Shown here: positions 1 through 64,000 of the stretch, piece by piece | Position numbering within the stretch: the first letter of the stretch is position 1 | How the letters are laid out: the number at the start of each line of letters is the position of its first letter | Assembly: GCA_965261595.1 (NCBI GenBank) | Contig: CBDHDG010000005.1 | Span: 32,001 to 96,000, forward strand | Reading direction: 5' to 3' | Source: a bacterium | GTDB taxonomy: Bacteria > UBA8248 > JACPRG01 > G963555815 | DNA: 64,000 bases | Program-made: the position numbers and the translations under genes | Notes under the pieces: generated by a model | The model's input: only the letters and a program-made list of their open reading frames with translations | Databases searched by the model: none | Told to the model about the DNA's origin: nothing

Positions 1-513
1 CCTTGTCGGGGTTCTTGTAGGACACCTGTGGACGCCTCCCATCGGGGCTGGAATCGGGACGACGGACGCCCGGCCGGCGCCGGGCCGGCAGGACGTCCTG
101 ACAGAGAACGTCAATCAGTGCTTCTGCTTGCGGTCGCAGAACAATCCCGTTGCCATCCAGCCCATATGTTGCATCGATGACAATTCCTTCTGTCCAGCAG
201 GAGGTTGAGTAGAATTCATGCAACATAATTTTTCGGCACCTGTGCACGTAATCGTGCCTCCACCAACAGGGAGACGCGACTATGTCCAAAGAACTGTTCA
301 CACAACCGGACACCATCAAGGCATACCAGGCGGCACCGCTCGCTCGGGGGTGGCGATATCTTCACCATCGCACGGAATGCAGTACCAGACCGCTTGCGTT
401 GTAAAGATTGCCGGGACCCGATTGCGCTCGGTTCGCCTTCCTGAAATCCCTATGATTGCAAAAGGTTATGTTGCGGCGATCCGGACTTCTTCCATAGCAG
501 TCAGAAGAATCTG

Positions 514-2239
514 TCATCGCTGCAACATATTCCGCCAGATAACATTACAGCCCCAGTACTGGACCCCGGAGTTCCGGAGGTTGATTCCGGTTGCAATGAT
601 GATCTCGTCCCGCACGGGCCGCATCTTCCGGACCGCCTGCCGAGACACGATCGTATTCGCCGCCTTGGACTGGTTCTTGGTCCTTGTGGACCGCCCCTGG
701 GTTATTGGACACTCGGGTGAGGGTATTCGACCTCATGCGGCCTCCGCAACTTGAGCGAGTTTTTCCTGCCTTGCCTGGGCCGGCGTTCGGTAGCCGTAGC
801 CCTCGAGAATCCAATGATGGTTGTACAGGTTTTTGAACTCAAGCAGCGCCCACCGCAGTTCCTCTACGGTGGCGAAAGAGCGCACCCACAGGAGATTCTC
901 CTTCAAGATGCGGATAAACCACTCACAGTAGCCATTTCCCTCGGGCGCCCGCACGAAGCTGGGCGAACTGGTCATGCCCAGGTAGGCGATCTCCCGCTGA
1001 AAGTCATCGGACAGATAGGCGGGGCCGTGGTCGTGACGAACTTTAAGCCCCTCGGCGACGTCCGCCTCCAAGCCGGCGAAGCGCTCGGCGACCCCCTGCC
1101 GGATCGGCTCCAGGGCCTCGAAGCGGTTGCCGCTCTTGGCCGCATGGATCCCCACGCAGTCCACCGAGCAGTGATCCACCGCCACGAACACCGAGGCCAC
1201 CCCCTCCTCGGTGGTCACCGTCGTCGTCATGTCCGTGCCCCACATTCGGTCGGGCCGCTCGGTGCGGATGGTCCCGTTGTGGGCCTTGGGACCTCGGGGT
1301 TTGCCCACCCGGTGGGGGGCCTGAAGCCCCGCCTCCCGCATCAGGCGACGCACCCGCTCCTTGCTGGTGCGGATGCCCGCGAAGCGCAGCCTCGCCCACA
1401 CCTTGCGGTAGCCCTCGCCATGGAAGGGAGAGTCCTCCAGGACCTGCCGGATGTGGCCGAGGAGTTCCGCATCGGTGCACGGGCCCACAGGGCCGCGCTT
1501 ATTGGGCGTGGGGCGTTCATGAACGGGGACCGCCTCTCGCCGCCGTTGCGCGTAGACCGTGGAGCGCGCCAAGCCCCAAAGGGCGCACACCCGCTTCAGG
1601 CCGTAGGCTCTGCCCGTGGAGGTGAAGCGGGCCTGACTCATCGCCTCCACCTCCTGCCGGCTAAAGGGCGGCCGGCCTCCAGGCGGTCGATCTTCTCCCG
1701 CAGGACCTCGCCCTCCATCGTGAGTTCGCCCACCTTGGCCTTGAGCCGGGCGTTCTCCTCGGCCCGCTCATCCGCCGGGCGGGCTTTGAGCGCCGCCTCG
1801 CCCCCGCGAAGGAACGCCTCGCGCCAGGCGGAAAGCCGAGCCGCTGTCGTGCCCAACTCGCGGCAGAGCGTCTCCAGGCTCTCGCCCCGCAAAAGACGCA
1901 GGACCGCCTCCCGCTTGCGCTGGCAGGAGAACCGACCCCGCTCACTGCGATGCCCTGGGGCCTTGGCTCCGTTCGCCCTGCGGGCGCCCTCCGCCAAAGC
2001 CCCCTCTTGCTTTTGTTCGTTCATCGCGACACCCCTTTCTCCATGAATCATGGATCAATCGAGTGTCCAACAAAACCCTAGAGCGGGGGACTTGTACCCC
2101 CGGCGCGCAGGGGCCGGATGTCGCCGTCAGCCATTGACCGGAAGCGCTCGACCACGTAGCGGTCGTCATCGAGACCTTGGCCGAACAGGTGGGTGAGGAA
2201 GGTGCTTGCGTTGCCGGGATGGGTCTGGACCGTGGGCAT
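514..2239 (-). pseudogene. Hypothetical ~105-aa gene split by IS3-A copy 1
   Basis: Removing 687-2090 plus one CTTG copy leaves 318 nt in frame from ATG 2239 (upstream GAAGGAGG RBS) to TGA 514: MPTVQTHPGNASTFL...RAGGT|RTKNQSKAAN...NMLQR. Confidence 0.6.
687..2090 (-). mobile_element. IS3-family element A, copy 1 (1404 bp; orfA ~1638-2024, orfB 733-1650)
   Basis: HTH orfA plus rve-type DDE orfB (WGTD, HDHG, NGYCE). Imperfect TIRs TGGACCGCCCCTGGGTTATTGGACACTCG / TCCCCCGCTCTAGGGTTTTGTTGGACACTCG. 4-bp TSD CTTG at 683-686 and 2091-2094. Confidence 0.95.
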
Positions 2240-2575
2240 GGTGCCGTCCTCCTTCGGGTCGATGGTTAAGAGAGGCGGCGATGCCCTCCCCGGGACATCC
2301 GTCCGCCGCCCCGCTCACGGCCCGGCTCGGCCTCTTCGCGGCGCATTGCGCGTCTGTGAATAGCGGTGGAGATGTCGTTGTGGTGAATGTTTCGGTGGGT
2401 GGGAATTCGACCCCCTCGGCCACCGCGGGCTGCCCGTGGTTCGGACGGGGGTATCCTAAATCTACCGATTCTGGGGAAAACTCACGTCCACGGGCTGTCG
2501 CCCACCTCAGGGCGGGGGCGACAACCATAACCTTTCCATCAAAACGGGATAACTCAAGTACATGAACCCCTTGGT

Positions 2576-4006
2576 GAGGGTATGCCAAACTTAGTTGAAA
2601 ATTGACGGAGCGCCCCCCCAGTGGTGGAGTTGGGTTGTGTGAGATGCACATCCACCCACCGGAGGAAAGGAGACGCTCCATGAACACGGTGCGACGAGGG
2701 AAGAGGCAGGTCAAGGGTGAAGAGCCGAAGCGGGTCACGTTGGCGGATTTTGCGCTGCATGCTCCGGTGGACACGTTGGTCGAGTTGATCCAGGCGTTGA
2801 TCCCTTTGGGGTTGATGGCGGTGGGGGATTGCCTGAAGGCGGACGTGGCACGCTTGGCGGGGCGCGCTACCGTCGTGGGGACGGCTTGGCCAGTCACGTG
2901 CGGTGGGGCCGTCAGCGAGGCTCGGTGTATTTGGCCGATCAGAAGCTGCCCATCCAGGTTTCTCGGGTCAGAAATCGCCTCACCGGCCAGGAGGCGCCGC
3001 TGGAGACGTACACGCGCTTGCAGAGGCCGCGCGGGGCCGATGCCGGACTGTTCCGCCGGGTGCTGAAGGGGCTGAGCTGTCGGGACTATGAGGGATGCGC
3101 CGAGGCGGTGCCCGAGGCCTTTGGGCTTTCCCCCTCGACGGTCTCGCGCCGCTTCATCCGGGCCAGCGCCCGCAAGCTCAAAGAGCTCTGCGAGCGCCCC
3201 CTGCAAGGGTATGACTTCGTGGGCCTGGTCCTGGACGGCAAGCGCTTTGAGGACGACCTCATGGTGATTGCCCTGGGCATCACGGTTCAGGGCGAAAAGG
3301 TGGTGTTGGGGTTTGTTCAGACCGGGACCGGGACCGAGCGGGCGTTGACGGCGTTTTTGCGGGAGTTGGTGGAGCGGGGGCTGCGCTCTGAGGCTGGTCT
3401 GCTCTGTGTGATCGACAGCTCCAAGGGCCTTCGGGCGGCGATTCGGCGGGTTTTTGAGGCACACGCGGTGGTGCAGCGCTGCCAGTGGCATAAGCGCGAG
3501 GGCGTGCTCAGCCACCTGCCCAAGGGCCGGCAGGGGCGCATCGGGCGGAAACTCCAGGCGGCTTATGATGAGCCCACTTACGAGGGGGCCAAGGGGGCGC
3601 TCGGGAGGCTTCGCAAAGAGCTTGAGCTGCTCAACCGCTCGGCGGTGAAGAGCCTGGACGAAGGCCTGGAGGAGACCTTGACGCTCCATCGCCTGGGGGT
3701 CTTTCCCATCTTGGGGAGAAGCCTGAAGACGACGAACTGCTTGGAGTCGATCATGTCGCTCATTGCTCAGCGAACGGACAGGGTGGACCACTGGCGCAAC
3801 AGCGACCAGAAGCAGCGCTGGGTGGCCACGGCGCTCCTCGACATCGAGCCTCGGCTGAACCGGATCCAGGGCTGCCGGCATCTGCCGGTCTTGAGGGCCG
3901 CCATCCGCTCTACGCTCGGCCTTCGGGCTGACTGCGACGAGCGCGAGGTGGCCTAACGTGCACCCAGGGGTCACTCCGGAATTTCAACTAAGAATGGCAT
4001 TGACTC
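2576..4006 (+). mobile_element. IS256-family element; transposase 2680-3956 frameshifted near 2860
   Basis: Mutator-type motifs (LVLDGK, VQRCQWHK, TTNCLES). TIRs GAGGGTATGCCAAACTTAGTTGAAA / GAGTCAATGCCATTCTTAGTTGAAA. 9-bp TSD CCCCTTGGT at 2567-2575 and 4007-4015. Confidence 0.92.
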
Positions 4007-4106
4007 CCCCTTGGTCATCGGGAGAGAACAGATGTCGACCACCCAGACTTAGTTGGGGCGCTGAACGGTGAGATCCCTAAGCCGGTAAGGGTCCAGCTCT
4101 GGGTAC

Positions 4107-4445
4107 GATGTCACCGTCTTCGGGCGATCACCGGAAAGCGATGTCGCCTGTCCGGCATGCGTCAAGGGACGGCTTGAGCGACGCGAGAATGCCCGGGATG
4201 GGAGCGCCTTCTACGGCTGATCGAACTGGCCCAATTGCGGGCACAGGCAATCCTCCTGCCCTGCTTGCGGGACGGGATTGCCCGTCAAGGCGAAGGGCGT
4301 GTTCCGTTGCCGCGACTGCGGTCAGGCCATGGAGGGATGCCCGGACTGCGACGGCTGGCTGCAACGCAGGAGCGGCAAGTACGGCCCCTTCCCAGGATGC
4401 ACGAATTGGCCCGATTGCAGATACACCCGAGACGTTCGGCAGTAA
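4107..4445 (+). pseudogene. C-terminal fragment with topoisomerase-type C4 zinc-ribbon repeats (as found on helicase IV/UvrD or topoisomerase C-termini)
   Basis: Manual translation CPACVKGRLERRENARDGSAFYG*SNWPNC...CPACG...CRDCG...CPDCDGWLQRRSGKYGPFPGCTNWPDCRYT. No start codon; TGA at 4218-4220. Confidence 0.7.
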
Positions 4446-4502
4446 CGGCCACGGAACTAGACTCCCGCCGGAGGTTCCGGTCTCGGCGGTGAACGAATAG
4501 GA

Positions 4503-5587
4503 CCCGCATTTCCCATTTGGATCATAAGATTGGACAGACCGAAAGGCGCTTTCTCATGTAAAATCAGCGTGTTGGCTTCCCCCTGCCACGTTCTCGCGGG
4601 GGAACCCTCTGGGTGGAGCGAAAAAGACGGCATTGAGGGTCCATTGTAACCGCAGGCTGAGGCTTGACTTTCACGGAGCCAGAATCACTTCAGATGCAGG
4701 ATTGCTGGCCTGCCGGGAGTTGGATGATGCGCTGGGTTTGACGGTGAGAGCACCAGCCCACTTGCAAGAGATCCGTCATGGCCGGAACGTCCAGCATGAG
4801 TTGGTGCCGCTATTGCGCCAGTCAGTCTATAGTCGCCTGGCCGGGTACGAGGACACCAACGATGCCGAGCGATTGGCGAGAGACCCTGCTAGGCAAGCCG
4901 TAGTGGGCCGGCGGGCACTTGAGAAGCAGGCGGCCAGTACCAACACATGGAGCCGGTTCGAGACGGAAGTTCTCTGCAGCGAGGAGAACCTGAGTAGGCT
5001 GAGGCAACTGAACACGGAATGGGTAGAGCGGGCCATGAGCCGCACGCCGCATCAGCGGGTCATCCTGGACATGGATAGCTCGGAAAGCCGGGTGCACGGA
5101 CAGCAGGAAAGGACTGCCTATAACGGTCACTTCGGTTCCCTCTGCTACCATCCCTTATTCTGCTTCAACCAGTTTGGGGACTGCGAGGGGGCGATGTTGC
5201 GTCCGGGCAACGTTCACAGCGCCGATGGGTGGCGAAAGTTGTTGGAGCCCATCACGGCCCGCTATGAGCACGCGGATGTTCGCCGTTCCTTTCGGGCCGA
5301 TGCCGCCTTTCCGAGCCCCGAGGTCTATGAGTACTTGGAAGAGCGTGGCTTCCTCTACGCCATCCGGCTCCCTGCGAACGAAGTGCTCTACCCACGGATC
5401 GACTTCCTGCTGACTCGCCCGGTCGGTCGCCCGCCCAAGAGACCCATCATCTTCTATCACGACTCCCGGTATCAGGCTGGAAGCTGGGACCACCCCCGAG
5501 GGGTGGTGGCGAAGGTGGAATGGCACTCAGGCGAACGCTTCCCTCGCGTCGGATTCATTGTCACGAACCGGACGGCTCGACCCGAGG
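4503..5587 (+). mobile_element. IS1380-family fragment (left end plus 5' part of the transposase)
   Basis: Left end CCCGCATTTCCCAT matches the other IS1380 copies. Motifs ITSDAGLL, LDMDSS, RADAAF. Homology stops at ~5587. Confidence 0.88.
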
Positions 5588-5803
5588 GTGACCGAGGCTG
5601 CGAAGAGGCTCGCCGTGTCGCGCAACACGCTTTCCATGCTGCTCAACGGCCGGATCGGCATTTCCCCTGAGATGGCCATCCGGCTCTCTCAGGCTTTCGG
5701 GGGGAGTCCTGAAAGCTGGTTGCAGCAGCAGATGCAGTACGATCTATGGCAGACTCAGACGAACCGAGACAAGATTGCGGTTCTCAGGTTCGTGACCGCC
5801 TGA
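5588..5803 (+). pseudogene. higA: HigA-family (HTH-XRE) antitoxin, 5'-truncated
   Basis: [55 protein letters not shown] is typical of HigA. The N-terminal HPG motif is missing and replaced by IS1380 sequence. Confidence 0.8.
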
Positions 5804-6003
5804 TCGCCGAAGACGAACAGGCCGCGCAGAACCCCGGCGGAAGCGCGATGGTGGTCCGCTTCAACCCCAGATACATCGAGCCGTTTTCATGAGCCGTAAA
5901 ATCCTCATATCATATTGATATGAGGATGAATATTCATTTTCTCCAATCCCGTTCGGAACCCGTCTTTTACAACTTGTAATCAAAACGAAAGCGGATTCAT
6001 TAA

Positions 6004-6904
6004 GGGAATTATAAAGGTTTTGACACTAATTGGGTGAGTTGTTGGACCACCAGGGGAAAGAGATCCTGGTGGCGGTGATTGTAGCGGAATTCCATCTCCT
6101 TCAGGTAGAGGGGGAATCGCTCCTTGGACACGCCATGATGTTTGATGAGCCTCTGCTTGGCGTAGGCCCAAAAGCCTTCCAGGCCGTTGATGTGCACTTT
6201 GCCCCGACTGAAGCGCCGATCATGATCCACCCGCAGGTGGCGATAGCCGCAGAACATCAGGGCGTCATAGACGCTGGTAGCGGTCGGTGTAGACCACGCT
6301 GCCCCGATGGACCCGCTTCACGGTGGAGGCCAAAAGGGTCTGGGCCTTGACATTGCCGACCGCCTCCACCTTCACCCGGCCACCCCGCTCCAAAATACCG
6401 AAAACAGGGACTTTACCCGCTGCGCCTCGGCCTCTCTTCCCCTTGCGCCTGCCCCCGAAGTAGGCCTCGTCCGCCTCCACCTCCCCTCGAAGAAGCTCCT
6501 GTCCCCCCGGCGTTCCGGCCACAAGACTGCGCCTGAGCGTCGTCACAGCCCTGAGCGCCGTCGGATAGCTCACGGCGAGTTGCTGGGCCATCTTGCGGGC
6601 CGAGACCTCCAGCTCAAAGAGCTTCACCACCCAAAGCCACTCCCGGGCTGAGAGGCGAAGCTGGCCCAGCCAGCGGCCCGTGAACGGCCCGAAGGTGTAC
6701 CGACACCCAGCGCAGCGAAAGCGCCCTTTCGTGCCCACAACGTAGCATTTTCGACCCTCACAACGAGGGCAGATTTTACGCCCGTTTTTCTGACACGCCC
6801 TGAGCAAATGGCGTCTCGCTGTAACCTCCGTTTTTACAAGCCCTTCAAAGCTCTTTACGTCCACGACACCAGCCTAATCCGGTGTCATAGCTTTTACAAG
6901 CCCC
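6004..6904 (-). mobile_element. IS1595-family element; transposase 6009-6864 frameshifted near 6270
   Basis: Zn ribbon CPRC..CAGC and motifs VEADEAYFGG, VYTD, HINGLEGFW, YLKEMEFRYN. Imperfect 23-bp TIRs GGGAATTATAAAGGTTTTGACAC / GGGGCTTGTAAAAGCTATGACAC. No TSD seen. Confidence 0.88.
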
Positions 6905-6921
6905 TAAGGATTTGATGACTC

Positions 6922-7311
6922 TCATAAGAGAGTGCGCCTGCGTTTTTCAAGCCAACTCCGGGCTCGCTCGGAGTTGACGGCCCACATGCCGGAGCCCTTG
7001 CCTCCGGGGGAATAGAAGGGTGCTTCGGAATCAGGCAATCCCCTCTGCCTGAAAACGGTGGAATCGACACAGTTTTGATTGTAGGAACTCTGAACAGCTT
7101 CCTCGAACTTTCCAGGGATAGGTAATCCAGTATCTTTGCGTTGCTTTTCAAGTGTGTCGAGAATCCACCTCCTCGTCATTCCATTTTTGTGCGGCAGCAG
7201 GAGCTTGATCAAGCCCTCGACATAGGTGTGTTCCTTTCTTAACTTCGCCAATTCGATGACTTCAACAATGTTACGACATAATGCGTCATAGTCAGGCCCA
7301 TTTTCGGCCAT
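6922..7311 (-). CDS. Hypothetical protein, possibly winged-HTH
   Basis: 129-aa ORF with GAGGAG RBS upstream; C-terminal FYSPGGKGSGMWAV resembles a wHTH wing. Confidence 0.55.
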   Translation of the reverse strand: MAENGPDYDALCRNIVEVIELAKLRKEHTYVEGLIKLLLPHKNGMTRRWILDTLEKQRKDTGLPIPGKFEEAVQSSYNQNCVDSTVFRQRGLPDSEAPFYSPGGKGSGMWAVNSERARSWLEKRRRTLL

Positions 7312-7363
7312 TTCTCATCTCCTCAATCATCACCCAGAAAAACCGGCTTGACAAGGGATTGAC

Positions 7364-7455
7364 AAAAAGGGGTCAGATCTATTTTTCATCTCATGAGTTG
7401 AGCGAGAGTTGCCGTCGACTCGCCGGGCTGCGAAAAATAGATCTAACCCCTTTTT
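7364..7455. repeat. ~92-bp element bounded by 24-bp inverted repeats (REP/MITE-like)
   Basis: AAAAAGGGGTCAGATCTATTTTTC ... GAAAAATAGATCTAACCCCTTTTT, one mismatch. Confidence 0.75.
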
Positions 7456-7739
7456 CACCACCGAAACATCCTGGAAGCACATTCAAGATTTCAGATGGTC
7501 GGGAAGAACGCACCCCTGGGTTCAAGGTTCATAAAGGATTATCGGAGAACGAAGAATACACGGTTTCGTCAGTCATTTTCACATGCAACGTAGAGGATGA
7601 TTACATATGTATTGACCCGCCTACTGGAGACGAAATCACCGTTACGCGCGAATGGGACGATGTATCGGTAAGGTGCGTTTTGTCGATAGGCTCTGATGAG
7701 GTAGAACCTTGGCAAATCAGCAAGAGAGCCCTTTCGAAG

Positions 7740-8156
7740 CTATTCTTTAGTTGACCTCAGAAGTTCGAGTGTTTCCAGAAGGCCCTGGATCATATTCTTT
7801 AAACTCGCATAATCAGTCTTGAAGACATCCTTCCCCCCTGCCATATTCTCGATGATGAGAGCAACAGAAGAGACGTGCTCTCCATCCAATAAGATCACAT
7901 CCATGTCCCGAAGAACGAAGTCCAGAGGATTTAGTTTCTTGGCCAATTCCGCGGCCAGTTCCCTGTCTAGCCTGTAATGACATCCACCCTGCATCAAATC
8001 GGAGGTGTTATTTCCAGACATCAATACCAAGGCAAGGGACCCGTCTTCTTGACGAACCACCTCACAATCCTTTAGGGGTCTAGGTTTCACTTCATCCAAA
8101 ATGTTCTTTACGTATTCGTCACGGCTCATACTATCCAGTAGGTTGTCTTGCATCAT
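7740..8156 (-). CDS. Hypothetical protein (138 aa)
   Basis: Open frame MMQDNLLDSMSRDEY...; GGAG upstream; no family recognised. Confidence 0.5.
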   Translation of the reverse strand: MMQDNLLDSMSRDEYVKNILDEVKPRPLKDCEVVRQEDGSLALVLMSGNNTSDLMQGGCHYRLDRELAAELAKKLNPLDFVLRDMDVILLDGEHVSSVALIIENMAGGKDVFKTDYASLKNMIQGLLETLELLRSTKE

Positions 8157-8169
8157 CTTTTCTCTCCAG

Positions 8170-8300
8170 TTTGTCCTTCGCCCGCTTCTTGTACGGCCCA
8201 CGGGGCCCGGGCTTGGGATCGCGCGCCTCGATGAGCTCGACGATCCACTCCATGGTCCGCGCCCATCCGCCAGGCCGGCCCGCATCGCCGGCGTTCCTTG
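8170..8300 (-). pseudogene. Remnant of an IS1-family-type transposase C-terminus
   Basis: TPAMRAGLAD...MEWIVELIEARDPKPGPRGPYKKR resembles the C-terminal tail of these DDE transposases. Confidence 0.5.
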
Positions 8301-8442
8301 GCCGTCAGGCAGGCGGGGTGCGCTCAATGAGGGTCTTCTGGCCATCGATAAGGGCTTTGAGGGCGGCCATGCTTTCATCGGCAACGTTACACTTGACATA
8401 CCACGCACGATCCCCCATATTGGGGTCAGGAGGTATTCTCTC

Positions 8443-9378
8443 ATGGCCCACTCTGTTCTATCTGCCTCGCATTTCCACAATGAGGATGCGGCCTTCGCAT
8501 ACGTCGAGAATTCCCTTTGGTCAGATGGCCCTTACTGTCCGTTCTGTGGCGCTACTGAAGATCATGTCCGCAAGCTGAATGGCAAGACCACCCGCAAGGG
8601 TTTGCACAAGTGTTACGCCTGCCAGAAACCGTTCACCATTCGGATCGGGACTATCTTCGAGTCTTCGCACCTGCCGCTGCACTTGTGGCTGCAAGTGATC
8701 CATCTGATGTGCGCCAGCAAGAAGGGCATCGCAACCCGCCAAATTCAACGGATGCTCCAGTGCAGCATGAAGACTGCGTGGTTCCTTGCCCATCGCATCC
8801 GCGAAGCCATGAAAGACGGATCGCTTGATCCCCTGGGCGGCGAAGGCAGGGCGGTCGAGGTCGACGAAACCTATATCGGCGGCAAGGAGAAGAACAAGCA
8901 TGCCAACAAGAAACTGCGCACTGGCCGTGGCTCTGTTGGCAAGGTAGCCGTGCTGTCTCTGGTGGAGAGAAATGGACGCGTTCGTTCGATACGCGTTGCG
9001 AGCGTCACCGCCGGAAATCTGCGGCCGGTGTTGGTGGCCCAGATTGACAGCAAGTCCAATCTGTACACTGACGAAGCTGGTCAGTACCGCCAAATGGGGC
9101 GAGACTTCGAGCACAATAGCGTCAACCACAGCTCCAATGAGTACGTGCGCGGGAATGCACACACCAACACCGTCGAGAACTATTTCAGCATCCTCAAGCG
9201 CGGTATCACCGGATGCTACTTCCACGTTAGCGAGGCACACCTGCATCGCTATCTGGCCGAGTTCGACTTCCGCTACAGCAACCGAGAAGGGTTGGGCGTA
9301 GACGACGTTGGCCGCGCCGCGGTCGCTCTGAAAGGGTTCAAAGGCAAACGACTCACCTACGAAACGGCTCACTCGTAA
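8443..9378 (+). CDS. IS1595-family transposase (311 aa, intact frame)
   Basis: AGGAGG RBS; CPFCG..CYAC Zn ribbon; motifs VEVDETYIGG, LYTD, HTNTVENYF, YLAEFDFRY. Confidence 0.93.
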   Translation: MAHSVLSASHFHNEDAAFAYVENSLWSDGPYCPFCGATEDHVRKLNGKTTRKGLHKCYACQKPFTIRIGTIFESSHLPLHLWLQVIHLMCASKKGIATRQIQRMLQCSMKTAWFLAHRIREAMKDGSLDPLGGEGRAVEVDETYIGGKEKNKHANKKLRTGRGSVGKVAVLSLVERNGRVRSIRVASVTAGNLRPVLVAQIDSKSNLYTDEAGQYRQMGRDFEHNSVNHSSNEYVRGNAHTNTVENYFSILKRGITGCYFHVSEAHLHRYLAEFDFRYSNREGLGVDDVGRAAVALKGFKGKRLTYETAHS

Positions 9379-9499
9379 GCAATCGCTAAACGAGAAAACC
9401 CGGCGCTGGCGGGTATGGGCTCGGTTGCAGTTGCCCGACCCGCAACTAGAGTTTTTCTTCATCGTTGAGGACTGACTGGTTGTGAGGTATGGTTCACCC

Positions 9500-9682
9500 A
9501 TGATGCAGAAGCCCACACATAAGACAGCTTTTAAGCCTGACGATCCTGAGCAATATAGGCGTTTTCTCGAAACCGCCGAAGAAGTCGAGGTGGATAAAGA
9601 CCCAAAGGCTTTTGACCGGGCATTCAAGAGCATATCTCTAGCCCTTAAATCCCGAGTTACAGTAAGGGTGCGAAAGCCGTAG
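9500..9682 (+). CDS. Small hypothetical passenger protein of the IS1595 element
   Basis: MMQKPTHK...PEQYRRFLETAEEVEVDKDPKAFDRAFK; GAGG RBS upstream. Confidence 0.5.
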   Translation: MMQKPTHKTAFKPDDPEQYRRFLETAEEVEVDKDPKAFDRAFKSISLALKSRVTVRVRKP

Positions 9683-10317
9683 ATTATCGCTTTGGTTGTC
9701 TCCCCCGCCCTTTGTTCGAATCACATGATCAAATGTCACAGAATTACTGTGGATAGGCGCTTTGCAAATGTCACATCTAATGGGATTATCTAGCGCCGTT
9801 CGAATGAATGTTGCGGACTTTGATTCACGGGATGCCCCACGCTTACTGACCTCCCTGTCGAACGTCGGCGGCGGTATGCTTGACTGCTTCAAGTGGACAA
9901 AATCATCTCGTTCGATAAACGCCTCGAATAGATCGGCATCGGACAGCCTTTGGTGCATTCCCTCAAAGATGGACCAGTAGAGGTTGGCGATACGATTCAG
10001 GCTGCGCCCACCACTTCCCAACCTACTAATCGTGAGAGATACAAACAACTTGTTTGCATGAAGATACTCTTCTAATCGATTCCGAACGCGCGTAAAGTCA
10101 TCTTTTCTATTTTCTTTATCTAGTTTTTTGGAAAACTCCAGAGATGCGAGGAAGGCGTTTGAAAGAAAGAGACCTGATCTCGCGTAATAGTAAATAAGAG
10201 GGTGGAGCCCTAGAGACCCTGCATGGTTTGTGCTAACCAAAATAAGGCGTTTTTTAACATTCTCTAGGTATTCAATGGTTTCCTCTCCAGTTTCATCAGG
10301 CGGAAGAGGATTTTCCA

Positions 10318-11705
10318 GAGATACGCTCAGATCTGGTGTATGGGGTGAATTGAAGAAGGCGGCGCATTCCTGCTGAAATGGGGTTGTGAAGAGCCCGGTT
10401 ATTCAGCGAGAGAGGAGATGCGCCACCATGGAGAAAGATACGACGGTTACATTTTCGAATCCAGCCTTTCGGGACGAACTCAGCGAAGTGGTGCGCCACG
10501 GCGCACGGCAAATCATTCGACAAGCCGTGGAAGCGGAGTTGCAGGCCTTCCTGGAGGAGCATGCGGCCGAGCGCGACGGTCGGGGACGCCGATCGGTCGT
10601 TCGCAACGGCTACCTGCCTTCGCGGGAGGTTTTGACGGGAATCGGCCCGGTCCGTGTCCGTGTTCCCCGGACGCGGGACAGGTCCGGCGGGGGACATTGT
10701 TTCCGCTCGGAGTTGTTGCCGCCCTACCTGAAGAAGACGAGGCGGGTGGAAGCGGTTGTGCCGTGGCTGTACCTGAAGGGGGTATCGACGAATGACTTCG
10801 AGGAAGCCTTGCAAGCGTTGTTCGGCGAATCGGTGAAGGGTTTGTCTGCGGCGAGTGTCGCACGTCTCAAGGGCGGCTGGGAGGTCGAGTACGCCCAATG
10901 GCGGGAGCGTGACTGGGGAGGCGAGGAGTTCGTGTATCTGTGGGCGGACGGGATATACGTGAACGTGCGCAGCGAGGAGCGGCGTTGTCTGTTGGTGGTG
11001 GTGGGTTGCGACGTGCGTGGTTGCAAGCACTTCCTGGCCCTGGATGCGGGGTTCCGGGAATCGAAGGAGAGCTGGAAGGCGGTGCTGTTGAGCCTGCGCG
11101 ACCGCGGGGTGAAGGCGGCGAAACTGGCGGTGGGCGACGGAGGGCTCGGGTTCTGGTCGGCCCTGGCCGAGGTGTACCCAGAAACCCGGGCGCAGCGCTG
11201 CTGGGTGCACAAGACGGCGAACGTGCTCGACAAGCTTCCCAAACGCCTTCAGGGCAGCGCGAAGTCGATGTTGCATGAGATCTGGCGGGCGGATACACGG
11301 GCGAGAGCGGAGGAGGCGTTCAAGCGCTTCGTCGCCACCTACGAAGCCAAATACCCCAAGGCCGCCGACTGCCTGGCCAGGGATCGGGAGACGCTTCTGT
11401 CCTTCTACGACTTCCCGGCGGCTCACTGGCAGCACCTGCGGACTACCAACCCCATCGAATCGACCTTCGCGACCATACGGCTGCGAACGGTGAAGACCAG
11501 GAACTGCCTGAGCGAGAAGACGGCGTTGAGCCTCGTGCATCAACTCGCCATGAGCGCCCAGAAACGCTGGCGTCGGCTACGCGGCTTCCGTCATCTGGCC
11601 GGCGTGGTCGCCGACGTGAAGTTCATCGATGGGATTGACGAGAGAGAGATGGGCAGGGAAGCCGCTTGATTCAGGACGCCCATACACCAGATTTGACAGT
11701 AACTC
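10318..11705 (+). mobile_element. IS256-family element with intact transposase (~10428-11669)
   Basis: Motifs LWADG, VGDGGLG, QRCWVHK, TTNPIES. TIRs GAGATACGCTCAGATCTGGTGTATGG / GAGTTACTGTCAAATCTGGTGTATGG. 9-bp TSD GATTTTCCA. Confidence 0.95.
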
Positions 11706-11850
11706 GATTTTCCATGGTCTTGTTCGCTAGGCTATTAGGAATCTTCAATCCATTCGTGAGACTCACCAGATTGAACACAAACGGCAGAGCGTTATAGCCC
11801 TGCCCGGCTATCGGCAGGTCGGTGGATGTAATGGGCGGGGCATGAGCTGG

Positions 11851-13254
11851 TGGACCGCCCCTGGGTTATTGGACACTCGGGTGAGGGTATTCGACCTCAT
11901 GCGGCCTCCGCAACTTGAGCGAGTTTTTCCTGCCTTGCCTGGGCCGGCGTTCGGTAGCCGTAGCCCTCGAGAATCCAATGATGGTTATACAGGTTCTTGA
12001 ACTCAAGCAGCGCCCACCGCAGTTCCTCTACGGTGGCGAAAGAGCGCACCCACAGGAGATTCTCCTTCAAGATGCGGATGAACCACTCACAGTAGCCATT
12101 TCCCTCGGGCGCCCGCACGAAGCTGGGCGAACTGGTCATGCCCAGGTAGGCGATCTCCCGCTGAAAGTCATCGGACAGATAGGCGGGGCCGTGGTCGTGA
12201 CGAACTTTAAGCCCCTCGGCGACGTCCGCCTCCAAGCCGGCGAAGCGCTCGGCGACCCCCTGCCGGATCGGCTCCAGGGCCTCGAAGCGGTTGCCGCTCT
12301 TGGCCGCATGGATCCCCACGCAGTCCACCGAGCAGTGATCCACCGCCACGAACACCGAGGCCATCCCCTCCTCGGTGGTCACCGTCGTCGTCATGTCCGT
12401 GCCCCACATTCGGTCGGGCCGCTCGGTGCGGATGGTCCCGTTGTGGGCCTTGGGACCTCGGGGTTTGCCCACCCGGTGAGGGGCCTGAAGCCCCGCCTCC
12501 CGCATCAGGCGACGCACCCGCTCCTTGCTGGTTCGGATGCCCGCGAAGCGCAGCCTCGCCCACACCTTGCGGTAGCCCTCGCCATGGAAGGGAGAGTCCT
12601 CCAGGACCTGCCGGATGTGGCCGAGGAGTTCCGCATCGGTGCACGGGCCCACAGGGCCGCGCTTATTGGGCGTGGGGCGTTCATGAACGGGGACCGCCTC
12701 TCGCCGCCGTTGCGCGTAGACCGTGGAGCGCGCCAAGCCCCAAAGGGCGCACACCCGCTTCAGGCCGTAGGCTCTGCCCGTGGAGGTGAAGCGGGCCTGA
12801 CTCATCGCCTCCACCTCCTGCCGGCTAAAGGGCGGCCGGCCTCCAGGCGGTCGATCTTCTCCCGCAGGACCTCGCCCTCCATCGTGAGTTCGCCCACCTT
12901 GGCCTTGAGCCGGGCGTTCTCCTCGTCCCGCTCATCCGCCGGGCGGGCTTTGAGCGCCGCCTCGCCCCCGCGAAGGAACGCCTCGCGCCAGGCGGAAAGC
13001 CGAGCCGCTGTCGTGCCCAACTCGCGGCAGAGCGTCTCCAGGCTCTCGCCCCGCAAAAGACGCAGGACCGCCTCCCGCTTGCGCTGGCAGGAGAACCGAC
13101 CCCGCTCACTGCGATGCCCTGGGGCCTTGGCTCCGTTCGCCCTGCGGGCGCCCTCCGCCAAAGCCCCCTCTTGCTTTTGTTCGTTCATCGCGACACCCCT
13201 TTCTCCATGAATCATGGATCAATCGAGTGTCCAACAAAACCCTAGAGCGGGGGA
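11851..13254 (-). mobile_element. IS3-family element A, copy 2
   Basis: Near-identical to 687-2090; 4-bp TSD CTGG at 11847-11850 and 13255-13258. Confidence 0.95.
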
Positions 13255-14104
13255 CTGGCTTATACAATATATCCCAAATCTGAGCCCCTAGTTCCTCTAC
13301 CTGTTCCTGTCGGCACAGATCGAATTTAGCCCAATATTTGTGGCCTCTACCGCCCCTGGCTATGCATCTAGACGCTATCGCGTTCGGGGATGTGCGACTT
13401 TGAAGGATACGCCGCTCGACGGGATCAATAGGCTGTGCTGCTTGATTGATCTTAAAGAATGAATTCTCCGCGGCTTCGGTACTCTCTGCCTTAACCCATT
13501 GAATAAGAACAGAATTCTTTCCAATTGCGCTTAGATACCTTGCCTTTACAGGATTGGGGACCGACTGCCCTATCAGACCAATAAACTCAGCGTATGGTCC
13601 AATTTCCTTATTAATGACCTTTCTCGTGCGGTCGGCAATCTTTCGCTGTTCGTCAGTCAGCCCGCTCCCAAAGATCGCGTTAGAATTAGTGCCGTCGCCA
13701 TAGTCATCGCGAATCCACCCAATGAGAGCACTCAGCCGGTGCGCGCCATCAATAACAAAAACTTCGTCTCCTCGCTCCCAAAGAATGACGGCTGGGATTA
13801 GATCGCCCTGAAGGAATGCGCGGACCAAATCGTATACTGCCGCTGGCGCCCAGTGCGTCGTTTCGCGCTGAAAGTCCGGCTTCCTAAGTGAGTTTTGGAA
13901 GAAACCATTGCTGCCAAAGTCTGAAATGCTGATTGTTTGTCGTGGACTTCCGCCGGATTGGATCGCCTCCGAGACAAAGTCGCCACGGGGTATAAGAGCG
14001 TCGAGGTTAACCGTCACGGGCGTCATGCGCTTTTCCCCAGTAAATGGTGCCAACTTAATCATAGCTTAGCACCCATCACTGGGTATGTCAAGTGTAACGT
14101 TGCC

Positions 14105-15144
14105 CAAGGTAATGGGGTACTCGCGCCAGCAATTTTACGAGATCCGTCGCAACTTCAGACCTACGGTGCCGAGGGGCTGATCGACCGACTGCCTGGGCCG
14201 CGCGGACCGCACCCGAACCGGATGGCGGCACAGAGCGAGGCGGCCATCCTGGAGCATGCGATACAGCACCCCTGCCACGGTGCGATCCGGGTCGAGCAGG
14301 AGATGCGCCTTCAGGGCATCCAGGTCTCCTCGGGCGGGGTGCGCGGGGTGTGGCAGCGCCACGGGCTGTTGACCAAGCATGAGCGCCTGCTGCGGCTTTT
14401 GACGGCCACCGCCGAACGCAAGCTCGAACTCAGCGAGAAGCAGATCCAGCTCCTGGAGCGGTTCTCCCCGGAGTTCCGCAAACGCCATATCGAAGCACCC
14501 CATACCGGCTCCCTGGTGGCCGTCGATACCTTCTTCGTCGGCACCCTCAAGGGTGTGGGCAAGGTCTACCTGCAGACCGCGATCGACTGCCATTCGCGCC
14601 ATGCCTGGGCGCGCTTGTACCCGAACAAGCTGCCGGTGACAGCCGTCCACCTAATGAACAACGACGTGCTGCCGACCTTCGAGGCTGCCGGCGCGCGCAT
14701 CGAGGTCGTGCTGTCAGACAACGGCCGTGAGTTCTGCGGTCGGCCCGACAGGCATCCCTACGAGCTGTTCCTGCAACTCGAGGAGATCGAGCACCGCTCT
14801 ACAAAGGTCAAGCGGCCACAGTCCAACGGCATCGTGGAACGCTTGCACCGAACGCTCCTGGACGAGCACTTCCGGGTCGAGGGAAGGCGGACCTGGTTCG
14901 AAACCATCGATGAGATGCAGACCGTGCTCGACGACTACATGACCGTCTACAACCGCAAGCGGCCACACCAGGGTCGCGGCATAAACGGCCGGACACCCGG
15001 GCAGGCGTTCAAGGACGGCTTGCCAGCCACCAACAAACCGAGCACAATCAAACAGACGGAGAATCCTAAAGCCGCTTAATCAAACCCCCCGCCGTACGTG
15101 CGGCAAACGGGGGGGTACTGTCAGGTGAATACCATCCCTGTACA
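14105..15144 (+). mobile_element. IS481-family element, 5'-truncated, with a frameshift near 14155
   Basis: KVMGYSRQQFYEIRRN begins immediately after the IS1595 TIR. Motifs VAVDTF, SDNGREF, PQSNGIVERLH. Right end ...CCCTGTACA. Confidence 0.88.
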
Positions 15145-15149
15145 AGCTG

Positions 15150-15731
15150 TCACGAGCACCGTTCTCTTACATATTCAAACAGAGTTTCAGTGAATGGTTT
15201 CTGTCCTGCCGGAAGAATCCATAGTGTTTCCTCATTCCGTACCGAATTACCCACCGCACTTGTTTTTCCCTCGAATTTATTATCATACTTGAAGTTTATC
15301 ATCATAGTTTTATTCGATTTTAACGCTTGTTCTAGCGATGCAAATTCAACCATATCTGCAAGTGTTATTTTCAGTCCTTGCATCGTTCCCGCTATTTTAG
15401 AAAATCGCGTAACAGCATTTTTGTACAGTTCGACAACTTTTCTTCTTGTATCGTCGTTTAGATCGCCGTATATTTTTATAATGTTGTGCGTATGTTCACA
15501 TTCTTCTTCATTTTCTAACTCCCAAAGTATCTTTATAGAGTTTTCAAATATTATGACATAAAGCATATGGGAAGTAATGTTTCTCTGCCATCTGTGTTTG
15601 TCCATTTCCTCCTCAGGATTCTGTCCCGGCACAACCGGAATTATATACTGGGGACTTGATGTCAAGTATTTTGCCATATGAAAAAAGGCCTCTGTGGCTT
15701 CCAATTTATCTTCTGTCTCACGCATTTTCAT
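15150..15731 (-). CDS. Hypothetical protein, HEPN-like (AT-rich)
   Basis: FENSIKILW...HTHNIIKIY resembles the E..K / HxHN(L/I) pattern of HEPN domains; AGGAGG RBS. Confidence 0.55.
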   Translation of the reverse strand: MKMRETEDKLEATEAFFHMAKYLTSSPQYIIPVVPGQNPEEEMDKHRWQRNITSHMLYVIIFENSIKILWELENEEECEHTHNIIKIYGDLNDDTRRKVVELYKNAVTRFSKIAGTMQGLKITLADMVEFASLEQALKSNKTMMINFKYDNKFEGKTSAVGNSVRNEETLWILPAGQKPFTETLFEYVRERCS

Positions 15732-15850
15732 GTCGACTACCCTCCTGCTAAACAGACATTCCCCATTTGAGGGTCACACACTATCTGCCTGTAGTGAGCG
15801 TACCCGGCTTGCAAGGGACTTTGGCACTTGGGTCAGGCTCGACTACTGGA

Positions 15851-16873
15851 TCACTTCTGAGGCATTGCGACCTCCGTCCGGCTGGTGACGAGGCTTGTCT
15901 GTGAGGCCCGGTCATCTATGGCGGCCATGATGAACTTTCGACAATCCAAGAGAGCACCGATTACGTCCGATTCAAGGTCTAGTGTATGACCGCGATATTG
16001 AAGGATCGCAGAGTCCAAGAAGTCCGGCTGATCAAAGATCGTCAAGGCGACTGGATCGATCTTCTGTGAAGGACCGAACTTACCCATTGCGCGATCATCA
16101 ATGTGTTCGAATGCGTGGCGCATTTCTTCGACCGGCCTGCTTATCTTGTTTACGCTGTCAGGCACTTCCAATTCAGGGCAGAACTGATCAACCAGCGAAT
16201 GCACCATTCTTGTGCACCGATGCAAAGCAATGATTGCCATTTCGGCTGTTGCCAGTGCGATGAAGGATTTGTGTCGCTTAGGAATCCCATCGGCCTTCAG
16301 TGCCTCATTTCTGGTTTCCATGGCCGACGCCCACAACGCATGTGCTGCGTCAGTTCTCCGGGCGAGGGAAAACAGGAAGAGCACGAACCCTACACGTTCG
16401 GACACAATCCGGTACCATGTCCAAATGGTGTTCGCTACAGGCGCATAGCCGCCCAACCCTGGGCTGGAGTAGGTATCTATCTGATCTGTACTAACGACGA
16501 GCGCGCCGGGCTCGAATACCAACCGGTCTCCTTTCTGCAATGGGATCGTTTTACCGGGGTCTTGTTCTCCTGGCCGGAGAGAACGATAGTAGACTGTGTT
16601 CCCTTCCCGCCTGACGGGCACGATTCTGCCGCCAAACAAGAACTCGCCTTTGTCTTGTTGAGTGTCTGGGGCGTCGGGGGCATTGTCAAATACTCCATTC
16701 TGATTACAGTTAATCTTTTCCGCCAAAGTCATCATGCGGCGCGGGCCTCTGGTTCGGCGGGTGTCACTTCTGATCACTGCACTGGACACAACGCGGACGG
16801 TGTGGGTGACTTGCGACATCAGGAGACGTTCGGTGAGCTGCCCGAGGAAGCTGTAAAGACGAGATTTGTTCAT
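15851..16873 (-). CDS. Hypothetical protein with a C-terminal R-x4-H (HEPN-like) motif
   Basis: 340-aa ORF with a helical C-terminal half containing MRHAFEH. Confidence 0.55.
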   Translation of the reverse strand: MNKSRLYSFLGQLTERLLMSQVTHTVRVVSSAVIRSDTRRTRGPRRMMTLAEKINCNQNGVFDNAPDAPDTQQDKGEFLFGGRIVPVRREGNTVYYRSLRPGEQDPGKTIPLQKGDRLVFEPGALVVSTDQIDTYSSPGLGGYAPVANTIWTWYRIVSERVGFVLFLFSLARRTDAAHALWASAMETRNEALKADGIPKRHKSFIALATAEMAIIALHRCTRMVHSLVDQFCPELEVPDSVNKISRPVEEMRHAFEHIDDRAMGKFGPSQKIDPVALTIFDQPDFLDSAILQYRGHTLDLESDVIGALLDCRKFIMAAIDDRASQTSLVTSRTEVAMPQK

Positions 16874-17237
16874 CGTCAGTCCCTCATGTGGTGGTTTGTA
16901 CTATGTTGATCTCAACATTGTACAAAGCAACTCAACAGGGCGAGTTATAGCATCGCCCGTTCTGCAACGCCATCAAGGCATCGTGGTGTTCGGCGGTTAT
17001 AGTCGAATCCGATGACGTCCGGCGCGCCGGCCGCTACAGTAGGATGGTTGTTTGCAGGCTGGCCGCTATGCTCGGCCGAATCATTTTGCGGGATTGGAGG
17101 TGTGCGATCGGCGTCTAGGCGGCGGTGCCGGAATTGGATGCAATTAGGGTGATGGTTGCCTAGCGCGGACTTGCCGCGCCTGTATACTGGATTGAGGATT
17201 GATGATTGAGGCTGTGACCCAACAGCTTTCCGATCAT

Positions 17238-18765
17238 GGGGCTGTTGAAAAAGCCGGTTTCGAGACCGGGCGCATGCAGGATCACGTGGCGGCGGCCGCC
17301 CGCAAGTCTGTTCGGGGTGCGTAGGCGTGATGGATATGCAGCGGCTCTTGTCCGGCAACGCGGGCCGTCCAATTGGCCAATAGGATGGCAACAAGGGCGG
17401 CCCCAAGCCGCTTGAGATTGATCGCCGCGGCCGTCAGGTAGGCCTGGATCTTCATGTTGTCGAGACCGCGCCGGACCGCGCGCCCGAGGCCGTGCCAGAG
17501 CTTCGCCTCGCCGTGGAAGCCTTCCGAACGCCAGAGGTGGCGTTGGTACAGGCGCCGGTCGTCCTCGCTCCATCGCGCACGCCGGCGCCGCGCTCTGAGC
17601 AGCGCCGGATAGTCATGCGGGAGCACCACCTCCTTGTTGATGCGCGTCTTCGGCAGACACTCGCTCCGAAGCGGACAGCGTGCGCAGTCGCCGGCCCTGG
17701 AATGGAAGAAGCGTCCGCGCCCAGTGACCCGCAGGGGACGCAGGAGCTTTCCACGCGGGCACTTCACGATGTTGTTCCGGGCGTCGTAGCGGAAGCGACG
17801 CAAGGGAACTCTGCTCCCGGACGGATCTCTCCGTGCCGGGATGAGCGGATCGATGCCGCGGCGCTCGAGCCCGCCATAGACCTGGGCGTAGGCATAACCG
17901 GCATCGGCCGTCACCGTCACGATCTCCCGACCCGCGATCTTCCGAACCTCATCCACCTGCGCCTCGATCATCTCGCGCTCGTTCACCGCTCCCGTCGTCA
18001 CAGAAACGTCCAGCACCACGCCTCTCACGTCGTCCACCGTCGTGTGCTGCTTGTAGCACGGCTCAAGCCGCCGGTTGCACGCCGAGGTCGCCATGCTCGT
18101 GTCCGCATCGGTGCGGCTCACCTTCCTGGACTTGCCGCGCCGACCGCCTCGCCTCTTCTCCCCTTCAACCTCCTCCTCCCCGCGGTTCTCCGTCATCACC
18201 TCATCCACATGCCGCTCCACCAAGCTCTCCCAACTGACATCGGCGCGGATCAGCGAGGCGTCGTGCACAACCTCGGCCGTGGCGACCTTCGCCTCCAGGC
18301 ACGCCCTCACCGTGCGCTGGAATATCTCCCGGAACCGTTTCTCGCCCCAGCGCTGGCGGATACGGGTCAGGCTCGAATGGTCGGGCAGACGCTCGTGCAA
18401 GCCATAGCCGATGAACCACCGGATCGCGATGTTCACCTGCGCTTCCCGCATCAGCCTGCGGTCGTGCACAATGCCCAATAGCAGGCCGGCGAGCATCAAC
18501 CGCACCGCTACCTCCGGGTCGATGCCGGGCCGGCCGTTGTCAGCGCAATAACAGTCCGCCACTTCCTCGCGCAGCCAGCCCAGGTCGAGAACACGGTCCA
18601 CGCGCGCCAGTACGTGATCCTCGGGCACCAGCTGCTCAAGCGAACCGGTGATGAACAACGTCAACTGATCCCGCCCCTTCCGTCCCAACATCTCCTGGCC
18701 TCCCAAAATCGAACACTAGATATCGATACAGAGAAGCACGAAGGCCGAGCTTTTTCAACACCCCC
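17238..18765 (-). mobile_element. IS1182-family element (transposase 17282-~18691)
   Basis: Motifs GRPGIDP, PDHSSL, TADAGY and a DDE_Tnp_1_6-like tail. TIRs GGGGCTGTTGAAAAAGC / GGGGGTGTTGAAAAAGC. 5-bp TSD ATCAT at 17233-17237 and 18766-18770. Confidence 0.93.
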
Positions 18766-18859
18766 ATCATCGGAAGGCTCTCGCCCAGGGCCAGCGCACG
18801 GCTGGCATACGAGTGACGGAGGTCGTGAATCGTTGCGGAAGCAAGGGTAGGAACCTGGT

Positions 18860-19020
18860 TGCAGCCCGTTCCTGGTTGATGGCGCTCGAAACTGTTGTGT
18901 TTCTTGATGCGCCCGCAGATGCCGCGAACCTCGCCCGGAATCTGCTTGATGTCTGAGCGATTCCGCGCCAAGCTGCCAACGCCGCCGCACACATCGCGAT
19001 TGCCATCACGAACGGCGTGA
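18860..19020 (+). pseudogene. Possible PIN-domain (VapC-like) fragment
   Basis: Manual translation LDAPADAANLARNLLDV*AIPRQAANAAAHIAIAITNGV resembles the DAxHIAIA region of PIN toxins; contains a stop. Confidence 0.4.
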
Positions 19021-20469
19021 CGTCCGCGACGGGGTGCGGTTCATGCCTTCTACGCCTCCTAGGAAGAGCAGATTGCGGAGCTGGTGGAAGAGTTCCTGCG
19101 GGAGAACGGTATCGTTCCGGAATGGAGATGAACCGCCTGGAACGGGATCGCCCGCGGCATTGGTTCGCGGCAACGGACGGCGCACCGGCAGCGCGATGGC
19201 ATTGGTCAACGCCATCATTGCGACCCTCGCCGGCGGGGGGCTTCCGGGTTCGGGGCGGCTCCGGGCCGGAGTCCGAACGGCTACGATTCGCGCGGCCGAT
19301 GGTCTCGAATCGGCGGAAACGGCGGATCGGCGGCGGCGCACGGCGTCAGGAGCGCGCCTCGATATGGCACGGCGCACCGTGTTGAAATAGTGTTGAACTT
19401 TACAGGAAGTCGTCAGTCAGGAAAGATAGAGAAACAGATATTAACCTATAATATCAATGCGTTATACAATGGCCGTAAGCCGTGGGAAAAAGCGATCTAT
19501 AAATTCCCAGCGCAACGTCAGGATCTCGCTCTTCCGGCATCCGGTCAGCAGCAGCAGCCGGAGCGCCGCAATCACCGGCGGCCACACCGAGCCGTCCGTT
19601 TCCGCGTCCCTCAACACACGGCCCAGCCGCCGGAACTCCTCCGGCGTCAGAAACCGCTCGCACGACCTCTCCTTGTAGCGGCGCACCGACCGGCACGGGT
19701 TCCGGCCGGGCGGCAGTCTTTCCCAGGCTTCCGCCAACGAGAACATTCTCGACAGAACCTTGACCGTCCGGTTGGCCATTGCAGGCGTGTCACGAAGCCG
19801 GTGATGCAGCGCGGAAATCTCCCTTCGTCCTACCTCGTTGATTGACATCGCGCCCAGGGTGGGAAGAATGTGCTTGCCGAGCACGCACCGGTACGTTGCA
19901 ACGGTGCTCGGCTTGCAATGCACCTTGACATGGGTGCGCAGGAACCGTTCGGACAGTTCGGCCAACGTGAGCTCCGGCTCGGGCGGCGCGGGCACGGGGT
20001 CCTCCCCCCGCTTGATGCGGTCGATGACCACGGCCGCCCGCTTCCTCGCCTCCTCGGTCGACATGTCCCCATGCCGTCCGAGGGTCACTCGCTTCGGTCC
20101 GGCCGGCCCCCGGGACTGCACTACGTAGACCTTGCGACCCGTGGCATGGACCCGCACCCCGAAGCCCGCCAGGTCCCGGTCCCAGAAGACGCCATCCGTG
20201 GCATCGACGGTGAGTGCATCCACGGTGCGTTTGGTGATCCTGAGCTCGCTCCTTCTGGGCATGGTCGCTCCTTGCCTTTGTTCTATGGTGATTCGGTATG
20301 CAATTCCGTAATCAAATAGAACACACGCTGCATCAAATCGGTGCGTATTTGAGCACAAGCGTGGCGGGAATGCAAGGGGCAAGAGACGGGATAATGAAAA
20401 ATAAATTCAATGTTTACAGCACTTTATCTCAGCACAGCGTTCTCGGTCGCACCATTGGCGAGGTGAGAT

Positions 20470-21375
20470 ATTTTAACCACGTTTTCCATCTTGTGAAACC
20501 AGCACCGCTGATGGGGCGTGAAGGGGTAGACCACCTCCAGCGCCGCCAACAGCCCCGGGTTGCCGTCGGTGATGATGAGGCGAAGGGAGTGACCCAAAAG
20601 CCCCCGGTGGTAGAGGTCGTCGAGGAACTTCGTCCATGTGGCCTCGCTCTCCGAGTCGGCCAGACGGAAGTCGATGATCTCCCGCCGGCCCGCGAGTGTG
20701 ACGCCCATCGCGCACAAAAGGACCTTGCGCCGGCTTCTCGACGCCCCGCGCACCTTGAAAGCCAGGCCATCCAGGAACACACAACGGTAGTGGTCGCTCA
20801 AAGGGCGGTCGTGGAACGCCGCAACGTCTCGGCTGAGCGCCGTGCACACCCGCGAGACGGTGGAGGCGCTCACCGCTTCACCCAACAACCCCTTCACGCA
20901 CGCCCCCACCCGGCGGGTGGACACCCCGGCCAGGAAGCAATCGCGAAGCGTGCGGTCCACCACCGCCCGGCGGCGCCGGTAGCGCGAACGCCCGGCTCTG
21001 AAAGCCGCCGCCGCGAACCCGGGGCACACGCAGGGCGCGGATCAGCCCCCCCTCGGTCCCCAGGTCCCGGACGTAGTGGCCGTTGGCCCAGTCGCGCCGC
21101 TTGGGCGTGCGCTCCCGGAACCCGGCCGCCAGGTAGACGGCCCGCTCCTCGGCCATCAGGCCCTCCAAAAACCCTTTCAGGCTCGCCTCGATGGGCAACT
21201 CCACCTCCCACGTCTCATTCAGCTCTTGAAATGCCCGGCCCAAATCCTTATCCCCAAAAAGCAACTTCGGTTGCATTGGGTGTGCTCCTCCAAAATGGGT
21301 TTCTTGCTCCCAGGAAGAGTACACCCTCTCTTTTTGCCCGAAAACACTTTCTACACACAAAACGGTACATCACCC
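20470..21375 (-). mobile_element. IS256-family remnant (frameshifted, 3'-truncated)
   Basis: Motifs NGHYVRDL, LRVPRVR, VFLDGL, IITDGNPGL, HQRCWFHK in two frames; end GGGTGATGTACCGTTTTGTGTGTA. Confidence 0.8.
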
Positions 21376-21440
21376 TGTGACTTCCTGTCCTTGACACCAC
21401 CCAGGAGATTTCGGAGCATGCGGGACGGAGCGGCGGATGG

Positions 21441-22742
21441 TTGGGAGGGCGGGAGGTGGCGGCGAAACCCGGGATTCAAGCCGAGCGCATCCGGTCGGAC
21501 TTGGTGAGGTTCGCCCGCATCGGGGCGATGCCCGGCGGCGGCGTCCAGAGGCTTTCGTTCTCCCCACAGGAGATCGCGGCCCGCCAGCTCGCCCTGCACC
21601 TGATGCAGGCGGCGGGCCTCACGGTCCGGATAGACGGGATCGGCAACCTCTTCGGCCGGGTGGAGGGGAAAATCCCGGCGCTTTCCCCCCTCTGGGTGGG
21701 CTCCCACATTGACACGGTTCCGGCGGGCGGAAAATTCGACGGAAGCGTCGGCGTGGCGGCGGCCTTGGAGGTCGTCCGCGTCCTGCGCGAGGATTCGGCG
21801 CCCCCGGATCGCCCGGTGGAGGCGGTTGTCTTCGTCTCCGAGGAGTCCAGCCGGTTCGGCCTGGCGACCATCGGAAGCGGCGTCGTGGCCGGGGTGTTGC
21901 GGCCCGAGGAGCTCCTGGAGCTTCGGGACGCGGACGGCCGCCGCTTGGTGGACCTCCTGGCCGCTCAGGGCTTCGACGCGGAAACCATCGCGTCTGCGCG
22001 CATCGGACCGGACGATGTGCGTGCGTTCTTCGAGGTCCACATCGAGCAGGGCCGGGTGCTTGAGACGGAGGGGATGGGCATCGGCATCGCCACGGCCATC
22101 GCCAACTCCACCCGGTTGCGGATCACGTTTCTGGGCCGGGCCGATCATTCCGGCGCGACACCGATGAGTCTTCGGCGCGACGCCTTTGTAGCCGCCGCCC
22201 ACCTGACCACCTATATTGAAACCCTCTGCCGGGAAACCGATCCCCCCGTTGTGGGGACGGTCGGCGTCGTTCGTGTCGAGCCGGGCGCGATGAACGTCAT
22301 CCCCGGCCGCGTGGAGCTGGGCGTAGACATCCGCTCCACCTCCGGACCGGCGAAAGAGGCGGTGGCGGAACAGGTGGAGGCGGAGGCCCGGCGAATCGCC
22401 GAAGGGCGCGAGCTGGGCATCGAGGTCGAGCTCCTGGGCCGGGGCGTTCCTGTGGCGCTGGGGAAGGAGATGGTGGATCTCCTGGAGGATGTTTGCCGCT
22501 CGCGGGGGTGTCCATACCGGCTCTTGCCCTGCGGCGCGGGACATGACGCCATGCAGATGGCCCGGCTCACCAAGGCTGGCCTGGTCCTCATCCCCTGCCG
22601 CGAGGGGGTCAGCCACAACCCGGCCGAGTGGGCCGAGATGGCGGAAATCGTGCAAGGGGCGGAAGTGATCCTCGAGGCCGTCCGCCGGTTCGAGGGCCGG
22701 CGGCCTCAGGGTTCTTCAGACGCCGAAAGGAATGAGACATGA
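21441..22742 (+). CDS. M20-family Zn-dependent amidohydrolase (N-carbamoyl-L-amino-acid/allantoate/beta-ureidopropionase type)
   Basis: Motifs GSHIDTV..GG.FDG, EESSRF, EVHIEQG, ADHSGATPM, GAGHDA, SHNPAE. True start may be GTG ~21456. Confidence 0.92.
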   Translation: MGGREVAAKPGIQAERIRSDLVRFARIGAMPGGGVQRLSFSPQEIAARQLALHLMQAAGLTVRIDGIGNLFGRVEGKIPALSPLWVGSHIDTVPAGGKFDGSVGVAAALEVVRVLREDSAPPDRPVEAVVFVSEESSRFGLATIGSGVVAGVLRPEELLELRDADGRRLVDLLAAQGFDAETIASARIGPDDVRAFFEVHIEQGRVLETEGMGIGIATAIANSTRLRITFLGRADHSGATPMSLRRDAFVAAAHLTTYIETLCRETDPPVVGTVGVVRVEPGAMNVIPGRVELGVDIRSTSGPAKEAVAEQVEAEARRIAEGRELGIEVELLGRGVPVALGKEMVDLLEDVCRSRGCPYRLLPCGAGHDAMQMARLTKAGLVLIPCREGVSHNPAEWAEMAEIVQGAEVILEAVRRFEGRRPQGSSDAERNET

Positions 22743-23296
22743 ACAGCGAGGCGCGCTGCATTCTCACGGCGGGCGACATCCAACGGGCCCTGGACCGCAT
22801 GGGGGCCGAAATCGTCGAACGGAACCGGGGCATTCGCGGCCTGGCCCTCGTGGGAATCCGGACGCGCGGGGAGTTTCTGGCCCAGCGTCTTCAGCAGTCC
22901 ATCGCCTTTCACGCCGTCACGGGTTCCGGAGAGGGCGGGAAGGTGCCGGTGGGCGTGCTCGACACCACCATCCACCGGGATGACTACGACCCCCTGCGCG
23001 GGGAGGTGCAGATCCACAGGACCGAAATCGCCTTCGATGTGGAGGGGCTTCACCTGATCCTGGTGGACGATGTTCTTTGGACGGGGCGGACGGTGCGGGC
23101 CGGGATGACGGGGGTGATGAGCTTCGGGCGGCCCAGCCGGATCAGTCTGGCGGTCCTGGTGGACCGCGAAGGTCGGGAGCTTCCCATCAGCGCCGATTTT
23201 TGCGGCCGGGAGATTTCGACCGCGCCGGACGAGCGCGTGAAGGTGCTGCTTCAGGAGGTCGACGACCGCGATGAGGTCCTGGTGATCCGGAACTGA
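22739..23296 (+). CDS. pyrR: PyrR bifunctional pyrimidine regulator / uracil phosphoribosyltransferase
   Basis: Motifs LVGIRTRG, HRDD, LVDDVLWTGRTVRA, LVDR..RELPISADF. Confidence 0.9.
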   Translation: MNSEARCILTAGDIQRALDRMGAEIVERNRGIRGLALVGIRTRGEFLAQRLQQSIAFHAVTGSGEGGKVPVGVLDTTIHRDDYDPLRGEVQIHRTEIAFDVEGLHLILVDDVLWTGRTVRAGMTGVMSFGRPSRISLAVLVDREGRELPISADFCGREISTAPDERVKVLLQEVDDRDEVLVIRN

Positions 23297-23642
23297 GGGG
23301 AAAACCGCGGGGGGCGCTTTTTGTAAGGCGCCCCCCCGCACCCCCCCGCAAAACTTTCTGACGGCCCGGCATTTCATGCCGGGCCTGCTGGGGTTGGGCG
23401 TCAGGCCGGCCGGCCTGAGAGTCTGTGCGTTTCCGGTGGCTTGGGTCTTTGTCCGGATGCCCGTCTGCCTACGACACTTGCGTGTCTTCGGCAGCCGCAG
23501 CATCCGGACAAGGGGCCAGGTTTCTTGCGACAGCGTGCGGCCCGGAGGGCCGCACGCTGTCGCCTCTTGAAAGTTTTCTGGGGGGTTCCCAACCCCTGGG
23601 AGGGGTTCGAGGGGGCGGCTTTCAAAAAGCCCCCTCCGAGGT
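23297..23642. repeat. Cluster of strong hairpins bracketed by two inverted REP-like units
   Basis: Hairpins at 23307-23339, 23363-23385, 23401-23418 (perfect palindrome), 23449-23511 and 23527-23563 (17-bp perfect stem). Confidence 0.75.
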
Positions 23643-23671
23643 TTTATGTTTTGCCTTTAGGAGGTTTTGGC

Positions 23672-24088
23672 GTGGAGATTGGAAAGTTGGACCACATCGG
23701 CGTGGCCGTTCGGGACATGGAGCGGGCCATCGCCCAATACGAAAAGACATTGGGGGGCAAGGTCCGCAGCCGCCATCCCAATCACAACAACGAAGTGGAC
23801 GCCGCCTTCGTCCTGATTGGCGACACCGCCATCGAGTTCCTCGCCCCGACGAAGGAAGGAAGCGTTATGGACAAGTTTCTGGAAAAGCGGGGGGAGGGGA
23901 TTCATCACCTGGCGTACAAAGTCCCGGACATCCACCGGGCCGTCCAGACCCTGATCCAGGACGGTCTGACGCCGCTCGACAAAGAACCGCGGCCCGGCAT
24001 TCTGGGAGAGTTGATTTTCTTCTTCCACCCCAAGAGCACCCACGGCGTCCTGATAGAGCTTGTCGAAGCGGCCCCTGAGGGCGGTTAG
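23672..24088 (+). CDS. mce: Methylmalonyl-CoA epimerase (VOC family)
   Basis: AGGAGG RBS then GTG; motifs LDHIGVAV, IEFLAP, KFLEKRGEGIHHLAY, FFHPKSTHGVLIELVE. Confidence 0.88.
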   Translation: MEIGKLDHIGVAVRDMERAIAQYEKTLGGKVRSRHPNHNNEVDAAFVLIGDTAIEFLAPTKEGSVMDKFLEKRGEGIHHLAYKVPDIHRAVQTLIQDGLTPLDKEPRPGILGELIFFFHPKSTHGVLIELVEAAPEGG

Positions 24089-24315
24089 GGGATGCCCTTT
24101 TTTTTGGCCGGTCCATTGGAAGCGCAAGAATCACAAACGGATTGCGGATTAACGATGATGGCCGGGATGGTTGTTCGTTCTCCCGTTTGAATCCTCAACA
24201 ATTTCGATGACGGTCGGGGATGGCCGGAGGTCGGTTGAGCCCGCGCCCTCCAGCCCTTTCAGATGATCTGACGAACGACTGATTCGTAATGTCCCCGGCC
24301 GGCGGCGCATCGGCG

Positions 24316-25625
24316 TCACGACGGGAGCTCGCAAGGAGCTTCCCCCGGGCTCGGGGTCAAATCACCCTTCCGCGACATCCGCGAAAAGAGTTTTTCAGGA
24401 GTCTGCCGGCAGAGGCGGAAGAGTCCTTTCTTCCCGGGCTTGCGTCTGCTCGGCGCCGTTTCTCCGCCGCAGAGGGTTTCCGCCAGGTTGAACATGGCCC
24501 GGGTGACCGGCGAGCGGGGCGCGCATTCCCATAAAGAGAGTCCCCGGTTGATGGCGTGAATCACCGTGCGATAATCCGAAGGAAGAGATGTGAGGACCGG
24601 GATGCCCACTGTCTTCCCGATTTCCTCCGGGCTCATATCGTCCTCGGCCGGATTGTACCGATTGACGATGAGGCGGATTTTCTTCTCATAGCCCAGGGTC
24701 GTGAAGACATTCAGGGTGCGCTTGGCGTGGGCGACGGCCGCGAGGTGAGGAAGGGTGACCAGCAGAATCGTCCCGGACAGATCCAGGGTTTTCAAATTGG
24801 CGGGAGAGAGATTGTTGCCGGTGTTGATGAGGACGAAATCGAACATCTCCCGCATCTCCAGGATGATCGGACCGATATTTTCCGCCGTCACCTTTTCGGC
24901 CTGTTGGATCTCCTTCGGGGCGGCCAGCACCTCGACGCCAGAGGCGTGAGGAATAAGCGCTTCGTGGAGGGCGGTTCGGATGGGCAGGTCATTGCGTTCG
25001 GCGATCTCGGCCAGGGTGGCGGAGGGGGAGAGGTTCAGGAAGAAGGAGACGTCCCCGAATTCCAGATCCATGTCGATGAGAGCGACCTTCTTGTTTTGCT
25101 CCCGCGCCAGCAGGATTCCCAGGTTGACCGTCAGGGTGGTCAGCCCGCTCCCGCCCTTGGGGCTGAAGAGGGTGATGACCTGCCCGAGCCGCCGGGCGTC
25201 TTTGACCCGCTCGATCCGGGAAAGCGCGGCGATGGCCTCTTCGGAGTCGAAAGGGAAGGCCAGGAAATCCCGGAAGCCGGAGCGCACACCGCGAATCAGG
25301 TGGTCCTCCGTTCCGCCCTTACTCACGCCGAGAAGGACCGATTGGGGCGAGGAATCCGATATCTCGGCCGCAACGGCCATCGCCTAATCCGGGTTGGCGT
25401 CCAGGTTGACGAAGATCGCGACCGGCGCCCCCTCCCGGGCCGCGACGACGGCCTCCGTCCAATCCGGGACGCCCCCCAGAAATGTCCACCCATCCATGGA
25501 CTCCGCGAGGCTCCGCACCTCCCGGAAAATCTTTTTTCCGGATCGACGGCCAGGACGCCCCAGGGCTGTCCCGGCCCTCCATCGGATATTCCTTCGCGTT
25601 CCTTCGGATGGTCGCGCATGGTCAT
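24316..25625 (-). pseudogene. cpaE: CpaE/TadZ-like receiver + MinD-type ATPase with a damaged 5' end
   Basis: Motifs FSPKGGSGLTT, LIDMDLEFGD, IVNRY. In-frame TAG at 25384-25386 and a frameshift near 25530 in the receiver part; 24316-25380 stays open. Confidence 0.75.
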
Positions 25626-26092
25626 ACCTTATATATCGGTTGTCGGGGCCGCGAGATGAGTCCCGGGGGTTTGTCCCGTGTTTACGAAGGCTTTCGGGGA
25701 AACGGCGCCGCCCTCCCGTTTCGCTCAGGGGGAGGGGGGGGGAGGGAGACGGGTGTGGAGCGAAGGTTCCCGCGAGTTCCGGATTTTGGATGGGGTTGCA
25801 TGGTCCTCATCTTTTCGGTAAACTGATTGGATGGAGATTTTCTTCTTCAGACCCGTGCTTTTGCGTCCCGATCTCGCGACCGGTTTGCCGTTATCGGACA
25901 TGAGTGACTCGGACGGCGTTTCCGGGGGGGAGAGGGGAGGGGGCAACCCGGATTTTTTCCCGCCGGAATGCGGTGACTCTTCACGCCGTCTTCTTTCAAT
26001 CCTTCATCGGCGAATCGGCCCGAAGGCTTTAGCGGACAACAGAAAGTTTCACCGGGCCTTTCGCCCGTGACCCGCCGAATGGGCGAGGCCGC

Positions 26093-26400
26093 CTACTCCG
26101 CCTGGACGCCGCCCGTGACGACGCCCCCCGCAAGGTCCCGGCGGGCGGCGACGATGGAGATCGTGAACCCCGCGATCACGTCCAGCAGCGACATCAGGCC
26201 GATGATCAGAAAAGCGGAATTGCCCGCGCCGGGCGCCAGGATGAACTCCACCAGAAACACAATGAAGACCAGCATGGACAACGTGTGGTTGATCACGGAA
26301 ACCTTCGTGGTTCGGGTGGCGCGGAAGAGCTCGAAGTACAGGGCCAGGATGCCGAGGACAATCAGGGAGTCGCCGAAGGTCGCGACCCATTCCCCCCCCC
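26093..26400 (-). CDS. Small multi-pass membrane protein (start uncertain, possibly truncated)
   Basis: Three hydrophobic segments; C-terminal LLDVIAGFTISIVAARRD. Confidence 0.55.
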
Positions 26401-26671
26401 CAAAAAAGACAGCGGAAGGGTGAACAGTGTGGCGTCTCACAAATACGTGACATGTGTTTTGCCTTTTCCAAGCGAGGGTGTCACTGGCAGCTTGTCTGCC
26501 AGTGCCGCCTCGGAGCAACCCCGCAATGAGATGGAGTTTCCGGTGTCGGGATACCCTTTGGCTTTCCCAAAAAATGCGGCGTCGGCGGACAGACACAACC
26601 GTGTCGCGCCGCCAGTGGCGCCCTTTTCTGAGAAGCTTCAGAATTCGTGAGGTTATTTCTGAGACACGACG

Positions 26672-27718
26672 CTAGGGGGACGGTTCGTGGGCGGCTTGCA
26701 AGGGCCGCGGGTCGGATTCACCGGTGACGTCCACCTCGAAGCCCATGTCCCGAATCATCCGGTGGGCCTCGTCGGGGGGCTGGCCGGGGGTCGTGAGATA
26801 GCCCGAGACGAAGATGGAGTTGGCCGGGTAGAAGGCGAGCGGCTGGAGGGCGCCCAGTTGGATTTCCCGGCCTCCCGCCACGCGGATCTCCGAGCGAGGA
26901 TTGAAGAACCGGACCAGGGAGAGAAGCCGCAGGCAGCGCGCGGCCCCCAGCGCGGCCGTTTCCGCCAGGGGCGTTCCCCCGAGGGCGTGCAGAAAGTTCA
27001 CGGGGATGGACTCGGGCTGAAGCGCGCGAAGCGTCCGGCACACATCGTAGATGTCTTCGCTCGATTCGCCCTGGCCGAAAATCACCCCGGAGCAAAGCTC
27101 CATGCCCGCCCCGCGCGCGGAGTGGAGCGTTTGGAGGCGATCGGCGTAGGTGTGCGTGGAGCAGATGGAGGGGTAGTGCCGCTCGCTGGTGTTGAGGTTA
27201 TGGTTCAGCCGGTCCACGCCGTGCGCCCGGAGGCGTCCGGCCTCCGCCTCGCCGAGGATCCCCAATGAGCAGCAGATCGAGAGGTCGGTTTCGGCTTTGA
27301 TCCGCCGGACCGCCGAGCCGATGTGTTCGATCTCCTCATCCGTGGGTCCGCGCCCGCTGATGACGATGCAATACCGGCGCGATTTCGCCGCCACCGCCCG
27401 CTTCGCCCCTTCGAGCAGGGCCGCTTCATCCATCAGCCGGTATTTTTCGATCGGGGCGGAGGAGACCGCCGATTGGGAGCAGTAAGCGCAGTCTTCCGGG
27501 CACAGACCGCTTTTGGCGTTGACGAGGAGGTGGATCTGGACCTTCCGGCCGAAGAACGCCCGCCTGACCCGGAAGGCCGCGTGAAGGATGGGGAGGAGGT
27601 CGTCCGCCGGGGCGTTGATGATCGCCTCCGCCTCATCCCGGCCGGGCGCGTCCCCGTTCAAAGAGCGTCTCGCCAAATCCTGATAATCCATCATGGATGG
27701 ACCGGCTTCCATCGTCAC
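26672..27718 (-). CDS. bioB: Biotin synthase
   Basis: Radical-SAM motif KSGLCPEDCAYCSQS, NHNLNTS, ESIPVNFL, RVAGGRE, ANSIF..YLTT. Confidence 0.96.
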   Translation of the reverse strand: MTMEAGPSMMDYQDLARRSLNGDAPGRDEAEAIINAPADDLLPILHAAFRVRRAFFGRKVQIHLLVNAKSGLCPEDCAYCSQSAVSSAPIEKYRLMDEAALLEGAKRAVAAKSRRYCIVISGRGPTDEEIEHIGSAVRRIKAETDLSICCSLGILGEAEAGRLRAHGVDRLNHNLNTSERHYPSICSTHTYADRLQTLHSARGAGMELCSGVIFGQGESSEDIYDVCRTLRALQPESIPVNFLHALGGTPLAETAALGAARCLRLLSLVRFFNPRSEIRVAGGREIQLGALQPLAFYPANSIFVSGYLTTPGQPPDEAHRMIRDMGFEVDVTGESDPRPLQAAHEPSP

Positions 27719-27791
27719 CGGCGGGGTCCTCGGTCTATGGAGTCTTGCGGGCGGCTCTTCCCCGGAAGCGGATGATCCCCGGCCCGTCCCA

Positions 27792-29096
27792 TCACGAGGA
27801 TGCGGCCGCGGGCGGGGGGGCGCCGTACAGGATGTTGCTGAGCGCGTCGCGGACCGACTCGGGGTCCATGCCGTTGGAGCGAAGAAAAGGCCCGCTTTCG
27901 TCCAGGACGCGCTGGATGTCTCCCAGGAGACGGAACCGCTGGAAGTAGGCGTCGTGGTGAATGTCCATCGCCTCGCCGACGAGGGAGATGAAGTTGCGGA
28001 CGGCGAACGGTTGATTCGCCTCCTCGCCGCAGAGCTCCCGGTAGCAGCTGTGATACGTGGCGGCCAGGGTGTCGATGCCCGCCGCCCGGGCCTCCCGGAA
28101 GAGCGTTTCCCTCATGTCCTCCTTGGCCGCTTCCAACAGGAGCGTCGGGCACTGATAGCCGTTCTGGACGAGCTGGGGGATCTCCACCAGCTCGAGGCCC
28201 GGCACGGAGCGCAGGATCTTGCGGACGTCCTCGTTGATTCCCGGCATGCCCGTGTGCTCGTGAAGCCCCACGCGCTTCTCGACCGGCCGGACGTACAGGG
28301 CCTTCAACGCGTCCAACCGGTCCGCCAGAAACCGGGTGATGTGCTCGAACGGCATGTCGGTGGGTTTTCCCAGGGGAGGGCGCTCGGTGTACTGCATCTG
28401 GCAGGAAGGGCAGAAGGTCACCACCTTGTCCGGATCGAAAGCGGCGAAGTGGCTGAGGGAGTTGGCCTTCATCCTCCCGCCCCCCTCCTCGTCCCCCGCA
28501 CGGAGGTGGTTGACGCCGCAGCAGTTCGCCGCGCCGCCCTCGACGACGTAATCCACGTTCAGCTTCTCGAAAACGTCCAGGACAGTGAAAACGATGTGGG
28601 GCGTCTGGAGAAGGTTGCAGCCGAAGTAGAAGACGATGTCCGCTTGGGATTTTTTCCCCCGGCGGACGGCCGTCAGGTGGCGGAACCGCTCGGGCGCCAT
28701 CTGGACGCCCGCGACCAGTTTCAGTGTCTGGCTGAAGCGCTTGAAGAATTCGCCCGTTTCCGCTTTTATCCCGGCCGCGCCGACCTCTTCCACCCTCAGC
28801 TTGGTTCGGGCGTAGGCGAGCATGGTTCGCGGGTTCACCGGCTCCGGGCAGGCGTCGATGCAGAGCCCGCTCATCATGCAGGCCTCCGCCCAGGCGGCGC
28901 CCTCGCCGCGGACTTCTTTGTCCTGGATCAGGTCGATGACGTCCCGCGTCACCCGCTCGGGATCGGTGCCGGCGAGATCGGTGTAGGGGACCATCGGGCA
29001 CGCCTTGAAGCACTCGCCGCAATACGTGCAGGCGGCGGCCATCCGCGCGATGTCCTCGTTCATGTAATCAATGTGAGATGTCGGCAAAGTTGTCAT
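27792..29096 (-). CDS. (Fe-S)-binding protein with two ferredoxin-type motifs and CCG domains
   Basis: Motifs CTYCGECFKACP, CMMSGLCIDACP, YFGC, NCCG, TFCPSC; GAGGAG RBS before ATG 29096. Confidence 0.85.
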   Translation of the reverse strand: MTTLPTSHIDYMNEDIARMAAACTYCGECFKACPMVPYTDLAGTDPERVTRDVIDLIQDKEVRGEGAAWAEACMMSGLCIDACPEPVNPRTMLAYARTKLRVEEVGAAGIKAETGEFFKRFSQTLKLVAGVQMAPERFRHLTAVRRGKKSQADIVFYFGCNLLQTPHIVFTVLDVFEKLNVDYVVEGGAANCCGVNHLRAGDEEGGGRMKANSLSHFAAFDPDKVVTFCPSCQMQYTERPPLGKPTDMPFEHITRFLADRLDALKALYVRPVEKRVGLHEHTGMPGINEDVRKILRSVPGLELVEIPQLVQNGYQCPTLLLEAAKEDMRETLFREARAAGIDTLAATYHSCYRELCGEEANQPFAVRNFISLVGEAMDIHHDAYFQRFRLLGDIQRVLDESGPFLRSNGMDPESVRDALSNILYGAPPPAAASS

Positions 29097-29206
29097 CGTC
29101 TTCTCCTCAAACGTCCACTCGCCGCTGAGCGTTACGGTAAGTTTCATTGTAGACCCGGAATCGCGCATCTCCAAGCCGCCCCGTATAGGAACGCGCGCGG
29201 TTTCCC

Positions 29207-29533
29207 TTACGCGATGAGCCAGCGGAACAGGTGGAAGGTCGCGAGGGCGATTCCGATAATGAGCAGGACATTGCGAAACCACAGGGCGGCCCCCAGGGCC
29301 GCGAGCGCCGCGTAGAGTGCCGGGTTGGCCTCGAAGCCGGCGAACTCGCCCCCCGGAAAACCGACCAGAGAGACGGTCAGGGTGGCCAACGCCGCCACCG
29401 GCGCCGCTTCCAGGCAATGTTTCAAAAAGGGCGGCAGGCGGAGCCGTCCCGCCGTCGCGAGGATGGGACCCCGGGACAGGTACGTGACGGCCGCCATCGC
29501 CAGGATCAGGTAGAAGACCGGCTGCGTAACCAA
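29207..29533 (-). CDS. azlD: AzlD-family branched-chain amino acid transport protein
   Basis: ILAMAAVTYLSR.P...LEAAPVAALA; overlaps the end of azlC. Confidence 0.8.
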   Translation of the reverse strand: MVTQPVFYLILAMAAVTYLSRGPILATAGRLRLPPFLKHCLEAAPVAALATLTVSLVGFPGGEFAGFEANPALYAALAALGAALWFRNVLLIIGIALATFHLFRWLIA

Positions 29534-30222
29534 TTCAGGTAGCCTCCCGCGACAGAGATGAGGACGATGGTGACCAGGACGGCGTGCGCGTGGGGGAGAA
29601 CGGCGGCGGCGCCGGCCGTGACGGGGACGGCCAGCAGGGCGACCGCGATCTCGGCGGGGCCGCGAAGCAGGGGAATGAGGATGGCGATAAAGACGGCGGG
29701 GTTGACGATCTCCAGGCCCATGTCCCGGATCTCGGGAAGCGATTCCAGCAGGTAGCCGCCGATAAAGCTCGCGGGGATCCAGGTGAGGTAAATGAAGAGG
29801 GTGACCGCGAGATAGTAGGCGTCCTTGCGCGGCGCTTCGGGATCGCGCAGGCACCGGGCGATGGACAGGGCGTAGGCCGCGTCCACCAGCCCAAAGCCGA
29901 TGAAGGCCAGCCAGCGGGGCCTCCGGTCCCGGAAGTGGGGGGCCAGCGAGGCCGCGTAGAGGACGTAGCGCAGGTTCACAAGGAACGTGGTGAGGACGAT
30001 GAGGACGAACCCGGCTCCCTGTTTCATCAGCCCCACGGCGATGAGCTGGGCCGGCCCCGCGTAAACGATGGCCGACATCAATCCGGCCTCGACCCAGGTC
30101 AGCCCGGCGGCACGGGCCAGCGCCCCGAAGATGAAACCGATGGCCGTCAGGCCGATGACGATGGGGAAAGACTCGCCCAGTCCCCTGCGAAATTCCGCCC
30201 GCGCGGCGTCCGATTCAATCAT
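29506..30222 (-). CDS. azlC: AzlC-family permease
   Basis: Motifs MSAIVYAGPAQ and FLVNLRYVLY. Confidence 0.88.
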   Translation of the reverse strand: MIESDAARAEFRRGLGESFPIVIGLTAIGFIFGALARAAGLTWVEAGLMSAIVYAGPAQLIAVGLMKQGAGFVLIVLTTFLVNLRYVLYAASLAPHFRDRRPRWLAFIGFGLVDAAYALSIARCLRDPEAPRKDAYYLAVTLFIYLTWIPASFIGGYLLESLPEIRDMGLEIVNPAVFIAILIPLLRGPAEIAVALLAVPVTAGAAAVLPHAHAVLVTIVLISVAGGYLNWLRSRSST

Positions 30223-30291
30223 GAAGGCGTCCAAAGGTTCGTCGGGCTTGGCGGCCGCCCCGCGTGAGGCGGCGCGAAACGCTTCCGCCGC

Positions 30292-31554
30292 TCACAAGGC
30301 GGGGGAGGCGGCCCGGCCGATGGACCGGGGCAGGAGCAGGTAGTACGCCCCCGGGTGTTTCATCCGTCCCGCGTAGGCTTCGGCCCGGTCCCCCGTCCCC
30401 CAGAAGATGTCGCCCCGGACCGGACCTCGAATGGCGCCGCCCGTATCCTGGGCGATGAACAATCGGCGCAAGGGCCGCCGATCTCTCCAGGACCGGCCTT
30501 CCGCGGGGGCGTAGGTGTCGAGCCAGAGCGGGACGCCGAGAGGGATGAACCGCCTGTCCACGGCCAGCGATCGGAGGGCCGTCAGCGCGACGCCCTGCGC
30601 CCCGATGGGGCCGTCGCCTTCGATTTCCCGGAAAAAGATGTAGGACCGATTCTTTTCCAAAAGGGCGCGTCCCTTTTTCGGATGGCTCTTCACCCAGGCC
30701 CGGATGGACTGGAGCGTGACGCCCTCGCGTGCGAGGGCGCCGGTGCGGATCAGTTCCCGCCCGATGGAGCGGTAGGCGTGGCCGTTTTGGCCGTCATAAC
30801 CGATCCGCAGGAGGGTTCCGTCTTCCAGGATCACCCGGCCCGAGCCCTGGACGTGAAGAAAGAAGGCGGCGACGGGATCGTCCACCCAGACGATTTCGAG
30901 TCCCCGTCCTTCCAGGGCGCCGGCGTTGATGCCCGCCCGGTCGTCGTACGGCCTGAGCTTGCCCCCTTCGACCTTGCCGACGATCCGCCGCCCCCGCAGG
31001 TCCCTTTGGAATTGGCCCAGGTCGACCGTGACCAGGTCTTTCGGCCGGTTGTAAAGAGGGTGGAAGTACGGCCCGCCGCGCGTGCGGGAGCCGCGGAGGA
31101 CCGGCTCGTAGTAGCCGGTGAACAGCCCGTTCGGGTCATCGTGGTCGGCCGCCCGGTAGGGGATGAACCATTTCTCGAAAAAGGCCCGCGCGCCCGGATT
31201 GTCCCGGGGACGGCCGTCCTCCAGCCGGGCCGCTTCGGCGCAGACGGCCCGCCAGTCGGCGACGCGTCCGGCGAAGCGCTTGCCGTCGATGGGCCGTGGG
31301 TCCGGCTGCCGATGAAGGCGTTCACAGGATTTCCGGAAGACGGGAAGGACCTCCGCGTGACGCTCCGCCCGCCACCCCGGCAGGTCTTTGAAGGCGGTCC
31401 GCTCCAGGATCAGTTGTGCGCGTCCGTGGACGGGGCCGGAGATTCGCTCGGGAGCGGAAGGCCCGAGGGAAATCGCGCAGCCGGAAAGGGCGAGGAGAAG
31501 AAGGAAGAACCCCCCGAGCGGGCCAAGGGGGGAACGCCGACGGGTCATCTTCAT
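30292..31554 (-). CDS. mltA: Membrane-bound lytic murein transglycosylase A
   Basis: Lipobox LSGC; motifs FTGYYEP, VQGSG, NGHAY, SYIFF, AVD..IPLG, AQDTGGAIRG..RGDIFWG. Confidence 0.95.
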   Translation of the reverse strand: MKMTRRRSPLGPLGGFFLLLLALSGCAISLGPSAPERISGPVHGRAQLILERTAFKDLPGWRAERHAEVLPVFRKSCERLHRQPDPRPIDGKRFAGRVADWRAVCAEAARLEDGRPRDNPGARAFFEKWFIPYRAADHDDPNGLFTGYYEPVLRGSRTRGGPYFHPLYNRPKDLVTVDLGQFQRDLRGRRIVGKVEGGKLRPYDDRAGINAGALEGRGLEIVWVDDPVAAFFLHVQGSGRVILEDGTLLRIGYDGQNGHAYRSIGRELIRTGALAREGVTLQSIRAWVKSHPKKGRALLEKNRSYIFFREIEGDGPIGAQGVALTALRSLAVDRRFIPLGVPLWLDTYAPAEGRSWRDRRPLRRLFIAQDTGGAIRGPVRGDIFWGTGDRAEAYAGRMKHPGAYYLLLPRSIGRAASPAL

Positions 31555-31903
31555 TGGACGCTCGGATAACGACTCGACATCGGAAATGGCCAAAGACATT
31601 CCAATTGAAAGTAATAGGATGGGTCGGTTTCGTCAAGTGAAATGGAGTTTGGGGGGGACCTCCATCTCTGAAGTCGCCGGTCCCCGGGAAGGATGCGACG
31701 TCTGGGTTTCCCATGTTTTGGACCCATGCCTGCGGCGGAGGATCCGTAATTTGATACAATCCGGATGGAAGCGGTGGATTCCGGTTCCGGCGCGAAGTCG
31801 CGGAACCGGATTCGTCCAGGACGTCTCAAAGACTGCCGACTCCCGGTCAACGGGCAAGACGCCGCGGGGGGGGGGCTGTCCGAGGATTTTCATGGAGCGA
31901 TCG

Positions 31904-32566
31904 ATGCGAGAGGTGAATCTTCTGGACGCGTATCCCAGGATCCAGCGTCCGATCAAAGAGCGGGCGCAATGGAAAGATCGGACCGAAGAGGGCCGGGCCG
32001 TCGCCAAGCGGTTCGGCCGGGAGTATTTCGACGGGACCCGGGATCAGGGGTGCGGAGGTTACCGTTACGATGGCCGGTGGAAGCCGGTCGCGAAGCGGAT
32101 GATCGAATATTACGGTCTCACCGGCCGCGAAAGGATACTCGACATCGGAAGCGGGAAGGGCTTCCTGCTTCACGATTTTCGTGGATGGATGCCCGAAGCG
32201 GAGGTCGCGGGAGTCGATATCTCCGCCTACGCGATCGAACACACCCTGGAGGACATCAAGCCGTTCATGCAGCGGGGCCATGCCGCGGACCTGCCCTATC
32301 CGGACAACACCTTCGACTTGGTCATTTCCATCAATGTCATTCACAACCTTTGGGACAAGGAATGCCGCCGGGCCCTCCGGGAGATGGAGCGCGTCGGGCG
32401 CAAACACAAATATCTCCAGATGGACTCTTTCCGGAACCGGGAAGAGGAGGAAAAGCTGAGGAATTGGCAGTTGACCGTGGAGTTGTTCTATATCACGGAC
32501 CAGTGGAAGCGTATGTTTGAAGAAGAAGGATACTCGGGCGAATTTTATTGGACGATCACCGAATGA
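31904..32566 (+). CDS. Class I SAM-dependent methyltransferase
   Basis: Motifs ILDIGSGKG, GVDIS, LPYPDNTFDLVISIN. Confidence 0.88.
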   Translation: MREVNLLDAYPRIQRPIKERAQWKDRTEEGRAVAKRFGREYFDGTRDQGCGGYRYDGRWKPVAKRMIEYYGLTGRERILDIGSGKGFLLHDFRGWMPEAEVAGVDISAYAIEHTLEDIKPFMQRGHAADLPYPDNTFDLVISINVIHNLWDKECRRALREMERVGRKHKYLQMDSFRNREEEEKLRNWQLTVELFYITDQWKRMFEEEGYSGEFYWTITE

Positions 32567-32687
32567 GGGCGACAAAGGCGGCCGGCCTGGAACCGCCGAA
32601 TGGCCCCCCCCCCTTCCGGCCCGGAGTCAATACACCCGTTGATCGGGTCTCCAATGTCAGCCGTTTCCTCATCCATTCCCACCCGAT

Positions 32688-32721
32688 AAAAAAAGGGCCA
32701 CGGGATTTCCCGTAGCCCTTT
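32688..32721 (-). terminator. Rho-independent terminator downstream of tRNA-Phe
   Basis: Minus strand AAAGGGCTACGGGAAATCCCGTGGCCC followed by a run of T. Confidence 0.8.
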
Positions 32722-32729
32722 GAATTTCA

Positions 32730-32805
32730 TGGTGCCGGGGGGCGGAATCGAACCGTCGACACATGGATTTTCAGTCCACTGCTCTACCGACTGAGCTACC
32801 CCGGC
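32730..32805 (-). tRNA. tRNA-Phe (GAA)
   Basis: GCCGGGGTAGCTCAGTCGGTAGAGCAGTGGACTGAAAATCCATGTGTCGACGGTTCGATTCCGCCCCCCGGCACCA: 76 nt, cloverleaf, CCA end. Confidence 0.98.
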
Positions 32806-32830
32806 ACCGTTTGTTTTTCAATGAGTTACA

Positions 32831-33823
32831 CTAACGGCCTTCCACTTGATAGGCGCTAGTGTCTGTTTTACTGCCTTCTGCGCCGTCAAGAAGCGCCACC
32901 GCCTGGGCCTTGTGACGGTCCGTCAGGTGCGAATACCGCATGACCATCCGCCTCGTCTTAGCGCCCCCTTGAAGCCTGTACGGATGCTCTGTATCGCCTC
33001 CCCGTCCTGGGGTCGACAGAACACAAATCCCCCGTCCAGACGGGTACGGGATGCTCTCCAATATCGCACGGGCCGTTGCGTTCAGTGGGACCGTCCGACC
33101 TTCACCGGACTTCGCCTCTCCGACTCTCAGATACCCCCCTCTGAGGTCCACATCTTGCCACTTCAGGCGAAATATCTCGCCCTGTCGAAGCCCTGTGTGA
33201 CGGGCGAAATCGTAAATCCGGCAGATGCGCGGGTGCATCTCGGCCCGAAGCCGTTCCCGTTCTTCCGGTTCCAGAATTCAGCAACGGGCGTTATTCTCCT
33301 TCAAAAATTTGACTTTGGCAACCGGGTTGCTTCCGGCCTTCCCGCCCTCAATGGCACGATTGAACAGCGTTTTCAAAAGCGCCAGTTCCCGGTTGACCGT
33401 CGCGGGTTTCTTCCCCTGGTCCAGCCTGTTCGTTTGGTAGCCGTGGACCATTTCCGGCGTGATGGCGTCCAGGTACAGGTCCCCAAAAGCGGGTAGAAGG
33501 GCCTTGATGCTGGCTTCATCCCGCTTCGCGGATTTCTTTCGGGCGGAATAGACGCGGGCATATTCCTCCCCGTACTGCCGAAACGTCACTCGCCGGACCA
33601 TCTTCTTGTCCAGATGCTTTCCTTCGGCGATCTCCGTCCTCCGCTTCCCCATCACGGTCACGGCCAGCCGCTTGTTCGGCCCGATCCATTCCCGGACCCG
33701 CCTTCCACCGGCGTAGTAATCCAAGAAATAATTGCCCTTGGTATCCTGGTGCACCCCAGGCGGGAGACGGAGGGCCTTTCGCTTGGATGACCCGCGCGAT
33801 TTCCGGGAGGTCGGTGCGTTCAT
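32831..33823 (-). pseudogene. Tyrosine recombinase/integrase, frameshifted and internally deleted
   Basis: SAM-like domain (PATVNRELALLK..FN.A), HTGLRQGEI and MVMRYSHL are present. Frameshift at ~33280; the HxLRH and LLGH boxes are absent. Confidence 0.88.
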
Positions 33824-34014
33824 GGCTTTTTCCTCCGTTTCTTAGGGCGTTTGGCCGTCCCCTCGGCCTCGCGGTCCAGGGCCTCGGCGATAAAGCGCCG
33901 GGCAACCGCCGAGACAGTTGATCGCTCTCGCTCCGCAATGGCCTCTAAATGCCGGGAGTCCTCGGCGCTCATCCGAAGATGGAAACCAACCTCATATCTT
34001 GTTTTACGCTTCAT
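33820..34014 (-). CDS. Ribbon-helix-helix (CopG-like) regulator, 64 aa
   Basis: FHLRMSAEDSRHLEAIAERERSTVSAVARRFIAEAL; stop overlaps the integrase ATG. Confidence 0.75.
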   Translation of the reverse strand: MKRKTRYEVGFHLRMSAEDSRHLEAIAERERSTVSAVARRFIAEALDREAEGTAKRPKKRRKKP

Positions 34015-34021
34015 GTAGAAC

Positions 34022-34050
34022 ACAATAGAATATTTAGCTACGGATGTCAA
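34022..34050 (-). promoter_or_regulatory. Sigma70-type promoter for the RHH-integrase unit
   Basis: TTGACA-17 nt-TATTGT, with the RHH ATG 7 nt after the -10 box. Confidence 0.7.
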
Positions 34051-34197
34051 CCGCCTTTCAACCTTTCAACGAATGATCTTGGCGGCGGTCTTGTTGCCCT
34101 CGATGTACCAGTTCCAGGCCCTCCACGTCGAATCGGAGGGGTTTCCCCAACTTCACCTTCGGAATGCGCCCCATGATGGCCCATTGGCGAACGGGCA

Positions 34198-34542
34198 GCG
34201 CGGTAAGGAGGGTGGGTAACCGCTGCGTAACCGCTGGGTAACCGCTAGGTGGTTACCTTTTTCGGCGGCCGGGGAGATCCGCTCAACCCGCGTCGTTGCA
34301 GGCTTTAGCGGTATCGGCGGGGGAGGAAGGCTGCGGGCGCTTACAGGGCATAACCGAAGTAACCGCATTTGTAAGGGGGGGGAGCCTATAGAATGTTGTC
34401 GGGGGGGCCACCTATCACCCCGTAGGCGTCCTCCTTGAATAGCAATAATCCATTTTAAAACAACTTGTTGCACTGAATCCATATGGGGCCCGAGTGCAAT
34501 TTATAGCCCCCTAGTCCCCCAAAGCGGTTACTTCGGTTACGG
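34198..34542. repeat. GTAACCG iteron-like repeats (putative replication origin)
   Basis: GGTAACCGCTGCGTAACCGCTGGGTAACCGCT, TAACCGAAGTAACCGC and the inverted GCGGTTACTTCGGTTAC lie just downstream of the primase gene. Confidence 0.65.
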
Positions 34543-34571
34543 CCAAGGGCGACGGGAGGGGTGGAAATTCC

Positions 34572-37240
34572 TCACTCAGAATCCCAATCGGGCTGATCGT
34601 TTTCGGACTGGGCTTCGAGCGCAGAGAGGGGTGGGAATTCCTCACCCAAGAGGGCCGCCACCGCCGGGCACCTCACCTTCAGGACGCGGTGATTTTTTCC
34701 CTTAATCTTCACGACGTAGGAATTGCGCCCCGTAGCGCATTCCGTAAGTCCCTCCTTGCCGAGGTCCTGGTGGAGCCGCCCCTGGCGGACGGCAAACGGC
34801 TCCCCGGACTCCTCGCAGAAACGAGAAACCGCACGGAAGGATGCTACGGGGAGCAGGTAGAGGTCGTTCTTGTCGTGCCATCCCAAGAACTCCGCCCGCC
34901 CGGTGTAATCCTTCCCGAACTCGAACTGCTTGCGGGCGAAAACGATCGCCTTCCCCTGAGTAAGCAAATTCGCCAGGACCTGAAAAAACCGCACGGAGGG
35001 GCGCTCCTCCTCCACCGCTTTTGATTGCACCGCCGCCAGTTCCGCCAGGGCTTCCCACCCCTCGGCGCGCAGGGCCTCCGCCACGGCGTGCGGGCAGGCG
35101 CCCACCGCCTCCGCGTACTCGAGGCCGCTCTCCATGCCAAGCCACAGGTGGGCAATGACCTCCGGGATGCGCAGGTGCCGCCCCCGGGCAGTGGCTTTGC
35201 GCCGCGCTTTCTCGAACACTTTGGCCAGCTTCTTGCGGAGCTTGGGTATCTGCGGCGCCAACCAGAGCACGTAGCCTGCCATTGCGTGAGGGAGGCGAGA
35301 ATCCCCCTGCTGCACCGCGCTCAGGGCCTTCAGGTCCACGTCCTCGCGCGTGACCTCGACAATCAGCATTCGCGCCAAAAGACTCTGGCCGGGAGGCCGC
35401 CCCTCACCCGTCGAGATGATGATCCCCCGGGGGGAATAGGCGGGGCGGTCGGTCAGGTCCGCCCGAAGCCTCCCCCGCCCGGCAAGGTTCCCCTGGGAGC
35501 GCAAGAGTCGAGCGGCCGTGCTTTCCAGCTTGCGGCGGTCGTTGCCTGAGGGGGCGAAGTCGTCCACCACGAACGGGAGGTCCTTCAGCGCAAAAGCCTG
35601 CTTTTCCAACTGGTTGGCCGTCGAACTCCACGCGCCAGGCAGATGAGTCCGCTCAAAATCTCCGAAGTGGCTGAGGAAGAGGGGGGCCAGAGTGGATTTC
35701 AACGAGCCCGTCTGTCCTTCCAGCCAGAGGTTAAGGTCACAGGGAAATATGGACGCCAGGGGGGCTCGAAACATGACGGCCCAAAGGGGGAGCGTAATGC
35801 GGAGGGGGGCGAGGCGGAGAAGTTTGAGGCTTTCCTCCATCGCACCCGCCGGGTCTTTGGGTTCTCGGGGCAGAGAGTAGCGCGTGAGCTCCTGACCCAG
35901 GTCCACCTCGAAACCCTCATGTCCGACGGCGCCGCCTGATGTGAGGTAGACCCACTCGCCGTCCATCTCGCGCCACCCCGTGTGGGTGAACACGTGGCGC
36001 CGCCGCGCTTTCGGCGACAGCACCTGAATGGCCTCACGGAGATAGTCCTTCGTTGCGGGTCCGGCGGCCACGATGGCCTTGAGCCCCCACCGGTCGGTGA
36101 CCCAACCCAAGCCCCCGAATTGCGCGGCAGGGATTGTTTTAGGCGGAAGCGGCTCGCCGGTGTCCGTGGCGCCCTCGATGCGGAAGGCCGTCGTTGTCTC
36201 AACGCCATCATCGAGGATGAGTTCTTCCGTCACGTGGCAGACGAAATTGTTCGTGAGGGGATGCGCGACCGGCCCCTCGCGCGTCTGGCGCCACCTGATG
36301 ATCCTGCCATCCTTGATTTCGTAGTGCGACCCGCCAGGGGCCTCCCGCGCCTCCCGCGCCCCGCCACGGAGTGCAAGCCACTTCCGCAGGCAGGCGACCA
36401 CCTTCTTGCCGTCTCCCCGGAGAAGTTCCGCAAGCGTCGGTCCACCTGTGGTGGGGCGCCCGCCTTTAAGGGCCTCGGCCGTCCCCGTGTCTCCGCGCTT
36501 CCACGACTCCTCATCCCCTGCGGCCCGCGCAGCCTCTCTCACGATGCGTGCGGTCAGGTCCTTTCCCATGCCGCCCCGCAGGAGGAACCCCTCCACGGCC
36601 AGCGCGGCGTGATGGCGGCTTCCCTTTTCCGGCCAGTAGCGGGCGAGAACGGCAGTAGAGGCCACCACCGCGGCCAAACGCCGGAGATCCTCTCCGTCCA
36701 CGCGGGGAGGAGGAGGGGGGGCTGCTTCTTCCACCCAAAGCGCTCACCTGTGGGGTGGACAGAGTTCGGTACGAGGGTCTGCACCCTGTTGGACCGGAGC
36801 TCTATGAGCATCTTCCCGTCTGGGTCGATGAATTTTTGAGTCTTGAGGGCAGGTGTGCAGCAGTACCAAAAGTGAGAAAGGGGATTCCCGGGTCTCCCGT
36901 GGACACAATCCGTTGGGGGGAGAAACGCGCCCGCCACGGCGCAAGCTTCGGATGCATCCAAGTCCACGTCCACCAGCCCGCCCGACGGCTCTCCGAGGAG
37001 CAGGCCGATGTTCGAGCCGCTGTGGAAGTAACGCTCCAAATCGTTATCGGCAATCCGGAGCTTCTGACACTCGGGCAAAGTGGGTCCCCTCTCCCCGGGG
37101 GGTACGGGTACGGGGCAGGCCTTTCAGGCCTGCATATAAAAGCGAGCCCAGGCAAGCGCCCAATCCCCATTTTTCGGGAAGGGAGTGCGCGTCATCTTGC
37201 GCCGGGGGGGCTGGTTTTTACTGGAGCGTTTTTTAGTCAT
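34572..37240 (-). pseudogene. Bifunctional primase-polymerase + DUF927-type helicase domain
   Basis: Motifs NIGLLLG..SGGLVDVDLD, SVHPTGE, HTGWR, Walker A GQTGSLKS, VVDDF, ISTGE. TGA at 37124-37126 and a frameshift at ~36735. Confidence 0.8.
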
Positions 37241-37457
37241 CGCCGCGCCCCCTTGCGGGACGCCGAGAGGCGGCGATAAAGGCGTCCACGTCCGAAATTT
37301 TAGACCGGACGGCCCCGCTGATCTTCACGTTAGGGATACGGCGCTGGTTCGTCCAGGCGCGTAAAGTCCATTCGGCCAGCCCGAGATACTCGGCCGCCTC
37401 CCGTGTGGTGAGAAGCCGACGGGTGGCGGGGCGATCGTTTTTCTTTTTGAGATCCAT
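37233..37457 (-). CDS. Excisionase-type HTH_17 DNA-binding protein
   Basis: LLTTREAAEYLGLAEWTLRAW...IPNVKISGAVR; GAGGAG RBS. Confidence 0.85.
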   Translation of the reverse strand: MDLKKKNDRPATRRLLTTREAAEYLGLAEWTLRAWTNQRRIPNVKISGAVRSKISDVDAFIAASRRPARGRGDD

Positions 37458-37497
37458 CGAAGTTCTCCTCAAAAAAAACCGCAGCGGGAAACCCCCC

Positions 37498-38757
37498 TGG
37501 ACTTACCCCGGTTTCGTGGAGAGTTAAGCACTTGGGTTTTCAGGGTGTGCGTTGTTGTCTCCTTTCGTAGTTAACGGGTGACAGGTTGTCGATGGAGGAG
37601 TGCCGACGATGCGGGTTGTAGAAGCCCTCGATGAACCCGAACACCTCCATGCGCGCCTCGGCCCGGGTGCGGAAACTGTGGCGAGCGAGGAGCTCGCACT
37701 CCAGCGTGGCGAAAAAGCTCTCACACAGCGCGTTGTCGTAGCAGTCCCCGACCGAACCCATGGAGGGACGCACGCCCGCCTGCCGGCAGCGCTGCCCAAA
37801 GGCGACCGAGGTGTACTGCGTGCCCTGGTCGGAGTGGTGGATGACGGCCCGGGGACGGCGCTTATACAGCGCCATGTCGAGCGCGTCGAGCACCAACTCG
37901 GCCCGCAGGTGTGTGGCCATCGACCACCCCACGATGCGCCGGCTGAACGCATCGAGCGCCACGGCCAGATACAAAAACCCCGCCCATGTCGGAACGTAGG
38001 TGATGTCGGCCACCCACAGCCGGTCGGGGGCCTCGGCCGTGAAGTTGCGGTCCACCAGATCAGGGGCCGGCCGCGCCTCCTGCCGGCGCTGCGTCGTGCG
38101 CGCTCCCTTGCGCCGACTGACGCCCGCAAGTCCCGCCCCACGCATCAGCCTGGCGACGCGCTTGCGGCCCACACGCACTCCCTCAGCCTCCAACTCGGCA
38201 TGGACGCGCGGCACGCCGTAAGTCCCCCGAGAACGCTCGTGGATCGCCTGAATGCGTTTGGTGAGCGCCCGATCGGCACACGAGCGGGCACACGGCGCGC
38301 GCCTGCGCCACGCGTAGTAGCCGCTGGAGGAGACGCCCAGCACCCGGCACATGGTGGCGGTCCGATACATGGCCTGGTTCGCCCTCACGAACCCGTAGAT
38401 CCGGACGGGATCGAATCGGTCTCCCGAGCAAACCAGGCCGCGGCTTTTGCTAAGATCTCCCGCTCCTGGCGGAGCTGTCGGTTCTCGCGGCGAAGTCGGC
38501 GCAACTCCTCCCGCTCATCGCTCGTGAGCCCGTCTTTGCGACGCCCCTCGTCAACGTCGGCTTGATGGGCCCAGGTGCGGATCGTCTGCGCCGAGGGCTC
38601 GAACTCGTGCGCCAGCGCCTCGGGCGTGCGTCCCGCCCGGACCAACTCTACCATCTGGCAGCGGAACTCCATTGGATAGCGTGGGTGAGTCTGTGGCATC
38701 GTGAACACCTCCTTTACCCCCAAATCATCAGGTGTCCACCAAACCGGGTCAACTCCA
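37498..38757 (-). mobile_element. IS3-family element B, copy 1 (1260 bp)
   Basis: TG...CA ends; orfA HTH; orfB motifs WVADITY, HHSDQG, DNALCES; A-AAA-G slip site in orfA. Confidence 0.95.
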
Positions 38758-39526
38758 CCCCTTTGAAATCAGGTCATCCAAGACAGGAACCAGCTGTTCA
38801 GTCCGTACCAATACTTCATCGGCGGATTGCCCCCATACTAGGCCGAGATAGCGAACCTGCGGTACTCCGAGCTCGAGTCGCAACTGTAGATCCTTAAGTT
38901 TTTGCTGGGCGCCGCCTGGGCTTAGCCGACCAATATCATCGTTCCAGAATGAAGTACCAGTGAAGACTAGGTAAATGCATCCCATCGCCAGAATAGCTAA
39001 TGAACTCCACTTAACCGTTCGTACCTGGTTCAACTGTATCACAAATCGAGGCAATTTTACGGCATTGGGTCCGACCCCTGGCCATAACAACAAAAGCGAT
39101 GGAACAACCCAGCGAGTGACTATGGCCGTCACAATTAACCCAGAGATCGCAAAAGTCCCAAGATGGATCAACCCTTCAAATCCGGCCAAGAGCAGCGCAG
39201 AAAAACCAACGCAAGTACTCATCGCGGCCATCCGAAGTGTTGGCCATATCCGTTGTAAGTGTGCCTCGATCCGTTTCGGCGTGTTAGCAACTGGTAGAAC
39301 AGCATGTATGGGGTAATCCACTCCTATCCCCATGAGAGCAACCCCAAATGACAGAGTTATTCCGTGGATTGAACCAAAGAGGAATGTAACTGCCGTGACT
39401 GCAGCCAATACTCCGGATACCAAAGGGACTGCAATAAGAACCAAGAGAGGCACTGAACGAAAGACCCATAGCAAAAATGCAGTAACGAGAATCGACCCCA
39501 TAACGGAAAATAACAATGCATCATCC

Positions 39527-42194
39527 TGGAGTTGACCCGGTTTGGTGGACACCTGATGATTTGGGGGTAAAGGAGGTGTTCACGATGCCACAGACTCACC
39601 CACGCTATCCAATGGAGTTCCGCTGCCAGATGGTAGAGTTGGTCCGGGCGGGACGCACGCCCGAGGCGCTGGCGCACGAGTTCGAGCCCTCGGCGCAGAC
39701 GATCCGCACCTGGGCCCATCAAGCCGACGTTGACGAGGGGCGTCGCAAAGACGGGCTCACGAGCGATGAGCGGGAGGAGTTGCGCCGACTTCGCCGCGAG
39801 AACCGACAGCTCCGCCAGGAGCGGGAGATCTTAGCAAAAGCCGCGGCCTGGTTTGCTCGGGATACCGATTCGATCCCGTCCGGATCTACGGGTTCGTGAG
39901 GGCGAACCAGGCCATGTATCGGACCGCCACCATGTGCCGGGTGCTGGGCGTCTCCTCCAGCGGCTACTACGCGTGGCGCAGGCGCGCGCCGTGTGCCCGC
40001 TCGTGTGCCGATCGGGCGCTCACCAAACGCATTCAGGCGATCCACGAGCGTTCTCGGGGGACTTACGGCGTGCCGCGCGTCCATGCCGAGTTGGAGGCTG
40101 AGGGAGTGCGTGTGGGCCGCAAGCGCGTCGCCAGGCTGATGCGTGGGGCGGGACTTGCGGGCGTCAGTCGGCGCAAGGGAGCGCGCACGACGCAGCGCCG
40201 GCAGGAGGCGCGGCCGGCCCCTGATCTGGTGGACCGCAACTTCACGGCCGAGGCCCCCGACCGGCTGTGGGTGGCCGACATCACCTACGTTCCGACATGG
40301 GCGGGGTTTTTGTATCTGGCCGTGGCGCTCGATGCGTTCAGCCGGCGCATCGTGGGGTGGTCGATGGCCACACACCTGCGGGCCGAGTTGGTGCTCGACG
40401 CGCTCGACATGGCGCTGTATAAGCGCCGTCCCCGGGCCGTCATCCACCACTCCGACCAGGGCACGCAGTACACCTCGGTCGCCTTTGGGCAGCGCTGCCG
40501 GCAGGCGGGCGGGCGTCCCTCCATGGGTTCGGTCGGGGACTGCTACGACAACGCGCTGTGTGAGAGCTTTTTCGCCACGCTGGAGTGCGAGCTCCTCGCT
40601 CGCCACAGTTTCCGCACCCGGGCCGAGGCGCGCATGGAGGTGTTCGGGTTCATCGAGGGCTTCTACAACCCGCATCGTCGGCACTCCTCCATCGACAACC
40701 TGTCACTGGACCGCCCCTGGGTTATTGGACACTCGGGTGAGGGTATTCGACCTCATGCGGCCTCCGCAACTTGAGCGAGTTTTTCCTGCCTTGCCTGGGC
40801 CGGCGTTCGGTAGCCGTAGCCCTCGAGAATCCAATGATGGTTGTACAGGTTCTTGAACTCAAGCAGCGCCCACCGCAGTTCCTCTACGGTGGCGAAAGAG
40901 CGCACCCACAGGAGATTCTCCTTCAAGATGCGGATAAACCACTCACAGTAGCCATTTCCCTCGGGCGCCCGCACGAAGCTGGGCGAACTGGTCATGCCCA
41001 GGTAGGTGATCTCCCGCTGAAAGTCATCGGACAGATAGGCGGGGCCGTGGTCGTGACGAACTTTAAGCCCCTCGGCGACGTCCGCCTCCAAGCCGGCGAA
41101 GCGCTCGGCGACCCCCTGCCGGATCGGCTCCAGGGCCTCGAAGCGGTTGCCGCTCTTGGCCGCATGGATCCCCACGCAGTCCACCGAGCAGTGATCCACC
41201 GCCACGAACACCGAGGCCACCCCCTCCTCGGTGGTCACCGTCGTCGTCATGTCCGTGCCCCACATTCGGTCGGGCCGCTCGGTGCGGATGGTCCCGTTGT
41301 GGGCCTTGGGACCTCGGGGTTTGCCCACCCGGTGGGGGGCCTGAAGCCCCGCCTCCCGCATCAGGCGACGCACCCGCTCCTTGCTGGTGCGGATGCCCGC
41401 GAAGCGCAGCCTCGCCCACACCTTGCGGTAGCCCTCGCCATGGAAGGGAGAGTCCTCCAGGACCTGCCGGATGTGGCCGAGGAGTTCCGCATCGGTGCAC
41501 GGGCCCACAGGGCCGTGCTTATTGGGCGTGGGGCGTTCATGAACGGGGACCGCCTCTCGCCGCCGTTGCGCGTAGACCGTGGAGCGCGCCAAGCCCCAAA
41601 GGGCGCACACCCGCTTCAGGCCGTAGGCTCTGCCCGTGGAGGTGAAGCGGGCCTGACTCATCGCCTCCACCTCCTGCCGGCTAAAGGGCGGCCGGCCTCC
41701 AGGCGGTCGATCTTCTCCCGCAGGACCTCGCCCTCCATCGTGAGTTCGCCCACCTTGGCCTTGAGCCGGGCGTTCTCCTCGTCCCGCTCATCCGCCGGGC
41801 GGGCTTTGAGCGCCGCCTCGCCCGCGCGAAGGAACGCCTCGCGCCAGGCGGAAAGCCGAGCCGCTGTCGTGCCCAACTCGCGGCAGAGCGTCTCCAGGCT
41901 CTCGCCCCGCAAAAGACGCAGGACCGCCTCCCGCTTGCGCTGGCAGGAGAACCGACCCCGCTCACTGCGATGCCCTGGGGCCTTGGCTCCGTTCGCCCTG
42001 CGGGCGCCCTCCGCCAAAGCCCCCTCTTGCTTTTGTTCGTTCATCGCGACACCCCTTTCTCCATGAATCATGGATCAATCGAGTGTCCAACAAAACCCTA
42101 GAGCGGGGGATCACCCGTTAACTACGAAAGGAGACAACAACGCACACCCTGAAAACCCAAGTGCTTAACTCTCCATGAAACCGGGGTAAGTCCA
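39527..42194 (+). mobile_element. IS3-family element B, copy 2 (interrupted by IS3-A copy 3)
   Basis: Same ends as copy 1; 3-bp TSD TCC at 39524-39526 and 42195-42197. Confidence 0.93.
40707..42110 (-). mobile_element. IS3-family element A, copy 3
   Basis: 1404 bp; 4-bp TSD TCAC, confirmed against the uninterrupted IS3-B copies. Confidence 0.95.
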
Positions 42195-42272
42195 TCCCGA
42201 ATTATGTTCCTTGTTTGAATGGCGACCACCGGTATCCCCGTAACAAACAATGTCATTTTTCGATCCTTATAT

Positions 42273-43940
42273 TCCGCATTTCCCATATGGATCATAAGTT
42301 TTGTCGGACCGAATGCCATTTTCTCGTGTAAGATCAAGGTGTTGGCCTCTCCCTGCCATCATCTTGCGAGGGGACCCAATGGGTGAAGCGAAGAAGGGGG
42401 CTTTGAAGATCCGTTTTGACCGTCGGCTGAGGCTTGAGTTTCACGGAACCAGAATCACTTCGGATGCGGGATTGCTGGCCTGCCGGGAGCTGGATGATGC
42501 GCTGGGTTTGACGGTGAGAGCGCCAGTGCAATTGCAAGAGATCCGTCATGGCCGGAACATCCAGCATGAGTTGGCGCCGCTATTGCGCCAGTCGGTCTAT
42601 AGCCGCTTGGCAGGGTATGAAGACACCAACGATGCCGAGCGGTTGGCCCAGGACCCCGCGATGCAAGCCGTGGTCGGCCGCCGAGCGCTTGAGAAGCAGG
42701 CGGCGGGCGCCAACACCCTGAGCCGGTTCGAGACCGAGGTTCTCACCAGGGAGGAGAATCTCAAGGGGCCGGAGCGAGCTGAACCGGGAGTGGGTGGACC
42801 GGGCCATGGCACACTCACCCCATCAGCGAATCATCCTGGACATGGACAGCTCGGAAAGCCCCGTCCATGGGGAGCAGGAAGGTACGGCCTACAACGGCCA
42901 CTTTCGTTGCACCTGTTATCACCCTCTTTTTTGCTTTAACCAGTTCGGGGACTGCGAAGGGGCGATGTTGCGCCCCGGCAACGTGCACAGCGCCGATGGC
43001 TGGCGCGAGTTGCTTTCGCCCATCGCGGCCCGGTATGAGCGGGCGGGTGTTCGCCGTTACTTCCGAGCCGATGCCGCCTTTGCGCGCCCGGAGGTTTATG
43101 AGTGCCTGGAAGCGCACAGCTTCCATTACGCCATCCGCCTTCCCGCCAACGACGTGGTGCAGCGAGAGATCGACTTCCTCCTCACCCGCCCGGTCGGTCG
43201 CCCGCCCAAGAGACCCATCATCTTCTATTACGACTTCCGGTATCAGGCTGGAAGCTGGGACCGTTCCCGGCGGGTCGTGGCGAAGGTGGAATGGCACTCA
43301 GGCGAACTCTTCCCTCGCGTCGGATTCATTGTCACGAACCTGACGGCTCGACCCGAGGGGGTCGTGCACTTCTACAACCAGCGAGGCACAGCCGAGCAAT
43401 GGATCAAGGAAGGCAAGTACGCCCTGAACTGGACACGCCTTTCCTGTCACCGGTTCGTGTGCAACCAGGTGCGGCTCCTTCTCTTCGTCCTGGCGTACAA
43501 CCTGGGCAATTTCCTGCGCAGGCTAGCCTTGCCCAGGGGGCTCAAGCACTGGTCGCTGCGAAGCCTCCAGGTCAAGCTCATCAAAATGGGCGGGAGGATT
43601 GTGCGGCACGCCCGGCAGATCATCTTTCAATTGGCCGAAGTAGCGGTATCCAGGGAAGAGTTCGCCATCATCCTGGACCGAATCAACCGATTACGGCCGG
43701 TGCCGGTCTAACCTTGTGCAGAGGGTTCCCGGCAGCATGAGGTGATTGGTTAACGGGTTGAACCGCGAATAAAGGGGACCGAAGGGCGAGGGTCCGCCTT
43801 TTGGGGCAGTCGATGGCCGTCAGCACCTTGTTGCGGAGGGTTGGAAGGCTCTTGACAGACCCATCGGAAGGGGGTCAACTGGTTTTCATCGGGAAAGGGG
43901 ACCGGAAACCACCCAAGCAAGTTGATATGGGAAATTCCGG
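42273..43940 (+). mobile_element. IS1380-family element, full length, transposase frameshifted near 42770
   Basis: IRL TCCGCATTTCCCATAT, IRR ATATGGGAAATTCCGG; motifs LDMDSS, RADAAF, YNQRGTAEQWIKEGK. Confidence 0.92.
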
Positions 43941-43954
43941 TTTGATCACATAAT

Positions 43955-44904
43955 CCCGCATTTCCCATATGGATGATAATTTTTAACGCCCCGAAGGCCG
44001 TTTTCTCGTGTAAAATCAAGGTGTTGGCCTCTCCCTGCCATCATCTTGCGAGGGGACCCGATGGGTGAAGCGAAAAAGAGGCCGTTGAGGCTCCAATTCG
44101 ACGGTCGGCTCAGGCTGGAGTTTCACGGAGCAAAGGTTACGAGTGACGCCGGTTTGCTTGCCTATCGTGAACTGGATGAGGTGTTGGGGCTGACGAAGGC
44201 GGCCGAGGGGTTTCTGTCCGATTCACGGACGGGCGGGAACACCCGGCACAGCCTCACCGCTTTGGTGCGCCAGTCGGTCTACAGCCGCCTGGCAGGATAT
44301 AAAGACACCAATGATGCCGAGCGGCTCTGTGTCGATCCCGCCATGCGTCAGGTGGTTGGGGGGCGAGCGAAGTATCACACCGCTGCCTCCACCAGCCAGA
44401 TGAGCCGATTCGAGACGCAGACCCTCACCCGGCCCCTTAACCCCTCAAGGCGCTGAGCGGTCTGCCCGGTGTGTTGGTGGATCGTGTCCGCAAACGCAAG
44501 CCGATTCGCAAGCTGATCCTGGACATGGACAGTTCGGTCAGCCCGACCCACGGTGAGCAGGAAGGCTCTTCCTACAACGGCCACTTCGGCTGCACCTGCT
44601 ATCACCCACTGTTTTGCTTCAACCAGTTTGGCGATCTGGAGCGGGCGCTGTTGCGCAACGGCAAGGTCCACAGCGCTGATGACTGGTGGTCTGTATTGGA
44701 GCCGGTGGTAGCTCGCTACCGGGATGCGAAGGTCTGTCGGTTTTTTCGAGGCGACGCGGCATTTGCCAAGCCGGAGGTGTACCGATACCTTGAGGCGGAG
44801 GGCTACTCCTATGCGATTCGGCTTCCGGCCAACGCCATCTTGTACAGGGACATCGAATGCCTTCTGACCCGGCCGGTTGGCCGACCGCCCAAAAGGCCCA
44901 TTAT
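43955..44904 (+). mobile_element. IS1380-family 950-bp 5' partial copy, tandem duplicate of the next element
   Basis: Appears identical to 44905-45854, including the same frameshift. Confidence 0.9.
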
Positions 44905-46599
44905 CCCGCATTTCCCATATGGATGATAATTTTTAACGCCCCGAAGGCCGTTTTCTCGTGTAAAATCAAGGTGTTGGCCTCTCCCTGCCATCATCTTGCG
45001 AGGGGACCCGATGGGTGAAGCGAAAAAGAGGCCGTTGAGGCTCCAATTCGACGGTCGGCTCAGGCTGGAGTTTCACGGAGCAAAGGTTACGAGTGACGCC
45101 GGTTTGCTTGCCTATCGTGAACTGGATGAGGTGTTGGGGCTGACGAAGGCGGCCGAGGGGTTTCTGTCCGATTCACGGACGGGCGGGAACACCCGGCACA
45201 GCCTCACCGCTTTGGTGCGCCAGTCGGTCTACAGCCGCCTGGCAGGATATAAAGACACCAATGATGCCGAGCGGCTCTGTGTCGATCCCGCCATGCGTCA
45301 GGTGGTTGGGGGGCGAGCGAAGTATCACACCGCTGCCTCCACCAGCCAGATGAGCCGATTCGAGACGCAGACCCTCACCCGGCCCCTTAACCCCTCAAGG
45401 CGCTGAGCGGTCTGCCCGGTGTGTTGGTGGATCGTGTCCGCAAACGCAAGCCGATTCGCAAGCTGATCCTGGACATGGACAGTTCGGTCAGCCCGACCCA
45501 CGGTGAGCAGGAAGGCTCTTCCTACAACGGCCACTTCGGCTGCACCTGCTATCACCCACTGTTTTGCTTCAACCAGTTTGGCGATCTGGAGCGGGCGCTG
45601 TTGCGCAACGGCAAGGTCCACAGCGCTGATGACTGGTGGTCTGTATTGGAGCCGGTGGTAGCTCGCTACCGGGATGCGAAGGTCTGTCGGTTTTTTCGAG
45701 GCGACGCGGCATTTGCCAAGCCGGAGGTGTACCGATACCTTGAGGCGGAGGGCTACTCCTATGCGATTCGGCTTCCGGCCAACGCCATCTTGTACAGGGA
45801 CATCGAATGCCTTCTGACCCGGCCGGTTGGCCGACCGCCCAAAAGGCCCATTATCTTCTACCACAGCGTCTCCTATCAGGCGGCTAGTTGGGAGAAGCCT
45901 CGCCGGGTGGTGGTGGCGGTCGAGTGGCACCAGGGCGAGTTGTTTCCAAGAGTCAGCTTCATCGTGACCAACCTGCACTGGCGGGAAGAGAACGTCGTGA
46001 GGTTCTACAACCAGCGTGGGACGGCGGAGCAGTGGATCAAGGAGGGCAAGTACGCCCTGAACTGGACGCGCCTGTCCTGCCACGGCTTTGAAGAGAACCA
46101 GGTCCGCTTGCAACTATTTGCCTTGGCGTACAACCTGGCAAACTTCCTGCGGCGGCTGGCGTTGCCCAGAGCGGTGAAGCACTGGTCGCTGACGACGTTA
46201 CGCGAGAAGCTGATTAAGATTGGGGCCAAGGTGGTCACCCACGCCCGGCACACCACCTTCCAGATGGCCGAGGTGGCCGTGCCGCGTCAACTGTTCAGGG
46301 CAATCCTTGAACGAATTCGACGGTTGTGGTTACCGCCTCCCGTACCAGATACCGGATGACGGAGCAGATGGCCCGGAAGCTTAGTGACGTGGTGGAGACG
46401 GGGGATCAGTCTGTGCCGAACTCCCCTGAGTGTGCCGGTAGAGCTGGGTTTTCAAGGGATTGCGGCTTTAGGACGGCCGTTGCCCCTCGATTGAGCAGAG
46501 GGTTCTGCAAAGAGACCCTGAATCTGTAGTAAAATGGGGTACTTTGATGACACAGGAGGACCGCAGGATGGCTAAGAGTGGTCATCTGGGAAATCCCGG
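44905..46599 (+). mobile_element. IS1380-family element, full length, frameshift near 45390
   Basis: IRL CCCGCATTTCCCATAT, IRR ATCTGGGAAATCCCGG; transposase split into two ORFs. Confidence 0.92.
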
Positions 46600-46816
46600 T
46601 TTAAATCAAGACAACTCTTGTATTGACCACCCGTTGCTCTTTAACTCAATTAGAGCCCTCTTTACCGGGGCTGTCAACACCATTTCGGGCGCCTGAAACC
46701 CTGATCGGAGCGGTATCCGCCATTGGAAAACCATGTCAGCGCCGGCGTGTAAACGGGCTTGACCACCAGGTTTGGAGTCTTCGTCATTTTGCCCTTGTGT
46801 GGACTCCGCTTAGGGT

Positions 46817-47208
46817 CGCTAGACAGGCACCGGGCATCATCGCTTGATTCTCTCCAAGATAAGGGCAAATGTCTTCCTGGATACACCGACCTCGGCCAAC
46901 TGGAAGGTGATGTGGCGGGCGTACCGCACGAGCCGGCCGCCCATTTTGAGGAGCTTAAGCTGAAGGCCGCGTAACGACCAGTGCTTGATCCCTCTCGGCA
47001 GGCCAGCAATCCCGCATCCGAAGTCATTCTGGTTCCGTGAAACTCAAGCCTCAGCCGACGCTCAAAACGGACCTTCAACGCCCACTTTTTCGCTTCACCC
47101 ATTGGATTACCCCGCGAGAGGATGGCTCGGGGAGGCTCATGCATTGATTTTACTCCAGAAAATGTCCTCCGGTCCGACAAAAGTTATGATCCATATGGGA
47201 TATCTGGG
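46817..47208 (-). mobile_element. Internally deleted IS1380 derivative
   Basis: IRL-like CCCAGATATCCCATAT; the N-terminus ([10 protein letters not shown]) is joined at ~46995 directly to the C-terminus (KHWSLRGLQLKLLKMG...). Confidence 0.8.
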
Positions 47209-47408
47209 ATAATGTTAGCATTATGCGCATTCTGACTCTACCAGGGCCCAAAGGGGAATTGCGTCTCCAACGGTCGGGGAAGGCCGCTCACTCTCGCTCT
47301 CGAGGGGGACGGAAAAGGGAGGATGTCACAATGTACCGAAAGATCATGACCGTTTTGCTGGCTTTAGGTTTTCTGGGTAAATAAGGGTTTGGGACAAAGG
47401 AGATAGTT

Positions 47409-47639
47409 ATGTCGAAGGTACTTTTGAGTCTTGTCCTGCTTGGTGTCGTAGGCCTTACTGGTTGTGCCAGTAAAGCCGGTCCCTTTGTTACGAACATTAG
47501 TAGCGATGGGCGCGGCGGGATTGTCATAGAGAAATGCATGGTGCGCCTGGATCGGACGATCAATACAGTAGAGGCGTCGGATTGCACCAACACGAGCATC
47601 CGATTGACGCGCCCACCAGAAACTGGAAAGCAACCCTAG
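47409..47639 (+). CDS. Small lipoprotein (76 aa)
   Basis: AAGGAG RBS, hydrophobic signal peptide, lipobox LTGC, two further Cys. Confidence 0.75.
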   Translation: MSKVLLSLVLLGVVGLTGCASKAGPFVTNISSDGRGGIVIEKCMVRLDRTINTVEASDCTNTSIRLTRPPETGKQP

Positions 47640-48839
47640 CCTAGATGTAGGTCCACGGCCAGCTCGTTTTCTGGTTCGCCGCCAGTTGGTTGAATTTCAG
47701 GAAGCGGCCCCTGCGCCCGTTCGTACTTCAAGGGCAACGGCCCCTGCCGCCGCCGGCGCGCCACGTCCCTGAGCAAGTCCCTGACGGACCGGACAGCCTC
47801 AAACGCTTCCCGTTCTTCCTGGTGACGCTCACGCTTCCGCTCACAGGCACCCTCCGTCCCCAGCTCAACCGTCAGGGTGTCCAAGTCGCGCACCAAGGCC
47901 TTGAGCCGCCTACCGTCCCGTTTCACCAGGCCAACAGCCTCGAGGGCCAGGACGTTCTTTCGTTCTGTGTCCCGACACCGCCCCGTAAGACGGGCCAGGG
48001 CCGCCAGGCTTCGCACTTCACCCTCATTCAAGAGCGTGTCCCACGTACTTTCAGCACTTCGCGGTAACCTCTCCCGAAAAGCGTCGTGCCGCCCACACCG
48101 CCGAATAGTGGGACAGTCTTGCCTCACGTTTTTTGGGGTATTAGGGGTTGTCTTTGGGGTATATTCCTCAAACTTCTTCCTTATTAGGCCTAGATCGTGC
48201 TGAAGAGAGTCTATGACAAATGGCCGACTACGTACCTCCGCAACGAATATGGTACTTCTTCTATCTTTCGAAAACCAAACCCCGTCATGTCTCTGCAATT
48301 CATTGCCAACGCTCATATTCTTCATCACCTGTAAGAACTCTCCACTTGGATCGTTGGCAAAGTAACGCTTCTGGAGTATTCCGCGAGATGACGATAACCC
48401 CTTAACCTGTCTTTCCAAGGATTCCCGTAACCCCCTCGCAGTAAAGCTCCCTCCTTTAACACCGGGACTGAGGAGATAACGATTCCTAAAGAGAAAAGAT
48501 ATGTCGTCTTGGATGAACCCAGCCTCACCGTTGAGGATTTGTACAAACCGACCGCTCGCCATCAGATCCCTAGCCATTCTTTTATTCAATCTCGCGAGCG
48601 ATTCCGCATTATCCTCATTCATTGATACCAACATTGTCCTTGACCCATTACCTTCTCTAAGTAGCAACAATAATAGCCTGTCTTGAGCGTTCGAACCATT
48701 TGGCAGAAATATAGAAAAATCGGTCACTATTTTACCTTTCATCACAACTCCCCATCCAGCTAAACCGATAAAGCCAAGCCACAATAATATAATAAGCTTT
48801 CTTTCTGACCCTCTTTTACTCATTACTTAAATTCATTAT

Positions 48840-49400
48840 AGTCCGATCTCCAGTCCTTTCTATGTACTGGAATTCTCAATTTTCACATTAGCCCCCATGA
48901 GAAATATTGTCTTTAAGAAGAGATTCAATCTCCAACTCTTTGGGGGTATGTTTATTTCCCCCAATCAAAAGATCCAGCTATTTCCTATTTATAATTACGC
49001 TGAAGGGCCTCTAAATCGCCATCTATTGTCTTTAGCAAGCCCTCCACTGCACCTTTTATAGGAGGCAAGGATTTAAGATTTTGTTTATCTGACCTTTCAT
49101 CATTCTCGATTACTACCTCCCTTTCTAAGATCGTTACCTCCCCCTTATACGGTTTAACCGTCATCTTAGTAATCTTTCCAGATGCCTTATAAGTTAGTGT
49201 CCCTTGAATCATGAGTGCCTTATCAAGGGCAGAAAGGTATCTCATTTCAAGAAAGTTAGCTTCTTCACATCTTAGCTTGGGACAACTCTGTCCGAAATAT
49301 GCCTAAAGTGATTGCCATGGTGTGATTTGATTGGCGACGGCCCCTCTCGGCAACATTAACGACCGATTAGAAAAGCGGCATCCTAATTCCAGATAGGTCA
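48840..49400 (-). pseudogene. LolA-like lipoprotein-carrier protein (aryl-polyene cluster type), degraded
   Basis: FLEMRYLSALDKALMIQGTLTY...GDLEALQRNY then an internal stop at 48985; position fits the cluster order. Boundaries approximate. Confidence 0.55.
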
Positions 49401-49433
49401 AATACCATCTTTGTATGAGCATGGGATCTCCCT

Positions 49434-50323
49434 CTATTCTTTCCAAAACTTGTAGAAATTGAACCAGTTATAGGGAGCCATACGGCAATATTCTTCAAGT
49501 CTCCGGACATATTGCCGAACAAGAGCCGCGAATTCAACCTCACGCATCCCCTTAAGCTTCTGAGGTTCATTCACTAAGGGTTCAAAATAGATTTTATAGC
49601 GATTTCCACCCATATAAAGTCCGAAGAATATAAAGATTGGTAAGCGTAGAGTGGAGGCTAGTCGGTAGGGGGAGACAGGAAAGGATGTCGGACTCCCGAG
49701 GAATTCCAATTCTATAGTGTCACGATCATTAAAGACCCGATCTCCAAGAATTCCAACAATGCCCCCTCCCGTCGAATCTCCGTTAACCCGAGGAGAGAAT
49801 TTGCTGTTCCAATCGGGATTATTTGCTCTGCCATCTCTGCATTAAAACCTTCCAAGCGGCGGGATATCTTTCTTGCTTCGTCTTCAACCATAAGCATATA
49901 GATCTTGATATTCTGCCTTGTCATTCCAAGTACTCGCACAATCTCGAAGCTTCCAAGATGGGACCCCAACAAAATACATCCGCCAGATTCTTTGAGACAC
50001 TCAAATAATGCCTCCTCTCCTTCAGTTGTCACCTGAAACTCCTTGTATCTGCCACTCCAAAAGAATATCCGATCTAGAATTGTACTTCCAAACGTATGAA
50101 AATGGCGATACAAGTGCGTACATCCAATTGATTCCCCGAGGACTTTGTAAAGGAATTCCCGTGACGCCTGACGCGCTTTCCTTTCCAGGATGAGGTAATA
50201 GAATACTATGAATGGCAGGAAGGCTCGGGAAGCATTGCGCCCAAATGTGAGACTGAGGCACGCATAGAGGCGCATTAATATAGAACTGCCCCGCTCCCGC
50301 TGATTTATCCAGGCTTTAGCCAT
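49434..50323 (-). pseudogene. LpxL-like acyltransferase, frameshifted near 49770
   Basis: Motifs WINQRERG, LLGSHLGSFE, EFLG..FP..P, LE..C..APYNWFNFYKFW. Confidence 0.82.
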
Positions 50324-50663
50324 GGGTTCTAGAGTCCAGGTTCTGATTCTTTCCATAGCGACAAATCGCTACAAAAATCTTGCTATTATTAACCAAACCC
50401 TCAATCCGAACAATCGAATCTGTCAGTTGAGTAATACTTAGATCTACGGTTTCATCCGGGCGCAATGGTCGGACGAACTTTGCAGATTCAAGGACTGGAA
50501 GGTGGGGGTCGAATTCTCCTCCTTTCTCTAGGCGAACAATGATTTCGTCAAGAATTACTGCACCTGGGACAAGGGGATTCTCTGGGAAGTGACCAGAAAG
50601 AGAGGCATGACTAGAGGAAATACGAATACTGGAATTCGTTGAGTTATCCCGCCTCGGTCTCAT
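50316..50663 (-). CDS. FabZ/hot-dog-fold dehydratase (ApeI-like)
   Basis: Motifs H.SLSGHFPENPLVPGAVILD and KFVRPLRP. Confidence 0.8.
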   Translation of the reverse strand: MRPRRDNSTNSSIRISSSHASLSGHFPENPLVPGAVILDEIIVRLEKGGEFDPHLPVLESAKFVRPLRPDETVDLSITQLTDSIVRIEGLVNNSKIFVAICRYGKNQNLDSRTHG

Positions 50664-50678
50664 CGCTAGAAAGCTCGC

Positions 50679-51545
50679 TCATGGGGCGCTGTTGATTAGC
50701 TTTAATAGCTCGTCACGGGAGATCTTACCGGTTTCATTCATAGGTAAGGAGTCGATAAAGTATATCCGACGAGGGATAAACGCGGCGTCGAGCCTATTGG
50801 ATAGTGCTTCTATAATGGTGCTGGGCGCTACATTTGGCGCTACAACCACTGCCTCAAGCCGCCCTAACTCTCGATAATCCGAGCGTTGTTGAATAAAGCA
50901 CCCATCCTGGACTCCAGGAATCTCGTTTAGATGGCAGTTAAGATTTCCTAACGATTCCCTTTTGCCTGCGATCCTAATCATGGAGGACAGGCGGTCTCCT
51001 AACAGGAGGGTCTTCTCTGATTTCGGCTCAATATTATCCATCAACGGAATTGTTTCCGGGAGGTATGGAGCTTGAACAACACATCGGTCTCCATCTCCCA
51101 GGATCCGTACGTCATCAAGGAGATGCCACAATTTCCCATCCGAGGTCCTGCGGACCGCGAGTGATCCTGCTTCAGTACATCCATATATTTCGTAAACATT
51201 CGTATTGAACTGGGTTTCAGCTTTTCGGGACAAATCAAGACTAAGATGATCGGTCGCGGAGATGACAATTTCCAGATCAGGTAGAGGGAGTTTCGCCTTT
51301 AAAAGGATGTTTAAATAATGCGGCGTCGTTACAAATACCCGTGGTGGAGGTATATGGGAGAGAGCCTTTTGGACATCTTTTGGGTAGTAAGGGCGCTTAA
51401 AATAAAAGGTAGATCCTGTTTGCAAAGGAAGCATTATGCCAACTTCCAATCCATACATATGCTGAGCAGGGACTGTTGCGATGTAGTTATAACGCAGTGT
51501 CTGATTCAACTGCAACGATTCTGCTGTGCTCTTTGCTACCTGGAC
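50679..51545 (-). pseudogene. AMP-binding acyl-CoA/ACP synthetase (ApeH/XanA2-like), 5'-truncated by IS3-B
   Basis: Motifs ATVPAQHMYGLE, VTTPH, EIYGCTEAG, IAGKRESL, LPMNETGKI. Confidence 0.82.
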
Positions 51546-52805
51546 TGGAGTTGACCCGGTTTGGTGGACACCTGATGATTTGGGGGTAAAGGAGGTGTTC
51601 ACGATGCCACAGACTCACCCACGCTATCCAATGGAGTTCCGCTGCCAGATGGTAGAGTTGGTCCGGGCGGGACGTACGCCCGAGGCGCTGGCGCACGAGT
51701 TCGAGCCCTCGGCGCAGACGATCCGCACCTGGGCCCATCAAGCCGACGTTGACGAGTGGCGTCGCAAAGACGGGCTCACGAGCGATGAGCGGGAGGAGTT
51801 GCGCCGACTTCGCCGCGAGAACCGACAGCTCCGCCAGGAGCGGGAGATCTTAGCAAAAGCCGCGGCCTGGTTTGCTCGGGAGACCGATTCGATCCCGTCC
51901 GGATCTACGGGTTCGTGAGGGCGAACCAGGCCATGTATCGGACCGCCACCATGTGCCGGGTGCTGGGCGTCTCCTCCAGCGGCTACTACGCGTGGCGCAG
52001 GCGCGCGCCGTGTGCCCGCTCGTGTGCCGATCGGGCGCTCACCAAACGCATTCAGGCGATCCACGAGCGTTCTCGGGGGACTTACGGCGTGCCGCGCGTC
52101 CATGCCGAGCTGGAGGCTGAGGGAGTGCGTGTGGGCCGCAAGCGCGTCGCCAGGCTGATACGTGGGGCGGGACTTGCGGGCGTCAGTCGGCGCAAGGGAG
52201 CGCGCACGACGCAGCGCCGGCAGGAGGCGCGGCCGGCCCCTGATCTGGTGGACCGCAACTTCACGGCCGAGGCCCCCGACCGGCTGTGGGTGGCCGACAT
52301 CACCTACGTTCCGACATGGGCGGGGTTTTTGTATCTGGCCGTGGCGCTCGATGCGTTCAGCCGGCGCATCGTGGGGTGGTCGATGGCCACACACCTGCGG
52401 GCCGAGTTGGTGCTCGACGCGCTCGACATGGCGCTGTATAAGCGCCGTCCCCGGGCCGTCATCCACCACTCCGACCAGGGCACGCAGTACACCTCGGTCG
52501 CCTTTGGGCAGCGCTGCCGGCAGGCGGGCGTGCGTCCCTCCATGGGTTCGGTCGGGGACTGCTACGACAACGCGCTGTGTGAGAGCTTTTTCGCCACGCT
52601 GGAGTGCGAGCTCCTCGCTCGCCACAGTTTCCGCACCCGGGCCGAGGCGCGCATGGAGGTGTTCGGGTTCATCGAGGGCTTCTACAACCCGCATCGTCGG
52701 CACTCCTCCATCGACAACCTGTCACCCGTTAACTACGAAAGGAGACAACAACGCACACCCTGAAAACCCAAGTGCTTAACTCTCCACGAAACCGGGGTAA
52801 GTCCA
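51546..52805 (+). mobile_element. IS3-family element B, copy 3 (1260 bp)
   Basis: Near-identical to 37498-38757, in inverted orientation; no TSD. Confidence 0.95.
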
Positions 52806-53184
52806 GTCCGGCTGGAAGACCTAGCTAGAGACACTTCCGGATCGTGACCGACCTGGGACCGCGTGAGGTTCCGAAGCGGAGAGAAAAGGGGCCCCGGACA
52901 GGGGGGTCGATGGGTTGCCGCTGTTCGAACAAGAAGACGAACAGCAATTGAGGGACGAACCCGAAAGCCGTTAAGCGGAGAGCCAGGGAGAGCTGTACCC
53001 TCCGGGGTGCGGGGAAGGCGAGTTCTGCGGTAAACGGTGCCAAGCGTCAGGTGTCTGTTTTAGTGTCTATTGGAGGTGCAAAAGCACCCTTATTCATACA
53101 AAATGACACAAAGGGCAGATTGCCGAAAATCCTTGTCCTGTCTACGATTGTGCCTATTGACGCGGATTTCCGGGAGCGTTCAGG

Positions 53185-53229
53185 ATGGATTTTCAGTCCA
53201 CTGCTCTACCGACTGAGCTACCCCGGCAC
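53185..53229 (-). repeat. att repeat: displaced 5' half of tRNA-Phe
   Basis: Identical to 32763-32807 (positions -2 to 43 of the tRNA); no T-arm or CCA follows. Confidence 0.95.
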
Positions 53230-53322
53230 ACACCCTTCAAGTGCGCGTCCCGCCCTTTCGGCTCTCGCAAGGCAGGGAACAAGCACATTCTCCATTCCCC
53301 GATGGGGTTGCCGAAACACCGG

Positions 53323-53350
53323 ATTCTATCACAAACACCTTATTACGCAA
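53323..53350 (-). promoter_or_regulatory. Putative native tRNA-Phe promoter
   Basis: Minus strand TTGCGT-16 nt-TAGAAT with an extended TG, ~95 nt upstream of the tRNA 5' half. Confidence 0.55.
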
Positions 53351-53680
53351 TTCGGCCGGATGGCGCAAGAAAAGGTGACTCCGGGGTGGGTTGATTGGGA
53401 CCATAACGCTTGGCTTCACCCCCGAATTGTGGATGATCCGCATGCCCGCACAGGAGACGGGGGAGGAAGCCGCGGCCGGTCCCGGCGACTGGGTGCATGC
53501 GCCCGTGGTTGAAGGTTCATGGACGGATTTTGAAAGCGTTTACGTTTCGGCCCCCTCTGAAGAAGTGGATCCGAAGAAAATATTGTATGCTTCCAAGACG
53601 CTTGCCGGAGTGACGGTTCAAATGGAGGATGACGCCCCAATTTTTTCTGCGCGGTCGTTCTCGATGGAGGCCAGACGAAG

Positions 53681-54697
53681 ATCACCTCGAATCCGAAACT
53701 CCTCCCCGGCAAACTGCCCCCGGAGCTTCTGAGCCGGATCCTGGCGGCCGGGCCCGTTGAAGACCCCCGTGTCGTCGCGGGTCCCGCCGTAGGCTGGGAC
53801 GCCGCCGTCCTCGATTTCGGCGACCGCTATCTGATCGCCAAGACCGATCCCATCACACACGCCACGGATGAGATCGGCTGGTTCGCCGTCCACGTCAACG
53901 CCAACGACATCGCCTGCCTGGGGGGCGTGCCGAGGTGGTTCCTGGCCTCGCTGCTTCTCCCCGAGGCGTCGGCCGACAAAGGGCTGGCCGAGCGGATCTT
54001 TGCCGACATCCGGCGGGGGTGCGCGGAGATCGGTGTCTCGCTTGTCGGGGGCCACACGGAGATCACCTTCGACCTTCCGCGTCCGGTGGTGGCCGGGACG
54101 ATGCTCGGCGAGGTGGAGCGGCGCAGGCTTGTCACGCCTGAAGGGGCGAAAGCCGGGGACGCCGTCGTCCTGACCAAAGGGATCCCGCTGGAGGCCGTGG
54201 CCATCATGGCCCGGGAGCGGCGGGAGGACCTGGCTCGGGTCTTCGGAAGCGAGGTGGTGGACGCCGCCGCGCGGCTCCTCTACGAGCCGGGCATCAGCGT
54301 CGTCCGCGACGCCCGCATCGCCTGTGACGCCGTCTCGGTCCACGCCATGCACGACCCGACCGAAGGGGGGCTCGCCACGGCGGTCAACGAGCTGTCGCGC
54401 GCGACGGGGCTGGGCGTCCTCATCGAGGCGGAGAAAATTCCCGTCCTGGAGGCGGGGAGGATGTTTTGCGACCACCTGGGGTTGGATCCCCTGGGGGCGT
54501 TTGCGTCGGGCGCGCTGCTCATCTGTGTGGACCCGGCCGACGTCAAGACGCTTCTTGCCGCCTTGGGGGAAGCCGGAATCCCGGCCGAGGCCATCGGCGA
54601 GATGCGGCCGGAAGGCGAAGGGGTTCGGATGTTGAAGGACGGCCGAAAAACGGAAATCCCCGTATTCAACATGGACGAGATAGGGAAGATTTTTTAA
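53681..54697 (+). CDS. AIR synthase-related (HypE/PurM-like) protein; start codon non-standard
   Basis: Motifs GKLPPELL, GPAVGWDAAV, KTDPIT, VNANDIA, VGGHTE, AMHDPTEGG, DEI. No ATG/GTG/TTG between the TGA at 53630 and GKLP. Confidence 0.85.
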   Translation: MTSNPKLLPGKLPPELLSRILAAGPVEDPRVVAGPAVGWDAAVLDFGDRYLIAKTDPITHATDEIGWFAVHVNANDIACLGGVPRWFLASLLLPEASADKGLAERIFADIRRGCAEIGVSLVGGHTEITFDLPRPVVAGTMLGEVERRRLVTPEGAKAGDAVVLTKGIPLEAVAIMARERREDLARVFGSEVVDAAARLLYEPGISVVRDARIACDAVSVHAMHDPTEGGLATAVNELSRATGLGVLIEAEKIPVLEAGRMFCDHLGLDPLGAFASGALLICVDPADVKTLLAALGEAGIPAEAIGEMRPEGEGVRMLKDGRKTEIPVFNMDEIGKIF

Positions 54698-54767
54698 ATC
54701 GGGATGGCGGGCTTGCGGCCGGAAAGCCGCCTGGCCCGGCGGACCCGCCAAGCGCCGGAGAGAGGTC

Positions 54768-55373
54768 TTGATGTCAGGTCAATACCGCGGGGTGCTCTTC
54801 GATTTCGACGGCACCCTCACGAAACCCTTTTTCGACTGGATTCGGATGAGGGACGAGATGGGGTTCGAGACGGACTTGGACATCCTGGATTATCTGTCCA
54901 GGGCGGAAGGGGCCGAGCGCTCGCGCGTCGAGGAGATCTTGTTCCGTCATGAGGCCGCCGCTTCGGAGGGGGCGGAATTGGCCGAAGGCGTCGAGCCGGT
55001 CTTGGGGCTTCTGGCCTCCCGGTCCGTGCCCGTGGGGATTGTTACGAACAATACCTACCCCAACGTCGAGCCGGTCCTGGAGCGGTTCGGCCTCGAGTTT
55101 CGGGCGGTTGTGACAAGGGATATCGGTGTGTGGAAACCCGACCCCAGGCAGGTGGAAGCCGGGTGCAGGGCCCTGGGGCTTCCGGCGTCTCGGGTGATTT
55201 TCATCGGGGATGGCCGGTACGACATGATGGCCGGCCGAGAGGCGGGAACGCTCAACATCGGCCTGCTGAATACGACCCAGAAGCGGACGGAATTCATCCG
55301 GTTGTGTGATCACGCCGTCGAGAACCTTCACGAAGCCATCCCCCTGTTGGAGGGTCTTCTCGCGAAGGAATGA
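54768..55373 (+). CDS. HAD-family hydrolase
   Basis: Motifs FDFDGTL, IVTNN, KPDP, FIGDGRYD. Confidence 0.9.
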   Translation: MMSGQYRGVLFDFDGTLTKPFFDWIRMRDEMGFETDLDILDYLSRAEGAERSRVEEILFRHEAAASEGAELAEGVEPVLGLLASRSVPVGIVTNNTYPNVEPVLERFGLEFRAVVTRDIGVWKPDPRQVEAGCRALGLPASRVIFIGDGRYDMMAGREAGTLNIGLLNTTQKRTEFIRLCDHAVENLHEAIPLLEGLLAKE

Positions 55374-55459
55374 TCCGCCGGGATTCCTTCAACCCGTAGA
55401 AAGGTTTTCCGGACGGATGGGATGACCGGGTTCAAGCCTCGGCCGGGTTGGCGGCCGGC

Positions 55460-55597
55460 TCAAGAGAGCGCGGCGGTCGCGAGGTTCTTGGCGCGCTGCG
55501 CCAGCGCCAGGATCCCGGCGATGATGAGCGCCCCGACTCCGATCAAGACCGCGACGCTCAGCCCGAACACAGCACTCGCTGCTTTCGTGACGGTCAT
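55460..55597 (-). CDS. Small single-TM protein (45 aa), absent from the ORF track
   Basis: GGAG RBS; MTVTKAASAVFGLSVAVLIGVGALIIAGILALAQRAKNLATAALS; GC-rich third codon positions. Confidence 0.55.
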   Translation of the reverse strand: MTVTKAASAVFGLSVAVLIGVGALIIAGILALAQRAKNLATAALS

Positions 55598-56351
55598 TTC
55601 CGGATCTCCACTGGCAATCCCTCGATTCCGGGGGATTCACTCCCTCTATGAGAAGCAATCCACGTGCCATTTGCGCGGATTCGCCGTTCCGGGGGATCTC
55701 AACGGGAATTTCGAGTGGAGACGCTTTTCGGGGGGGTCGGTTGACCCCTTGCCCGCCTTCTCTGCTTAGTTGCACGATGTGACCGCCTGCTTGCCGTAGT
55801 ATCTCGTGACGCAGTATTGCCAGGTTGTTTTCTTCTTCCGCCAATGATAACGGGGCGGGGGGGATCGGAACCTCTCGTCCGGATCGGGCGGGCCGTCCAC
55901 CCGGTCCGCCTGGGAAGAGGCGCGGTCTCCCGGCCGGGGTGGAAGGGGGGTGCGCGAGCTTCGCGATCCGGGTGTCGGCACCGGTGATCCCAGGGGGCGG
56001 CTCGGTGTTCGGTCCCTGGGGCCTCTGAGGTCTATGGTCTTCTTCCTCTTTCTCTCATTGTACGGCGTTGTGTGAAGCCCTTGGGGTGTGGCGGGGGACG
56101 TGAAAGTCCCGCTCCCTTTGTACGGGCGGGTGAAAGTGCCGCTTTTGTTCAGGCGCCCGCGTCGAGAACGCGGCGAGTCGCCCGAGCCGGTGCTGGGCAG
56201 TTTCCTCTGGGCGAGCTTCATCAATGGGGCAAGCTCAATCCATCCCCGACCAACGCTTTGCGCGGCCGGTCCGCGTGTGTCCGTCGGACCCGGCGGCAAG
56301 GCCGCGGCGGGGCGGAGAAAAGGAGCGCGGAAAGGACCGAGAGGAATGGCT

Positions 56352-57116
56352 TCAAGGCCGAGCCTCCCCATGGGAAGGTCCGGGGTCATTTTGCGATCCC
56401 TCCCCCACCCCCCCTCCCCCCCCGTCCTTGTTGCGGGCAAAAACACGAAACACCAGGCTTCCCGCCAGGAGAACCGACACGGCGATCACCGCCCAAACCC
56501 AAATGTTTGCCATCCCGAGGTGTTCTCCAAGCCAGGAATAAACCAGGACCGCGGGGATCATCCCGAGGCCGGTGGCGAGGGCGAAGTCCAGGACGGACAT
56601 GCGGGTCAGACCCGCGCCGTAACTGATGGGGTCGAACGGGACGATGGGGATGAGGCGGGCGACGAACACCGCGTACTTCCCATGTTTTCGGAAGAACCGG
56701 TCGGCGAGCCGGATTCCCGCTTGGCCGACCAGGCGCTCGACAACGGGCCTCCCCAGCCCGTCCGCGATGAAAAAGCAGATCAGCGCCGCGGCCAGCGCGC
56801 TCGACCAGGACAGGAGCCCCCCCCAAAAAGCGCCGAAGATCGTGCCGTTCGCCAGGGTGATCACAAAGGCGGGCAGGGGGGCGATGACGGCCTGAAGGAT
56901 CATCAGAACGCCCGACGCCACCGGAGCCCAGATCCCGAAGGAAAGGATATAGGCCCTCAAGGCGCCCATGTCTCCCATCGAGAGGACGTCCAGGGAGCGG
57001 CGGACGTTTTCCGAGACGGCGGGAATGAAAAGATAAGCGCCGGCGCCGAGAACCAGGAGTCCCGCGATTGTCCACGTTTTGAGCCGGGAGTGCGGCCGGA
57101 CCTGTGAGGATGCCAT
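56352..57116 (-). CDS. TVP38/TMEM64 (DedA/VTT) family membrane protein
   Basis: Motifs LQAVIAPLPAFVITLANG..FG and RLIPIVPFDPISYGAGLT. Confidence 0.9.
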   Translation of the reverse strand: MASSQVRPHSRLKTWTIAGLLVLGAGAYLFIPAVSENVRRSLDVLSMGDMGALRAYILSFGIWAPVASGVLMILQAVIAPLPAFVITLANGTIFGAFWGGLLSWSSALAAALICFFIADGLGRPVVERLVGQAGIRLADRFFRKHGKYAVFVARLIPIVPFDPISYGAGLTRMSVLDFALATGLGMIPAVLVYSWLGEHLGMANIWVWAVIAVSVLLAGSLVFRVFARNKDGGGGGVGEGSQNDPGPSHGEARP

Positions 57117-57191
57117 CGAACCCCGCCGGTTTCAGAGCGCGCGGCCCGCTCGCCGCGCCGGGCTCATGCGGCCCCGTTCAAGCCCCGCAGC

Positions 57192-58295
57192 CTACGGAAC
57201 AACGCGGATGCGCCCGCTTTCTTCGTCGATCACCTTCCCGATGATCGCCGGGGCCGGGACGCCGGCCGCCTTCATCTTCCCGACCAGGGATTCAGCCCGG
57301 GCCGGGTCGATGGAGATCAGGAGCGGGCCGGAGGTCTGGGCGTCGCACAACACGGCGAACTCGTTCTCGCCCACCCCGGATTCCAGACGGACGAATTTCC
57401 GCACCCATTGCCGGTTCCGCTCACCGCCGCCCTTGGTGCCGTTGATGGCGTGGGCCTCGATCCCGTCGTACTTGGGGACGGCGGCATAGGAGATCTCGAA
57501 CCCGGCGCCGCTGGCCTCGGCCACATTGTGGGCGTGGCCCAGCAGGCCGAACCCGGTGATGTCCGTGCAGGCGCCCGCGCCGGCCTCCGTCATCAGCTCC
57601 CCGGCGGTCCGGTTCAGGGTTTTCATTCCCTCGAGGGCTTCCTCATACACCTCGTCGCGGATCGCCTTGTGTCCGTTGCCGCCCGAAATCATCCCCAGTA
57701 TTTTCCCGAACCCGGTCCGGGTCTTGCGCATGTTGGTGATGATTCCCGTGCCGATCTTTTTCGTCAGGATCAAGACGTCGCCGGGTTTCGCGCCCGTGTT
57801 GGTGATCATCTTCCGCGGGTCGACCGTGCCCGTGACGGCGATCCCGTACTTGGGCTCGGGGTCGTCCACGCTGTGCCCGCCGAGGATGACGCCGCCGGCC
57901 TCCATCATCTTCTCGGCCCCGCCCCGGAGGATCTCCCCCAGGGGCTCCAAACCGAGATGACAGGGAAAGGCCACAAGGTTCAGTCCCGTCACCACGCGGG
58001 CGCCCATGGTGAAGCAATCGCTCAACGCGTTGGCGGCGGCGATGGCCCCGAAGTCGTACGGGTCGTCCACAATGGGGGTGAAGAAATCCACGGTTTGGAC
58101 GATGGCCAAGTCTTCGCGGAGTCGATAGACCCCCGTATCGTCTCCGGCGTTGGAGCCGAAAAGAAGATTCGGGTCGGTGAAGGAAGGCAGCCCTTCCAGG
58201 GCGGCTCGAAGGTCCTCGGGACCGATCTTGCTCCCTCAGCCGCCGGCTTTGACAAGGCGGGTCAGCAGGAGTTTTTCTTCGCTCGCGGTCGGCAA
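57192..58295 (-). CDS. selD: Selenophosphate synthetase, selenocysteine-containing (UGA at 58236-58238)
   Basis: LTRLVKAGG[TGA]GSKIGP aligns with the GG(C/U)xxK motif. Also DDTGVY, QTVDFFTP, ANALSD, TDITGFGLLGH, DAQTSG. TTG start with GGAGG RBS. Confidence 0.93.
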
Positions 58296-58880
58296 CGCTT
58301 TTCCTCCGCAGGTCATCGGGGCCCATCGATTTCGATGGGGTGGTTTCCCCTTCTGTTCCCATATCTACAGACACCCTCAAGTCCGATCCAACTTCTTTGA
58401 AATATAGCACGGCGCCAAAGGGGTGTCTTGCCGGCGCGGCGATCCCCCCCCCTCCCTCTTTGTTGAAAAACGGCCCTTTGCCGGAGAAATTTAAAAACAT
58501 GACGCGGATCATGTTCTCGTGTTCCGCCGGGACGTATACTTAGGAACGAAGAATGAGGTTGTGGGGCCCCGGCCCCGGTGGCGGCGTCTTCCGCGGGTGT
58601 CCCCCCCGACCGACTGCGGGGAGCGAAGCGCCGGGCCGGGGCACCCGTAGCCTTGTTCGGCTTGCCGCCCCACCCGTGCAATCCGCTTCTCCCGCACCCG
58701 CCGCTGTCTGTCCCTTATCCATCCAAACCGGTCATCACGGGCTTCGGACCGCCCGATTCCTGTGTTATCATCCTTACCTGGGAGGAGCGCGCGGCGGCCC
58801 GATGGCGGCGGCGCGCTTGAGTCCCAACGACCGATTTCAGTTCCTCTTCTCTAGATTTCGAAAGAAAACCGGGGGATGAG

Positions 58881-61205
58881 ATGACCCAGACGAAGGATCT
58901 GCGCGGTTCCGATGGGGGTTACGCAACGGTCGGCAAGCCGCTGCCGCGGTTGGATGGACCGGAAAAAGCCCTGGGGACCGCTGTGTTCGGCGATGACGTT
59001 TCCCTGCCCGGCGAGCTTGTGGGACGGATCCTGCGAAGTCCGCTGCCCCACGCCCGAATCGTGAGCATTGATGTCGAGGCGGCCCGGAGCCTGCCCGGCG
59101 TTCATGCCGTCCTGACGGGCGGGGACATCCCCGACGTCCGTTACGGCACGATCATCAAGGATCGGCGCGCCCTGGCCCTTGAAAAGGTCCGCCACGTGGG
59201 CGACCCGGTGGCCCTCGTGGCGGCGGAGGATGGCGAGACGGCCGAAGCCGCCCTCGGACTCATCCGGGTCGAGTTCGAGGAGCTTCCGGCCCTGTTCGAT
59301 CCGGTCGAAACGATGGCCGAGGAGAAGGTCCTCATCCATGAGGAGTTCGCTCGGTACGAAGGGCCGAAGATTTATGAGAGGCGGGCCAACATCTGCACCG
59401 TCAAGACCGATGTCGTGGGCGACCCGGACGCGGCCTGGGACCGGGCGGAGATCGTCATCGAGGGCGAGTTCGACACCCACGGCGTCCACGCCGGGTACAT
59501 CGAGCCGCACGCGGCCCTGGCATCGGTCGACCGGACCGGGAAGGTGACGGTCTGGACCACCACCCAGGGGTCTTTCGGCTGCCGGGATCAAACGGCCCGG
59601 GTGATGGGACTGGCCCTCCATCAGGTCAACGTCATCCCGACGGCCGTCGGGGGGGGATTCGGGGCGAAGATGCCGGTCCTGATCGAGCCCCTGGCCGCGC
59701 TTTTGGCCGCCGCCGCCGGCCGGCCGGTGAAGATCCTTCTGAGCCGGGAAGAGGACACCGAGGGGAGCACGCCGCGTCATCCGACGGTGACCCGATCCCG
59801 GCTGGGGGCCGACCGGAAAGGCAACCTTCTGGTCCGGGAGGTTGATTTCTACATGGACACGGGCGCCTACGCCGATTTCGCCCCCAACATGGCCAACACC
59901 CGGGCCCAGATGGCCGTGGGCCCATACCGCGTCCCGAACGCGCGGGTGAACATCTACGCGGTCTACACGAACAAGCCGAGTTGCAGCATCGTCCGCGCGC
60001 CCGCCGGCCCTCAACTGACGTATGTGACCGAAAGCCAGATGGACGAGCTGGCGCGCCGGGTCGGACTGGACCCCTTCGAGCTGAGGGCGCGGAACTCCCT
60101 GCGGCGCGGGGATGAAGGGATGGACGGGAAGCTGAACTTCAACATCAGCCTCCCGGAAACCCTGAGCCGGGTGCGGGAGGCGGCGGGTCCGCCCTTGAAG
60201 AACGGGGACGGGCGTCTCTACGGCCGGGGCGTGGCGAGCAGCTTCTGGAAAGGCCCCGCCGGCGCGGCGAGTTGCAGCGTCCGTCTGGATGACGACGGCA
60301 CGGCGCGGGTCATCACGGGCTCGATCGACATCACGGGCTCGAGCACGTCCATCGCCCAAGTGGTGGCGGAGGAGCTGGGCCTGGGGCTCGACCGGGTCAG
60401 CGTCATCACGGCGGACACGGACTCTGGGTCTTTATCGCCGGGAAGCGGCGGCAGCCAAGTCACCCGGGCCTTGAGCACGTCGGCCCAACAGGCCGCCCTG
60501 TCGGCCAAGCAACAAATCCTGGAGACCGCGGCCGCGAAGCTCGAGGCCCACGTGGAGGACCTTGTCCTGGCGGACGGGCGGGTGACGGTCCGCTCCTCCC
60601 CCGAGCTCAGCATTTCGCTCGAGGAGGTCCTCTCGGCGGCCAAGTCAATCCGCGGCCCCATCTTCGGACATGGAATCTCCCCGAACCTGCCCGCGGCGCC
60701 CATCTACGTCACCCAGGTCGCCGACGTGGCGGTGGACCCCGAGACCGGCGAGGTGGAGATCCTCCGGGTCGTCTCCGCCCAGGACGTGGGGTTCGCCATC
60801 AACCCCCTCAGCATCGAGGGCCAGATTGAAGGCGCGGTTTTGCAGGGGATGGGCTACGCGACGATGGAGGAGCTGAAAATCGAGGACGGCCGCATCTTGA
60901 ACCCGGACCTGGACGGGTACATCCTGCCCACCGCGCAGGACGCGTTTGATGTGGTTCCCATCATCGTCGAGGAGGCGGCGCCGGAAGGCGCCTACGGCGT
61001 CCGGGGGGTCGGAGAGCCGCCCATCATCTGCACGCTGGGCGCCATGGCCAACGCTGTGTACGACGCCTCGGGCGTCCGGGTGACGCGTTTGCCGATCAGC
61101 CCCGAGCGCGTCGTGAAGGGTCTGCGCGAGAACGCCGCCCCGCCCCGGGGCGGTCTCCGAGAAGATTCCCGGTTGAGGGGGGGGCCGTCATGGCGGACAC
61201 CCTGA
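58881..61205 (+). CDS. Xanthine dehydrogenase-family molybdopterin-binding subunit
   Basis: Motifs LRSPLPHARI, GGGFGAK, SGGSQ, INP..EGQIEG, GVGEPP. Confidence 0.92.
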   Translation: MTQTKDLRGSDGGYATVGKPLPRLDGPEKALGTAVFGDDVSLPGELVGRILRSPLPHARIVSIDVEAARSLPGVHAVLTGGDIPDVRYGTIIKDRRALALEKVRHVGDPVALVAAEDGETAEAALGLIRVEFEELPALFDPVETMAEEKVLIHEEFARYEGPKIYERRANICTVKTDVVGDPDAAWDRAEIVIEGEFDTHGVHAGYIEPHAALASVDRTGKVTVWTTTQGSFGCRDQTARVMGLALHQVNVIPTAVGGGFGAKMPVLIEPLAALLAAAAGRPVKILLSREEDTEGSTPRHPTVTRSRLGADRKGNLLVREVDFYMDTGAYADFAPNMANTRAQMAVGPYRVPNARVNIYAVYTNKPSCSIVRAPAGPQLTYVTESQMDELARRVGLDPFELRARNSLRRGDEGMDGKLNFNISLPETLSRVREAAGPPLKNGDGRLYGRGVASSFWKGPAGAASCSVRLDDDGTARVITGSIDITGSSTSIAQVVAEELGLGLDRVSVITADTDSGSLSPGSGGSQVTRALSTSAQQAALSAKQQILETAAAKLEAHVEDLVLADGRVTVRSSPELSISLEEVLSAAKSIRGPIFGHGISPNLPAAPIYVTQVADVAVDPETGEVEILRVVSAQDVGFAINPLSIEGQIEGAVLQGMGYATMEELKIEDGRILNPDLDGYILPTAQDAFDVVPIIVEEAAPEGAYGVRGVGEPPIICTLGAMANAVYDASGVRVTRLPISPERVVKGLRENAAPPRGGLREDSRLRGGPSWRTP

Positions 61206-62845
61206 TCGAGGTTTTCGAGGAGAGCGTTCGCGCGTTCGCGGCCCGGACCGTTTCCGAGCGGGAGGGCGGGGCCGGTAAGGTTCGCGCGTTAACGTATGCC
61301 GAGTTTGCTGGGAAGAGCCGCGGGGTGGCCTGGCAGCTCTCCGGCCTGGGCGTTCGTCCCGGCGACAATGTGGGGGTCCTGTCCGATAACCGGCCAGAAT
61401 GGGGGATCGCGTTCTTCGGCGTTCTCCTGGCCGGGGCGGTGGTCATTCCCCTCGACATCCACCTGAAGCCCGCGGAGCTTGCGAACATCCTGTCCCGCTC
61501 GGGAGCCCGGGTCTGCGTCGCCGGCGCGGAGGCGGACGAGACCCTCGCCGGAGCGCGTCCGTCCACCCCCGCCCTCGATCACATCGTCTCCATGGATGAC
61601 GCCGGCTTCGGGCCGTCGCGCGAGGACTCGCCCGAGATCCCGCCGCCCGACCCCGACGCGGTGGCCGTCATCCCTTTTTCATCGGGGACGACCGGTGTTC
61701 CCAAGGGCGTGATGCTTTCTCAGCGAAACCTGGCGAGCAACGTCCAATCCATCCTGGACCTTTGCATCTATGAGACGGGCGGCAATCTGCTCTCGATCCT
61801 TCCGCTCCATCACACGTTCGAGCTGACGGCGGGCTTCCTGACGCCTTTCGCCAAGGGCGTTAAGGTTTTTTATCTGAACGCAATCTCGCCCCGAGCCATC
61901 TCGGCCGCCCTGGCCGAGCGGGAGATCACGGTCTGCCTGGTCGTTCCCGCGTTGGTGCGGCTGTTTCACAAGAACATCTTCAGACAGGTGGAGAAGCAGA
62001 CGGGCTTGCGGAAGGTGTCGTTCCGGGTCCTGTTCGGGGTGAGCCGGGCGGGGTTGGGCGTGGGGCTTCGGTTGGGGAAGGTGTTTTTCGGCCCCATCCG
62101 GAAGCGGTTCGGCGAGGGCTTCCGGTATTTCTTCAGCGGCGGAGCGGCCCTGGACCCCAACGTCGAGCGCGACCTCCGGGTCTTGGGTCTGGAGGTCCTT
62201 CAGGGATACGGCCTGACGGAAACCTCCCCGGTGTCGAACGTGAATCCGCCGGGGAAGAACAAAATCGGGACGGTGGGCCCCCCGGTGCCGAGGGTGGAGG
62301 TGAAGCTGGGGCCCGTCGAGGGGGCCGGACCGGGGGAGGGGGAAGTGCTCATCCGGGGGCCGAACGTGATGCTGGGCTACTTCGAGAACCCCGAGGGGAC
62401 GGCGGAGGTGCTGGTCGACGGGTGGTTCCACACCGGGGACATCGGCCGGCTGGACGGGGACGGATACCTCTCCATCTGCGGGCGGTCCAAGAGCGTCATC
62501 GTCTCCGAGGCGGGCAAGAACATCTATCCCGAGGAGGTCGAGGACGAGTTGATGCAGAGTCCGTACTTCCAGGAGGTGTGCGTCCTCGGCAGGAAGTCGG
62601 AGAAGGGCGGCGAGGAGGTGTTCGCTGTCATCGTCCCGAACGAGGACGCGTTCAAGGACCGGGGCGAGACGGGCCGGGAGGAGGAGATCATCGCGCGCGA
62701 GGTCAAAGCCGCTTCATCGCGCCTGGCCGACTACAAGCGCGTCCAGAAGTTCGGCGTCGTGGACCAGGAGCTCCCCAAGACCACCACGCTCAAGCACAAG
62801 CGGCCGGAGATCGTCAAGCTGTTGGAGGAGAAGGGGATTTGGTAA
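61190..62845 (+). CDS. Long-chain acyl-CoA ligase (AMP-binding)
   Basis: Motifs FSSGTTGVPKGV, ILPLHH, QGYGLTE, WFHTGDIG, GKNIYPEEVE. Confidence 0.92.
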   Translation: MADTLIEVFEESVRAFAARTVSEREGGAGKVRALTYAEFAGKSRGVAWQLSGLGVRPGDNVGVLSDNRPEWGIAFFGVLLAGAVVIPLDIHLKPAELANILSRSGARVCVAGAEADETLAGARPSTPALDHIVSMDDAGFGPSREDSPEIPPPDPDAVAVIPFSSGTTGVPKGVMLSQRNLASNVQSILDLCIYETGGNLLSILPLHHTFELTAGFLTPFAKGVKVFYLNAISPRAISAALAEREITVCLVVPALVRLFHKNIFRQVEKQTGLRKVSFRVLFGVSRAGLGVGLRLGKVFFGPIRKRFGEGFRYFFSGGAALDPNVERDLRVLGLEVLQGYGLTETSPVSNVNPPGKNKIGTVGPPVPRVEVKLGPVEGAGPGEGEVLIRGPNVMLGYFENPEGTAEVLVDGWFHTGDIGRLDGDGYLSICGRSKSVIVSEAGKNIYPEEVEDELMQSPYFQEVCVLGRKSEKGGEEVFAVIVPNEDAFKDRGETGREEEIIAREVKAASSRLADYKRVQKFGVVDQELPKTTTLKHKRPEIVKLLEEKGIW

Positions 62846-62853
62846 ACACGGAA

Positions 62854-63008
62854 TAGAACCTATCTCAATATCCCATTTCACACTCCTTGGGCCTTTTGTC
62901 GTCATTCCCGCGAAAGCGGGAATCCAGTGTTTTCAAGCTGTTCTGGATGCCCGCTTACGACATGCGGGCATGACGGGTAGGGCGCCATCAATTTTGAGAT
63001 AGGTTCTA
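62854..63008. mobile_element. 155-bp MITE-like element containing a REP-like palindrome pair
   Basis: 15-bp perfect TIR TAGAACCTATCTCAA / TTGAGATAGGTTCTA; internal GTCATTCCCGCGAAAGCGGGAATCCAG...CTGGATGCCCGC...GCGGGCATGAC. Confidence 0.8.
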
Positions 63009-64000
63009 GTGTTTTTCAGATAACTCTTTTGATTTCGAATTTACTGACTCCATAATTGATTCAACAATTTCACGCATTTCCTCCGCCTGATCAGAAAGTA
63101 TGCTGGTATCCTCCGCCACGAGGACATCCGTTGCTATTCTGAATGGTTCGAACACTTCTTTGTCGTCCTTCCATCTCCAGCCTTTATCGTTGATTTTTCG
63201 GAAAAGTTCTTCGATGTCTTCAAATCTCTTGTGGCACAATAGGTTGAAAAGCATATTTCTTAGTAAAGCATAATGCACATCTTCGGAAAGGTTCTCGAAC
63301 AATTCCCAAATTAATTGATGGGAGTTCAGATTTAATTCAAAAGAGATCGCCCTGTCTGCCGGTGAAAGTACATAGGCGACTGCCACGCCTACAGTGTTGA
63401 TAGCCTCTTTGAAATTTCCCTCTTCTCCTTTCGGGGTATTTCCCATTAGCCCATTTTCGAGATATTCTAAAAATAGAGACAGTTGATTACTTTCAAGCTT
63501 ACCTCCGGCCGCGATGACGGTAGCTAGATAAAGGTTCGGCATGGAATAGTCCGGTGCTAACATCATGGCATTTTCAAAAGCTTTTTTTGCGGCAATGATA
63601 TTCGAGGTTTTTATGTAGCAGGCACCAAGAAAAATCCAGCTATGAACAAATTCTTGGTCAATTTCCGTTGATCTGATAAAAGCTTGAGTCGCGTCTTCAT
63701 ATTTGCCTAGGCCAAAGGAAGAAGCACCCAGTACAAAGTCTAGTCCAAAGTGAGTTCTTTTCTTTTCTGGACGGAGCTTGGAGGCCAAAAGATACGCCTC
63801 GTGCGCCTTCTCAAAATCCTGGTTAAGCAAATGGATGTTGCCGCGTAGGAAAAAGATATTTCCCCTCTCTATATCTGTCAGTTCCCTGAGTGTCATCAAC
63901 TCCTCGGAGACCCTCCAGACTGTATCAAGTTGATGCAGGTCCCAGGCGGAATGCATTAACCATGATAAGGCAAGTTCGTAAAGTCTTGGATCATAATCCG
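63006..64000 (-). CDS. Tetratricopeptide-repeat protein (AT-rich; probably starts beyond the window)
   Basis: TPR-like helices (LGASSFGLGKYEDATQAF, WIFLGACYIKTSNIIAAKKAF); frame open to the window edge. Confidence 0.75.
   Translation of the reverse strand, partial: DYDPRLYELALSWLMHSAWDLHQLDTVWRVSEELMTLRELTDIERGNIFFLRGNIHLLNQDFEKAHEAYLLASKLRPEKKRTHFGLDFVLGASSFGLGKYEDATQAFIRSTEIDQEFVHSWIFLGACYIKTSNIIAAKKAFENAMMLAPDYSMPNLYLATVIAAGGKLESNQLSLFLEYLENGLMGNTPKGEEGNFKEAINTVGVAVAYVLSPADRAISFELNLNSHQLIWELFENLSEDVHYALLRNMLFNLLCHKRFEDIEELFRKINDKGWRWKDDKEVFEPFRIATDVLVAEDTSILSDQAEEMREIVESIMESVNSKSKELSEKH

Follow-up and report, generated by a model that had tools for sequence, protein, structure and literature searches.

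A reverse-orientation tRNA island with a broken integrase lies between the sole tRNA-Phe gene of a bacterial assembly and its candidate native promoter

An island that comes to lie between a tRNA gene and its former upstream DNA raises the question of how the two were parted and from where the gene is now transcribed. This question is posed by the window analysed here, a stretch of 64,000 nucleotides from one bacterial contig, in which ARAGORN finds a single tRNA, a tRNA-Phe(GAA) on the minus strand (32730-32805) with 69.5 bits against the Rfam tRNA model. A repeat search of the window detects a direct repeat of 45 nt with 100% identity (32763-32807 / 53185-53229), each copy scoring E = 2e-21 in blastn-short and no further copy longer than 11 nt being found in the window by that program. 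Read along the tRNA, the repeat begins 2 nt ahead of the mature 5' end and stops at tRNA position 43, taking in the acceptor 5' strand together with the D arm and the entire anticodon arm, that is, the 5' part of tRNA-Phe; the earlier note, made from the sequence alone, had described it as the 5' part through the anticodon arm, and the exact extent of 45 nt (-2 to +43) confirms this. The two copies bracket an island of 20.4 kb; the 5' fragment shares the strand of the intact gene and stands 20.4 kb upstream of it. The region of the displaced fragment (53168-53227) scores 33 bits against the Rfam tRNA model and is not called by ARAGORN. A full tRNA-Phe has been restored, its 5' part identical in sequence to the displaced fragment. 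Along the direction of the tRNA the order is native promoter, 5' fragment (attL, 53229-53185), island, integrase, tRNA-Phe (attR, 32805-32730) and native terminator, a hairpin also present in the same-genus genome G001 (Table 1).

Table 1. Features of the island and its flanks in window coordinates
Feature	Position	Strand	Remark
Intrinsic terminator	32692..32721	-	13-pair stem and T run, directly 3' of tRNA; native host DNA
Intact tRNA-Phe(GAA)	32730..32805	-	Sole assembly copy; part of attR; chimera, positions ~1-37/43 from island copy, remainder native
Repeat copy 1	32763..32807	-	att core within attR, tRNA -2 to +43
Tyrosine integrase pseudogene	32831..33823	-	Int_N/SAM-like N-terminal part and catalytic-domain remnant
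Arm-type repeat pair AGGCAG-N6-AGACAC	32859..32876	-	In integrase tail; first unit degenerate
Promoter-like site TTGCCA-17-GAGAAT	33293..33321	-	Inside integrase pseudogene; 487 nt before tRNA
Small ribbon-helix-helix (rhh)/Arc-like gene	33820..34050	-	Upstream of and overlapping integrase start
Promoter-like site TTGACA-17-TATTGT	34022..34050	-	10 of 12; in front of rhh-int
DUF927-like protein, 720 aa	34572-36734	-	Replication-type
Prim-Pol/primase fragment	36554-37078	-	Replication-type
Insertion-sequence nest	37497..47220
IS3-family copy A	37497-38757
RND-transporter fragment	38749-39552
IS3-family copy B	39527-40706 + 42111-42199		Two pieces
Other IS3-family element	40753-41670 (transposase)		Splits copy B
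IS1380-family copies	~42270-47220		Three direct, partly broken copies and an inverted piece
Cargo remnant	47636..51602	-	Low GC (44-47%)
IS3-family copy C	51546..52806	+	100% identical to copy A
Arm-type repeat pair AGACAC-N6-AGACAC	53051..53068	-	Other attP arm
Repeat copy 2, displaced 5' fragment of tRNA-Phe	53185..53229	-	attL; joined to native upstream DNA
Native tRNA-Phe promoter candidate TTGCGT-16-TAGAAT	53323..53350	-	95 nt before fragment 5' end
Conserved host gene, 377 aa	53618..54751	-	Without family match

The whole assembly (6.17 Mb, completeness 96.7%, contamination 5.6%) contains 52 tRNAs by ARAGORN, one of which is tRNA-Phe, and a blastn search of all 7 contigs with tRNA-Phe returns the full gene and the 43-nt fragment only; the genome-wide count proposed in the earlier note has thus left a single copy. 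One full tRNA-Phe gene each is likewise found in the relatives G002, G003, G004 and G005. An assembly artefact is an unlikely source of the arrangement, because the junction of integrase and tRNA recurs in the same-genus genome L013 and in the metagenome contig L071. The arrangement very probably goes back to a site-specific insertion of an island of integrase/RHH/primase type upstream of tRNA-Phe, which was later immobilised and whose DNA would now carry the promoter of the gene.

The integrase pseudogene reads from 33823 to 32831 and stops 26 nt short of the tRNA-Phe 5' end on the same strand, which bears out the claim that the element lies upstream of the intact tRNA. Comparison with G001 and G005 maps three lesions: an in-frame TGA (33278-33280), an additional G in a G-run near 33042, a position at which contigs from other runs have one letter fewer, and a 112-nt deletion at ~32952 that takes out both HxxR and LGH. 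Of the other catalytic elements, the regions of R (TGLR) and K (AKSG) are kept, and the Tyr motif (RYSHL) stands in a different frame. A complete R-K-HxxR-H/W-Y set in one open frame, carried by two G005 homologues, is absent from the window integrase, in which the PF00589 fragment left corresponds to profile positions 28-80 of 172. The loss of catalytic boxes noticed earlier is therefore real, and, judged by these lesions, the integrase is dead and the island immobilised. The window genome yielded no second integrase belonging to its clade, and no circular or joined form of the island was seen in the contigs of four runs. The rhh gene, with a probable ATG near 34014, matches phrog_3431 (E 5.5e-4), and its G001 counterpart matches RHH_1/RHH_7.

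Arm-type repeats accompany both att sites. The attR-side pair overlaps the integrase tail and lies 54 nt before the tRNA-Phe 5' end; intact AGACAS-N-AGACAS pairs occur 53-54 nt before the tRNA in G001, two elements of G005, and G003. The attL-side pair lies within the island, 117 nt from the att core (1 match vs 0.02 expected), and is found at 117-122 nt from the core also in G001, G005-Phe and G005-Leu. Paired arm repeats at these distances (53-54 nt before the tRNA, 117-122 nt beyond the core) are present at 8 distinct att ends in all, and the attL arms of four elements can be aligned over ~165 nt.

Thirty integrase loci were examined in the phylum. The usual convergent layout is seen in 12, at Glu, Met, Arg, Gly, Ala and Leu tRNAs and tmRNA; 11 have no tRNA nearby; and in seven the integrase is followed by the tRNA on the same strand at 16-206 nt, the metagenome contig L071 being an eighth such case. 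Five of the seven form one clade with support 100/100, which includes the window integrase and all members of which have the integrase and then the tRNA on one strand. Clade members have as att core the anticodon stem-loop of a Phe, Leu or Arg tRNA. Fragments of tRNA 5' parts, which the earlier note had proposed to seek beside integrase homologues, turned up in four of the five elements that were checked, among them that of the window; among four elements searched in relatives, the fragment lies upstream within 40 kb in three and on another contig for the remaining one, G005-Phe. In six of the seven reverse-layout loci an A/T-rich block with a TTGA core stands 10-20 nt before the tRNA (CTTC in G005-Phe), and in the two G031 elements the repeat takes in 10-16 nt of this upstream block.

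Relatives of another family possess the empty arrangement of upstream gene, promoter and tRNA-Phe. In G012 and G024 a homologue of the 377-aa gene is followed directly by a complete tRNA-Phe, and in RNA run X15 one contig has a full tRNA-Phe adjoining 30 letters that match window 53230-53259 exactly; an empty site joining the flanks, which the earlier note had proposed to look for, is thus found. On this comparison the 377-aa gene is the ancestral upstream neighbour of tRNA-Phe and the side from 53230 onward is ancestral upstream DNA. The genus itself showed no empty site. G004, in which a 377-aa homologue precedes a full tRNA-Phe, was considered as an empty site and rejected for the 40-nt integrase remnant that lies 176 nt before its tRNA-Phe (blastn-short E 2e-9).

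The island interior has been invaded by at least 7 IS copies and pieces, IS3 copy C being inserted ~380 nt from the attL end. The cargo remnant contains unknown ORFs of 395 and 214 aa, a LolA-like fragment, a FabZ-like fragment and a truncated acyl-CoA-ligase-like gene. A 72-aa ORF at the attL end (52825-53043) is without family match.

The native promoter candidate is composed of TTGCGT (53350-53345) and TAGAAT (53328-53323) with a 16-nt spacer and is identical in G001. The coordinates given for it in the earlier note, which had it pointing at the half-tRNA, are exact, and the empty-site relatives G012 and G024 agree in having promoter-like sites at 90 and 97 nt from tRNA-Phe on its 5' side. 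The promoter scan makes no call here, because the -35 hexamer matches only 3/6. From the order of promoter, island and gene it follows logically that the sole tRNA-Phe would now be transcribed from island DNA. The scan of 2 kb gives 3 sites vs 0.7 expected, so that a single promoter-like site is weak evidence, and it makes no call in the last 480 nt before tRNA-Phe. The site at 33293-33321 is a candidate promoter of tRNA-Phe; it is identical in G001 and L071, has a variant in G003 and is held within the 40-nt integrase remnant of G004. It is missing from both intact G005 integrases (GTCGTA ... GAGAAC there) and is therefore no general solution for mobile members of the clade. The site at 34022-34050 is a second candidate, from which transcription might read through into tRNA-Phe. 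No terminator-grade hairpin was found between the candidate promoters and tRNA-Phe, the single call being a 5-pair stem. RNA-run contigs cover 32907-33279 at a depth of 2-3 only, possibly DNA carry-over.

These features suggest the following course of events. The island would have recombined site-specifically into the anticodon stem-loop of the chromosomal tRNA-Phe, the gene sequence copied in its attP having been the 5' part (-2 to +43) and not the 3' part, and for this reason the island would lie upstream of the reconstituted gene. A transcript starting from 33321-33293 or 34050-34022 would then read through the integrase pseudogene, RNase P would cut it at the tRNA-Phe 5' end, and the native terminator would stop it.

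That the half-tRNA is instead a relic of tRNA duplication or a pseudogene, with 20 kb of IS-loaded chromosome and no site-specific integration, might be suggested by the broken integrase and an interior made up mostly of IS elements and gene fragments. This is hardly credible and already contradicted by the flanks joined in empty-site relatives; moreover, the end of the repeat lies a few nt from the anticodon arm, as it does in other elements of the clade, the integrase abuts the full tRNA-Phe copy, and conserved arm repeats stand beside both copies at clade-typical distances. Two known modes of integration were also rejected. In an SSV-type event attP lies inside the integrase gene, and integration would leave its two parts at opposite island ends; here the C-terminus with RYSHL and the stop codon lies upstream of the att core, and neither the ORFs nor the stop-to-stop frames at the attL end include anything integrase-like. 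In tRNA-dependent lysogeny, as described in the available part of PMC10865867, integration destroys the tRNA gene and the element brings its own tRNA; here the full tRNA-Phe is restored, not destroyed. As to the age of the insertion, a single old event inherited genus- or family-wide, the interior being remodelled later by IS activity, tandem insertions and deletions, is a tentative possibility somewhat short of even chances, and the island end would then have served long as the upstream region of tRNA-Phe. The same integrase-tRNA junction in G001, the rhh-int identity there of 84-90% at the DNA level vs 92-96% in the host flanks, the same host gene adjoining attL in G005, the integrase remnant kept in G004 and a weak N-terminal integrase match 66 nt before tRNA-Phe in G002 (tblastn E 0.023) speak for it. 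Against it, the G001 integrase carries a 30-nt in-frame loss and a tail frameshift, with no lesion common to the window genome (G000), whose interior shares nothing detectable with that of G001 beyond rhh-int and the att arms; the two G005 integrases look intact and mobile, the second element residing at tRNA-Leu; and independent repeated hits on a hot spot fit equally well.

It is improbable that tRNA-Phe is expressed independently of the island, from a second, unassembled gene or from a promoter, weak or of non-sigma-70 type, within the ~50 nt that precede the tRNA (the A/T-rich TTGAAAAACAA block). The incomplete assembly, the recurrent TTGA-core block and its inclusion in the G031 repeats would favour this, but tRNA-Phe is single-copy in the four relatives counted above, no -10/-35 pair is called in those ~50 nt, and the TTGAAAAACAA block in the window is itself island DNA, so dependence on the island would remain. 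Equally improbable is a design in which integrase and target tRNA are co-transcribed and selection keeps the tRNA promoter of a dead island. Clade integrases do extend to 12-60 nt before the tRNA without a terminator between. RNase P cleavage at the tRNA would then set the 3' end of the integrase mRNA, and in attP/attL a 'mini-tRNA' without a T arm, composed of the 5' fragment and, 8-10 nt past the anticodon arm, an island-encoded complement of the acceptor 5' strand, may take the same RNase P role. After the death of the island, selection on the essential single-copy tRNA would maintain a promoter within the integrase pseudogene, which would account for the last integrase piece of G004 carrying TTGCCA-17-GAGAAT.

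The site-specific insertion favoured here makes the locus a "reverse-orientation" tRNA island, a minority but documented polarity. Zhao and Williams (2002) reportedly described such an island in Mesorhizobium loti. Like that island, the window island displaces the 5' part of the tRNA and not the 3' part, and therefore, placed on the 5' side of the restored gene, has to provide the DNA upstream of it; it differs in its host, which belongs to a small, mostly uncultured phylum, in its sole tRNA-Phe as target and in its dead integrase. The novelty implied by the earlier note does not hold: 5'-side integration has been documented since 2002, and Table 1 of Islander (Hudson, Lau and Williams 2015, PMC4383910) lists 159 5'-fragment vs 3760 3'-fragment islands among 3919. 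The 5'-fragment class resembles the window in having a fragment that precedes the full tDNA and is oriented like it, a tyrosine integrase inside and an anticodon-centred crossover; it demands a recognisable integrase domain, of which the window retains a PF00589 fragment only (PMC4383910). The islands of PMC6563490 (2019) share the minority polarity, but their hosts are archaeal and their integrase families different, and in the available part of its text an integrase pseudogene does not figure as a source of promoters. The established view of tRNA-site integration stands. What the locus adds is a concrete consequence of the minority polarity, namely that an essential single-copy tRNA would depend on the remains of a mobile element and, as the island appears unable to excise, would be permanently parted from its own promoter. 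It also adds a series for asking how such dependence is resolved over time, from the intact elements of G005 through the dead integrases of G000 and G001 to the 40-nt scar of G004, and an integrase clade with a mapped attP, consisting of an anticodon core and paired AGACAC arms at 54 nt and ~117-122 nt. With classical 3'-side tRNA islands and prophages the window shares a tyrosine integrase with arm-type sites, its gene at the edge beside the intact tRNA, and a crossover in a symmetric tRNA stem-loop; unlike in these, the block of identity extends from the crossover in the 5' direction, so that the native promoter, not the terminator, is parted from the gene.

An exact direct repeat of 45 nt (32763-32807 and 53185-53229; repeat search, blastn-short E 2e-21 for each copy) frames the interval, and no further copy longer than 11 nt was found in the window by blastn-short. 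On the tRNA strand it starts 2 nt before the mature 5' end of the tRNA-Phe gene (position -2) and stops at position 43, immediately beyond the anticodon arm, so that the earlier note was right to call it the 5' part of that gene. Genome-wide counting, which the same note had proposed, gave one tRNA-Phe among the 52 tRNAs identified by aragorn in the whole assembly (7 contigs, 6.17 Mb, completeness 96.7%, contamination 5.6%); blastn of the tRNA against the assembly agrees, returning the full gene, a 43-nt fragment and no more. The coordinates of the features are collected in the table.

Table. Features of the tRNA-Phe island and of related elements; positions are those of the window unless a locus or a tRNA fragment is named.
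Feature	Position	Strand	Remarks
Native terminator	32721-32692	minus	strong; directly after tRNA-Phe
tRNA-Phe(GAA)	32730-32805	minus	aragorn; Rfam tRNA 69.5 bits; sole tRNA gene in the window
Next integrase ORF	32831-33238	minus	PF00589 match limited to profile positions 28-80 of 172
Degenerate arm pair	32859-32876		in the integrase tail; one unit now AGGCAG
Integrase N-terminal part	33278-33823	minus	Int_N / SAM-like domain matches
Candidate promoter TTGCCA-17-GAGAAT	33321-33293	minus	inside the integrase pseudogene
Small Arc/ribbon-helix-helix (rhh) gene	33820-34050		upstream of the integrase; counterpart in G001
Candidate promoter TTGACA-17-TATTGT	34050-34022	minus	before rhh-int
IS3-family element, three copies	37497-38757; 39527-40706 plus 42111-42199; 51546-52806		up to 100% identical over 1261 nt
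Putative attL mini-tRNA regions	53168-53227 (-); L013 4114-4175; L070 about 8030-8098 (-); L055 14100-14165		window and three loci of relatives
G005-Leu 5' fragment	positions 1-38		5.8 kb away
G031-Arg 5' fragment	-10 to +39		20 kb away
G031-SeC 5' fragment	-16 to +39		25 kb away

The displaced fragment is preceded by a 377-aa gene (53618-54751, minus), whose homologues in two genomes of a different family of the same class (G012 and G024) have a complete tRNA-Phe in the same orientation as their direct downstream neighbour. Promoter-like sites, TTGACG-17-TAGAAT and TTGTAA-17-TATAAA, lie 90 and 97 nt before these tRNAs. The window counterpart, TTGCGT-16-TAGAAT, stands 95 nt before the fragment at 53350-53323, exactly where the native promoter had been placed, and is identical in G001, a genome of the same genus; the promoter scan makes no call there because the -35 hexamer of the site matches at 3/6. 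In a metatranscriptome run (X15), one 204-letter contig contains a full tRNA-Phe, with 5 differences from that of the window; at 32807 it continues into an overhang of 65 letters, of which the printed 30-letter consensus is identical to 53230-53259. Its downstream flank is unlike that of the window. The contig is the empty-site form of the locus in a related organism. From the gene order and promoter positions in G012 and G024 and from the join in X15, all of which connect tRNA-Phe to DNA of the 53230 side, DNA from 53230 onward can be identified as native upstream DNA and DNA from 32808 onward as that of the island; 32808-33800 is not ancestral. The polarity of the element and the ancestral arrangement are thereby established: as the earlier note had argued, and as the repeat, the position of the integrase and the relatives with the empty arrangement all show, the island lies upstream of the intact tRNA and the native promoter has been left at the far end.

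A tyrosine integrase gene lies directly upstream of the intact tRNA-Phe on the same strand, ending 26 nt from the tRNA 5' end. Its lesions were mapped by alignment with the homologue in G001 (L013) and two intact homologues in G005, a genome of another genus. These are an in-frame TGA at 33278-33280 (CAA in G001), an additional G within the G-run near 33042 that shifts the frame, with one letter fewer there in contigs of two other runs, and a deletion of 112 nt at about 32952, through which the HxxR and LGH boxes are gone, as had been noticed from the sequence. The Tyr motif MRYSHL is kept, out of frame. The integrase is dead, and no integrase of the same clade was found elsewhere in the genome: identity is 32-44% for its other matches, and both of those available as loci belong to a clade of usual orientation. 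An SSV-like split integrase was ruled out, as the C-terminus and stop codon come before the core and nothing integrase-like is found at the attL end, that of the displaced fragment.

Upstream of rhh and the integrase are a 720-aa DUF927-like protein and a Prim-Pol fragment, followed by a nest of insertion sequences. One of the three copies of an IS3-family element is split by another IS3-family element, and IS1380-family elements occur as three direct copies, partly broken, plus an inverted piece. One IS3-family copy is 380 nt from the attL end, and transcription from the native tRNA promoter would enter it in antisense. Cargo remnants lie at 38749-39552 and at 47636-51602, the latter a stretch of disrupted lipid-type genes with a low GC content (44-47%). 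They comprise HpnN-like RND transporter, LolA2-like, FabZ-like and 4-coumarate/acyl-CoA-ligase-like fragments and look like what IS elements have left of a lipid cluster of the aryl-polyene or flexirubin type. Taken as a whole, the interval between the repeats resembles an integrase/RHH/primase-type island that is old and has decayed heavily.

At the same site in G001, a 43-nt 5' fragment adjoins the same host gene and is followed by a 7.4-kb island with cargo different from that of the window (a formamidase fragment, FGE-sulfatase-like, TPR/CsgG and DUF1989), ending in rhh and a 403-codon integrase ORF that stops 12 nt before a full tRNA-Phe. Identity between the two is 92-96% in the host flanks and 84-90% in rhh-int, and the remaining island interior gave no blastn match. 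The integrase of G001 is open, but 10 catalytic-domain residues are missing and its tail is frameshifted. The same 10-residue loss, with a further frameshift, is seen in L071, a metagenome contig that is nearly identical. Integrase decay is thus under way in the species of G001 too, and none of its lesions recurs in the window. In G005, the 5' fragment lies by the same host gene on contig 1, and the integrase with the full tRNA-Phe is on contig 2, suggesting that related elements, or else att sites, have undergone a large rearrangement with one another. This two-contig genome (1.42 and 0.66 Mb) carries the half-tRNA-Phe with arm repeats at 974054-974097 and the integrase with full tRNA-Phe at 160910-162141 (L070, L042), and possesses also a 92%-identical integrase at tRNA-Leu. 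In a further genome, G004, all that BLAST detects of the island at the site is a 40-nt integrase remnant (L007 2759-2798; 90% identity, blastn-short E 2e-9) whose end lies 176 nt upstream of tRNA-Phe, and no 5' tRNA-Phe fragment is found in the genome. Since this remnant is kept, the site is a scar and not an empty one. Blastn-short of the G004 spacer against the native promoter region of the window gave nothing significant; a TTGCGA-16-GATAAT sequence 387 nt upstream of the tRNA looks like the native promoter on inspection alone and was not used as evidence. The 5' side of tRNA-Phe in this bacterial family is either a recurrent target, struck by separate elements, or the seat of one old insertion.

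The G001 integrase, used as query against the 51 genomes of the phylum, gave 32 matches at E <= 1e-20, of which 30 were fetched as loci; two matches from the window's own genome are without locus and outside this count. The usual convergent layout, with the integrase facing the 3' end of a tRNA or tmRNA, was found in 12 of the 30 loci, and 11 have no nearby tRNA. In the other seven, aragorn placed a tRNA (Phe three times, Leu-CAA once, Arg-CCT twice, SeC once) 16-206 nt after the integrase on the same strand. Five of these seven (window, G001, G005 twice, and G003) form one clade with 100/100 support in the ML tree of the 30 sequences, while the two from G031 have an unresolved position outside it, and polarity requires at least two changes on this tree. 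A 5' tRNA fragment, for which the earlier note had proposed to check, was found upstream within 40 kb in three of the four same-strand elements searched in relatives; that of the fourth, G005-Phe, is on the other contig. A wider search of genome contigs returned nine loci, with G001 itself the one close member, and that of metagenome contigs two short contigs; no clade members were found among the viral contigs searched. With 41-43% identity to the query, integrases L028 (G049) and L029 (G046) are placed among tRNA-targeting relatives (99/99), yet the next 1.2-1.5 kb or so downstream of them contain no tRNA. The tRNA-Arg(CCT) of G003 carries a reverse-orientation integrase remnant (L048), and a 46-nt 3' fragment of the same tRNA (98% identical; contig 17, L075, 30356-30401, near the contig end) is a sign of a usual-orientation element there.

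Every 5' fragment ends in or just after the anticodon arm, which places the predicted crossover in the anticodon stem-loop, with the identity block 5'-ward. The paired repeat AGACAS-N(4-7)-AGACAS has one match in the window (53051-53068, minus; 0.02 expected) and among 70 loci searched is confined to att ends of clade members. In G001, G005-Leu, G005-Phe and G003 a copy sits within the integrase tail, 53-54 nt before the tRNA. At the attL of the window, G001, G005-Leu and G005-Phe a copy lies 117-122 nt past the core, and the attL arms of these four elements are alignable over about 165 nt. The attL of the G003 Arg element was searched for and not found. Most simply, these pairs are putative arm-type binding sites of the integrase, and their presence at both ends shows that the window interval has the genuine ends of one kind of element. 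The displaced fragment with the next 17 nt of island DNA scores 33 bits against Rfam tRNA (gathering score 29). In four of four clade attL sites an island strand complementary to the acceptor 5' strand GCCGGGG lies 8-10 nt after the anticodon arm, perfect in G005-Phe (CCCCGGC), with one G-U in G005-Leu and 6/7 in the window and G001; together they would form a T-arm-less 'mini-tRNA'. The acceptor strand is identical in all four, leaving no covariation to read, and the complement is absent from the two G031 elements (Arg, SeC), which are outside the tight clade.

The sole tRNA-Phe gene would have to be transcribed from island DNA. No sigma-70-like site was called by the promoter scan in the last 480 nt before the tRNA, and none in the last 160 nt in either the window or G001; a TTGAC in the integrase tail was rejected as a -35, coming from Leu-Leu-Asp codons and having no -10 partner. 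Between the two candidate promoters farther upstream and the tRNA, one weak 5-pair hairpin was called and nothing else. G001 and L071 carry the intragenic site unchanged, G003 carries a variant, and the 40-nt remnant of G004 contains it; both intact G005 integrases lack it. This pattern, in a small sample of related members, is compatible with a promoter that was retained, or came into being, in immobilised copies; that this site is the tRNA-Phe promoter is a tentative proposal, somewhat short of even chances. As the general mechanism we favour transcription that would read through from an island promoter and then be processed by RNase P at the tRNA. In Logan contigs of two RNA runs, 32808-32875 is uncovered and the pseudogene is covered to depth 2-3, too thinly to speak for or against co-transcription. 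A contig of a DNA sequencing run (X10, record 4; 32778-32912) falls one letter short of the bridging rule, with 30 on the repeat side, and was left uncounted.

The interest of this system lies in a sole-copy tRNA tied to a dead island, in an integrase clade with reverse polarity in five of five members and attP mapped, and in a decay series across relatives. The arrangement itself is not new, contrary to what the earlier note had implied: Krupovic et al. (PMC6563490), in a passage citing Zhao and Williams 2002 and four archaeal studies, already document integration at the 5' side of tRNA genes, and Islander (PMC4383910), by its description, has the 5'-fragment configuration as part of its filter and lists, among 3919 islands, 159 with a 5' fragment and 3760 with a 3' fragment. 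The window island belongs with the 5'-fragment class of Islander as described there, and not with the 3'-fragment majority.
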